This document shows positions 1 through 64,000 of a stretch of 64,000 nt of DNA, in pieces (the first letter of the stretch is position 1; each line of letters opens with the position of its first letter). The notes beneath the pieces are model-generated. The model searched no databases. It saw only the letters and a list, made by a program, of their open reading frames with translations, and was not told the DNA's origin. Source of the stretch: Chara braunii (lineage: Eukaryota; Plantae; Charophyceae); NCBI GenBank assembly GCA_003427395.1, contig BFEA01000017.1, forward strand, positions 1,829,791 to 1,893,790, in the 5' to 3' direction. The position numbers and the translations under genes are program-made.

Positions 1-1191
1 AGTTGTCTCCACCATGAATGCATTACCCATCATATCTGTTTTGCGAGCGAAGCCGCAGCATGTTATCTAGTGTATCTGAATGATCATCAAAACCATATTT
101 TCGTAATTTCTCAATTTTTCTGCATACAGTCTTACTAGCAATCTCTCCACGATTGTTTCGTCCTGAAGAACTATTGCGAAATTATTTCACACAATTGCAT
201 TTCTCAATTTGTTGGAGGATAGATCCACGGGTTTTATGAAATGATGATTTTTTTCCTTCCACTTTGCTGCATATTTCTTGTGCAAAATCAAAGAAGCCCT
301 TTGAACATTGTGCAGTTTCACACACTGCATTCACGCCCAAGCTTCTGTCCCACCTTGCAGACGATCACGATATACTCGTTGAATCTCTAGGAAACTTGTA
401 TTTGCTTCCCTCCCTGCCATCTGCAGCTCTGAGACTCCATCCTCAGATCTGCAGCGTTCTGTGTTTGAATGATCACAACCTCGTGGGGCAGCTGCCACAT
501 TTCCCCCCAAGCTTTTGTCACGTTTTCCACGAAGAAACAACAGTACACCCCTTGATTGTCAGGAGGAACCTTGCATTTGTTTCCTGATGATTATGCCGCA
601 ACCTTCTCCTGTGGCCCTGATAGCTCTCAGGAAGAAGCAGAGTGTATCCCTTGACTGGCTAGGAATTTTGCATTTGCTTCGTGGCGATCATCGCACCATC
701 ATCTCCTGTGCCATAGTAGCCCTCAAAGCCCCATCTTATCTGGAGCTGTCCACATTTCATATGGATGATCATGACATCGGCAGTTGCAGACACCAAATTT
801 CCCCTCAAGTTTTCTGTCCAAGCATACATTATTTTATCATACCGGTGACATACCCCTTAAATCCCCTTTTGTTTTTGTTTTTCTTTTTTTGTCTTCCTTC
901 GTGAGGAGTTTGGCCCGGGGCCTCATCGTGTCAATCGTTGAAATTTGAATGCATCATGATTCGAACTCACGACCTGTTTATGAACACTTCAGTTATTCCT
1001 TGAATGCATCTCTGAATGAGTGCGTGTACCATTCAGCCGCATGGGCCAGGTGTAGCACATTATACCCATTGAATCTCTAGGAGCAATCTCTAGGAGGCTT
1101 GCATTCTTCCACCTGCCTGTGCTCCTCTGTCGCTGCTTGGTTTGATTTGGACTGGTGTTTGTCTACTGGCCGTTGTGACTTCCTGTGACAG

Positions 1192-1287
1192 GACGACAGC
1201 TATTCCCACCGCATGGTGCACCAAACACTTCTGGCAGTTGTACCAAGCTGGCTGGAACATTCACATGACATCTCTACCCTCCTCAAG
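1192..1287 (+). CDS. UTP10: UTP10 exon (first in window): [32 protein letters not shown]
   Basis: cag acceptor, gtaagc donor, 96 nt; DDSYS motif typical of HEATR1. Confidence 0.85.
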
Positions 1288-2451
1288 GTAAGCGTTTATC
1301 AAGTATGTGTAATGGAATCGGTGATGATACTGCGATGAATATAATTGGATATTCATTCTACGTCTAGGTCAGACGGAGTCTAGTGACTTGGCATGACAGT
1401 TAGCCTAGCGAGCTGAACCTGGTCGTAATCCTGGCAAATATTCCTGGCAAGCAGATGACAGATCTGAAGCCTTCAACAATAGCCTGCTCAGGCAAATAAT
1501 AAGAGTTGAACCTGGTCATAATCCTGGCAAATGCATGACAGATCTCGGCAACAAGAGCCTGCTCAGCATAGCGAGCGCATGACAAATCTAGAGACATAGT
1601 TGTGATAGGAACAGTAAGTAATGGCAGAAGGATATCATCAGTTGAGGCAATAACTGCAGGCGCTCGCTGCACTACACAGCACTCTACATGTATCTGGAGG
1701 TCGTAATCGTCCCGCCCAATTCAAAATATTGAACTCCTTCGAATGCACCTGGTCCAGAAAGGAGTACAAATGCATGTACAATGTTTAACTGGCGGTAGTG
1801 GAATGAGGCCCACAACCTCAAATATTGGGATTTGCCACTTGTCAGGCCGTAAAAGTTATGATGAGAATCAGTAATTAAGATCGGCAGCAAGTTGTCAGTT
1901 AGGCAGCAAATATAGCCTCGGCCGTTGAGTAATGTTATGGCACCCACGTAAACTCTCCTACATCGCAAGACCTTAAACCACTAGTACCTTTGGCGTCCGG
2001 TTTCGACAAGTTCTTGCCAGCTCCCGAACTTTCAGGAGGCCGAGCCCGACGTTGATCAATCTGATCGGCGACCGTCGTTTCGTTTCGGCCTCCTGAAAGG
2101 GCCGAGGCCCGCTATTTTCCGAACTGACAAAGGTACTAGTGGTTTAAGCGAAACACTCAAGACAGTTGATGTTACACTCTAGGGAAAACACTTCCATCGT
2201 TTTCGCACTAAGGGCCAGGTCCCACTGGTGCTATGTTTGTGCCTCGAAATCATGAACCTGGTCGTAATCATGGTCATGTTCATGCTTTGCTAGTGTGAAC
2301 ATAGCACCGATGGTTCCTGCCACTGGGAGTCTGACAGAATCGGGTGACTGTGATACCAGCTAGCATAGTGATTACGTTGACCAATCAATGTGCACCCTCT
2401 CATCTGAAATCAGTTGGTAGACTCCTGCCCGCAGCCACCCCGCCCCCCCCC

Positions 2452-2490
<39 letters not shown>

Positions 2491-5400
2491 GTCAGATCAA
2501 CCATTAAGAAAGGACATTGCAAAAGCTTGGGAGTGTGACTCTCTCATCCTCCCTCTTGGGCTGCATATTGTTCTCATGTCCACTTGAATGCATTGTGCAT
2601 TGACGATTCGGGGATATGACTCCTTGTATACTATCGCAGTTGTTATTTCCACTGTGATGCACTTAGTGCATGATGCATTGATTCGTAGTCTAAGCTTCAT
2701 CGTTCTGTGTAATTTAAACTTAATTTTCATTGAGCATTCACGGGATGTGGAGTGTTGGATGTTCGTTTCTTATTGGAGAACCTGTGAGGCTGTGTGCTGA
2801 AGCATCTGATTCAGATTGTCCCTCAATTCATGCAGCTCGTTTTGGAGATGCCCTCTACTTGAACACGTTCTGATCTGGGATGTGGGTTGTCCTTTCTTAT
2901 TTAGTTTCTTTTTCACAATAGTTTGGTCTGTTTCTTAATCTGTGCATGTCACCCTTGCGCAGCGGCCAGTCAATCGTCTCTGTATCGTTCTCTGTATCGT
3001 TCCGATTTTAACGAATGGCGTGAAGCACTGGGATGTGGCTTGTCTGACCACTGGGCGAGAGCTATTTTTGTGGCCAGGAAAATTGTTTGATGATCTCTTT
3101 CAGGCAACAATGTTGAGCATCGAGCGCATGGACCTAGAATGAATGAAGGAAGGGTCTTTGATCTTTTGTAACAATGTAAAGTCCATTTTGTCATATGTGC
3201 ACACTGCATAGGGATAATCTTTTGTGAAATCCAACTTTTGTGTAGCTACTATGATTCTGAGAATTTCTGACAATTTTTATGATTTTTTTTAGTTAGAAAA
3301 TTTTAATCTCTTTGCATTCGGGATCGCTGGGTTGTGAGATCCAACTTTTGTGTAGCTACTATGATTCTGAGAATTTCTGACCATTTTTTTTTCTTCTTAA
3401 AATCTCTTTGCTTTCGGGATCGCTGGGTGTCTCTGCAGGTTTTTGTGGAGGCACTCCCAAGGGTCCCAGTTCACCGCCGTCTTCCTCTGGTTGTCAGTCT
3501 CCTGAGGTGAGAATGCTCTCCATGCCTTGCATAACTGTTACAGTTTTTTCCTTCCCCTGGACTGAGGAGGTTTGGAAAAACAAGCCATCGTTTGGAGGAC
3601 AGGTACTGGGCAAGATGGGTCACCCACGCGGTCTGATGATTGTCGCTGTACCTGTCCTCCAAACGATGAGTTAGAAAGGGCGAAAGGGAAACTGTCCTCC
3701 AACCCTGTGACAATCAGACCATGTGCAGTTTCCCTTTCGCCCTTTCCTCAACCCTTCGACAATCAGACCACGTGCAGTTTCCCTTTCGCCAGGAAAAATT
3801 GACAAAACACTCTCACATGACTAGTAGAAGCACACCATTTGTTCGAGGCTAGGAAGCACACCATGAGTTAGAGGCTAGGAGGCGTGTAGGTTTGTTCAGT
3901 CTGTTGGCATATATAAGAGATTGAAATGACTGACTATATGCTAAGCTTCATAGGAGATGACATGGGGGTGATAAGAATGGCTGGGAACAGCCCTTAGAAG
4001 GGAAGTATCTAGCAAATTCATGACTTTCCAACATTGCCGGTGGAAAAGGAACCGGGCTGAGGCCCCTTTAGAAGGGAGAGATGGAGCCAGGCCCATGAGG
4101 ACCTGTTTTCTTTCTTAAATTTGTTATTATTATATTATTATTATTGTTATTATTATTATTTTTGAAAAAGAAGAAAGGAAGTATGTAGAAATGGGCTGCA
4201 TAGGGGATGTGGGGTGGTGAGAGAAGTAAGTGACGAGCGTCACAACAACTTGGTAGATGGATTGAAAGGCCGGCTCTGGGCGTGGGGTGCTGAATTTAAG
4301 GTTTCATTTCTGCATGACAATCCCTGAAAAGTTGGATAGCTTTTTTTTTTAGGGGGGGGGCAGGGCGGCAGGGGGACTATTTCTCGATTTATGTGTGTCA
4401 TCCTTGCACAGGGGCCATGCTACTCTTCTCTGTATCGTTCCAATTTTGAACGGATGTCCTGAATGACGGATGGCTTTATTTTGGACATTCCTATGATGAA
4501 TGTGTTGTCGGACGGCTATTCACGTCAAGGTCGCGGTGGGCATTTCTATGCCTTTCGCAGGAGAAAGGGCGAAAATAAAACTGCACGTGGTCTGATTGTC
4601 GCAGGGTTGAGTAGCGGTTACCTTGTTTTGCTGGCAGTTATGAAGGGCACCTACATTCCCGATGGTTGTGATTGCGTTTTTCCTGTGCTTGCCTTCGTTC
4701 GGAGCGTACAATGGCAGACATGCACAAGCGTTTTGAAATGAAGAGGGAGCAAGGGAGGGGCTGCAGGGTTCTTCTATTTAGCCTCGTTTTGCTTATGATG
4801 ACCCCTCAGATCTCGGAAGATGAGGCTGCACTGACACGTATGACTACATTACTGGCCATTGCTGTATCCGCCATCTTGCTGTGGATCATGCGTGGTCTTT
4901 ATGAAACTGCCTCCTTGCCGTGTCGCGGTATTGTTAGGAAGTGGGTCCAAACAACCTTTTGGGCAGTAGAGGGACTTCCTCCCTTCGCACTGACCCCTTT
5001 CCAAAATCAAGTCACAAAGCATAGACCCTTTTGCTTCCAGGGTTGCATGTTAGGGTCAAAGAGTGCCACCGCAAGTGGGCTTCACATGACCCTCTAATAC
5101 CCTCATATGTAAGTTTGACTCTGTTATAAGCCTGCGTGTTCGCCCATGAAAGCAACAGAATGGCCTGTATGACCTGAAAACTGATCTTCAAACCCCATCC
5201 AAAAGCTGACCTCTGTCAGGCCATGGATTTGCATCTGGCCACACGCATGTGTGCGGCTTGTAGGCAGTGTCAGGGAGAAGGAAAAGGTTGGTAGGAATCG
5301 ACTGACCGAAGGATCCCGACCGGGATCCTCATTGTCCGTGGCATCGTGAGGGCAAACTCTCACACGAGGACTGTTCTGAATGTATCTGGCTGTACCTAAA

Positions 5401-8400
5401 GCGGATTTAGTTGAGAAAACCTCAAGGCGGGTGGGTATACCCAAAGTCTGTTCTAGGAATCTTATCTTTCAGATTCTTTCTGCTAAAAACCGAGGGCGAG
5501 CATGCCCAAAGTCTGTGCCAGTAATCTCGTCTTTCTGCTAAAATGAGTGTGCTGAATGGAACTGTATGATTTGCGTGCATGGCTGTGAATGACGAGAAGG
5601 GCCTTCCTGTTATGCTCCACCGACTGTGTAATCTTATCTTACTGTTTACTACTGTTTAATCTTGTCTTTCTGCTAAAAACAGAGGGCGAGGATGCCCGAA
5701 GTCTGTTCCAATAATCTCGTCTTTCTGCTGAAATGAGTGCGCTGAATGGAACCGTATGATTTGTGTGCAGGGCTGTGAATGAGGAGAAGGGCCTTCCTGT
5801 TATGCTCCACCTACTGTTTGATCTGTACTTGTCAGGGAAGGCGAAGACAGAGTCGCGACCTTCTGTGCTCGACGAGGACGATGATGTTGAGAATGAGGAT
5901 GAAGTGATGGTGGAAAGAGGAGATGGCAGTGAGTGGGTGATGGACTTTGCTGATCTATTGTGCAAGCAGGAGGGTCCAAGATTGCGTCTTCAGGCTCTGG
6001 CAAAATTACTACATGAACATGGATTGAAGTCGGTGATTGCATCAAGCGAGAACAAGGGAATGGTTGAGCGTAAATTGGATGCAGGTGAGAGGAAGGGTGG
6101 AGGAGAGGAGGAGGAGGAGGAGGAGGAGGAGGAGGAGGAGGAAGAGGAGGAGGAGAGGAAGAATGTTGACTGGAGGATGCAGGGGCTGATGATAGGTTTT
6201 GTTGCGGAGCAACTCCGAGCACGTGCCTTCTTGACAACAGGCGAAGTCGCAACAGCAGAGGAGTCACTTCTGCAGGTCAGTAGGCAAACCTTAGTTCCTC
6301 GTGAGGGCCTATAAGGCGAGACGGTGATTATATTGCCCCGGATCCCCTGTGGTCACTTTCACTGTCTTTGATTTCCACCACTCAGTGTCTGAGGGGTCTC
6401 TGACTAAGAGTTTTTCTTTTCTTTTCTTTTTTCTTCCTTCCTGGATTCCTTCTTGATTCTGTATTTCAGCATTTCAACAGTTCAGAGGTGTACCAACTAA
6501 GGTAGGCCCGTTGGTAGAGTAAGACTTTTTGAACTGACCTGCAGACGTAATTTCAGTTTGATACATCCAGCTGCGGCCGTAATTGCAGCCATATAGTTAG
6601 AAAACAGGTCATGAGTTCGAGTACACGAAGGTTTGGGCAGATCTTGTTGAAGGAAAAAGAAGGAACCGAAAGAAGGGACAAAAAGGGAAAACATGTCCGT
6701 GTTCTTAGGTCATGAGATAAAGTGGCCTGCCTGGGCCTCATCAGGCTTTGAGGTACTTGTCGTTTGGGTAAGCGCACAGTGATGGCACATACGCCATTGT
6801 GACTGCGACTGGTTCATCAATTGTGTCGTACTGATAGCATCGTAACTGTGATTTCTTAGGTCATGAGATAAAGTGGCCTGCCTGGACTGCAAGGGCGCTC
6901 AGGGCCTCATGATGCTGTGAGGTACTTGGCGTTCGGGTAAGCGCACACCGATGGCACATACACCATTGTGACTACGACTGGTTCGTCGATAGTGTCGTAC
7001 CGATAGCGTCGTAAGTATGATTTCTTAATAAGAGTGTGTATTGTAATTCTATACCGGGGTTTGTGACTGTGTCACCTGGCCCGGCACAGTGCAGGTGTTC
7101 ATGTTGTAATTCTATACCAGGGTTTATGACTATGTTACCTGGCGCTGCACACCGCAGGTGGTCATACCAGGCCACGCCCGGGCAAGTTCCTTCGCCAGGT
7201 CCTGAGCAGCTCTAGCACAAAAAAAATTAGAAAAATATAAGAAAAGAAATGAAAACTAAACTTGGGTGTCTTGTGTATGAAGGTACTATGACCCGAGTAC
7301 AAACGATGTTTGGCTAAGGGTCACTTTGGTGCTCCTTGGAACGAATTCATAAATCATTTCAACAAAAGATTACCAAGCATTGGATCCTGAATGAACTCCA
7401 TTTCAAGGTGATGAGATAAAATATTCATTGTTCAAGCAAAACTAAACTATTAGTCTATTAGTGAGTAGCATGAAGAAAAATGAATTAGTTAAAGAAAGCT
7501 TAAGAAACATACAAGTTTCCTGCGTTTGAAAAGGAATCACTGGAATCAAAGCAAAATTTTCCAAGGAATCACTGGAATAAAAGCAAAATTTTCCAGTGAA
7601 TTAAAAGTAGCTTTTCGAGACGATGGGAATGTCCAGCCGTGACTTCAAATCTCTCCCTGGCACATGCTGGCCTCATGTAAAGCTGGACTCTGCTGCAGAA
7701 TCCAAGCTCTAAGATTCCCAGTATGAACTTAACTTGTTTCCTGTTTCAATTTCATCATTTCAGGACGTCTCTGTTTTCATTCATTCTCTCTCTCTCTTTT
7801 GACGCTCCTCTAAGTGTGCGTGAATTGTGTCGTTTTACTTATGACTGGTGTTTTCTTTTGTCTTTTCCAGAAGATGGGAATGGCCAGCTGCTGCTTGTTC
7901 TTCATGTGTCCTCTCTTTTTTTTTTTTTTTGGAATGTTCTTCATGTGTTCTGTAAGGGGATGGAAAAGGGATGTCGGCTATGAACCCGCTGAAGTTTTGA
8001 AGTTTGAACTCATCATGCTGAGAGCTGAAGGGTGTTTGCAGTTATTAGCCCAGTTGTGAAATTTTTAGTTGGTTAACTGTTTAGGATGCTCTCCTGCTGT
8101 TGGTTTACCATGTTTTTTTTTTTTTTTGCAGGAGTTCTTTGTCGAGATCTTGGAGCATGTGATGGTAATGGTGACAGCTGGCAGCAAGTACAGGGCCCGT
8201 GGGAGGAACAATTCAGCATATCATGTGAGTGCGGAAGGTGTCTACCATGCAGTAATGCACAGCTTTGAAGCAATAAAACACAACGAATCTGTCCTTAGGG
8301 AGATCCCAAAAAAATGGAACGAAACAGAGAAGATTAGCATGGCCCCTGCACAAGGATGACGCACAAAAATCGAGAAATGGTCCAAATTAAAAAAGGGAAG

Positions 8401-11257
8401 AAAGAAAAAAGCACCATGGGTGGGGTGCTCAGAAGCAGGCCCCTCCCTTGCTTAGGCGGCCAGCGCCACAAGGGGTAGGCAGACCCACTTTTCTTGTCTG
8501 TCTCTCCCCTTTAATCTTCTGTATAAACATGCTTGCCGGTGATAGGCAACCGGACTGATGCCCCCCAGATCAGAAGGGGCTTTTGTTTGTTTGGAAAAAA
8601 AAAAAAAAAAGAATCCACTAAGTAGAGTCAGTGCTCACCATTTAGGTGGCGGGTTGCACCGGCCTTTCTGCGTGCCAATTTTCCTCTCCTTCCCATTGGT
8701 TGTAGGCCAGGTGGCCATGTTTTACAGTAGGAGGGTACGCAGTGTTGATGTCATGTATTGTGTCAGGCAGCAGCCTCTTATTGCTTTTGCTGAAGACCCA
8801 GCGGTGCGAAGGCTGTGTTTTCATCAGGCGGCAGCCCCCATTACGAACCGCCATGGCTGTGGTAAAGCGGGGGGGAGGAAATGGGGTGCCTACTTCTTCG
8901 CGCTTGGCGATTCCCCCCCCCCTTCACCGGAAGAAAGAAAGCGCCGTGCCGTTTTCGAAAGTGCAGCTTGTCCGTTCTGTCAAAAAGAAAGGAAAGGGCC
9001 GTGTGCCAGAGCCCAAGGCCAATACAAATGAGCTAAAGGGCCAGTTGGGCAACCACCCCCCAGGGAGATGCAAAGCCCAACCCGCACACGAATCAGAGTG
9101 GCCAGCCTGACATTGTTTATCTCTGTGCAGTTGTTTAGACGTAGCCGTTCCAGCCCCTGTCTACGCATGTGCACATGCGCCATTAAGGCACACGGGGATG
9201 TGGGCAGCTTGCGCTTAACCACAATCGGTGTGGACAGGCTTGTACATGAGAGGCACTGTAGTAAAAGGGACCCTGCAAGAATAAATAAAAGGGGTACTCC
9301 AGAAAAAGCCAAACTGAAGATGGTAAAGAAAGGGATATACAGATCTATTGTGCTCCATGTTGCTTGCTGTAGAGGTTAAACTGTTTCATTGTTGGAATGA
9401 CTCATCTCAAGTGCGCTTTTTCTATGGCTGCTTGGATTTCGGATAAATCGTCTCGGTGGAACCTGTTGTGGCGAAAATCTATAGAACAAAGCTGTTGTCG
9501 TGAAAATCTATGGAACAAGGTGTGGTGAAAATCTACAACACATCCACACACACTCCGACGAAACAGCCCGGCGCAGTCTTGCTTTTTTTTGTGGAGCTGT
9601 GTAGTGAAGATGACAACACGCCCACACACACACTTGGGATCCATCCCGGCTGTCGCTTGTCCGCCGGCAGGATCAGTTGCGAGCAAAATTTCCAGAAAAC
9701 TGCGTGATGCTGCGCTATGACGACCCGTCTGATGTTCAGCTAGCATGCCATTGGCATTCTTTGTGTCACTATGAGGGCATATAGCCCATGGGCGTTCTCG
9801 TCTTCGTACGTATGACGACAGCCAACATTGTACGCATGTGCAACACCCCTGAGTGGCATGACCAATTTGTAGGCAGCGGCTGGAGATTGGCCCCTTATTC
9901 CGGTCTCTAGCAGTCCTCTCTGCCAGTAACTATCGAGGAGCCAGTGGCGTTCCTCTTTCTCCTGTTCTTCTCCTCCTTCCACTATCCACCTTTCCCTCCG
10001 TTCCGTTTCTCCCGATGTGAAACTACTGAATGCACACAATGAGCATAAATAAGAGAATGACAAAATATAAGGCGCAGGCGTGCTGAAAGGCAAACGGGTC
10101 TGTACACATCCCGTGCTTAAGTACACTTGCACCTGTCAGAATATAACAATGCGATGGCATTTTCGTCAAATCATTAGTTGACCTTGTCTCAAAGCGCGAT
10201 GTGGGTACAGCGTTGGATGATGGGCTCGGTGTACGAGGGGAGAGGGAGGGGCGGAAAAAATACCAGATCAAGACCAGATCAGACCTTCAGGAAACAGGAA
10301 TGGAAATGGCAGTAAATCATGTATGGTCTCTTCCATGCATCATTGTTTATTATGTATGCTATAGACTAACCAACCTTGTGTCCCGTGTGAATGTCTACGG
10401 TTGTGTAAACACGTTTTTCTTGTGCAGGAGGCTATGGATGGGCTTTACAATTTGCTTAGCGTGCTCCATGAAGTGATGCCTATTCATGCTTATATCAAGG
10501 GCATTACTTCTCTCATTAAGCTTGAGAGCAGCAGTATTCGACAAAAGGTAGTTGGTTGGGTGCCATGGATAAAATCACTCCCGAAAATCACCGCATCACA
10601 GTGTGGCTGTCGCAGTTTGATCTCACCTTTTTTTCTCTTCCTTTTTCCTTCTCTCTGCCTCAATAGAACCCGCCACTCGAGAAAAGCTGGGATGAAATAC
10701 ATGTTTTTGCTTAAACGACCGGTACCCCGTCCATGAATCTCACACGCACGCACCCACCAGGTATAATGTGGTGCCACGGAAAGGTTCGACCTACCTGGAC
10801 CAAAAAGCCCCGCGGTGCCCGGTGGGCCCTTGCCTGCGACGGCTTTGAAATTTAGGAGTGGGTGAAATCATTGAAATGTGTGTTGGAAAGAAAAGGCCTG
10901 GAGGTGCTGGTGGTCTTAGGGGTGCGTGGGGTGTGATTTTTTTTTTTTATAAATAATTTTCATTGTGGCTTGAACTGGCTTCTATGTGTTGTCTCCGCTT
11001 TTGTTCCCTATGGGCACCTATGGGTAAATGGCTTTTCTTTTTCCACGTTCTTCAGAAGCTCTTCTTGTTCTTTGTTTTTGTCGTCGCCTTTCATTGTGTC
11101 CTTTCTTTCTCAATGCCAAGGCATCCACCAAATGCATTATTTTGGATATAGCAGGGCCCTTCACTACTTCTCATTTTGACACAATGAACAAAATCATACC
11201 ATAACGAAGTCCCGCTTGAACCACTGATGTATGATATCGTTCGTAGGTGGGATGAGA

Positions 11258-11293
<36 letters not shown>

Positions 11294-14200
11294 GGGAGGG
11301 GTACCTAGCCTTACAGAATCATTTAAGGGGTTGAAGTCGGAGCGTATGATCTCTTTATTAACAAATGTCTGTCTGTAGTACTGTGTTCTATCCAACCAGA
11401 GGAGAAGGAAAGCTGACTGTGATCTTTTCTGGATTTTTTTATTTTTTTGTTTGCCGCGCAGGTGTTATCCATGTTTGCGCTAACTTTGAAGGAGCAAGAG
11501 AAGGAATCTCAGTCAAGGCGGAGGCGAAGAAACCGGCTTGCACAATCGGAACAGGAAAGAGAAGCCGAGGGGAAACTCTATACTTCCTTGGCTGCTGACA
11601 TTGCTAAGCTTCTGCATGGCCCGAAAGCAGATTCGTCGGTGGCAACGAGACAGGTGTGCCTCCCTTCATCGAACTCCTCATTGTTCAAAGCCACAGTCAA
11701 TCTGTTGCTGCCAATCTGCTTGCTTCTTGCGGTTTCTCGGAATAAAAATTCTACTGGTTTGGTTGTCCTGTTCATTTAGTAAACGACGTTCATCCTGTCG
11801 TGTGCCTGCAGATGGAAAGCAAGGCGGTCACAGCTGCCATATCTGCTGCACCCCGCCTCCTCCCCCCCCCCCTTCCCCCGTTTGTCTCCCTCTCCTCTGC
11901 CCTACCCACCCACTCTCCCAAGTCTCATGCTTCAGTTCCGCAGGCACGGACAGACGACATGGTGAGGAATGCGACCTCCGCAACATGTCCGCATGTTTGG
12001 AATCTTCAAAAATGAGATTGCTTACTAGTTCCAGTCAATCCAATCTTAGTTAGTGGTGCAGGGAATGCATTGAATTGCCAATTGGGCAACCAATCTTTTT
12101 TTTTTTTTTTTTTTTTTTCAAGTACTGTCAGGTAACTACTCTATATTTTTCTTTCATCATATCTCCCACTACCTACCTATCTACCTACGTCTATCGCTTT
12201 GTCCATTTCTTTTGCTGCAGGGAGCTTGTGCCCTAAGGACAGTAGTCCACATCTATGCACCGAAGCTGGGCCTGTCCCCTTCGGGTTGGTCCTCAATTCT
12301 GCTCTGTGCGGGGAGCAGTACCCCCGCCTCTAACCCTTGGCACGGGATGGAAGGCCGGCAACAACCCACCACTACCTGCCAGGGGGAGCAAAGCCATCTA
12401 TCTCCGCTGGTGAACCCGAAGCGTGCGGCAGGAGGGCATGGGGAGTGAAATGGATGACATGGGAATTGAGCCCACAACCTCCCGAATGCCACTTACGTGA
12501 TCTACCAACCGAGCTAGTCCGCTTGGCCCGCCAATCTTAGCTTAAACTTTAAGACTATATTTATTTCCCTCCTCTGATTCCGTATGGATTTGAACTCGAG
12601 TCTGTTTGTCAACAGTTCATGGGTGTACCATTCAGCCAAACGGGCTGTGTACTTATGGATTATATTATACATACCAGGGTTGCCAGGCCGAACGTACGGA
12701 GGCCCCTAAGCTGACCCCCGAACGTGGGGCGTTCGGGTCCTCGTATGGGGCCCGAACCTGTGAAGGGGTTCGGACCCCACAAAAAAATATTTGGCACCTA
12801 AAAATTTATTTTTTTTTCTGGATTTTTTTTGGTGAGTTCTTTGTGATGTAAGGTATGTCCCTCTTAATTTTGAAGCTATTCTGTTGAGCCAGAAAAAAAA
12901 AAACAATCAGCAAAGATGGTGGTGTCAAAACTTGCTTGCCCACTCAGTAATTTGTTTTTTCTCTCTTTTCACTTTTTGGTTTTCCTTTATTTCGGGGCAT
13001 GAAAAAAATTATTATCTTTTCAAACTTTATTTGTAGATTCTCTAATAATCTCTATCATGTAAGATACACATGCATAAATTTTCATGGCATTTGTCACAGC
13101 CAAAAAAAAAAAAAAAAATCGCCAAAGCTGGCGGTGTCAAAAACGTGCTCGCCCATTCAATAATTTCATTCTCGTTTTATTCTTTCTATATTTCACTACC
13201 ACTTTTCTGTTAATTTCCGTTTTCCTGACGCCATGTTGTAAACAATGGCTGAATGAAAAGCCTTCAGGTTGGAAGAGCAGTGGAAGAGCTTGCCGAAGCT
13301 TTGCGGCAAACGAACAGTGCACAGTAGAATTGCTTTTGCGGATAATTTTCGGCTAATCAGTGCGCTGTTGACTTGCTCATCTGCAACTTATAACAGAGTG
13401 CATTAGTGGCAATTGAAGTCCTTGCGTGGCGGTTCGGCAAGCTCTCTCGGGAAGTTTTCGTGAAGTGCATCCCAGCAATTGTTGCAAATCTTCATCATGA
13501 AGACAGGTAAGCTGACGTCCTGTTTCTCCACACCTCGGGCTGGGGGAAGGGGGGAAGGGAGGGATCAAACTTCGTTCCTCTGTTTTTTTTTAACTTTTTT
13601 TCCAATTTCCTCCTTATGGAACCCGTAACCCGAAACAAATCCGATGCCCAGGGAGGGATCGAACTTCGTCCCTCTGTTTTTTTAGCTTTTTTTCCAATTT
13701 TCTCCTTATGGAACCCGTAACCCGAAACAAATCCGATGCCCTGCTGCACTCGTCTTATGCCCAAATTTTTCTCCTTCCGATTGTGTGATTTATGTGCAGC
13801 AATTCTCCTCCTCCTCATGCTGAGGTCCAGTGTATTTTGCATATATGTAGGACAGTATTCTGTGTTCATTTGAACGTCCCTGCCGCCCGTCNNNNNNNNN
13901 NNNNNNNNNNNNNNNNNNNNNNNNNNNNNNNNNNNNNNNNNNNNNNNNNNNNNNNNNNNNNNNNNNNNNNNNNNNNNNNNNNNNNNNNNNNNNNNNNNNN
14001 NNNNNNNNNNNNNNNNNNNNNNNNNNNNNNNNNNNNNNNNNNNNNNNNNNNNNNNNNNNNNNNNNNNNNNNNNNNNNNNNNNNNNNNNNNNNNNNNNNNN
14101 NNNNNNNNNNNNNNNNNNNNNNNNNNNNNNNNNNNNNNNNNNNNNNNNNNNNNNNNNNNNNNNNNNNNNNNNNNNNNNNNNNNNNNNNNNNNNNNNNNNN

Positions 14201-17200
14201 NNNNNNNNNNNTCTGTTTCCTGTGGAGTTCGAACTCAGGTCTGTACTTCAACAGTTCAGTTGAGGGGTGTACCAACTGAGCCAGGCCAGTTGGTGGTCCA
14301 ATGCATACTATGCCGTCGGCATTTGAATTTTGAACGTCCCTGCCTGTCAAAAGTGTGTTCAGCTGTTTTTATTTTCCGACCTGGTCGTGCTGCATGTGTG
14401 CTCAAGTCCCTGGACTGGTTTGCAACATGGTCTGTCAACTGCCGACTCAATGGGCAGCTCATGCCACAAGCCATGTTCTGAACTTAGAAAAAAAAAAAAA
14501 AAAAAAACCCTTTGCTTTCGTTTTTCAAGGGTGGTCCTGGAGAATGTTCTCAGATTAGCTTAGTTAGAACTTACTACTAATAATAATAATAATAAGAATA
14601 AGAATAAGAATAAGAATAATCTCTGTAGCATCGTGTTCGTGTTCGGTTACCGAGCCCGAAAGAGCGTCAAAACCCTCCAAAAGCAAACACACACACACAA
14701 AAAAAAATAAAAAAAAATTCTCAGAACAATCTGAAAAAATATATATGTTATGTAGAATGATAATACAAACAACTTTTGCCTGGGAGCCATGTCCACATTC
14801 GTAACAAAACTCGAGTAAAAAATCAAAGACCAAAAAAAAAAAACCATTGAAGAAAAATGTTCGACCGAACACGTTCAGGAGACGTTCGGCCGAACACCGG
14901 AACATGTTCGGACGTTCGGAAAAGCCCTGAACATGTTCGGTGTGCTACACAGATAATAATATAATATAATAATAAATAATTATCTCAACTTCGCAGTATA
15001 GCTATCAGTTCCTGACCCGTTGGTTGTGGTTCTTTCCTTCTTTCTTTCTTTTCTCTTTTTTTCCCCCTTTTTCTCCATTTTTTAATTTATGCATGTCATC
15101 CTTGTGCAGGGGCGATGCTAATCTTCACTTTCTATATTGTTTCAATTTTAACGTATGAAATACTATGAACAAAGGACGGTTGTGCTTCGTTCTTCGTCAG
15201 AGTTTCTCCGAGTGTTTTTTGGTCGATGTTTTCAGTTGTTTATTGTGATCGGTCATTGACTGTAGCCCTCTTTTTCAAGAGTGTGTTCCTTGCGTATGTT
15301 CTGACTGTATTCACACTAGCAGTTTTTCAACTTATCTGTACATCGAATTGCGGCTAGGTGCTTTCAGGCGTTTAGCTGTGAAGCGGTCACACTCATCCAG
15401 GAAAGCCCTTGCGTGAGTATGGCCTCACTGCGGGGCTACTGCTGTCTTCCCCCGAACACAAGGCACCCTCATGTTGGCTGTACCTGACCCGAAGTATAGC
15501 TTGTATGACTATTACATTCATTATCAGGGTGCGTTATGTTTGGAGGAAGACAGTAGTTTCTCACCTCTGTGGTTGCATTTCTTCCTTGTTCAGAGTTCAC
15601 TGACGTTCTTCTCTTTTTTTTTTTTTTAATTCCTTTTGTCTCTAACATTATTTTATCGTTATTGTGTGCATGACCAGGGTTGTGGTGATTCATGCAGTTG
15701 CATGTCTGACAGCACTTATTTCTGCTTGCGGACCGCAGGCTCTGCCTCATCTGCCTCATCTTGTCGGTGGGCTTTTCAAGGTAAGTTCAATCGGACGAAA
15801 GAGTCACGTCGGATATAATGATGGAAACCGGTGGGTTTACCTTTGACTACCGTCTTCGTGGGAATAGAAATCTCGGTTATTCACCTTTGATCACCGTCTT
15901 CCCAATCCGTTGATGTTCCAGCTGTGGATCGTCAACCCCTTTGATTGCCAGTCTGTTCTGAATGTCTCAGTCAGTGTATCATTACTGTCCATTGACTTAT
16001 GGTGTTCTGGTCAATACTACTTTTCGCAGTCGATGTTATGTTGTTTTTTAAACTTTTTTCAGGACTTCAATCTCTGCTTGTCTGTGTCGACTATGGTCGT
16101 CGGCGTCGATCTTGGATTGCATGTATGAATCTCACCCCCCTCTGGTCCCTTCCTGGTTGTTCTTTTGTGCGCCCTTTTCGTTCCTATTCTCTTCAGAAAA
16201 CCTGTTCTCTTGCTTGCCTTTGCTAAGCAACTGGACTGCAGCCCCCCCCAGGGTAGATGGGACAGGATTTTGGGGGGGGGGAAAGAAAAGAAAGAAAGAT
16301 AGGAACTACTTTCTGAATTAGACACTCGTTGTGAACGTTAGTGTAAGCCGTGCATTATGAAGAGGGCACGACTGCGCACCCTGTCTGTGCCCACCCTACT
16401 GCCTCACCTCTTGCATTATCAGAATTGTGTAAGCGACCAGTCAAAAAACAAGTGTTATTGTTTCCTGTTGATCTTCAGGGTCTGGCCAGAGCGAGCAGAT
16501 GCTCAGGAAACCACAAAGAAGTACGGCTGCTCGCCCTAATCTGTGGCGCGTTAACCGCTGCGGTTTGGAAAAAATATACGGGCCTGCCTGCGCCCAGTTA
16601 AATTCATGTATGAAACGGTGGCGGTCAATGCACTGTGCCCTGTTCTTGGACTGCAGGTTTAAACCACCAGTACCCCAGGGGGTCTTAGGTCCCCTCTGGG
16701 AAGGCTCTGATGCAAATGCATATGGACCCGCGTGGCGCACACCTATTCAGCCTCCGCGTTAACGGCCTAAGAACATGGAGGTACTGGTGGTTTAAGTGAA
16801 GGGACATTGAACTGAAATCCTGAACAAACTGGTATCAATGTGTGCAAATCTGCTTTTGAGCAATGGACTACAAAATCCAGTGTTTTTAATCACAGCACAG
16901 GGCCCCTTTCATGTCTATCCACCCCCTACCGCCTTCACCCGAATAGAATGCTCGGTCATTGTAACTGTATTTGCGGCAACTTTCAGACCAGATGCAGCGA
17001 TAATGACAGTAGTCTTGAGTTTAACTGTTGAAGTTTGTGATCTTCACCGAGTAAAGTGACAAGGTGAAATCACAGAGAAGAGCAGAATTGTGCAGAGGAT
17101 TGAGGCCACCTTCCACTACCAGCATCATACAATACCTGCCATCCCCCTCTTGCCCCATCCTCCTTTCCCCCTCCATTCCACCTGCCTCCACAGCATGAGC

Positions 17201-19193
17201 CCTCTGTCACAGTTGCCATACAATACCCTCTCCTCCTCCTCCTCCCCTCTCCTCCTTCTCCTCCCCCATTCTACCTGATTTGTCTTCATGAGGTCGTTTC
17301 CACTCTTACCATTCAATGCTCTTCCTTACACCCGTGTTCTTTCCTCCTCCTCCTCCTCCTCCTCCCCTTACTCCTTCCTGATTCGACCTGACTCTGCATC
17401 ATGATTTTTCTTCCACTATTATCACACAGAGCCCTCCCCTTCCCCCAATTCCTCCCCTCCTCCTGCTGCTCTTTCTTCTTATCCTCTTCCTCCTTATGCA
17501 CTCCTTGAAAATTTGTACGCCCTGTATTCGGTACTGGTCGCCATTTCTCCACAATCATCAGGCCAAGCCCTGTCATGAGGCAGAATGGAGCTCAACAAGG
17601 CCGAAATTTGAACTTTGTCGTGGGTGGATGCTGATGTTTATAGTGTATGATGTTGTTATGTAACAGGTTGGGAAGAGAGCGGCAAACACGATCAACACAC
17701 AAGCAGCAGCAAAGGAAGAAGAAGAAAACAAGAAGGTGACTGGTCAAGAAAAGGAGTGTGCTTCTAAGGTTGACCTATTGCTGAACGTTGTTTCTGCTCT
17801 CGAGGGCATTCTCCATGCGATGGCTGCATACTTCAGCCCGTATGTCTCTGAGCTCCTGGACCTGGTCCTCTTGCAGGTACGTACGTGGACAATGACCGAC
17901 ACACATTTACAGCAGAGCCTGCTATCATTGACTTCAGAGAGCTGGTCGTAGTTTGTGTTACATTGCCGCTTTCCCTATATGTCAGAGAGAGGGGCAGCCT
18001 TGGTAACAATCTGATCTTAGTTTTTTTTTCCTATGTTGGAGACAGTTCAGTCCTGAGAGGGGGGGGAGTTTACGCACCGGTATGTCAATTGGTTGTAGGC
18101 ACATGGCGTGCATTTGGAGTTCGAAAGTTCGGTCTAAGAGGTGTCGAGTTTATGCACCTGCCTGTCAATTGTTTGTAGGCATATGGCTTGGCATGCATTT
18201 GGAGTTTGTCGTTGGGTTGAGGTAGCATATATATACATGAAATGCCCATATACATTCAACATGGTACGTGGGATTTCTAGGCACCCGACTGGGTATCGTG
18301 GATGTCGGTTCGATGTTTGGTATGTTGGATGTCGCTCCGATGCTTGGTACGTCGGATGCCGCTTGGGGGGTAGTCTTGCACACCCCTGCACACTACGTGT
18401 GCACACGGGTAGCCTGCGGTGTGTGCGTATCACCCATCTGGGCACTTTGCACAGTATGCGGGACCGCACGGTGCACCGCAAGCGTCATATACGTCCAGCT
18501 TGGTGCTATGTCGGTTATATGCTTGTTAAATGCTTGTTAACGCTGGTCAAATGCTGGTTATATGCTTGTTAAATGCTGGTTAAATGCTTGGAAAGAGGGG
18601 GGGGGGGGGAATTGAAAGGAAAGGATAACGGACAATAGGATACTCATGGATAGTCCAACATTGTGGAGCTTTTAAACGACCAGTACTTGGCCCAGCTATC
18701 GGCCGCGGAAAACAAAAGAGTAGAAACTTTTGTAGTCGGATGAATCTGGGCGCTCCTGTAGTAGCCCGTACGTTTCCTAAAATAGTGGCGCGTTAACGGG
18801 CACGACTCTAGGAAGTACTGGTGGTTAAAAAAAACCCACTTTTGTATTTTTGGGATTTCTTGCAGCCCTGTTTTTTTTTTTTTTTTTTTTTTTTTTTGAG
18901 CCTACTGCTGCTCTAGTGCACCGTGATCCAGTTAGTAAGTACTTCCTAAGTTCCCATCTCTTCGAAATGCTGCGTGGACTAGCCTTGCACACACCCTTCA
19001 ACAAGATCTTCTCCATCCTTGCCTGGGCCCCTTCCTGCTCACCCTCTTGCGGCAAAGTCTTCCATCTTCCTCAGGGTACAAGAAGACAGCTCTCAGAAAG
19101 CTGTGTCAAAAATGCGGAAGGCAGTGAAGGGCTGTACACAACAGTACTTTGTGGGAAATATTAGTGTGTGTTTGTGCTCTGCTCTGCTCTGCT

Positions 19194-19257
<64 letters not shown>

Positions 19258-19650
19258 NNNNNNNNNNNNNNNNNNNNNNNNNNNNNNGTGTGTGTGCGCC
19301 TGGTGTTGCTCAGCCTGGTGTAACTGCGTGCAAGACAGGAGGATTGGACTCAAAAGCAGAAGCAGTTCGTACACTGGCTGCGGAGAAAATACCGGTAAGT
19401 TATACCGACCTATTTATCCGCTGAAAGTTTTAACTTTGAACTTTGAAGGTAAAAATTTGTTCTTAGTAATTCTTAGTCTTCAAACTCGTTGAATTTTTTT
19501 ATCTCTGTTTTTCATTACTATTTCAACTTCCAAGTTATTTGTCACTTATCCAGCAGTTTTTCACATCTTTCAGTCTATAGATGCAACGTGAATGACCGAC
19601 CGTTGCCATGTATGTATGTATGTATGTATGTATGTATGTATGTATGTATG

Positions 19651-19682
<32 letters not shown>

Positions 19683-20052
19683 TGTATGTATGTATGTACG
19701 GATGATACTGCTGATTTCAGCGGGTCTAATACCAATATTACTCACCATTTATATTTTTTACTTTATGTACATGTATTTTATTTATAAAAGTTTCTTATGA
19801 TTTTTCAAAATCTACTATAGTGAATTTGAATTACTTGTAGATTAGTTGAAACTTGAAAATTGTTAAAAAATAAGTCAATTTTATAATCGATCATTTCTAC
19901 TTGCAATTGAGAAGTCAGTCTATTATTTAAAATGATTAGTGTCTTTTGAAATGCTAGTCCGCAAACTTCTCGACGTACTTCTTCGAGTACACGTTGTTCT
20001 TCCAGATGAATAGCTATGTTTTTTTATTCTTCTAAATTTGTATGTATGTATG

Positions 20053-20083
<31 letters not shown>

Positions 20084-22870
20084 TGTATGTATGTATGTAT
20101 GTAAGCAAACAGACATGTGGTGCAATCACCCACATTCTCAGTTCATGAGATCAATTTATTCTGTGTACTGTTTTGCTCTTTTTATCGCCGATTTGGTTGT
20201 GAACAGCCTCGGTTCGCTCCCGACCCTCTGTCCAACGCCTATGAGGCAGTGCACGAGATCTTTGCTTAGGGGCATTGTGAAGGGTGCTGTTAAGGATGAC
20301 TATGGTTTAGATCTGCAGAAGAAGTTTATTGCTAAGGTCCAATATGTTGATTGCTAAGGTCCAATATGATGATCGTGTTAGTCTGTGTGGTGTACGTAGA
20401 TTGCTACATGCGTGTAGTAGTTGTTATGAAGTGCGAAGTGCGTCGGAATCTGATATTTTGCAGACGATGAAGACCGAGTATCAGTTTTTGAGTCTGAATC
20501 AATTGGGAAGGTGGGTTGAGATAGGCACAGTGGGGAGAGGGTATGCCATACCCAAACACAAGGATTTGGAAGGAGTTCGTCCTATTAGTCCTACCGACTC
20601 CTATGTTTAGTGAGCCTGGTGCAACTGGAGGCAGGAAAGTGTCGAAAGCTCTCAAGGGCCTGTTAAAATCTTTGCCAGGGAGTTTGCACTTTAATTTGAA
20701 ATGCGTTGGCGATCTCATGACCAACTAGCTAAGATAAACAAGTCTGCTGGGAAGCAAGGACGGAATGTGGAGGTGACGGGCGCTTCATATGACATTAAGG
20801 ATGTGTTCTCCCGTCTCTCCCGCACTTCGATTTTGCAGGCACTGGACTGGTTACTCAATTGGCATGCGAAGAAGGGTAGATGGACAATGTGGGTTAATCC
20901 TAGAGGACGAGTGCCAGACTGCGGCAACAGCCTGTCGGGAAGAGCACAGTAGCTCACAGAGTCCAAAACACATGCACACTTAGAATCGAAAGAACACAAC
21001 TTTGTATAAGGGAGACAGGGATTTGGGTCGGAAGGGAGATGTCATTTCAGGAGATCCGTCACTTTGTGAGTTTTTAGCCTCCGGTTTACTTATACGGAAG
21101 CATCTGGAATCTTGCTCAACCATATCTTTGGGTATTCCAATGGGCAGCAGCATGAGCTCCCCTTTGGCGTGCATCATGTGCGCCCATTCGGAGTGGCGCT
21201 TTCTGGAATCTCAGGGACATTGACACAATTTGGTACATGGGGTTCGTTTGATGGATGATGTCTCACTTTTGTATTTTGCAAGAAAGGAGATGGCACCTCG
21301 TATCTCAAGGCCACCAGGATCAGGCGGAAATTCGAACGTAGCTACCCCCGGACCCTGTCCCTGAAAAGGACTGATGACGGGACCGGGGGTTTGGAATTCT
21401 TGGGTTGCGCCTTGGAAATACGGGATCAGGAGCCATTTGTGGGTTGTTTTGAGAGGGTTAAGAATGAAGATGAGCTGAAACGAGGTCGGGAACTGGTTAT
21501 CAGAGCAGGCCAGGACTTTGTCTCTTGGTCTGATCAAAACCAAAAGGCAGCGGCTATTTGGGGCTGGCTAAATCACACTGACAGGACCTCGTCTATTCAG
21601 GAATAGATACCAGGCGAAGTGATGCTCCTTAAAATAGCCTATCAGAGGAAAGGGTACCCTGTCGAACTTTTCCTGAGGGTTCTGAAAAGAAAATTGAAAA
21701 AGAAGGGCCCGATCTGGAATCTGACCGCCCGTCTACTGCGACTATTTGCCATATGAAGGTTTGAGCATTTTGGATTTTGACTACCGTCTTTACCCGAATA
21801 GAACGCCCAGCCATAGTAGCTGTATTTAGGGCAACTTCAAGTGTAGATACAGTGATAGTTTATGGTCCTCTCACTTGGGTGAAGACGGTAGTGGTAGTAG
21901 TTATTAATAGTTCTCAGCTGTAGTTTACAGTCCTCTCACTTGGCAGACTTGCCTGATAGTCGTCTCCAACTGACATCGCCCGCTGGTGACGACTACCGCC
22001 ATGCTTTGTCGGCAAGATCGGTGGTTTGTTGAGGTTGTCAGTGCGAAGGTGGGGCGATGGGATGCAACGTGTATGATGCTACTTTTTCCTATTGGAAATC
22101 CCGCTTTGCGCGTTCTGCTCGTTTGAGTGGCCTTGTGCGTGCTACTTTGTGTGATTGTGCACCCTGTTTTTGCCCCAATGCCTATGAGAAAGCGACTGAT
22201 GAAATTCTACGATTTTTTTCATTTTTTTTTTCAACCTATTTGTCACCAGCAGTTTGTTTTTTTGTGCTACCTAAGTGGTTGCCATGTATGTATGACATTG
22301 TATGTAATATCATAATATCTTATTAATATGTGCCCTATACAATGTTTTAAAAATTTAAAAATAGAGGTGTCAGCTATCATAATATGTGCCTATACAAACA
22401 GAGGTGTGAGCGATCATAAGCATTGTGACTTGCCGTTCTTTATTGATTTCTGGGTACTGCGTTGTTCTTTTTTTCACCGGTTGTGAACAGCCTCGGCTCA
22501 TTCTGGACCCTCTGTGCAATGCCTATGAGAAAGCAACTGCTTCAGGGGAGGTAAGCTGCTCCTGGTCCTGGTTCTGCTACTGCTGATCCTGCTCCTGCTC
22601 CTGATCCTGTCACAAAATTTGAATTAAGTGCTCTACTGACACTTGCTCTGGTATCTTGTCGTGGTTTTGATCAGGGCGTATCTGGTTTCTGTGTGAAGTC
22701 ATTCATATCCTGAATACAGGCATAACACTGCTCACGAAAGGAGACAAATGTCGAGTGCATCTTTACACAGAAGGTGGCAAGATGCATCTGTTGTTATTCG
22801 TAGTAGCCGACGTATTGTGCCATCTTCTGTGTGAAGATGCATTCGCCATTTTTGTTTTTGAAAGCCTGCC

Positions 22871-22937
<67 letters not shown>

Positions 22938-23032
22938 NNNNNNNNNNNNNNNNNNNNNNNNNNNNNNNNNNNNNNNNNNNNNNNNNNNNNNNNNNNNNNN
23001 NNNNNNNNNNNNNNNNNNNNNNNNNNNNNNNN

Positions 23033-23126
<94 letters not shown>

Positions 23127-26100
23127 TATGGACGCCTGTCTGCGCTCTGTGCGGCTTGTTGTGAATTGTGCCTTGTCCTCGATCGGGTTGCTGTTGGATG
23201 TTGTGAAGACGGCTTACTTGGATGGATTATGTATCAAGCCGATCGTGGGCCATGCCCCTGCTGTGTACCGCAATCCGTAGGGCACTCCTCCGTCGACTCT
23301 ATACTGGGTTACCTATCTCCTCAGGGCATATACTCTCGCGTGGACTTTTCTGGTTATTTATGGATGCAATTGTTGTCAGATTCATCCAGGTCTGGTCGTG
23401 ATTGCAGTCGTATACATTTAAGATAGTGCTAGTGTGAGTATGCTCTCATATGTTTTAGTGATTATCTACACTACCGTCTTGACCCGAATAGAACGCCCGG
23501 TCGTTATAGCTGTATTTGGTGCAACTTTCAGTCTTGATACAGCGGTAATGACTGGGCATTCTATTCGGGTGATGGCAGTGTTCTATAGCATATCTTTTCC
23601 TCGTTGTATCCGTGATGCCATTTTTTTTTTTGTTGCCCTCATAAAATGTCATGTTTTCTCTTTTTTTTTGTTTCACAGAGGGCTGTTGGAGCGTTGTTCG
23701 AGATGGTTCGAATCGTAGCAAGCCAATTTGACCGAGCCGCAGTGGCTGCATACAATGGAAAGCTGTTTGATTTTTTTCTTCGCGCGTTTGACATGCGCCG
23801 TAAGAGACCGCCTTCGTTCTCCGATCCTTCTTTGTTCGAAGGTGTTGAACGGGCCATGATGTCTGCGTTTGCTTCCCTGGTGATGAAGGCAAGTTCTTTT
23901 ACCCTTTTTTTTCCCTTTTTTTTTCTTTTCAAGTTATTTACCCTCAACTCTTTTTTTCCCTCATTTTTCTTTTAAAAGATGTTGCTTTCAGTCATCGGTT
24001 CTGAATTCAGGAAAGACTTTCTCTCTTAGGAATGCTTCCTTTCCTTCATCGCCGTCATCATTGTTGTCCACCTCCTCCTCCTCCTCCTCCTCGTCCTGCT
24101 GTCATTGTAACACTGCTACTACCTTTAAACCACCAGTACGCCCGGCCCTGGAGGCGCCGCGCTTCTTTTCTTTTCCGAACCACGAGCTGAGCCTTCTTTT
24201 TTTTTTCAGCTGCTGCCATGCCAGCCATTGTCCCGAGCTGCTAAACTTTCGGAGTGTTGACGATGAATGCATTTCTAGTAGGCTGGGGCGGTGTATACTG
24301 CTTGTACTTGTGGCTGAGCTTGTCCTGCCCTCTTGGCTGCAGCACAGCTCGTTATGTTGGGGGAGTATATCGGTTGTTCCGTCAGCCACTACTTTGTCAA
24401 TTACAGGTGCAGAGGTGAGGCAACTTCAGAACAACAACCTTAGGGGTAGAGCGCAGTGCTTTTGGGACTCGCCGCACCACTCGCCAGACGCCAACACTTC
24501 GCATGTATCGGATCTGGACTCGCAACTGCCCCCACTACATTCGAAATGCTGGCGTTTGGCGAGTGGTGCGGCGAGCCCCTAAGGCTTGAGTGAATATCCA
24601 ACCCATGAAACTCCATGTTATCCCTCAGCCCAAGACTTCATTCTTTTCAGATGTCCTCCTCTGCTGCCGCTGCACTTCCGTTTTTTTTTCCTATCGGCAG
24701 ACATAAACAGGTCATCTTTCTGAGTTTCCTAGATGCAACTGATAGGAACTGAGTCGGTGAAACTCCNACGAAACAGTTTGTCACAGCCCCTCGTTTGTTG
24801 TCCACTTCTCCCTCCCTCTCTGCCTACGCTTTACCGTCGGCAGCTCTGTTTGACTATATATATTGTCACATATGGCACACAGGGATCCGGCGGGTAGCTT
24901 GTGCGCAACTACGCATTTTGTTAACGTGATTGAAAATGTCACGTCAACGTGGCAAGCCGTGTATAGGAGAGGCCCCAGTCAAGGGGGGAGGGGAAAAGAA
25001 GAGTGATAGAATGAATGGTTGCAGCTCGCTCTTCATAGTTGCCTTGTGTTATATTCTTGTTTGTTTCCCAAAGTGCGCTCTTTTACTTCATACACTGAAA
25101 CTAGCCTACCAGGGTGGCCTGGGGCAACGATGCCTGGCCGGGGAAAAAAAATAAAAAAAAATGGTAAAGAATTTCGACGTGGCCTTGAGGCAAACGTGCA
25201 TCTCATAGTATTCTTTTCAGATCTTTTGGGATATTTTTTTTTCAGTTTTTTTTTTTTTTTTTAATAATGCTGGGCCCTTCTGCAAGGAAAGTGAGCAATA
25301 GCGAGAGGACAATGTCCAGAATGCACAATCACATTGAAGGCCAGATAGTATCACAGTGTCCAGATAGCAGAAATGCCCCAATACAACACCAATGAAGAAT
25401 CGTAACACTGAAAACCAATGTCAATGAGAGCTTGCTCTCCCCACCACCAACACGAGTGTCCAGGCCCTATCTCCCTACTTGGCGCTCGGCGCCCAACCTA
25501 CTTCCTACACAGCTACCATCTGCCTACTAATTGACAATACAACTGTTGACGTCAGCAGCCTACGAAGTACTTGAAGATGTCGCCCAATGCAGACCATCGC
25601 CAATACCAGGTATGTGCCCTCACATCATCATCATCATCATCCTTCTCTCTCCCCTGACTTGCTCCCACGTCTTCCCTCTGTACACCCGAAGACCACCCCT
25701 GCGCCTCACTGTAGTCCAAGCCCATCAAGCTATGGAGGCTGGGCTACGGCGCTGCCCTCAGCAGCGCCCTGCTTCCTGCACGATCGCACGCGCTAGCACC
25801 TTGCTTCTCAGCGCCAGCAGCAGCCTACGAGTGTCCGCTCCAGCAGCGCTGCCGCCAGCATGCAAGTGCTGAATGAGGCACCAGGTAGCGAGCTCTTTCC
25901 TATATGGAAAGAGCCTTCGCAGCGAGCTCTTTCCTATATGGAAAGAGCCTTCGCAGCCTGGCTCGCCTGGGCCTGGGCCCAGAAGCTTCCGGTAGGCCCC
26001 AGGATGCTGCGGCTCTGTTGCAGCTACTGGGCCTCATTCGGTTGGGCCTCCCAACTGTCTGTGTATGAGCCTGCGATTCTCGTCCAGGGCCTGCATCATT

Positions 26101-29100
26101 TTGGAAAGGCCTGGAAGGCCGTGGAATGTCTGGCTGCTCGGCCTGTGTTTCCCTCAACCAACTGGTGCGACGAAACTGCCTGGACCCCAAATACGAAATT
26201 GACAGCTTAGGGCCTCTCGTGATTTGTTAGGCCCGCCTTCGCTTAGGCCGGGCACATCTGCAGCAAGAGGCCCCTTAGGCCTGCCGAGGACTCAGATCCT
26301 CGCACGGGACCGCCCGGTCAAACAAGGTGACCCAGGCGACCTGGCTGGTAGCCCAGATATGAAGGCCAAATGTTGTCTTTAAATTTTAAAAAGAAAAAAA
26401 AAAAGAAAAAATAATAAAATATATATAAGTGACGGCCTTGAGATATCGTGTGGAGCTAACTGACCCCAAGTAATTCAGGAATTTTGACTCATCTGATTCC
26501 ATCTGGATTCGATCTCAGTTTCTGTATTTCATCAGTCCATGTGTGTGTGCCAACTGAGCTAGGCCCCTGGGGAGCCCAGGGCTGAAGTTGTAGGGACTAG
26601 AATGTGCTGAGACCAGGAGAAAAAACACAGTCTCTTTCTCTTCTCGTTTCCCTAGTTTTGATTGAACGCTGTCGGCCTTTGTTGATCAGAGTTCTGTGCG
26701 TCTGTGTGCCTTGGTCTTGCAGAGTTTTCACTGTTTTCTTTCTTTTTTTTTGAAATTCCTCGACTGTGTTTTTGAACTTCTATTATTGACGCCGGTGTCC
26801 AACTCTTCTTTCTGTTTACTGAACTTCATTGACATATCGCTGTACGATGCTAGTGAGCCTCACTCGACTAGATAACGCTCGACATGCATTTGGACGGTTT
26901 CTGGAGCAGATGCATTCAGATGAGTACGGCATTTTCAGTGTATCTGGTCCAGAAAGCATCCAAATGCATGTAGACATTGTAGAGTGTTATGTATTTCAGC
27001 AAGGCCCATTGTTGCTTAGGGCACAGCACCCCAATTTTTGCGATTGTCGTGGTTACCACAGGGCCCTCAAATTTCCTGTGGTTTGTTGACCGGCCTATCT
27101 GGCAGGTAGCCAAAGCTTTTTTCCCCAGTAGTACACAGAAATTGCCGCATGCCCAGAGGTCAGATGCGAAAAGGGAGAGCTGCTGTTACATTGGGCAGAA
27201 TAATGAATTGGTAATGTGTGTGTCCTACGTGTATGTATAAAATATTACAACAGTGAGATGTAGAAATCAAATGGTCCGGGTTGTGCTATGTTTGTGCTAT
27301 GTTTGCGGCATTGTGCTATGTTTGGGGCCTTGGGCTATGTTTGCGGCTCTGCTATGTTTGTGCCACGTTTGCGCTATGTTTGTGGCTATGTTTGTGTTAT
27401 GTCTGGGCTATGTTTGTGCTATGTTTGTGCTATGTTTGTGCCTATGTTTGTGCTATGATTGTGGCTATGTTTGTGGCTATGTTTGTGGCTATGTTTGTGC
27501 TACATTTGTGGTTATGTTTGTGCTATGTTTGTGCTATGTTTGTGGCTATGTTTGTTGCTATGTTTGTGGCTATGTTTGTGCTTTGCAAACACTATGCCGT
27601 GTTATGTTTGTGCGATGCTTGTGCTTTGTTTGTGCTATGTTTGTGGCTATGTCTGTGCCACGTTTGTGGCTATGTTTGTGCTATGTTTGCGCTATGTTGT
27701 GTTATGTTTGTGCTTTGTTTGTGCTATGTTCGTGCTTTGTTTGTGCTATGTTTGCTCTATGTTTGTGGCTATGTTTTGGACTATGTTTGAGGCTATGTTT
27801 GTGCTATGTTTGTGCCATGTTTGTGATAATGTTTGTGCTATGACTAAATGTGATGAAGAGCTTGATGTTTGGTTTTCCAGGAAGGTGATGTGGCATGTTT
27901 TTGATGATGTATGAATTTGGGGCCATGGGACTGGGAATGGGGTGTTGGTGCACTGTGGTTCTTGCCGACAGTTGAGTGAGAATACATTCAGACCTCTATT
28001 TGTGAAGACACTTGAGTGGGCGCAGGCAGAGATTATTGATGGTGTGAGCACTCCCCTTCATGGTGACATCAACCGAAACATTGTCTTCTTTGGCCTTATT
28101 AATGAGCTTTCAGAACAACTAAGGTGAAATTGATACAAATCCCTCACATCCTCTGCCTCTGGCAAAGACTCCCCCCCACCCCTGTCTCTTATACACATCT
28201 AGATGTGTATAAGAGACAGCTGTTGATCTTCAGGGTCTGGCCAGAGCGGGCAGACGCGCAGGAAACCACAAAGAAGTACGGCTGCTCGCCCCGCACCCTG
28301 TCTGTGCCCACCCTACTGCCTCACCTNNNNNNNNNNNNNNNNNNNNNNNNNNNNNNNNNNNNNNNNNNNNNNNNNNNNNNNNNNNNNNNNNNNNNNNNNN
28401 NNNNNNNNNNNNNNNNNNNNNNNNNNNNNNNNNNNNCCCCCCCCGACGCATGGACGCATGCACACATGCTCTCATCTCCTCTCCCTGATCCCCCTTTTCC
28501 TGTGCTGTTAATTGTATGATGCTGATCAATCATCCATTCTTGTAGGGTGTGTATTTACTTGCAGGTCTGCTGCGGTGCCGTATTTTTCTGTCCTTTCTCT
28601 ATGTCTATTTTTTTTTTCTCACGTGGATGTTGTTGTAATTTGCGGGAGTTTCTCATCAAAGCTGACCCTTGTTCTTCCTTTTCTTCTTCTTCGGCTTGCA
28701 GGTCTGTGTTCGTTCCATACTTCAAGTATGTACTGGATGGAGTTGCTTCACATTTGATGGGTGGGAAGGCTGCGGAGGAAGGCGAGTCCGTCAAGCCGAA
28801 GAAGAAGAAAAGGAAGAACGAAGGTCAGGCTTGCAAACATGTGGATGGTCAGCCATATGGCTCTTGCATCTTTTTTTCCGTCGTTTCCCCCCCTCTACCC
28901 CATCTGCATTTCCCCCTCAACCTATTTTTGTTTGTTTCCCCCTCCTCAACCTATTTTTGTTTGGTTCACTTCACGCCCAGCCGCATTCTGCATTTCCCCC
29001 TCAACCTATTTTTGTTTGTTTCCCCCTCCTCTCTGCATTACCCCCTTCTCTCTGAGCCCCTCCGCATTCTGCATTTCCCCTTCAACCTATTTTTGTTGGT

Positions 29101-32100
29101 TCACTTCACACCCAGCCGCATTCTGCATTTCCCCCTCAACCTATTTTTGTTTGTTTCCCCCCCCCCTCAACCTATTTTTGTTTGGTTCACTTCACACCCA
29201 GCCGCATTCTGACACATGAGCATCTGCACAAGTGTAGAAAATTGTAGGGGCATCTGCCCGATATTGTTGGGGGCTACCACCCCATCAGAAATTGGACAAG
29301 AAAAGTGAAAGATGTGTGCTTGGGGACATCCTTCAAAATTGGAACGATGCAGAGTAGGATGATTAGCATGGCCCCTATGACCATCAGATGTCCCCACCAC
29401 ATTCCGACCATCAGAAATAGGACGACACGCATAAATCGAGAAATGGTCCAAATTTTCTGTGCTTGGGGACATCCTTTAAAATCGGAACGATACTAAGAAC
29501 TAGTAAGAAGGAAGATTAGCATGGCCCCTGCGCAAGGATGACACACGTAATTGGAGAAATGGGCCAAACTCTCTCTCTTCTTGGTGATTGGTTTGTTGTC
29601 TTCTCCTAGCACCTTTCTTTGATCACTTGTGTGGTCGAGCAAGCATCCGACAGAATGAGTGACCGAGCCGGGCCTGCCTTCAGTGGACTCCTAGGCTTGA
29701 CTTCTTTTTTTTTTTTTTTTTTTTTTTTTCAAGGGCTGCGATCTGAGAGTATGACATGACCAGCCCAAGGTAATTCAGAATTGGCAGTATTTTACTCATC
29801 TGCTTCCAGTGAAGTTTGAACGGAAGTCAGTGTTTCAACGGTTCAGGGGTGTACCAACTGAGCTAGCCCAGTCGATCCTAGGCTTTTTAACCACCAGTAC
29901 ATCCAGCTGTATCAGCCGCGGGCCCTTTTCGGAGGTCGTCCGCCGCCGGTTCAATTTATATACGGCGCTGGGCCTCCAAAATTTCTGTAGGCGACGAGTT
30001 TTTTTTCAGCAAGGCTGGGACCGTGCACTGGCGGTTTGACTTCTACTAGAGTCTTTGGGTACCTCGTTTTGAGCCTTCAGCCCAACCAGGCAAATCAATC
30101 TTATGACTTTCGGAAGCCTCTTTAAAGGCTCTAGGGATGACTTTTGACCCCTGAACTTTTGACCCCTGAAATTTTTACCCCTGAAATTCTTACCCCTGAA
30201 CTTTTGACCCCTGAACTATTGACCCCTGAACTTTTGAGAAAGTTTGACTTGTAAAGGGTCATAAAACAGAGCGAAATTTCACCCGCTGTAAATTTTTCCA
30301 ACTCAGGCTGCTCCAGAGGGTCGAGCGTACGTGGGAAAGAGCTCTAGAACGTCAGAAAGAGAATTCAGGGGCAGGCAGCATTGATTCCCTCTCTCAGGAG
30401 AGGTATTGACTGCCTGGTAAAGCTTTAATTGTAGCAAGGCGTAAAATAAAACAGAGTGAAAATTTCACCCGCCGTAAAAAGTTTCCAGCACAGGCTGCCT
30501 GAAAGAGCTCCATAGGTGTCAGAAGGACAAAACACATTCCGGCGGTGCTAATTGCTTCTTACTGGAGAGGGGATTGGCTCTCTGGTAAGTTTCAATTGCA
30601 ACAGGTGTAATGACCTGTACTGCTGGAGCACATTGCTGGAGCGAGGCTCGCTTACTTGGTGTCCCAGCGCTAGGGAGGAAGGAGGCGGCCGGCCTGGCCC
30701 CTCTAATTAAGGTAGTAAGCGGGGAGGGGCCAGTCCGCCTTCTTCCTTCCCAGCGTTGGAACACCAACCGCTCGCTCAGCAGCGTGTGACACCGAACTTG
30801 CACACCGCAAAATGAGGAAGAGCTCTCACCTCTCCGTTAAGATATACTGGTTGCTGCATCCTTGGGCGGTGGCTTTCCAGGCTGCTCAGCCTCCCAGGCT
30901 ACCGGTACCTTCCTCCTTTCAGAGGGAAACATCATTCAGTCTGACATCCGTTGCTGCAGGCCGTAGACTCAGACTACTGGTCTGGTACCCCTAGACCCTA
31001 AGCCTGCCGGGCTCTAACATTCCTTCGGCCTCTAAAGGTTTACAAACTTTTTTGTCTTGAGTGTTTTTCCCACCTACGCAGGCCTCGCCTACTCCTCTGC
31101 CTCCCGCTGCAACCGATAAAGCACGGCCACAGGCAACTACCAAGCCCAAGGCCCTCCACCACACACAAGTACCCTAGCGGGTCACACACACACACCCAAG
31201 CAAGCAATCATGCAATCAGGCGAATGCACGGGAACTCAGCAATTATATGCTCACACGCACTTACTTAGAAATCTCAGCAGACTGCGGGAACCTCAGCAAG
31301 TCCCACAACCCAGCGGCACAACTCTGAAAACAGAAGTTTTCTCAGTCTGCAATTTTGCAGGTCATTACACAGGTCGTAAACAGGAGTGAAGTTTCACTCG
31401 CTCAGTCTCGCTGTCAATTTTCCAACTCAGGCATTCCCAGAGGGAACGGCAACCCTCCACCCATACCGCACCACAAAAATAAAAGGGAGAATGCAAAGAA
31501 AAAATGGCAATGAAAGAAAAAAGGGACGATGGAAACACACATAACATTTGTGTAACTATTGCAATAGCCAGCAATAACTACACCCTTCGGAGTCCTTTGG
31601 GACATCCGCTAAACTTGGAATGATACAGTGTAACGGGAGCGAGGCTGAGGGAGACAGGGAGAGCCGAGGGAGAGGAGGGAGAGAGAGGGATAGTGAGAGC
31701 ACACACACACACTCACTCACTCGACTCGACTGAGGGACTCGACGGACGCAGACACAGTGGCAAAGACACAAAGTCGAAGTCTTGGATTCCGAATGCGGAA
31801 AACAGGAGCAAGTCACACTGGGTACGAGTACAGCAGCTGAAAACTGGTGCCAGACTGGGTCCCCGTACCGTACGGGGAGCCGGTATATGTACCGGTGACA
31901 TGTACGGTACCAGGGGCATTTCTGCAAAGGCCCCGAGGGCAGAACTGAAAAATGCGGTATTTGAAATTGGCGCCCGAATTGCAGCATGGCGCCAGTTGTC
32001 CAAAAGCCTACGGAACCAAAGGAGGGGTTTGGAAAAAGGGTGCAAGGCCGAAAACGGGATGCAGCAGAAACAGCAAAAAGATAGACCAGAGATCAAGCCC

Positions 32101-32725
32101 TGGCGGAGTCCGTAACATACTGAGTAGATTATCAGGGGCCCTGCATCAAGGATGACACACATAAATCGAGAAATGGTGCGAATTCCCGACCTCCTTTTGC
32201 TTATNNNNNNNNNNNNNNNNNNNNNNNNNNNNNNNNNNNNNNNNNNNNNNNNNNNNNNNNNNNNNNNNNNNNNNACCCTTGGCCATTGGGAGCAAAGGAC
32301 AAGAAGAAGACCAAGTTTTCACTGTTGGACAAGTCCGTCAATCCGTACTGTCTTCACGTGAATAGAATGCCCACTCATTATCGCTGCATCTCTGGACTGG
32401 AAGTTGTGCCAAATACAGCTATAATGACTGGGCGTTCTATTGGGGTGAAGATAGTAGGTTCCTCGTCAGCCCCCTTCCTCATTTCGTACGGTACCGAGCT
32501 GTGATGATATGTTGTGTGTTTTCATTCGTTCTGGTCGAAGACCTATGCAATTTTCATTTTTTTAATTCTCCCCCCCCCCCCCCCCCCCCCCCACCAAAAA
32601 AAAAACAGGTCCTTATGGCCCTGGCTCCATTTCCACTCTGGGGAGCATCAGTCCAGTTCCTATTCCATCGGCAAGTCTGAACGAAGTATTGCATCATGAA
32701 ACACACTCACGCGTGCGCGCGCACG

Positions 32726-32771
<46 letters not shown>

Positions 32772-34125
32772 CTTCCGTCTGCCCGAAGGAACCCTGACCA
32801 GCATTGAGGAACCCTGACCAGCATTGATTACTCCATCATCGTGGAGTATTGACTGTCAGCTTGCCTTACCTGTCAGATAAATGATAAAGAGCAAGAAAGG
32901 CAAAATAAGCTACGGAAGATGAATCTCGGGATTTGCCCTTCAATATTACGTGGCCTGTGATGGATCTTGTCCTTTTGCTGGCTGGGATCTCTGCCTTTTC
33001 CACCCTGCTTCTGAGTTGTGCCAGTCTTTCCACCGTAAGCGAACGTCGTTCATCTCTGCTACTTTGCCTTCTGCGGAAGACCTATGCAATTAAGAAAGGG
33101 CAATCACAATATTCTGGCATTGCTTTTTTTTAAGTTTTTCTTTTTTCTTTTTTTTGAGGCATATTGCTAATTTGGTAATCATTGTAATCATTGTAATCAG
33201 TTGGGAGTGGATTTTTTTTTATTTTTTTTTATTTTTTTTTTTAACACGTGGTTTTGCCAATTCTCATGACATCAAATCAGGCTCCGGCATGCAAGTGGAG
33301 GATTGGAAGCTGCGGTTCCTTGTTGTGACGGCATTACACAAGTGCTTTCTCTACGACACAGTCAGCTTTATGGACTCCACTAAGTTCCAGGTTCGTACAC
33401 ACCTTTTTTTTTTAAGTTTTTTATGTTTCTTTTTCTGCCTGTGCTGCAGGTCAAAGTTTTTGTTTGCATTCGAGCGCGGAAACAAAATCATAATAGAGAT
33501 TGCATAATTTGAGTTTCGTGATGAAAACGGTCCTAAAATGGTAGCAAATAAAAAAGGAAAAAACCGTGCAGAGCTCCCTGCTTTACGTTCCTTCCTCCTC
33601 CCCCCCCCCCCCCCCCCCNNNNNNNNNNNNNNNNNNNNNNNNNNNNNNNGAGGCTGTTGGTTCCCCTGGCATCTCAACTCGATGTGGAGCCTCCACCATC
33701 TGCGCTCACAGCGTCAGTGCGAGGGCAGGAGCCGGAAGGGCAGGCAGCAACAGAGGCAGAGGAAGAAAGGAGGGATATCCCCAGCGTGAACGAGATGGAC
33801 AAAGCGCTTGTGGATTGCCTGACTCAAATGGCAGTTACAGCGAATAGCGACCTCCTGTGGAAACCCATGAACTACGAGGTAAGTGGGTCATTAAATGTTC
33901 TGTGCATGTCCAATGGAAGAATCGAACACACAACTTACGGCTTGCCAGGGAAACACCCAATGTTCTGGCCAGCATCCTTGTTGGTAAATAATAACCGTTT
34001 GCCCTGTGAACACGAAAAAAAGTGTGCTCTCCACAGAAGGGAGGTGGAAGAGGAGAGTGGGTGGGTGAATGGAGTTTTGTGAGGCGGGATGGCAGAAGTG
34101 TCTGGCTAACTTTCTCTGTTGCCTG

Positions 34126-34157
<32 letters not shown>

Positions 34158-35137
34158 TGCCGCGCGTGGCTGTAATGCCATGACTGAGGGCACATACCCC
34201 AGATTCCGTATCTTACTGCAGAACAGGTCCACAGCTTTTTTTTTTTTTTTTTTTTTACTTTTTTTTAGCGTATGCAGTTAATTATGTTCTCATTCCCGCC
34301 GTTCCCCAACTGAACGCAAGATAACAAATCACTCACAAATTCTACCAGAATTTCAGAAAATGAAAAAAAAAAAGAAAAAAAAGTTTATTTGCGAATTGTT
34401 CCGGAAACATAGTGCCTGCCGCGTGGCGTGGCTTCTGAAACGAAATTGTGAAAGGAAATCATGGTTCACATGCGATTCTTGTCTCGTCTGTCGACCGTCA
34501 GATGTCACGACATACAGCCCTCTCACCTCCCTCCCAGGTAACCCTAAACCCTCAACAAGAATGAGCTATGAGGACCAGGTGAAGTGTATCCTTGGCCGAA
34601 TCTGCTGAGAAGAAACGGCCAGATTCTCCGCATGTCTGACAATTCCTATAAATGCCTACCATCTTCCCCCGAAAACTTTGCACGCTGAATGGAGATGAAG
34701 CCGGCTCCATAAGGACCTGTTTTTCTTAATCCGCCACCACCTTTCCACATGCGAACTTCTGGGAAATTTTCATCTCTACCGCCGCGCCGCGTTCTCCGGG
34801 GGCTTGGTGTCCCGGACCTGTTGCCGGTTAGATTTCAACTTTTGGCGCACTGCTCAAATCCACCACAAGAAAGTAAGACCTCAGAGGTTGGGGTGCTTTT
34901 AGAAAGAAAGGACAGAAAGGAAGGAAAGAAAGAAGAAGAAGAAGAAGACGAAGAAGACAAAGACATCGCCCTGTTCATCTTGCGCCATCTCTGCATCTCC
35001 TCCCCCTCTTCTATTAATTGTTTATAGTCAAAGAATGTAATCGGACAATGAATGAATGAATGAAAATCAATGAACAAAGTCGGGATGGAAGTTTATTGAA
35101 CCAATGAATGAATGAAATTCAATCAAGAAATGAATGA

Positions 35138-35172
<35 letters not shown>

Positions 35173-37091
35173 GAAGGAAGAAAGAAAGAATGAATGAATG
35201 AATGAATGGAAGAAAGAGCCAATGTGTGATTCATCTCCCCTCCCTGCTTTTGTGAAATAACCTCTCTCTTCAATGTCTTCATCCTTCCAGTGGCACTGCT
35301 ATCTGTTGAACATCATACTTTTTTTTTTCTTTTTTTTTTTTTTGTTGAACATCATGCTGTTATTCAAGTGGGGTGTGTAAATGGGGCAGTAGATTGACTG
35401 CTAATCTGTTCTGGCAGGCCCTTCATGGATAATACTCGCAGAATCAGAAAATTTTCGGATGGCGTCATGTCAATACAAATTCTAGCAGCAAAAGTGCGCA
35501 TGCAAGGAATCTTGCAAGATGAGAACATTTTTTTTTTTCTTTTCTTTCTCGGCAGTGAAAATTGTAAAATAGTAAAAAATACAAAGTAGAACAAGCGTAT
35601 GAGAGCAAAGTCGAAAGCTGAAACAAAGCTGACAAGTCAAGATCACACGAAAGAACGGCACGAATGTGCTGCATTTCTTGAAAATGAAAGCCTGACATCT
35701 CGCTTCCAATCGTCAATACAACAACAGCTCTATACTTGTTCCCTACTTACTCTATGCTCTTATGAGTGTTATCCTTTTTTTTTTTCGGTTAAAGGGCGAC
35801 AGTCGGGCGATATCATCATCGAACTGACCCTCTCTAGGTAACTCAGGAATCGACGAAGTATTTCACTCATCCGCGTCCAGTGGAGTTTGAACCTGGGGGT
35901 GTATTTCAACAGTTCGGAGGTGTACTGGACCAACTGAGCTAGGACAGTTGGTGCTCTATACAATATATATTTCATACTTCACTCTCTTCTCTCTTCTCTC
36001 TTCTCTCTTCTCTCCGTCTGGTCTGTTCATCTGCTCGCTCAACGATGCGTCAGAGACTGATCACGTTACGGTTGCTCATCAGGCAAGGCTCACTTCTCGT
36101 CGCTGTCCTCTACCCATCGTCCTCCCAAACACCAGCGCCTCCTCATCCAATCATCCAGTGCAGCTATGGCTGTCACTGGCAGGGTCTGCTTAACCGTGGC
36201 AGCCCCGCCCCTCCGTCTTCCTCAACGCCCTGTCTGGCTCTTGCAGCTGCATCATTTTTACTGAATCATTTTTACCGTCGCTGGCAGGGTCTTCTTAACC
36301 GAATGGCTGGCAAGTTGTGAAAAACAAAGGCTTGTCCCTCAGCCAGCCGTCTCCACCCCTTTTGTCAAATGTGGGAGGGTGCGGTTGTGTCATCGAGGAC
36401 CAGGACCGTCCAGTGAAAAAACCTTTCGGACAGCTTATGCGGACTTCCAGAAGCCAGGCCCGTTTACTTTAATGCCCGACAGTTATCTCCGTAAGTTTTT
36501 GACGTACTGGGACTTGCCGTTAGGGCCCAATTTTATTACCGTACGCCCGGTCTTCACCTTGGCTCGGTTAATCCAATGCAGGCGGCCCCTTCTCGGTGCC
36601 GCCAAGGCCTGGGGCCTTGCATGCATACAACAAATTTGGATGAATCTGGATGCAATCGCGTCCAGGGATCAGAAGAAATAAGCTCTATTGTGAATGCCCT
36701 TAGTCCCGACTGGATGAATCTGACAGCAATCACGTCCAGAGCTCAGAAGAAATAAGAGTCCCTACTGGATCCAGCAGGCCCAAAACTTTTTGGCTCAGTG
36801 GTCCTGGGTTGGGAAAATAAGTACTTCTGGTTTAAATGGCTGTACGAACTTAGATACGTTTTTTTCACAAGAGTGCAACTTGGGAGTACTTAAAAAGAGC
36901 ACACTCACACGAGCACTTTCCGAAAAATATGTCTCTGACTGCAATTACGGCCAGAGATGGATGAATCTGACTGCAATCACATTCAGAGCCTGGAAGAAAA
37001 ACTCGCTGTCTGAACATGCCCAATTGCGCCTTTTAAACCTTTTTTTTTTTTTTTTTTCTCGATTTATGTGTGTCATCCTTGCGCTGGGGCC

Positions 37092-37123
<32 letters not shown>

Positions 37124-38561
37124 ACGGATGTCCCGAAGGACCTTTTAAACCGCCAGTACCTTTCCCAGCCAAAAAGCAGAGGCGAGGCAGTTAACACGGG
37201 GGCTCGATTCGGCGTCCGCCGACGGCCAGACACATCGGCCACCCTTGGCGTGCAGGGCCCGAGGCCGATGCATGAGAAAGCTACTGGCGGCTCAAAAGGG
37301 CGACAGCCTTGAGGCCTTTTTGTTTGTTTTTTTCACCTTTTAAGAGGGCGACAACCTCGAGGTATCATCTTCAAACTAACCTAACCGGCACAGTGGAATT
37401 CGGTGTTATTTTACTCATCTGACAATCCATTGGGATTTGATCTCAGGTTTGTCTGTGTTTCAACATTCCTTGGTTTTCGCTAGCTAAGCCAGGCCCCCTG
37501 GAATTGCTCTGTTCTCTCGTTTGCGTTTGATGTGAAAACATTTTGCAGATTCTAAGGTACACCCGAAGGGACAGTGTTCGTGCTCGGCTGTTGGCTATCG
37601 CAATAGTCACACAAATGGTATGTGTGTTTCGGTTGTCATTTTCCCTCACACGATGCCACAGCCACATCCATTTTCTTTTATTTATTTATTTATTTTTATT
37701 TATTTATAAAGAGCTACATCCATTTTTGCCCGTCACAATCGAGTAGTTTTTGATCGAGGCCACCCATGTGGTTTGCCTCATCATTGTGGGGAGACGTGCT
37801 TCCCTGTGACTGGGCTGGGCTGGGCTGGGCTGGGCTTGGCAACCAATGACCATCTTCGGCCAAATATAATGTATGGTCATTATTGCTGTACTTGGGGCAA
37901 CATTCAGTCTAGAAACAGCGATAATGTCTGGGCGCTCTTTTCAGGGGAAGATGGAAGCCTTGGCTTGGCTTGCCTGGGCTAGACTTGTGACTTGCTGTGG
38001 CTTAACTTGGCTTGCCTTGACACGGTTTACCTGGCCAGGACTTGTACCTGGCCAGGATTTGTCGACTTGCTCCGGTTTGCCCTGCATTTGTCTGTCTTTT
38101 GGCTTGTCCAGGCTTGACCTGGCTTGCTTCAGAATGACCTAATCAATTAACTTAGATTCATTGACTTCAGTCAATGAATAACTGTCTTGACGCCAGCTTT
38201 GGCTGGATTTAGGCTCGCCAGAGTCTTTTCTTTCTAGGCTATACCATAGTTGGCTCGCACGGCCGTGCAACCCGGGCAAGTCGCCAGGGGGTCACCTGCA
38301 TGCGGCTCTCCGTGCAGGCAAAAGTGAGCCCTCTTTTTTTCTTTTCTTTTTTTTTCGGGTGAGGGTTTTCCACATGTGCGCAGAGGATCCCAAATCTGGG
38401 CTCCTTTCTCTTGTCCAGGGGGAACGGGGGTATAAATTGTTTTTTAAGGGGCTAAAGGGGTTGAAAGAGGGAGGGGGGGGGGGACTTACTCTGAGTTAGT
38501 TGCTTTCCTTTTTATCTTAGAGTCTGTGAAGGGACTCAGAGATGACCTTTAGCCAAAAGTN

Positions 38562-38593
<32 letters not shown>

Positions 38594-40649
38594 GGACCAT
38601 TTCTCGATTTATGTGTGTCATCCTTGCGCGCAGGGGCCACGCTAATCTTATCTCTATCGTTCCAATTTTAGCGGATGTCGCGAAGGACAACCAAAAGTCG
38701 TTTGTATTGCAATTCTACACAATGTTTTAGTCCTGGATTTTGCCATTCTTTCAGAGTACATGATGGCTTTTTTATCTGTGGAAGCTTTCCTGATTGCTGT
38801 GTTTTGCATGCTACATTTTCTACTTTTTTGTGTGTACTAAGTACTTTGAAAGTGTTTTAATCCCTATGTTTAATTTTATAGGGGTATGGGCTTCTAGAAG
38901 GAGAAAAAATGCGAGCAGCATATCAGTTTTTCTTATATACTTTCATCCGTTTTCATGCACCTTAGAGAGTGATCTCTAAAGAAAATCGGTGCTGTTTGGC
39001 GGAACAAGTACACGGCGTACACACTTATTTGTACTTGTTTTTTTTTTTACGTGCTTGCTCCAAACCAGTTAAAACTGTATAAGCAATGATGATTTTTTTA
39101 TCATTTTGTCCTTTTATCGTTTTATTTTTTACGCTGGGGCTGCCCAGAATCTTGCCCGGGGTTGATGCCCGGCCCGGCACCCAGGCGTAGATTGGGCCAC
39201 AAGTTGGGTGCCCGGTCGCCCGCACAAACAGCCTTTTTTTTTTTTCAATTATACGACGCGCAACGGGCTTGAGCTATCATCATTGAACTAACCTGCCCCA
39301 GGTTATCCAGTTAGGTTTATTTCACCCATTTTGTACCGGATTCCAGCCCCGGTTCAATGTATATCAACAGTTCATGGAATCGTATGGGTGTACCATCGCC
39401 CACACGGGCTTGGCTTGCCCCAAGACAGTATATGACTTGTGACTTGCGTTTGGTTCGCTTTGGCTTAGCTTGGATGCAATCAACTGGACTGCTGCAATGA
39501 GCTTCTCTTTCCTTGGGTTTCGGGTTTGTGCGAGGCACAGGGCCTCGATTTGCCCTATGGGGCCTATTTTTCACACAGTCGACCGCCCTAAGTGAAGGCA
39601 GGCACGACCGAGGCCTACCGGAAGCGTCTGGGCCAGGGCCCAGTACCGCATTACTGCACGCAGCAGCAGGCCACTTCGATATAGAGAAGGGCCTGCCTAC
39701 GTATTGGACATTCGGGCACTGGCTGCATGCTGAGCAAGCGCTGCTGCGCTAACGCTGGCCAGGCTCACGCGCTCACGGGCGAGCTGGAAGGAGCAGGCAG
39801 CCACAGCCGAGCTGCGCTGCCGAATGCTGGATGGGGCGCATGGTGGTCCTTGGGTGCAAGTGGCATCTGTGAGTTGGGGAACGAGGTTGTGAGTGATACG
39901 AGAGACATACCTGGTGCTTGACGCGTGCGGCATTGGCCGAGATCTGCTCGTACTTGGGAAGCCGTTGACGTCATCAGCGGCATTATAGCCTAGGCTAGAT
40001 AGGATCTGCCATTCGAATGGGCGCCGAGCGCCAGATAGGATATCAACATTGGTTCTTCGTTGATGATGATGAGACGATTCCAGCATTGTCAATTATGAGC
40101 TTTTGGTGTGCTCTTATTTGGTGAAACTCCTGATGCAATTCTGCTATTGGTTTGAGGTCACGACTATCGGGTCTCATGTGTATGATGCTGTTTGATTGCT
40201 GAAGTTCACTATTGCTCATCTTCATTGCATTTGTGTGACTTGTTGACGATTTAACTTGTGTGACTCCTTTTTGATTTGGCTCGAGTTATATAAGTGGACT
40301 GGGCTGGCATTCTCTTGCCTTGGGCCTTGGCTTGAGTTAGCTGCGCTTAGACCTCTCATTTGCCGACTCAGCTGAGTCAGCTCACATTTCTTGCGCTTGA
40401 CACCGATCCTTCTTCCGTCGCCTTGACTGCCTTGTTTACTGTGGTTACGTGGTATGAACTTGTTGCATGAAGTTTGTTGCTGCCGTTTACAGATCAACTC
40501 TTGCCTGTCTTCCCAATTAGCTTATCTGTGTTCCCTGCATCTAGTCCCATTGAATTGTCGCACGTTGCTTAAATCACCGCAGTATGTTTAAATTCTTTGT
40601 GAATCTTCGCAGCTTTCAGATAGTCGGGCTTGCCCCCCCAAACTTTGGT

Positions 40650-40737
<88 letters not shown>

Positions 40738-41054
40738 TGTGTGCCCCCCCTGTGTGTGTGTGAAAGTGTGAAAGTGTGTGCTCTGAGAGTTTAAATAAAT
40801 TGATAGAGTATAAATACAAAGAAAAGAAAAACAGATTTGCCTCCTGCTTACCAAACGACTTTCTGTCGTTGACTCCTGAATTGCGATGGCAGGTTGATCG
40901 TTTGAAAGAGGAGTACCTCACCTTGCTTCCAGAAACTATTCCATTCTTGGCGGAGTTGCTGGAGGATGGTGTCTTGGAAGTAGTGGCCAAGTGCCAGCAG
41001 CTTGTAAAGACGCTGGAGACACTAAGCGGCGAAAAACTGTCAGAGTACTTCTGA
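1192..41054 (+). CDS. UTP10: UTP10/HEATR1 (BAP28) U3 snoRNP-associated HEAT-repeat protein; 3' 18 exons, 5' part outside window
   Basis: Manually spliced exons 1192-1287, 3439-3506, 5771-6275, 8132-8224, 10428-10547, 11462-11653, 13397-13506, 15678-15780, 17667-17876, 19314-19394, 22491-22550, 23679-23888, 27972-28123, 28702-28823, 33281-33390, 33651-33878, 37549-37617, 40893-41054 total 2691 nt in one open frame. Family motifs: [27 protein letters not shown] (BP28CT), [40 protein letters not shown]. Confidence 0.93.
1973..2147. mobile_element. TTAA-flanked MITE (TIR ACCAC[C/T]AGTAC); inverted sister copy at 59470-59640
   Basis: TTAA-accactagtac...gtactagtggt-TTAA; interior matches the 59470-59640 copy in reverse orientation. 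Confidence 0.85.
2922..3029 (-). pseudogene. Degenerate U6 snRNA copy
   Basis: Reverse complement aligns to plant U6 (ggaacgatacagaga, cgcaagg) with a small internal duplication. Confidence 0.75.
3439..3506 (+). CDS. UTP10: UTP10 exon: [22 protein letters not shown](R)
   Basis: tgcag acceptor, gtgaga donor; HRRLPL motif. Confidence 0.9.
4341..4467 (-). pseudogene. U6 snRNA retrocopy with oligo(A) tail and TSD
   Basis: Near full-length U6 at 4374-4467; flanking repeat GGAT(A/G)GCTTT at 4334 and 4468. Confidence 0.9.
5771..6275 (+). CDS. UTP10: UTP10 exon with acidic poly-Glu tract
   Basis: Lies within ORF 5763..6314; tgcag acceptor, gtcagt donor; phase matches neighbours. Confidence 0.85.
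6693..7160. repeat. Local tandem duplications (~155-180-bp and ~63-bp units)
   Basis: tcttaggtcatgagataaagtggcctgcc x2; ttgtaattctatacc x2. Confidence 0.75.
8132..8224 (+). CDS. UTP10: UTP10 exon: [31 protein letters not shown]
   Basis: Poly-T tract plus gcag acceptor; gtgagt donor at 8225 (an alternative in-frame donor gtaatg at 8165 is possible). Confidence 0.75.
8291..8388 (+). pseudogene. Full-length U6 snRNA copy with A-rich tail
   Basis: gtccttaggg...acagagaagattagcatggcccctgcacaaggatgac...aatggtccaaatt. Confidence 0.92.
10428..10547 (+). CDS. UTP10: UTP10 exon: [10 protein letters not shown]...SSSIRQK
   Basis: tgcag acceptor, gtagtt donor, 120 nt. Confidence 0.85.
11462..11653 (+). 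CDS. UTP10: UTP10 exon: [10 protein letters not shown]...SSVATRQ
   Basis: gcag acceptor, gtgtgc donor, 192 nt. Confidence 0.82.
13397..13506 (+). CDS. UTP10: UTP10 exon: [15 protein letters not shown]...LHHED
   Basis: aacag acceptor, gtaagc donor; HEAT-like helix. Confidence 0.85.
15073..15156 (-). pseudogene. Degenerate U6 snRNA copy
   Basis: + strand reads tgtcatccttgtgcaggggcgatgctaatcttc, preceded by a T-rich tract. Confidence 0.8.
15678..15780 (+). CDS. UTP10: UTP10 exon: [34 protein letters not shown]
   Basis: ccag acceptor, gtaagt donor; GP.ALP.LP motif. Confidence 0.88.
16659..16795. mobile_element. TTAA MITE, distinct interior
   Basis: TTAA-accaccagtac...gtactggtggt-TTAA. Confidence 0.85.
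17667..17876 (+). CDS. UTP10: UTP10 exon: VGKRAAN...[16 protein letters not shown]
   Basis: aacag acceptor, gtacgt donor, 210 nt; F.SPY motif. Confidence 0.88.
18672..18829. mobile_element. TTAA MITE, most common subfamily
   Basis: Same TIR; interior ggcccagctatcggcc...ggatgaat shared with 47281, 53463, 57322. Confidence 0.82.
19314..19394 (+). CDS. UTP10: UTP10 exon: [27 protein letters not shown]
   Basis: ctcag acceptor, gtaagt donor, 81 nt. Confidence 0.83.
19608..20103. repeat. (TATG)n microsatellites at 19608-19697 and 20039-20103
   Basis: Direct inspection. Confidence 0.9.
20246..22174 (+). mobile_element. Degenerate Penelope-like retroelement (RT remnant) with 14-bp TSD
   Basis: Broken-frame RT motifs [47 protein letters not shown]; TSD CCAA(C/T)GCCTATGAG at 20232-20245 and 22175-22188. 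Confidence 0.75.
21782..21890. mobile_element. TA-flanked Tc1/mariner (pogo-like) MITE of ~110 bp; other copies near 16927-17015, 23472-23579, 32343-32456, 37850-37955, 44330-44400
   Basis: TA-CCGTCTT(T/C)ACCC...GGGTGAAGACGG-TA hairpin with shared core tagctgtattt...gcaact. Confidence 0.72.
22491..22550 (+). CDS. UTP10: UTP10 exon: [20 protein letters not shown]
   Basis: aacag acceptor, gtaagc donor, 60 nt; completes KIP-PRL. Confidence 0.83.
23679..23888 (+). CDS. UTP10: UTP10 exon: RAVGALFEM...FLRAFDMR...SLVMK, followed by a GC donor
   Basis: acag acceptor; AAG|GCAAGT donor joins to [10 protein letters not shown]. Confidence 0.9.
27279..27842. repeat. Minisatellite of 12-14-bp GCTATGTTTGT(G/GG) units
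   Basis: About 45 degenerate units; source of the spurious C/V/M-rich ORFs. Confidence 0.92.
27972..28123 (+). CDS. UTP10: UTP10 exon: [17 protein letters not shown]...SEQL(R)
   Basis: BP28CT signature; acag acceptor, gtgaaa donor. Confidence 0.92.
28182..28219. other. Nextera mate-pair junction adapter (assembly contamination)
   Basis: Exact CTGTCTCTTATACACATCT+AGATGTGTATAAGAGACAG close to an N gap. Confidence 0.97.
28702..28823 (+). CDS. UTP10: UTP10 exon: [13 protein letters not shown]...KKKKRKNE
   Basis: gcag acceptor, gtcagg donor; basic NLS-like stretch. Confidence 0.85.
28900..29211. repeat. Compound tandem repeat (ctgcatttccccctcaacctatttttg / ttcacttcacacccagccgcatt)
   Basis: Several reiterated blocks. 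Confidence 0.85.
29316..29570 (+). pseudogene. Two head-to-tail U6 snRNA copies (29316-29456, 29459-29570)
   Basis: Both begin gtgcttggggacatcc and contain gattagcatggcccct and gagaaatgg; each has its own insertion. Confidence 0.88.
29887..30039. mobile_element. TTAA MITE subfamily shared with 63636-63788
   Basis: ccaccagtacatccagct...cagcaaggctggga. Confidence 0.78.
30141..30237. repeat. 15-bp tandem repeat CTTTTGACCCCTGAA
   Basis: About 6 units. Confidence 0.85.
30606..31369. mobile_element. Solo LTR, 764 bp
   Basis: Perfect 12-bp inverted ends TGTAATGACCTG...CAGGTCATTACA; 4-bp TSD CAGG; removal restores a local ~185-bp tandem unit. Confidence 0.85.
31592..32184 (+). pseudogene. U6 snRNA copy split by a solo LTR
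   Basis: 5' half 31592-31628 ends ...tgatacag; 3' half 32118-32184 reads ...caaggatgacacacataaatcgagaaatgg. Confidence 0.85.
31629..32117. mobile_element. Solo LTR, 489 bp, inside a U6 copy
   Basis: TGTAACGG...CCGTAACA ends; TSD TACAG/TACTG. Confidence 0.8.
33281..33390 (+). CDS. UTP10: UTP10 exon: [36 protein letters not shown]
   Basis: atcag acceptor, gttcgt donor; conserved LHKCFLYDT. Confidence 0.9.
33651..33878 (+). CDS. UTP10: UTP10 exon: [10 protein letters not shown]...[11 protein letters not shown]
   Basis: Acceptor partly hidden in N gap; gtaagt donor. Confidence 0.85.
35775..35944 (-). mobile_element. tRNA-derived SINE; further - strand copies near 915-1045, 6410-6507, 12560-12640, 14215-14285, 26430-26565, 29705-29870, 37315-37495, 39235-39400, 52705-52868
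   Basis: Shared + strand signature tt(c/t)gaact...tcaacagttc...ggtgtaccaactgagcta, often preceded by a poly-T tract. Confidence 0.75.
37040..37141 (-). pseudogene. Young U6 snRNA retrocopy with poly(A) and 10-bp TSD
   Basis: Nearly intact U6 lacking a few 3' nt; TSD CTTTTAAACC at 37030-37039 and 37142-37151. Confidence 0.93.
37145..37277. mobile_element. TTAA MITE, degenerate
   Basis: TTAA-accgccagtac...ctactggcgg. Confidence 0.65.
37549..37617 (+). CDS. UTP10: UTP10 exon: [23 protein letters not shown]
   Basis: tgcag acceptor, gtatgt donor. Confidence 0.88.
38561..38688 (-). pseudogene. U6 snRNA retrocopy with poly(A) and TSD
   Basis: Full-length U6; TSD A(G/A)CCAAAAGT at 38551-38560 and 38689-38698. 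Confidence 0.93.
40893..41054 (+). CDS. UTP10: UTP10 terminal exon: [25 protein letters not shown]...SEYF*
   Basis: ggcag acceptor; highly conserved C-terminal motif; TGA stop. Confidence 0.95.
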   Translation, partial: VDRLKEEYLTLLPETIPFLAELLEDGVLEVVAKCQQLVKTLETLSGEKLSEYF

Positions 41055-41574
41055 GGTGCAAGATGAGCTGGAAGACGTTCTGGAGGACAGCATGCTCTAG
41101 GAACGAAAGAAGGGTCTCGTTCCGAAGCTTCCTGGCCTGCCTCGGCGATCTTGTGGACGTATTCTTTGTTCTTACTATCACGGGCACTACAAGGGCAGGC
41201 AAGTAGAATGTTATTGACGAGGTTGAGTGGGGGTGCCGAACCCTATATATGACCCTGTCACGAAGATCGTGCGATCTCGCAGGCCTTTACTTTCCAGCGG
41301 TTCCGCCCATTTCATCTGAAGCGGTCCCGGAGTTGCTGCGGAGCGAACGGAGGTTTGAAAGCTACCTTAGGGTGCGCAGAATGGGGTGATGCCATCCTTG
41401 ACCCAGCGCGGGACTACGTGAAGATTTGGTGAACCTATTGCTACGTACGGTAAGCTGTGTTGACATCATCAGCAAGGTAGGTCTTTTGTGTTGACATCAT
41501 CAGCAAGGTAGGTGTTTTTGGCTGTGCGCGTTTAGGCTGGATCTGTCTCAACATCCTCTGCTCCATGCTGCTGC

Positions 41575-41649
<75 letters not shown>

Positions 41650-42860
41650 GNNNNNNNNNNNNNNNNNNNNNNNNNNNNNNNNNNNNNNNNNNNNNNNNNN
41701 NNNNNNNNNNNNNNNNNNNNNNNNNNNNNNNNNNNNNNNNNNNNNNTTTTTTTTTTTATTGTAAAGCGTTCATCGGAACATGCAGAGCATACGCACACTA
41801 AGACTTTTTCAACTGAGCTCTGGACATGTTTGTCATCAAGATACATCCGATTGAACGGTGGCTGGCATTCCAGCCAGATTCAGCCAGCAAAGCTTCTGGT
41901 ATGAGTATGCCCTCAGTCAAGGGCTCTTCCCGAAGTACTTGCCAGGAATCACCGCCAGATTCATCCAGCAAGGTGTCTAATGTGAGTATCCGTTCAGTCA
42001 AGGGGACGTACTTGGCAGGAATTTCCACCAAATTCATTTGAGGAGTTTTCCAAATGTGAGTATGCCTTCAGTCAAGGGCTCTTCCTGACGTACTTGCCTG
42101 GAATTACTGCAAAATTCATTTGAGGAGTTCTATGTATGCCTTCGTTCTTGTAGAGGTGAATCCGATATCATCAGGAGGCTAACGCCGAGGCCGACTCAGG
42201 GCGATAGCATGTGAGAACAGAGCGGATGCGCACTTGTTTGCTGTCCAAACCAGAGGTATGTATCGTAGATAACCCCAAAATAGGGAATTTTTTTTTGTAT
42301 GTCGCAAATACCAAAAGGGTAGCTTTTCTTTCCCTTTTCCCTCCCTTATCTTTGAGCTTTCATGTCTCCCCGAGCCCTACAGTAGTTCCCAGTTTCGAGT
42401 TTCGGCCCAAGTCTCAAGTTTTGACCCCCTAGAGAGAGAGAGAGAGAGCAAAATCCGATTTACAGTGCAATTACATTGTCCCTCAAGTCTTATATGTTTT
42501 TTGACGTCTAGGAATGTAGTGGGATCTGGTTTTGAAAAATTTGGCGCATTGTTTGAGATTTGTTGTTGCCGTAGTGGCCAGGGCTACCATCTTCCCTCGA
42601 ACGGAACACACCTCCTCTAGATTGCAGCGGACCGAGAGGAGGTGGGGGGGGGGGGGGGGGGGGGGAGGGTTAGTGTATATGCATTCATAATTAGGGTGCT
42701 TTTTTTTTGGTGGTGGTGGGGGGGTGTTGTTCTTGCCGAGGTTGAATTAACGGCAGAGATTACATCTGAGAAGCCAGTTAAGGGAGGGGTAGAGAAATTG
42801 GTGGACGTTTGAGTCATGTTATTCTGCATCATTGGGAGAAGAGGTACTTTTTTCAGGAAT

Positions 42861-42892
<32 letters not shown>

Positions 42893-43182
42893 GCTGAAAA
42901 CCAAAGGCTACGCAGGATAGAGGGGAATAAGAAGGTGGTCAGAAATTTACTTAGTCAAAGGTTAGGAGAACTTAGGACCGATAGATACTGGTAGTTTAGC
43001 ATAGGTTGAAAACAGGAGCGAGCTTATGAAACAACCTGTCTGTTCACTTTGCATCTAGCGAAGCAGATCTTAACTTTTTTGGAACATACATACAGTTCCT
43101 TGTCTTCATGCCGGGTGGTCGCCCATCGTTCACTTGCTTGGTATTCCTTTTTCTCCCATTTAAGAGGTTGTGTAGAAGAACA

Positions 43183-43253
<71 letters not shown>

Positions 43254-43294
43254 NNNNNNNNNNNNNNNNNNNNNNNNNNNNNNNNNNNNNNNNN

Positions 43295-43357
<63 letters not shown>

Positions 43358-46300
43358 CATATGTGTGTGTGTGAGTGATGAGCTCGTTGTTTTCTGAGGA
43401 TCGTTTTGTCTTTCAGTAAGTGTCCCAGTGCAGAACGGAATAGGATTTAGCCAACTGCATGTTTTATTAACTTGCTCGATTGGTCAAAACTTCTGTTATT
43501 GGGGTTTAGGGTTTTGGACTTTTGGGAAGTTCTACTGAGAAAAAATAGATGAGTAAGGGTTCTAATTTCTTTTAGGAAAAAAATGGTGTATAACACATCT
43601 ACCGGGGCGAAAACCAAACACTTGTGCACCCATAGGCGGTCGGATTTGGTAGCTGTGATGGAAGCCAAAGACCGAATACACTTCAGAAGACACGTACAGT
43701 AGGGATCCTTTTGTCTTACTGTTAAGCATCTACAAGTTGAGGGACGGTAGAGATCCCTTTGTCGTGCCGGAAAATTTGGACAGAGAGGAGACAGTAGCTA
43801 TCCCTTTTATTTTACTTTATGCGCCTCGCTGCACCGCTCACCAGATGCGTAAATTTCACCCTGAAACGCCGTAAAATACAAAATTATGGCGGCTGTATCT
43901 TTTTCTAAAACACTATCTTCCACATTCTAGCTGGAGAGGTGAATTGTGTGATATCCCAGTGCTTAGAATGTGCAAAGATAGTAACGGTACAGCCGCCAAA
44001 CTTTTGGCAAGAACTGTCATTTTGGAATCAGGTGCTGGGATGGAAGCAAAAGAGTAAACTTCACTTTGAAACAGAGTTGCGCCCCCTCTCCTCGGTGCTC
44101 GGTACGTGTTTAACGACGGCATGTCATAACGAAGCCACCCACTCGCTTTCTCAGAAAACCACCCCTCCGTAGAGGTTTAACGACTGCATGTCATAACGAA
44201 GCCTCCCGAAAGGTAAGGTGGTTTGAAACTTGCAATCGGTGATCCTGACTAGCGTCTTCACTGGTAAGGTGGTTTGAAACTTGCAATCGGTGATCCTGAC
44301 TAGCGTCTTCACTGGAATAAAAAGAAAATGCATGGTCATTATGGCTGTATCTAGACTGAATGGTGCCCCAAATGCAGCTGTAATGACTGGCTGTTCTTTA
44401 TAGATTAGAAGAAGTCTGACCTGTATCCTGCATACTTGTACTTTCCTAAATGTGTCTCGACTACGGCCATACCTGAATGTATGTGACCGCGATGACGTCC
44501 AGAAGCAAGAAAAAAGATGGCAGTGTGAGTTTGCCCTTAGAAGTTAGAATAGCATCCATCGCGTGGATACTTGGCTAGTGTCACGTCAGGGAAACGTTTT
44601 CCGTTCGTTGCACTTTCTTTAGAAGTGTTGGTTGCTCGTGGAGGACATTTTAGTTTGACTTGAGAGGTTGAGAGGGACTTGAGAGCAATTGTACGTTCAA
44701 ATATGCGTACAACCGAATCGGTTTACTTGGTTGTCGTTTGTTCCCTGTAAGGAAACCGGTACGGAGCCACAATTTTAGAATACGTTCGGGCCACTACAGA
44801 AGCGCCCAAATTCATCCAACTAGAAATGCTTCTAACTTTCTACTCTATTTTTTCCCGTGGCCGATAGCTGGGCCAAGTACTGGTGGTTTAAGGAAACCTA
44901 GGGTGGGAAGTGCGGGAAAAGTGTTCCTTCCACTCGTGGAAAAGTGGTGGTGATTGTTCGTCGAGGAGAAAGTTGGTTTGACTTGAGAGGCAGTGTAGGT
45001 TCAAATAAGCGAGCACGATTTTAGAAAACGTACGGGCCACTACAAGAACGCCCAAATTCATCCAACTAAAAATGTTTATACTCTATTTTTTTCTGTGGCC
45101 GATAGCTGGGTTAAAGTCTGGTGGTTTAAGGAAACCTTTTTTATTCCCAGGGTATTGACTGCGCAGGATTAATGATAATTGTGTTTGACAACAGTACACT
45201 TTGGGGCATGGAGCCGCCTCTTTGGCCTGTACCAGGCCGCTAGATCACTCCTGTTTCCGTAGCAGCTAAGCCCTGCTTCTTCTGAATAACACGGCCTCCC
45301 ATGACCAGCTACCAGCCCGCCCTATACCGCTCGTTTAATATGATGCGGGTGTCTTCCATATCCTGCTTGTAGACCTGCCCCGTCCTTACTTGGTCCCTTC
45401 AACCTGTGATCTTGCTCAATCTGCTCCGTACCATTGCACGTCCACCATTGCCAGCTGGTGGTGCGGGAAGGGGTTGGGAAATTCTGTAGGTGGTCGAAGC
45501 AGGATCTCCTGACCCACCGTAGTCCAGTCTCTGAAGCAGATACAGTAGTCTCTGCTGAACTCTTCTTGGTTACACTCCTGGGCGGGCCTGCCGTCCCATC
45601 TGACGAAGGCGATCCAGCCCTTGTTCTCACTGCCCAACCAGTCCCCAGAGAATTGATGAATTGCTTGTATTATGTTTTCTGATGAGTGAAACAACTCCAG
45701 TTTGTTTTTTACTTTTTGCCACTGTAACACGAGTTCTTGTTGTATATATTGCTTTATCATGTATGTTACCTCCTTCCCACCTATGGGGACCCCCTCCATG
45801 GCATGTATACAACGTTTCCTCCAGAGGGTCCACATGACCGCTCTCCTCCTTATCTTAAACATGTTGTTTTCAAAAGTGTTGTCCATGGGCGAGGTCCATG
45901 CCTTGCATAAAATGGCCCTTCAATCCCATGGCCAGGTGGACCCTGTGCCCAACAGGGTCCAGATCCTACCATTGCCATGTGAGGACAACCATCGGGCATT
46001 GCATGGATGTGCTCTATGGTTTTCGGAATCCTAGGGGGGGGGGAAGGCGGTGTGACACGATTTACACCATGGTAGTGCCCACCCCTTCTGCTCTAGATAT
46101 ATACGATCCACCAACCAGTCGTTGGTGGGCAGGCAGAAATGCTCTTTCTGCCACTGCAGTGAGGCCATCTTTTCTGGCCTAGACCTTATGGTGGTGAACC
46201 ATTGGATCGGGCAGATCGCCTCAATCCATACGTTCAAATGAGATCTCCATGGGGCCTTCACTGTTTCTTTTATGTTCACCTTCGTTGCAGCAGCCGCTAC

Positions 46301-46901
46301 GTAGCCTTCACGATTAAGATATACATTCTCCGCCGACCTGATTTTTCGTGTAGGGCTCCACTGCCACTCCTCGGGGTCAAAGGGGAGCTCTGCCATGGGG
46401 ATATTTGGCTCGTATGCGATTCACATATCCTTATCCCTTAGCACGCAGATCCTGTCAAGGTTCGCACTCCTCCACCATCTCATCCTCTGGGGTGTACCGA
46501 TTGAGCACATTATCCTTGCTTAAGTGGAAGTGGTTAACATCTGTTTCGTCCGCATGTGCCTTCGACATTGTGATAGTGCTTTCGTATGACCCTCAGTTGC
46601 GGCACTGTTTTCCAGCCCCTCACCGCGGGGTGTCTGAGCTGCAATACACCCTGCCGCACTGGTTTGTAATCTTCCTGTTCCCAAAAAGGGGCTGACGCAT
46701 CACGTCCTCCCACGTAGTCAGTGGGGGTTTATCAGGCAGCGGGAGTTGGCGGCAGGCCCTTAGAACCCGGGCCTGGAAGTTGTCCCTGGCTAAGTCCTTG
46801 CCGATTATGTCTCAGTTTAAGCCTCGACCAGCTCGAGGGCGCCATGGTATAGTCCAATAACGATCTGTCAGCCAGGTTAATGGGTTAACACCCTGCGGTG
46901 C

Positions 46902-49865
46902 TTATGGGGCCAATCTAGCTATTTGTTCTAGCGTTAGGGCATACCATGGGAGGTGTTGAGTGAAGAGCAGTCTCCTAACCCATTGAACCATTAATGTTGT
47001 GATCTTGGTATCCGGGACTAGAATCCCCAGGCCCCCTTTGTCTTTGGGTTGGATCACCGATGACCAGGCCACCTTGCTAATAACATTCGTGAGCTCACCA
47101 TTGCTTCTCCATAGCAGGGCCGTTGACTGCCGCTTTAGCCATCGGACGGCCTCTTTACTGAGCGCCCAAATTGCAGAGTTGTACCAAAGGGCTGCCAGCA
47201 CTGTGTAGTTGATCGCGAGCGCCCTATGGATTAGGGAGGTGTGTTGATCTTTTCAGTGAACCAATTTTTCTAAAATGGGCTTAAACCACCAGTACTTGGT
47301 CCGACTATCGGCCTTGGAAAAAAATAGAGTAGAAACATTTCTAGTTGGATGAATTTGGACGCTCTTGTACGTGTCCTAAAATCGTGGTGCCGTCAATGGG
47401 CACGCCTTTAGGAAGTACTGGTGGTTTAAGGATGCACTCACAGTTCCATGCAAGCTTAACTAATTCCGTCAACATAATTCCCAATACCTAGATGGGGCCC
47501 CTTTCGGGAGCCGCTTGACCCGTGGCAACTCCGGGGGGCACACCCCTTGATGGTGGATCCACCACCCCAAGTTAACGGTTATATCTGAGACCAATGTGAA
47601 CCGGTTGAATAGTCTCCTGATCTCTTCCATGTTTGCTGCGGTGGCATGCACCATGACTGTCAGGTCGTCTGCGAACATGGAACATACAGGAATTGCATCT
47701 TCAAGGATGGGCGAGATCTGCAACTTCCTCATGTCCTTGTAGGCGCGGAGGTTCGCTGCCAACGCCTCCATCACGATTATAAACAGGAAGGGTGCCAAAG
47801 GGTCCCCCTGGCGGACCGACCGTTGCAGCGGGAAGGCCAATGCTATCCTTTCATTAACTTGGACACTCGTGGTAGCATTATGATGCAATATTTTGGTCCA
47901 GCGTTGGAAAACAGGCCCGATGTTCATTTTTTCCATACATCTGTCCATAAAGAGGCAGTCCACGTGGCCGGAAGCTTTTTCGAAGTCAATGAAGGCCACG
48001 GCCGCATTCTGCTTGTCTTGCCTTGTTAGTTTGAGAAGTTCGTTAGCTAATAGGATGTTGTCCTGGATCTACGCCCTTTGGCAAACCTGGTCTATGTCGG
48101 ATGAAGAATATCGTCCAAGACTGGGATCATACGATTCGCTAGGGCTTTTGCTAGCATTTTATAAACAATTGTAAGCAAACTTATTGGCTGGTAGTTCCTG
48201 ATATCCATTTTGTCCCCCTTTTTGTGCAACAAGGTGAGAATGCCCTGCCCTACTAACTCCCCCATCCGCCCTGTTTCCCACACATGACGATAGAACTCCA
48301 TGAGGTCCAGGGCCCTCTGGGTCCAGAAGGTCTCCCATAACTCCTTAGGGAGCCCATCTATGCTCGACGTCTTCTTTTCATCCATCTGCATCATCGCCAT
48401 CCAGATTTCTTCCTTGGGTAGGGGATGCTGGTCCGTCAGGGCCTTCTTCAATGGTTTCAGTAAGTCCTCAATTTCTTTCTCCCTAACATCCCTCTCCCGT
48501 CGGGCGCACCTTGAAGTAAACAAGTCCTTGAAGAAGGACCTTGCTATCTGCGTGCAATGGGGGGAGGAGTTGATAATATTTTGGTGTCCACTCTGCGGAT
48601 CATATACCGCTTCTATGGTTGTTCTGCATGAGCGTTTATCCATTGTTCCTTCCGTTCGATGTTGTGACAGTCGTCCTCTTATATGTGTGCCCTCCCAGTG
48701 TTGTGTGGCAAAGGTTTGGAGTCGCTGTTGCAGCACATGTATCTCTGAATACTCTTTTGGATGTGTGTGTTGAACACTGTGTGAGTTGTTGGACTGATCC
48801 TGGTGCTCAAGTTGCTGCAGTTGTTGGTGAATTTCCATCTCCTGCTTATGCTTCCTGACTGCTAAAAGTTTAGAATATTCTTGGCATTTTCTACCCAGAT
48901 TGAACAGACCGTTATTAAACCAGTCTATTTTCTGTTGAATGTGTTGCCTTTGCGTGTGCCAAAACGTCCAGCAGTCCGTAATATAACGCTGAAAGGTTTG
49001 CTTCTGCAAGATAGACGCATTGAGTTTATAAAAGCCAGCTCTGCGATTGGGTTTCTTGAGGAAGTACAAAATGACCGTGCACATTTTGTGATCAAGGCCC
49101 GGGTAGGGGCTACTTGGTAAAATTGCTGCTAGAAGCAGAGACCTTCCCAGATTTTCCTAGACCAAGACTAAGTCGATCCTGGATCTCAACCAGCTTTCGG
49201 TCTTGGTCTTTTGTAGGCATGAATAGAACCTTGTATCTGGGTTGAGCTTCCAGAAGGAGTCAAACACGTGTAGTGAAAGGCATAAATCCCTAATTATCCG
49301 CTCCTCCTCCTCCACATACATCGGGGCAGGGGAGGGTGTCCAGCATTGTCCGCCATCTATCCATCGAGCGGTCAGGGGCTGCGTTGCAGTTCCCTGCTAT
49401 AATGATCGGAACCCCGTTCGGGATTTGTGTTGTAAGGTTCTCAAACAACATTTTTCTCTCGCTCACAGTATTGGGGGTATAGATACACAATATACATACA
49501 ATTTCAAGTTCCAACGCGGCCACGATTGAAACCCATCGACCTCCCTCCTGGTCTACCGCCCAATGCACGGGGTCTGCCCGGGACTGCGGGGGAATCCAGA
49601 TGGTCACCCCTGCACTCCCTGGTTTCGGGGCATGGGCCCTGAAGGCCTTCTGTGGCCAGATCATTTTATGGGTGCGGTTGTGCTCCGGGGTGTCCATCAG
49701 GTGAGTTTCCTGGGCGTGGGTATGCCATCTCAGGCCCGCCTCCTTGGTTGAGTCAAAACGTATATCGACATCCCTCTGCGTTATTTTGCTGGGGCCTGTT
49801 GTAATCAAGGCCATAGCTTGTGGCCCTGGCGGTGAGGTATCCGCGATGTGGGATTCCAGCTGCAT
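46902..49865 (-). pseudogene. LINE ORF2 endonuclease-reverse transcriptase, disrupted
   Basis: ORFs 49290..49865, 48092..49084, 47469..47999 and 46902..47201 are collinear pieces of one APE-RT polyprotein. Confidence 0.88.
47281..47429. mobile_element. TTAA MITE inserted in LINE ORF2
   Basis: Perfect TIR; removal leaving one TTAA rejoins the ORF2 frame. Confidence 0.9.
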
Positions 49866-52143
49866 TTGCAGAATTCCTGCTGCTGCCTCAGACTGACTAT
49901 TTTGTGGTTCCGCCCAAAACGACGACCAACCTTGTAACGTGACACCCCCCGTCTGCCATTCGCCACCGGTGACGAGCCCACCTCCTGTTTCCCATTTTTC
50001 TTCCGAACGGGGACGAGTATCATGGCCGCCTGCGACAGGGAGCCAGTATCCCGGCTCATCTCGACCAGGTGCCTAAGCTTTCTTCTTCACACCAGGTCCA
50101 GTGGCGCGTTCTCATCTGGGTCCGGAGGGTCTCGGCCTGGCGGCGAGGCTGGTGGCTGCAGAACCGGGGGGTCTTGTGTTCTCCGGGTCTGTTCATTCGC
50201 TGTCGCAGCTCGGACTCCACCCTGCTCTGCCTCCTTTGCTGCTGCTGCGTGTAGTGGTTGAAATCGTGCAAACACAATTGTGGCCAATCTGTGCCATGCT
50301 TCAGTCCACTTCACCCCCAATTGCAATCCATTTTCCAGTACGTTTTTGAGCGAGGCGCTTGTGTTAAGCATTGGGAATCAATCCAGGTACGTCTTATCCC
50401 AGAAATCGTCGGTGAGGGGGTCGCGTTTTGCTTTCAAATTCTCCATCAGCCAGTCCGCAATGGAAACCAGTTTCTGTTCCACGATCAGGTGCAGCGGCAG
50501 TGCCCCCTCCTCCTCACCTTCCGGGCCTCTTTCCGGGACCAAACCCTGCGGTAGTGTTGTCCGGAAGAGGGTCAACATCCATTGGCTCTGGTCCAAAAGC
50601 CGCATGGAAGGGGTCGGTATCTACCATCTGGCGGACCGGCTGGTTACCCGTCTTTGCCACCCCTAGCGGCCCCGACTCAACCTCCATGTCCCTCTGGCTG
50701 CCCCTCTGCTCCCTCCTGTTCCAACCGCTTAGGGGGGCTGTTTGTTACATAAGCTTGCATTGATGACTCCCCTGCCCGTGTGCTCTGTTCCCCTGCGACC
50801 TCGGCCCTGTTCTGCTGTATCTTCCCTGAGGGGGTTAGGTGCGTCCCTTGGTCCCTGGTGCCATCTGTATCTTTCTCTTCCTGAATGTACCGCTCAGCAG
50901 CAGACCTTGGGATGCGGGAACTGTCATTGTCATCCCACAACAGCCCAGGTCCCGCCTGCTGCTTTTGGACCCAGATTTCCTTCCCTCCTTTCTTCCCCAC
51001 CGTCTTCCAACCTGAATTCTCCCGGCTCCCCTGCGGGGGGCTCGCTTGTATCTCATGCACCTTCTCCTCCACCGGAGCCGGGGGGATCCATGCGTTCGGG
51101 CTGCGCATCTCCCAATCCGGTTCCCCAGTTCTTTTTCGTACCCACCCAATAGGGGTGTCTTCCTTCGTGCGGTCCTCAACATAAACCCAACCTTCATGCC
51201 CCCTGGTCCACTGGAACCTAAGGTGGGAAGTGCAGAAAAAGTCATCCTTTCACTCTGTGCAAAAGTGGTGATTGCTCGTTGAGTAGAAAGTTAGTTCGAC
51301 TTGAGAGGTGATGTAGGTTCAAATAAGCGTACAGCCGAACACGATTTTAGAAAACGTACGGTCCACTACAGGAGCGCCCAAATTCATCCAACTAGAAATG
51401 TTTCTAGTACTTTCTACTCTATTTCTTTCTGCGGTCGATAGCTGGGCCAAGTACTACTGGTGGTTTAAGGAAACCTAGGGTGGGAAGTGCAGAAAAAGTG
51501 TTTGCTTCCACTCTGTGGAAAAGTGGAGTTGATTCCCGAGGAGATGTAGGTCCAAAAAGCGTACAGCCGTCGGTTTACACGGCTGTGGCTCGTTTCCTAT
51601 AAGGGAACCCATGGTGTAAATTGCAGAAAAAAGTATTCGTTCCGCTTTGTGGGAAAATTTATGATTGCTCGTTGAGAAGAAAGAAAGTTTCACGTGAGAG
51701 GATATAAGGTCTCAAATAATAAGTGAAGAGCCGAATCCGTTCACACGAGTTGTCACTCGTTCCCTTTGAGGAAATCTAGGTATACACTTATTGTGGTCTT
51801 CATGTGGTCTTCCTTCGGTGTATTTAGCGGTCTGCCTATACCAGCACCTCAAGATATCTCAGGGGTTGTTTGTTGATGTAAAAAAAAAAAAAAAAAGAAG
51901 CCGAAGATGACGACGAAGACGAAGACGATGAAAGTCTTTTTATAATTCTTCGGTTGGTAGGGCACAACACTCACACAGGGACTTTTTCCACTTCTCTCCT
52001 CTTTGGGCGTAATTTCTGTCAGGTTCATCCAGGTCACGTTGGAAAAGTGGTTATATGCACCCAGGAAAGGTCCTACTGTCAGTATGCCCTTATTTCAAGT
52101 TATTTGGGTATTTCCCTCTGTTCTATTTATGAACTGCTGTGCT

Positions 52144-52192
52144 GTCCTTGGGGTCATACAGACAAGGAAGATTAGCATGGCCCCTGTGCAAA
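52144..52192 (+). pseudogene. Partial, internally deleted U6 snRNA copy
   Basis: gtccttgggg...atacaga...gaagattagcatggcccctgtgcaa. Confidence 0.75.
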
Positions 52193-52316
52193 CTCCATTG
52201 CTTGTTTACTGGTCTGTTTTTGTGGCTAATTGTTTCCAAGGTCCTGGCTGCGCTACTCTCCAAATGTGCAAAATGAGAATGAATCTTCCGCTACAACGTG
52301 GAAAGATAACAGTGCC

Positions 52317-52597
52317 ATATTTTTTTGTCTTTGGCTAAGATCAAGCGTAGTATCTGTTCTGATCAGTTTAATATCTGATCCGTAGTATCTGTTCTGATCA
52401 GTTTAATATCTGATCCGTGGTCCATCGGACCACACGATATTAAATTATTTTTTCTGGGCTACGGAGGGGTCATATGAGTAGGCTTGCCTGCTCGACCCTT
52501 CCAGCGTTGCCTCTGTATTGCACTGCAGCCGAGTGTGGCACAGCCCTCCTCCCCTCCAGGGGAACAACAACAACAAAAAAAAAACAAAAAAAAAAAA
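52317..52597 (+). pseudogene. U2 snRNA retrocopy with internal 35-nt duplication and A-rich tail
   Basis: tttggctaagatcaag-cgtagtatctgttc (branch-point pairing region, duplicated), Sm-like aattattttt, ttgcact loop, then (caa)n/poly(A). Confidence 0.9.
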
Positions 52598-53257
52598 GTG
52601 CAGTGAGGCCCCAAGTCTCGCCGACCTCTGTTCTATTTATGAAGTTCATTGTTTGTTTCCTTGTCTGTTTTTGTGGCTCCAGGTGGCTCCAGGTTTCCAA
52701 TTTTTTTTTATTTTTTTTTGTTAAAAAAGGGCGATGGCCTTTAGATGACATCATTGGACTGACCGGACCCAGGCACCTCTAAATGATTTTATTCTCTTCG
52801 TCTGAAGGTATCTGGATTCGAACTTGAGTCTGTTTTTCAACAGTCCAGGGGTGTACCAACTGAGCTATACGCCCATTGGTACGCCCATTGGTAGGGTTTC
52901 CAAGTCTCTCAGAGTCTCTGCACTTTTTTTTTTGTGTGGGAAATTGTTCTTTTCCTTCTTTTTTTTCTTTTTTAACAAAGAAACAGTAGTTTTATTACGA
53001 CCCACTGCCCAAGGCAGAAACACAATCATGTTAGAGAGCTGCAGATTCAGGGGTGTCATCGGGGGGAGCCCCTCCCCTGTGGAAAACCACCGACGTCCAA
53101 AAGGAAAAACACTACCGAATCCCTGATTTCTGCTCTAAAAAATCACCAAAAAATCCGCAACGGAAATACTACTACTTAGGGTTTTCAGTCTTTTGACTAA
53201 TTTCTAAAGCCGATGCACTACAAATGTCGTAAAAATCACGACAACAAAAATTCATAA

Positions 53258-53622
53258 TTAAACCACCAATACTTGGCCCATACATCGGCCGCGGGCGTTT
53301 CCCGTTAACGCGCCGCGGCTGATGTGCTTCGGGCTACCGGACCACAATGGCTGGAGGCGCCAGCCAGAAGAAAACCGAAACGACGTGGCGGCGGCTTGGC
53401 AAAACTTGGTGCGAAGGGCGTTTCCCGCCTCGGCATCAATAGGTAGGCCAAGTACTGGTGGTTTAAACCACCAGTACTCGGCCCAGCTATCGGCGGCGGA
53501 AAAAAATAGAGTAGAAACGTTTCTAGTTGAATGAATTTGGGCACTCCTGTAGTGGCCCGTACGTTTCCTTAAATCGCGTAGCGTTAAAGGGCACGACTTT
53601 AGGAAGTACTGCAGTGGTTTAA
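53258..53622. mobile_element. Two adjacent TTAA MITEs sharing one TTAA (53463-53466)
   Basis: ...gtactggtggt-TTAA-accaccagtac... Confidence 0.88.
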
Positions 53623-53741
53623 GGTTTGTATTAATTTGTAACTTTGTACTAATTTCTAGGTCCCACTACCCACCCTAACGCTTAGGAACCCAAAATCCCT
53701 AATCTACCCGCAAACCGGTTTTCATTTTTGCCTAAGAAAGG

Positions 53742-54266
53742 TTAAACCACCAGTACCTCGCTCAGCTTTAGAGTCCGAAGCTCGGACTACCGGTAGCCCG
53801 ATGATTCCCGAGCCGCGAACTTTATGGACGAGCCTCGGACAACCGGTAGGACATCACAGAAACAAAAAAAAAAANNNNNNNNNNNNNNNNNNNNNNNNNN
53901 NNNNNNNNNNNNNNNNNNNNNNNNNNNNNNNNNNNNNNNNNNNNNNNNNNNNNNNNNNNNNNNNNNNNNNNNNNNNNNNNNNNNNNNNNNNNNNNNNNNN
54001 NNNNNNNNNNNNNNNNNNNNNNNNNNNNNNNNNNNNNNNNNNNNNNNNNNNNNNNNNNNNNNNNNNNNNNNNNNNNNNNNNNNNNNNNNNNNNNNNNNNN
54101 NNNNNNNNNNNNNNNNNNNNNNNNTTTTTTTTTTTTTTTTTTTTTTTTCGTTTTTGATTCCGAGATTTGGGCGGTACCGGTCGTTGCAAGGTGGGTGCCC
54201 CTCCCAACACGGCGCGTATACGGGAAGCGCCACGTCCGATAGCTGGGCGAGGTACTGGCGGTTTAA
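53742..54266. mobile_element. TTAA MITE spanning an N gap
   Basis: TTAA-accaccagtacctcg...cgaggtactggcggt-TTAA. Confidence 0.75.
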
Positions 54267-54632
54267 AATGGCAGTCGTAACCCGAGAAAATTCAACAAAG
54301 CATCAATCTCCGACATATTCCAAGTATTACGCAAAAATGACAGCAGAACCCCTAATACATATCAGCCTTGGGCACCAACACGAAAACTCGTGAAAGCAGC
54401 TACACAGATAAAAAAAATTGAACTAATACCAACCTCGAACAAAAAAATTCACAGGAAACAGAAAAGGAAACGCTAGTATGAATAGAAACGGAAAACTGGC
54501 AAACGAGATATCTCCACAAAAACCGAACCCAAAGAACGATACAGGTGGTCTTCTAAACCGGCGCACCAAAGAGCGCCTAGTGTCGGCGCCGTCCGCAGTA
54601 ACAATCAGTCCTTGGAGAAAGATAGCATCTAA

Positions 54633-55168
54633 GGGGCTTGCCACACAGGCTTTTGAAAGGCGCAAAATCGACGCCGTGTCTTCATGACACAGCCGTTTGA
54701 AACAAGTTCTTTCGAAAAAGTTTTAAAAGGTATCATATTGGCCGGCGTTGAAAGTAGTTTCGAAGAGATGAGATTCTCCCGCTTGTCACAAGCGTTTCCT
54801 CGAAAGATCTAGAGTGGTCTTGCGAAATGGCCCCACTCGGAACGGTTGATTGGCAAAAAAGTAAAGAAGAAAAAAAAAAGGGCGATTACAAAGGCCTGGC
54901 TCCACTACTCTCGACGTGCACAGAAAAACCAAATTATGGTGGTGTATCTTTCCATGTTCTAGCAAAAGTTTCACACTCTCGTTTTACACGCGCCGAGAGC
55001 AGGGGAGGCAGGCCCTTTTGTGCATATAGAAAGGCCTCGGTGTTTCGAAAGCCTGTGTGGCGAAGAGGAGGGGGGTGGGGGTCATTTCGATGAGCAGCCT
55101 TTCGAAAAAAGTCTGACACCTTTTGGAAATTTAAAGGCCTTCATTCGAAAGGCTGTGTGGCGAGCCCC
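54633..55168. mobile_element. PIF/Harbinger (Tourist-like) non-autonomous element
   Basis: TIR GGGGCT(T/C)GCCACACAG; 3-bp TSD TAA at 54630-54632 and 55169-55171. Confidence 0.8.
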
Positions 55169-55194
55169 TAATTCTACCTCCAGTTATAATTCAA

Positions 55195-55521
55195 ACGCTA
55201 TGACGGTCTGACTTACAGGAAGTCTATTCACAGGAAGCCTATTCACGAGCAGAGTACGACGCCTATGACGGTCTGACTTACAGGAAGCCGATTCACGAGC
55301 AGAGTATTCGTCATGCTCCGACAAGTCTTCTCCCCTGGCCAATCAGTCACGTCATGCTCCGACAAGTCTTCTCCCCTGGCCAATCAGTCACGTCATGCTC
55401 CGACAAGTCTTCTCCCCTGGCCAATCAGTGAGTTGTCATGATTGGCCAATTGGCCAGGGGCGAAGACTTGTCGGAGCATGATGAATGCTCTGCCCGCGAA
55501 TTGGCTTCCTGTAACTCAGAC
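55195..55521. repeat. Foldback element: ~73-bp inverted repeat with internal 41-bp tandem triplication
   Basis: 55271-55344 versus reverse complement of 55450-55521; catgctccgacaagtcttctcccctggccaatcagt x3. Confidence 0.8.
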
Positions 55522-55709
55522 ACACATGCAGCAAAGCAGCAACCACAGCAGATACGGATGCCAATCTTTGAGCATGGTGTCGCATATCTGATTCCCATAC
55601 AACACAGCGGGTGTGATGACATTCTCTTTCGTTGTCGATTCACTTTTGTCCTCTTGTCTGTATCGTACCATTTTTTGTCGTCTGGCCGCGACATGAAAGT
55701 TACTTGTGT

Positions 55710-55742
<33 letters not shown>

Positions 55743-55767
55743 AAAGTTACTTGTGTAAGGAAATCAG

Positions 55768-55920
55768 CCTAGCTCAGTTGGTACACCCATGAACTGATGA
55801 CATACAAACCCATGTTCGAATCCAGATGCAATCAGATCACCAGAAATCATAATTCCGAATTACCTGGGGCAGGTCAGTTCAATGATGATATATTCGGGCT
55901 GTCGTAAAAAAAATAAAAAT
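55768..55920 (+). mobile_element. tRNA-derived SINE (best + strand copy)
   Basis: A box TAGCTCAGTTGGTA, B box GTTCGAATCC, unrelated 3' body, A-rich tail. Confidence 0.8.
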
Positions 55921-56167
55921 CTCTATGTTTTTTTTTTTTTTTTTTTAAACAGAAAAAGGAAATGTATTCATATAGCCAGGAAACGGGCCCGCCGTCCCTT
56001 AGATCATATAGCTGGGAAATGAGCTAAGCAAGGCACTCCCGGCCAAACCTATCCCTACCGCAGCCCCACAAGGTTACGACAACCAATCCCAACCCTAAAA
56101 CAAAAATCATGGTTCCCTTATTTAAAGAAGCCAAATCCTAATCTACCCCTTCTCCAGCCCTCCATTA

Positions 56168-56292
56168 TTAAACCACGAGTACCTACCGGTTGGGGTGGCT
56201 GTTAACGCGGAAGCCGAATCGGCCTGCCCCTCCTGTCCAAGTTCATTCGAGGGGGGGGGGTACGGAAAATGCGGTAGGTACTGGTGGTTTAA
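56168..56292. mobile_element. TTAA MITE, distinct interior
   Basis: TTAA-accacgagtacctacc...ggtaggtactggtggt-TTAA. Confidence 0.82.
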
Positions 56293-58867
56293 GTAACCCT
56301 AATGTAGCAAACTCCAAGCTAGGTAGCAAAGCAGTGACGAAATTCAAGGGAGTCTCGATCATGGGTAGAGGGCTCAGTTCCTCGACACTTCGGTCTTTTC
56401 ACCTATCTGGTATCTGGGCTCGATCAGGAGCCTAGAAACTAAATTGTACGGGAAGATCAGATCAGTGTCCACCAAGTATCTTTGGAAAGGTACAGATGGG
56501 GAGGAGGTGGGATACATCGCCAAGTTAGCATCGTAGAAAGTGGTGGGAGACAAATCGGATGGGGGGCTAGGCATCAAAGATCCAGTATTGCAGGTTAATG
56601 CGCTCTTAGCAAGGTGCGTCATTAAGCTCCTCACAGAGCACTCTCCCCACCCCTGGGTGGAGTTGGCTGTGGGGATTTTAATGAAACATTGGTGTCTTAC
56701 TCGAACGGAGGATGTCGGGGTAGCCCTCCTCACGCCCTCCATGCTCAAGGGCAGAATTAAGTCTCCAATCTGGAAGGACATTCCCGAGGCGTGGTCCCTC
56801 ATTATGCCTCTGCACAGATCAAGGAGCCTGTGACAAGAGAAGAAATCCACCCGGCTCAGCACTTGTTTGTAAATGTCTTCATCAGAAATTTGTCCGGTCT
56901 CCCTTGGTCCACGGCAGGTAGCCCGGGCCACTTCGGTAGATCCTGGATCCAAAGGGGAGTCTCCAGAGTTTCACATCTCTGGGATTCAGATCGGGCACAG
57001 TGGTTTTTATCATATGAGGGACGTTGAGCCCGGTTCTCAGCAAGTGCGGTTCGGTCACCCCGGGTAGACTGTGAGCACCCCGGCCTCAATCTCCTTTTTG
57101 GTAATATCAGCCTTGGGCACTGGGCCCGTTTAAAAAACAAAACAAAAAAAAAACAAAAAAAAAAAGATTGGGCACAGTGGAGATCCCCAGCGGACAGGGT
57201 CGGGTGGAGGATGTCATCGACAGCTTTCCTCCGACATCGAAGCCGATCTTACAACATCCTCTGCCTGCGTACGAAGGTCAGTGGGTAGTGAGGGTTGGCA
57301 ATGATGGACTCTCTGAAGTTCTTAAACCACCAGTACTTGGCCCAGCTATCGGCCGCGGAAAAACAAAAAGAGTAGAAACGTTTCTAGTTGGATGAATTTG
57401 GGCGCTCCTGTAGTGGCCCATACGTTTCCTAAAATCGCGTAGCGTTAACGGGCGCAGCGACTTTAGGAAGTACTGCAGCGGTTTAAGGTCCACGTGATCC
57501 TGGACCAAGATCAAAACCAGGCAGTCGCCACACCTTACACCAGAGAAAAATAAAAAGAGAATGATTCTTCTTGCATCCTACTGGAAACAGAGGAAAGGGT
57601 TCTTAAGCTGGGACAGGTAAAATCGATAGTAGTCTGTTTGAAAATAGTGTATAAGGACATTGTGAAGACAATTTTTTTGTGTCCTATGGGTACGCAGGCA
57701 GTGGACACACTACTAGCACTACCACTTCACTGGGGATGGTCTATGATCGAACCTGTTAAACACGTCGGGCTTCCTGTACTACCGGCCCGCAGTGGGTTAT
57801 AGGATGCAGGCCAAGTCATGGTCCCTTCCAGTAGGGGTCTGTAATCGCCGCAGAGAGATCATCCCTGAATGGGAGAATCAACTCGGGGTCCGTCAAACGT
57901 AGGAAATTGTGGCACAATCTGAAACAGATTCCGTTCGACAAGATTAGAAGCCTGGCTTGGCTCCAGTTTCATAGAATTGTGCCCACAGCCAAACTAGCGG
58001 TTAATAGGGTACCGTTGGACAGTACTTGTCGAAGATGCCGGAAAACGGAAGAATCAGCCACACACTTATGGTGGGGTTGTATCGAGTCCAAGAGGATCTG
58101 GGTGTGGTGGGCAAAGCTATGGCAGAGGAACGTGGAGCAGCTGGTTCAGTGGGAAATTTAAAGTGTTTCGTGGTGGGGGGTATCTTGCATAATGTGGAGG
58201 AAGTGGGTAATGGCTGGGTGTACGTGGCCCAGGCTTGCAGAGCGGCCATCATGCAGGTTATATGGAGAATCAGGAACAATAGAGTCTTCCATTCCAGGTT
58301 CTATTCTGATCTCAGTATCATGAACATGGTTCTGGATGGTATACGATCCCTGATTTGGGTAGACTGGAGGAGAGCCAGAAGTGCTTTGAATAAAAGAGCA
58401 GCGAGGGACCGGTTCTTCAGTACGTGGAGACAGAGAGTCAGGATGATCAGGACCAAGGCTGCAGGCATCATCATTGAACCATAGCTGATGGGGCCCAGGC
58501 CTCCATGACTTGGCAGAATTCAGAATCATTCAATTTGATAGCAGTACCTGCTCATTTCATCAAAATCTTGGACTGTATTAGAATGTCATATCTTGCTGGT
58601 ACCCCAGGCTTTTTTAGGACATCTTCACTTTGTTCTGGCGGTCAGTTTGTATGACTGAAGAGGCATCTGGAGTTCTACGACTAGAACAACACCTTATTTG
58701 GATATGTTTTTTTTTCGATTGATACTATGTTCATTCAAGTTATATGCGAGGGATGCTGGATCCGTTTTCCAGCAGGTGCTGCTCCCCACCAGTAGATCGG
58801 AGCCACCCCGATATTAGGTAGGAGGGTACGCTTTTATCAGCCCTCCTATCTGCTGTCGTGGGTTTGT

Positions 58868-58922
<55 letters not shown>
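56293..58922 (+). mobile_element. 5'-truncated degenerate L1/Tx1-type LINE with long poly(A)
   Basis: YLWKG...GGLGIKDP; CCHC zf-RVT CRRCRKTEESATHLWWGC; IWRIRNNRVF; ~50-nt poly(A) at 58872-58922; 5' boundary approximate. Confidence 0.85.
57322..57486. mobile_element. TTAA MITE inserted in the second LINE
   Basis: Same TIR and interior as 47281. Confidence 0.88.
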
Positions 58923-58924
<2 letters not shown>

Positions 58925-59157
58925 CTCGTGGCCCCCGGCGATTAATTTATCTCTACCGCCCTTGTGGTGAAGAGGTCGATTCAGTCTATTCAGTTGATGC
59001 GGAACCTTAGCGAGATTTTGTTCTTTGAACTAATATGCGGACGTTGCACCCGGTTTCCAACAGGTGACGCTCCCCACCAATATAGATTGGTGCCATTGAA
59101 CTCCCCCACCCGCCCGGGCTCTCCTATAGCCTTCCTGCTAGTGCCTGGTAGTCGCCT

Positions 59158-60062
59158 GGAAAATCCGCACAAATAGCACTGCATTCTTTGTTACCGGACG
59201 CTATGGAGGGCCCTACCCCAGTCCCCAGTCCCCAGTCCCCAGTCTCAGCTCTGATTCATGCCCTCCATAGCGTCCCGTAACCAAGAATCTGAGCTACTAC
59301 TATGGTATGAAAACACCTTCTGCTACCATACCATACCATAGTAGTAGCTCAGATTCTTGGTATGAATCATAGCATAAGTAGGGCAGCTACTACTATGGTA
59401 TGGTATGGTATGGTAACAGAAGGTGTTTTCATGATGGCACCTTTCAACTTTGGCCAGGGGGTGTTGTCCCCCACCAGTACCTTTGTCGGTTCGAAAATAC
59501 TCGGCCTCCGACCTTTCAGGAGGCCGAAACGAAACGACGGCCGCCGATCAGATTGATCAACGTCGGGCTCGGCCTCCTGAAAGTTTGGGTACTGGCCAGG
59601 ACTTGTCGAAACCGGACGCCAAAGGTACTGGTGGCTTAAATTTGAAAAAGCACCCAACTTGAAGGCTTTAATTGACATGTGATTAATTTTGGGGGAGCTA
59701 TGACATGCTGGAGCTGGAGAAAACGTAACCTTCTCTCCGCTATGGAAACATAGAGGTAATAAACGAGCTCACTATGGCATCCTTTTTTGCAGCAACTACA
59801 GGGATGTAAATTTACAAAAGGATATAATAAGGGGTTATCGGTTATTCTACTTGTAGCCAATGAGGTTATATGGTATTGGCATGTGGTTTCTCCAATGATT
59901 CTAAGAGTGTCTGTCATCTGATGAACCATGCTCTTTTTAAAGCATTACCTTGGTCGAGTGCAGGTTCTGCGATTCATGCAATGTCTGAGGAACAAGATAT
60001 GCGCAAAATGGGAGGATTTGCTTCTATGTTACCTTTTACTTACTATGCTATGATGCTAATTG
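59158..60062 (+). pseudogene. nad5: Nuclear copy (NUMT) of mitochondrial nad5, fragmented and scrambled
   Basis: [87 protein letters not shown]; stops, insertions, inversions. Confidence 0.92.
59470..59640. mobile_element. TTAA MITE inserted in the nad5 NUMT
   Basis: Reverse-orientation match to 1973-2147. Confidence 0.82.
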
Positions 60063-60534
60063 ATTGGAAAAAAGAGAAAAGAAAAGAAAAAAAGATTCTC
60101 AATGATCCAATCCTACTTACCCACATACATGNNNNNGTGGATAACCATGGATTCTGGGTGAGGACTCCTTGGAGGCTGTAGGGAGTCCTTGGAAGACGGT
60201 TACTGGGTGAGGACTCCTGCCTGAAGGCTACACAAGGTGGGGGGTATATGTTCTTGAGGGGGTAGGGGCGGATTTGAGGGGCGAATGAGAAAATGTGTAA
60301 GTGAGTTAAACAAAAAGACCACCACCTGCTGTAGCAGGTATCGCACCTGCTGGTGGGTGCAACTCCCGCATGTTCCCTCGTTGGAGGCTTGAGCACGGAT
60401 GTGGCTGCTATAATGACAATAAAAAGGGCCTGAGAGGCCGTCCTGTCCAGATTTGACAGCCTTGACAGGTAATTGAATTGGTTGGGCTTAAAAGAATTAG
60501 CCTTCAAATTAAAAAAGAAAAAAAAAAAAAGGCT

Positions 60535-60735
60535 AGGCTACCATCCGGGCCGCCCGGGGCCCGGGTGGCCCGGCCGTGTAAGGACCAAATGAGGTCCCAG
60601 AAAAAATCTGAAAAAAACTGATGTTATGCAAAAATATAAACTGAACAATTTTTGCCTCAGGGTCACATCGAAATTCTTTACCTTTTTTATGTTTTGTTTT
60701 GTTTTGGCCTGGCCGGGGTTCACCCTGGTAGCCTA
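60535..60735. mobile_element. Short hAT-like TIR element
   Basis: TAGGCTACCA...TGGTAGCCTA ends with GC-rich CCGGG subterminal motifs; no clear 8-bp TSD. Confidence 0.5.
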
Positions 60736-61468
60736 GTTAAAATGGACATTTATTTTTTTTAACGAAATTGAAAGCCACTTGTTTGGCCGTAAAAAGGTCA
60801 TGTTCTTAGCTCCAGAGGGTCCTGTGTAGTAGGATGTACTGGAAATGCCAAACTGCCTTGGATGTATCTGGACTTCATCTAAGGGCATACTCACACTAGC
60901 AGGTACTTCTGCAAATTTTACGTATGTGAATTTGCGTTTATATGGCACCTGTGGGTCACACTGCTCACCCGTTTGTTGCCCAAAGCAGAAAGGACAGGGT
61001 CGCGACCTGGCCTTGGGATGCGCAAATACGTTGTGTGCAGTCAGACAGCACAACACACTTAAAATTTTATTTTTTTTTGCTTCCAGAAAGCAGTAGAGGA
61101 AAAAGAAATATGATTTTGCGAGGACCTGTCAAGGTCCCCGCAAAATATGTAAGCCTGCGGCTGTCCAGGCTGCTGACATTGGCGTGCCCTTTTGTGTGAA
61201 CACGCAAAATACGTGCCTCTTGTGACCCGAAAAAACTACATAAAATTTGCGATTTTGCGAAAATACGTGGTAGTGTGAGTGTGCTCTAAGTCCAGAGAAA
61301 TCCAAGGGGGTAAACATCGGACCCTCAGGAGCTAAAATATTGACTTTTTAGGGGCAAATAAGTGCGTATCAATTTCGTTAAAACAGTATATAAAACATCC
61401 ATTTTAACGAAGTGGTCGTCCATCTAGTATTTGTGCATCAGGTGAGACAAGAGCACGCGCGTGTGTGC

Positions 61469-61535
<67 letters not shown>

Positions 61536-61568
61536 CTCAGTTGTGTTTCTCCGCTTGCACCTCACAGN

Positions 61569-61631
<63 letters not shown>

Positions 61632-63635
61632 CTCAGTTGTGTTTCTCCGCTTGCACCTCACAGGATCACAATTTAATGAAGGAAGAAGGCTACCCGAAAG
61701 AACATAAAAGAACAAATGGAGTCATCTAGCAGCATAGATAGATAAGGAAGAAAAATATTTGCAGAAGAAGTGACTAGGTTAAACCACCAGGTTTTTTTTT
61801 TTTTTTTTTTTTTTTTATCATTATCCCTATTCAGCCGCCCTCATAATATTTTTCACAAAACCTTACAGCGCCATTGGGGGGGGGGGTGTAGCCAGAATAG
61901 AGAATTTAGAGAATCTAATATAACGAATCCAACATTCCAGAAGCTGCATTAAACCACCTGGACTACCCCAAGAGCTTAACACCACTATTCTTCCTATGAA
62001 GCCACGTGGTGAATTCACAACACTGCCAACTAGAATTCACCACATGGCAATGCGTCACATCCGCCGAAATCGTAGGTTATGCATACCCAAATTTGATTTA
62101 TCAGTCGCTTACAAAGTACGAGTTCGCACCCCACCCTAAAATACTCACCACCCAACGACCATTGAGCAGCATAAGCAGAAGGGGCATTCAGAGCAGGCCT
62201 CCCTTGAGGAGCCAAAACCGTAGTAGCCACGTGGCGAAGCCCAGATTGACCGCACAACAGGAATCAACAGTGCCACGTGTCACGTGGCCAGATATCCCAT
62301 TTGCAGTGCACATCGCTCATACCCCGTTCGCACTCGACCAGAGGCACCCTACCAGTACCTGGCAAGTGTGATAGGAGAAACCACTACCTAACCCACCCCC
62401 TCGCGCACCCACCCCACCCAAAACTGTCCCCCACACCCTTCCAGTTTGCTGAGCGGACCATTCCAACAACCCCTTCGCCCACCCCCCAAATCGTCAACCT
62501 GATTGCAAGGAAGAAAGGACAGCGGGGGAGAGAGGGAGGGGTAGACAAAAACGGAAACCCCTACCATACTTACCAAACCGCCGATATTGACATTCTTTAT
62601 GTGGTTGCCGTTGTTGCTATTAAGATCATTGTCGTTATCACTGTTGTTTTTACGGCAATCCAGCGTGCACGGGCTCACGATTTTGTCACTCGCACCAGTG
62701 TCGTGCTTACCGTTGTTGTTATTATTGTCATTGTCCTTGTCACTGTTGTTATTATCGCAATCCAGCGTGCACGTTGCACCAGTGTCGCACTCGATTGTCG
62801 TAATCTTGCTGGTGCCCACAATCCCTGCGTCGTGATTGCTGCTGGTGTTGTTGTTGTTATTGTTGTTGTTGTTGTTGTTGTTGACGTTGTTGTCGGACAA
62901 GCCCAAGCTGGCTATTCTTATGTCTATACCCCGGACCTGCACGAACATGTTGTAATCAATTGCCTTTTTATCAGTAGCGAGGGCGATATCAACACCAGTT
63001 CAACCCTCCTTCAGCTCGTCACTACCAGTGGTGCACGCGTCGGTGTAATCCGCATCTTTCGTCTCGAACAAGTGCAAGTAGAACTCCTCCTCCAGCGCCG
63101 CGTACACATCTTGCCCCTCCTGGAAGATGTTGTCGCAACACCGCTTCAGAGCCTCCAGTTGACCATCCATGAGACCCTCCGTTTGCAGATGCTGCAGCTC
63201 CCAGACAATCTGCAACATGTTCGACATCACTTCCCGATACGGCGGACCCAATGAAGCTGCCCCCCCAACAGCCTCAGGTCTAAGTCCCAGTTTTGATCGC
63301 AGTGCCTCCACCATCTCCTGTAAATGAGAATGAGCTCCTTGAATGAATATGAGCCAGTCGGTGGCCCCTCGCTGCTTGTCGCCCATCGAAGCCATCTGTA
63401 TACCGCGGCAGAATTTGCGCCGACGATCTCCCACGCTCCCTACCAACCCCACATCTGATGGGACTGCCACGTCAGCATCACCGCTAACCTGGGGCAGGAC
63501 GCGCAACTCAAGTTCCCCACGTTGACCCACGCGGGCGCCCGATCGCATGGAAGGCAGCCGGGTCCTGCCGGCTGCGACCACGCAGAGTGTTAACGCTCTT
63601 TACCGCTATTTTTGCCGCTCTTCTTCAACGTCAGG

Positions 63636-63788
63636 TTAAACCACTAGTACATCCAGCTATCGGCCACGGGCCCTTTTCGGAGGCTGCCCGCCTCTGATTC
63701 AATTTATCCATGGCGCTGGGCCTTCGAAATTTTTGTAGGCGACAAATTTTCTTTTCAGCAAGGCTGGGGACATGTACTGGCAGTTTAG
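63636..63788. mobile_element. TTAA MITE
   Basis: Matches 29887-30039. Confidence 0.8.
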
Positions 63789-64000
63789 GAGCCCGTTGAA
63801 GGAAAATTTAAGGAAGGAACATAGAAAGAGCTCTATAGCAAAAGTTCGTAGCTCAAAAAAGGATTCAGAAAAAAATGGAGGATAGGAAGCGGCAAAGTGG
63901 CAAGAGATGGAGAGCAACTTGACCAATGGATATAATTGTACAAATGATCCTCGAGACTCGCTAAAGAGTGGGGGAGAGGAACATATGTGGTCATTAAGTT

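Follow-up and report, generated by a model that had tools for sequence, protein, structure and literature searches.

How ten copies of the U6 snRNA, which has an external type-3 promoter (PMC10533338), came to lie in one 64-kb stretch of Chara braunii DNA (the window, i.e. the whole stretch analysed) is the question raised by this locus. The first-pass annotation had placed ten copies on both strands, nine of them in UTP10 introns, and both statements were borne out. With cmscan, seven U6 matches exceeded the Rfam gathering score and three were weaker; nhmmer recovered 11 pieces (E 2e-5 to 1e-30). They account for each of the ten coordinates, and the additional one (32117-32178) is the 3' half of the split copy at 31592. 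Nine copies map between collinear exons of a spliced UTP10 model that was checked against homologues one exon at a time, and the 52144 copy lies downstream of the gene (Table 1). A search for a full-length UTP10 protein from this same genome retrieved none. No assembly gap falls within a U6 copy, and a single N terminates the A-tract at 38561. The UTP10 exons flanking all six listed gaps follow the residue order of the homologues without a jump, so the order of the sequence across the gaps (order, not gap length) looks right. The adjacent head-to-tail units at 29316 and 29459 have three derived bases in common (C3G, C7G and G17T) and most likely represent, judging from these bases, one insertion that was tandem-duplicated, which brings the ten copies to ~9 independent events. 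An exact-pattern scan of metagenome and viral contigs for the 5' end of Chara U6 retrieved nothing.

Table 1. Coordinates of U6 copies and other features in the 64-kb window.
Feature	Coordinates	Strand	Characteristics
Host gene UTP10/HEATR1, 3' third	1189-41054	+	about 20 exons, BP28CT domain
U6 retrocopy	2876-3044 (U6 part 2918-3028)	-	21% diverged, 12-nt internal duplication, A-rich tail, 16-bp TSD, G73 type
U6 retrocopy	4334-4482 (U6 part 4373-4467)	-	8% diverged, tail C-rich then A, 10-15-bp TSD
Full-length U6 copy	8291-8410	+	10% diverged, A-rich tail, TSD not significant
U6 retrocopy	15022-15192 (U6 part 15075-15177)	-	17% diverged, +4 nt after ACAGAGA box, A-rich tail, 15-bp TSD
U6 copy, tandem unit 1	29316-29456	+	ends in native T-run, +4 variant, 41-nt insert
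U6 copy, tandem unit 2	29459-29570	+	+14 nt at ACAGAGA box
Inverted 3' part of UTP10 exon 37549-37617, including its 5' splice site	31526-31591	-	head-to-head with U6 +1
Split U6 copy	31592-32184 (as 31592-31628 and 32118-32184)	+	nhmmer, cmscan
Solo-LTR-like insert, 489 bp	31629-32117		TG...CA ends, 7/8 terminal inverted match
Youngest U6 retrocopy	37030-37151 (U6 part 37055-37141)	-	1% from consensus, poly(A), perfect 10-bp TSD
U6 retrocopy	38553-38698 (U6 part 38593-38688)	-	6% diverged, 31-nt poly(A), 8-bp TSD
Broken L1-like LINE	45135-51200 (ends approximate)	-	RT domain, short A tail
U6 fragment, internally deleted, 3'-truncated	52144-52192	+	+4 variant, C7G
Full-length U2 snRNA retrocopy	52317-52597	+	35-nt internal duplication, A-rich tail
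L1-like LINE, 5'-truncated	56377-58922 (start approximate)	+	zf-RVT domain, 51-nt poly(A)

We compared the structure of 14 U6 copies, the ten of the window and four from other Chara loci. All 14 start at U6 +1. Their 3' ends are scattered, the earliest at ~nt 51 and the latest in the native T-run (~nt 100), and they are unequal even in the three youngest copies. A-rich tails are present on most of the units tested, and a significant target-site duplication (TSD, p<0.01) of 8-16 bp, in unrelated target sequences, was found in 6 of 13. In the window, a significant TSD and an A-rich tail occur together at five copies: the three for which this had been claimed, confirmed here with TSDs of 10 bp, 8 bp and 15 bp (the last with 2 mismatches; p ~0.007 for each), and two further ones. 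Of these two, the copy at 15177 has a 15-bp TSD with 2 mismatches (p=0.009) and that at 3028 a 16-bp TSD with 1 mismatch (p=0.0005). A TSD search at 8291, at the 29316/29459 pair and at 52144 found none; the 31592 copy could not be judged because an assembly gap begins ~20 nt past it. The youngest copy is 3'-truncated near nt 87-89 and has landed in the terminal part of a MITE-like repeat, the one such case among the 14. The insert that splits the 31592 copy is flanked by a 5-bp duplication (1 mismatch), the 41-nt insert of the 29316 copy partially resembles the copy's own upstream flank, the 8291 copy lies ~65 nt past a putative UTP10 5' splice site and the 52144 fragment sits in a pyrimidine-rich segment that is duplicated locally, within one of its copies. 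The consensus of the 14 copies is a plain, unrearranged U6 with its motifs intact, and CpG sites are mutated in 24% of cases vs 9% elsewhere. None of the copies is a functional U6 gene (intact, with T-run and type-3 promoter): each is truncated, interrupted or 6-21% diverged, and the sole copy with a T-run is the one that carries the 41-nt insert.

The TSDs, the A tails and the resident LINEs support the retroposition by LINE machinery that had been proposed, and we consider it probable (roughly 0.65) that LINEs mobilised genuine U6 RNA in trans and so produced dead processed pseudogenes. An L1-like ORF2 protein would nick the genome and reverse-transcribe cellular U6 RNA, either from 3'-trimmed, oligo-adenylated templates, giving a copy with A tail and TSD, or by internal priming on U6, giving a 3'-truncated copy with TSD. 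Every copy would lose the upstream type-3 promoter and be dead on arrival, decaying neutrally. Poly(A)-type LINEs are present in the genome (RVT_1 and zf-RVT matches, one 51-nt poly(A) end); together with a pure poly(A) insert at 55693-55757, which has a 15-bp TSD, they show a machinery that accepts any A-tailed RNA. The broken LINE at 45135-51200 is a candidate source of this machinery. U2, a Pol II snRNA, was also retrocopied in the same window; this copy, absent from the first-pass annotation, has a 5-bp flanking repeat that is not significant.

Which RNA served as template can be approached from the variants that the copies share. Most changes are private, yet the tree departs from a pure star, and a variant sub-lineage is visible. 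A73 is found in about 7-8 of 12 copies, more than CpG decay acting on each copy separately can explain (binomial p=2e-4). The A73 copies are younger (p=0.03), G73 being carried by older ones. Four additional nucleotides after the ACAGAGA box occur at three loci (the 29-kb pair, 52144 and 15177), and C7G is common to the 29-kb pair and 52144. The shared insertion suggests a variant source, and the shared derived states (+4, C7G) show that there was more than one source. An insertion hotspot at the ACAGAGA box was set aside: scored solely by position, the events are not significant (p=0.15), and common descent explains the +4 copies more simply. The source would have shifted over time, older copies stemming from G73 and some from +4 sequences and younger ones from an intact-looking A73 gene. 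We infer that the A73 source was a working U6 gene; since the working Chara gene was not found, A73 could mark a pseudogene master instead.

The window overstates the abundance of the family. Its density is 159 U6 copies/Mb, against about 21/Mb (95% CI 6-55) in 186 kb of independent, repeat-rich Chara loci that hold four copies, or about one per 46 kb. The very large family that had been deduced from one copy per ~6 kb is upheld by the independent loci, but the 6-kb spacing itself does not extrapolate; genome-wide, about 3x10^4 copies would be expected (range 10^4-10^5). In mammals, 253-2,849 U6 BLAST hits were reported per genome (Doucet et al. 2015, PMC4476161), which by our own conversion is about 0.1-1.2/Mb, so that the density in Chara appears to exceed that of mammals by a factor of five to ten or more, with the reservation that search thresholds differ. 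A density so far above that of mammals calls for an extra factor and counts against trans-mobilisation as proposed here, as do the derived states shared between copies and the four U6 loci that lack a TSD.

High density is also what a true U6-derived SINE would produce, in which an internal Pol III promoter drives transcription of the retrocopies and these seed more; the succession of A73 resembles subfamily turnover, and three separate loci carry +4. Nevertheless, a pattern scan of the youngest copy and of downstream flanks with consensus motifs detected neither an A box nor a B box, an internal snRNA promoter is not known (PMC4494074) and young copies keep the canonical spacing of the catalytic motifs. 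The copies have no added body and no LINE-derived tail, their downstream flanks matching no LINE end. Of the two alternatives offered by the first-pass annotation, trans-mobilisation is thus the better fit and the self-propagating SINE the worse, given the lack of boxes and of a LINE-like tail, the heterogeneous 3' ends and the parallel U2 copy; we hold the SINE to be quite improbable. Slightly less so, but still unlikely, is that one or a few non-functional U6 variants, with a duplicated external promoter or inside transcribed LTRs or elements, yielded most copies. The +4/C7G lineage is what such secondary masters predict, but +4 is restricted to 3 of ~12 independent loci, among the older ones, and the four extra nucleotides look like a local duplication and might arise repeatedly. 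Moreover, TSDs lie directly at U6 +1 and past the tail, and no LTR sequence is carried along.

A further explanation has the copies spread by segmental or tandem duplication, or be real genes with promoters. Unrelated flanks had been claimed, and this holds for the dispersed copies, whose 300-bp flanks do not match each other; it fails at 31592, which is preceded by an inverted UTP10 exon piece (31532-31573 vs 37589-37630: 42 nt, 38/42 identical). This piece is the sole shared upstream segment and was rejected as a promoter, since it is exon and splice-site sequence; it folds no better than shuffles. Otherwise, the reported lack of a shared upstream promoter stands: no USE, TATA or downstream B box was detected near any copy with angiosperm motifs, which may not be those of Chara. 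Head-to-tail pairs (29316/29459, and 17219/17404 of another Chara locus), the many small tandem duplications of the Chara genome and four U6 loci without TSD speak for duplication; for dispersed copies, segmental duplication was rejected on their flanks, DNA duplication is largely refuted by flanks and TSDs, with A tails also present, and real genes are opposed by the truncated or mutated state of all copies, leaving this explanation very remote. Acting in addition to trans-mobilisation, the reverse transcriptase might take U6 and U2 at spliceosomes on nascent transcripts, with pile-up in introns of expressed genes and an occasional fusion to a splice site (e.g. by twin priming on U6 and pre-mRNA). 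UTP10 holds nine copies in 40 kb, against one in the 23 kb that follow and four in the 186 kb of repeat-rich loci; in a liverwort, UTP10 has no U6 copies, U6 and U2 copies adjoin at 52 kb, and at 31592 the gene's own exon and 5' splice site are fused, inverted, to U6 +1 in twin-priming orientation. However, the window was picked because it is dense in copies, old copies are diluted in the young DNA of repeat-rich loci, the copies lie on both UTP10 strands, and the fusion is a single case that DNA-templated repair from the locus 6 kb away accounts for equally; we regard such capture as quite doubtful. That Chara holds the first U6-derived retroposon family with non-functional secondary masters (the +4 lineage), combined with capture of snRNAs at spliceosomes and fusion of U6 to a host 5' splice site, strikes us as rather unlikely.

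Retrocopying of U6 by LINEs is known from mammals; the scale estimated for Chara is not, and no report of mass U6 retrocopies in a plant or alga was found in the open-access literature, outside which most subscription papers lie. Mammals have no more than about 2,850 copies; the 10^4-10^5 estimated for Chara, an alga closely related to land plants, would form a dated archive of 3'-end processing and of changes in the U6 sequence, and a test of how a short RNA lacking an internal promoter nears SINE-like numbers, i.e. of SINE birth. In practice, the copies confound the annotation of Chara U6 genes and the choice of U6 promoters for genome editing.

Master-gene retroposons such as rodent BC1/ID likewise comprise many dead copies and one or few externally promoted sources that succeed each other; they are tRNA-derived and keep internal A/B boxes, which were not detected in the U6 copies. 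The crocodilian SINEU are retroposons with U1/U2 heads, present in hundreds to 7,700 copies and mobilised by L1-group (Tx1) LINEs (Kojima 2015, PMC4494074). Like them, the Chara copies are short, snRNA-derived and without internal promoter, and the Chara copy in a MITE-like end recalls some SINEU copies that are inserted in a non-autonomous DNA transposon; unlike SINEU, with a rearranged consensus and a non-snRNA 3' part, they have an unrearranged U6 consensus, no added tail and variable 3' ends. U6/L1 chimeras consist of full-length U6, T-run included, that was ligated to the 3' end of a LINE (Moldovan et al. 2019, PMC6789731). LINE sequence follows no Chara copy, but in both cases LINE machinery favours U6 RNA as a passenger. 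A close parallel is provided by the L1-made U6 copies of mammals, some of them with poly(A) and others 3'-truncated (Doucet et al. 2015, PMC4476161). Among the 14 Chara copies there is neither a TTTT/A target consensus nor a U6/LINE chimera, and Chara differs further in its +4 lineage and its density; shared with the mammalian pseudogenes are the +1 starts, both 3' classes, variable TSDs, loss of the promoter and the copying of U2.

In the window, cmscan returned seven U6 matches over the gathering score, three further, weaker ones and one U2 match, and a profile built from the four best copies returned eleven U6 pieces, recovering all ten copies of the first-pass annotation. The eleventh piece (32117-32178) resumes the copy at 31592 beyond a 489-bp solo-LTR-like insert, of which no second copy was found in the window or the other loci examined, so the total remains ten. 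Because the copies at 29316 and 29459 lie head-to-tail and have three derived bases in common, the ten copies represent about nine insertion events. Nine copies, on both strands, do lie within introns of UTP10 as first described, the host gene being identified by its BP28CT domain and collinear exon matches (1189-41051); no U6 was found in the UTP10 locus of a liverwort (27 kb). None of the listed assembly gaps falls inside a U6 copy and UTP10 exon order is unbroken across gaps; one gap, at 32205, obscures the 3' flank of the split 31592 copy. A palindromic Nextera mate-pair junction adapter is retained at 28182-28219 as an artefact (several more occur in L002, another C. braunii locus), and the adjoining 28220-28327 repeats sequence from 16468 and from 16380 onward, which makes the local assembly suspect.

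All 14 copies examined (ten in the window, four at other loci) begin at U6 +1, and their 3' ends are spread between ~nt 51 and the native T-run, differing even among the three youngest. Tails are simple A-rich runs, and the downstream flanks showed no similarity to one another or to LINE ends. When each copy was tested against 2,000 random flanks, the target-site duplications (TSDs) previously claimed for three minus-strand copies were significant (37141, 10 bp; 38688, 8 bp; 4467, 15 bp with 2 mismatches), as were those of minus-strand copies 15177 (15 bp with 2 mismatches) and 3028 (16 bp with 1 mismatch) and of the L003 copy, outside the window (10 bp, immediately past the 3' truncation). 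Consensus scans of the copies turned up neither an A or B box nor a USE or TATA element, in keeping with the original remark that no shared upstream promoter is evident, the motifs being those of angiosperms, which may not be Chara's. No working U6 gene was seen among the 14. Divergence from consensus ranges from 1% to 21% and CpG sites are mutated more often than others (24% vs 9%), showing that the copies have decayed neutrally over a long period.

RT and zf-RVT domains mark two L1-like LINEs in the window, and the closest relatives of a window LINE (72-73%) are in Chara braunii; GCA_003427395.1 loci have repeats in common with the window and carry its mate-pair adapter artefact too. The best-supported reading is that an L1-like ORF2 copied genuine U6 RNA in trans by reverse transcription at a nick. 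The template would be oligo-adenylated decay intermediates of U6, or internal priming would operate, and each copy would lack the external type-3 promoter and so be dead. LINE RT genes also adjoin or lie inside rDNA units at two other C. braunii loci (L006, 16787-21431; L007, 13057-13638); in L007 the 28S match is interrupted beside the RT gene, possibly by an rDNA-targeting element.

Sub-structure was read from the 14 copies, a sample too small for a reliable tree. Most base changes are private to single copies, as for a star from one source, yet taken together the copies depart from a pure star. At position 73, ~7-8 of 12 copies have A and four have G, and A73 copies are younger (mean divergence 8% vs 14%, p=0.03). 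Independent CpG decay is improbable as the origin of so many A73 copies (p=2e-4); the 29-kb tandem pair differs at this position, so such decay does occur there. That pair, 52144 and 15177 carry a 4-nt insertion following the ACAGAGA box, and the pair and 52144 also have C7G in common. Since the insertion breaks the conserved spacing of the Rfam U6 model, which young A73 copies retain, a working U6 is unlikely to have been its source. In the best-supported reading the source gene shifted over time, with a minor variant source adding copies.

It has also to be considered, at low probability, that U6 and U2 were reverse-transcribed at spliceosomes, the junction at 31592 arising by twin priming on U6 and host pre-mRNA. 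There, U6 stands head-to-head with 42 nt copied in inverted form (38/42) from UTP10 exon 37549-37617 together with its 5' splice site, in the orientation expected of twin priming, but repair synthesis off DNA 6 kb distant yields the identical orientation. Within the exon itself, 11 consecutive nt are complementary to the 5' end of a U6-like RNA. The U6 fragment at 52144 and a U2 retrocopy 125 nt from it, found together within a locally duplicated pyrimidine-rich segment that brackets the U2 copy (52115-52240, 52624-52680), also count towards this low-probability reading.

Features of the window other than the U6 copies
Feature	Position	Description
U2 snRNA retrocopy	52317-52597	full-length; 35-nt internal tandem duplication; A-rich tail
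Pure poly(A) insert	55693-55757	perfect 15-bp TSD on either side
Inverted UTP10 exon-end/5' splice-site copy	31526-31591	source 37549-37630; abuts U6 +1
Solo-LTR-like insert	31629-32117	TG...CA ends; 5-bp duplication; splits the 31592 U6 copy at the ACAGAGA box
MITE-like copies	16660-16795, 18672-18820, 44780-45130, 47280-47430, 53460-53620, 57322-57490	many-copy family with long terminal inverted repeats; several beside or within LINEs
Broken RT-like open frames	20230-21760	UTP10 intron; possibly a Penelope-like element; flanking repeat (20190-20250 recurs at 22470-22530)
Minisatellite	27272-27842	intron; ~44 copies of an 11-bp unit
Array of 15-bp units	30140-30237	
Putative organelle-like DNA	59690-60070	AT-rich; translation resembles NADH dehydrogenase subunit 5

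In 186 kb of N-free sequence from seven independent loci, which were chosen via LINE proteins and are hence repeat- and rDNA-rich, there were four U6 copies, or 21/Mb (95% CI 6-55), against 159/Mb (76-292) in the window. The sequenced genome is reportedly ~1.4 Gb according to the 2018 genome paper, which at 21/Mb would give ~30,000 copies (plausibly 10^4-10^5); the very large family first proposed is supported, but not the at least 200,000 copies that window density would imply. Mammalian genomes have 253-2,849 U6 hits, obtained under different thresholds (PMC4476161). Our literature search, outside which most subscription papers fall, found no report of a Chara U6 expansion. Altogether, the U6 family is real and genome-wide, its mechanism known, its scale unusual, and it includes a variant sub-lineage.

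The first-pass annotation had left the choice between trans-mobilised U6 and a self-propagating SINE; the former is best supported, and the latter fails two defining tests of a true SINE, an internal promoter and a fixed or LINE-derived 3' end. Assignment to SINEU fails on head type and on its rearranged consensus. The Chara copies resemble the mammalian case, for which oligo-adenylated intermediates or internal priming were likewise proposed (PMC4476161), and behave like a master-gene retroposon family, not classed as a SINE.
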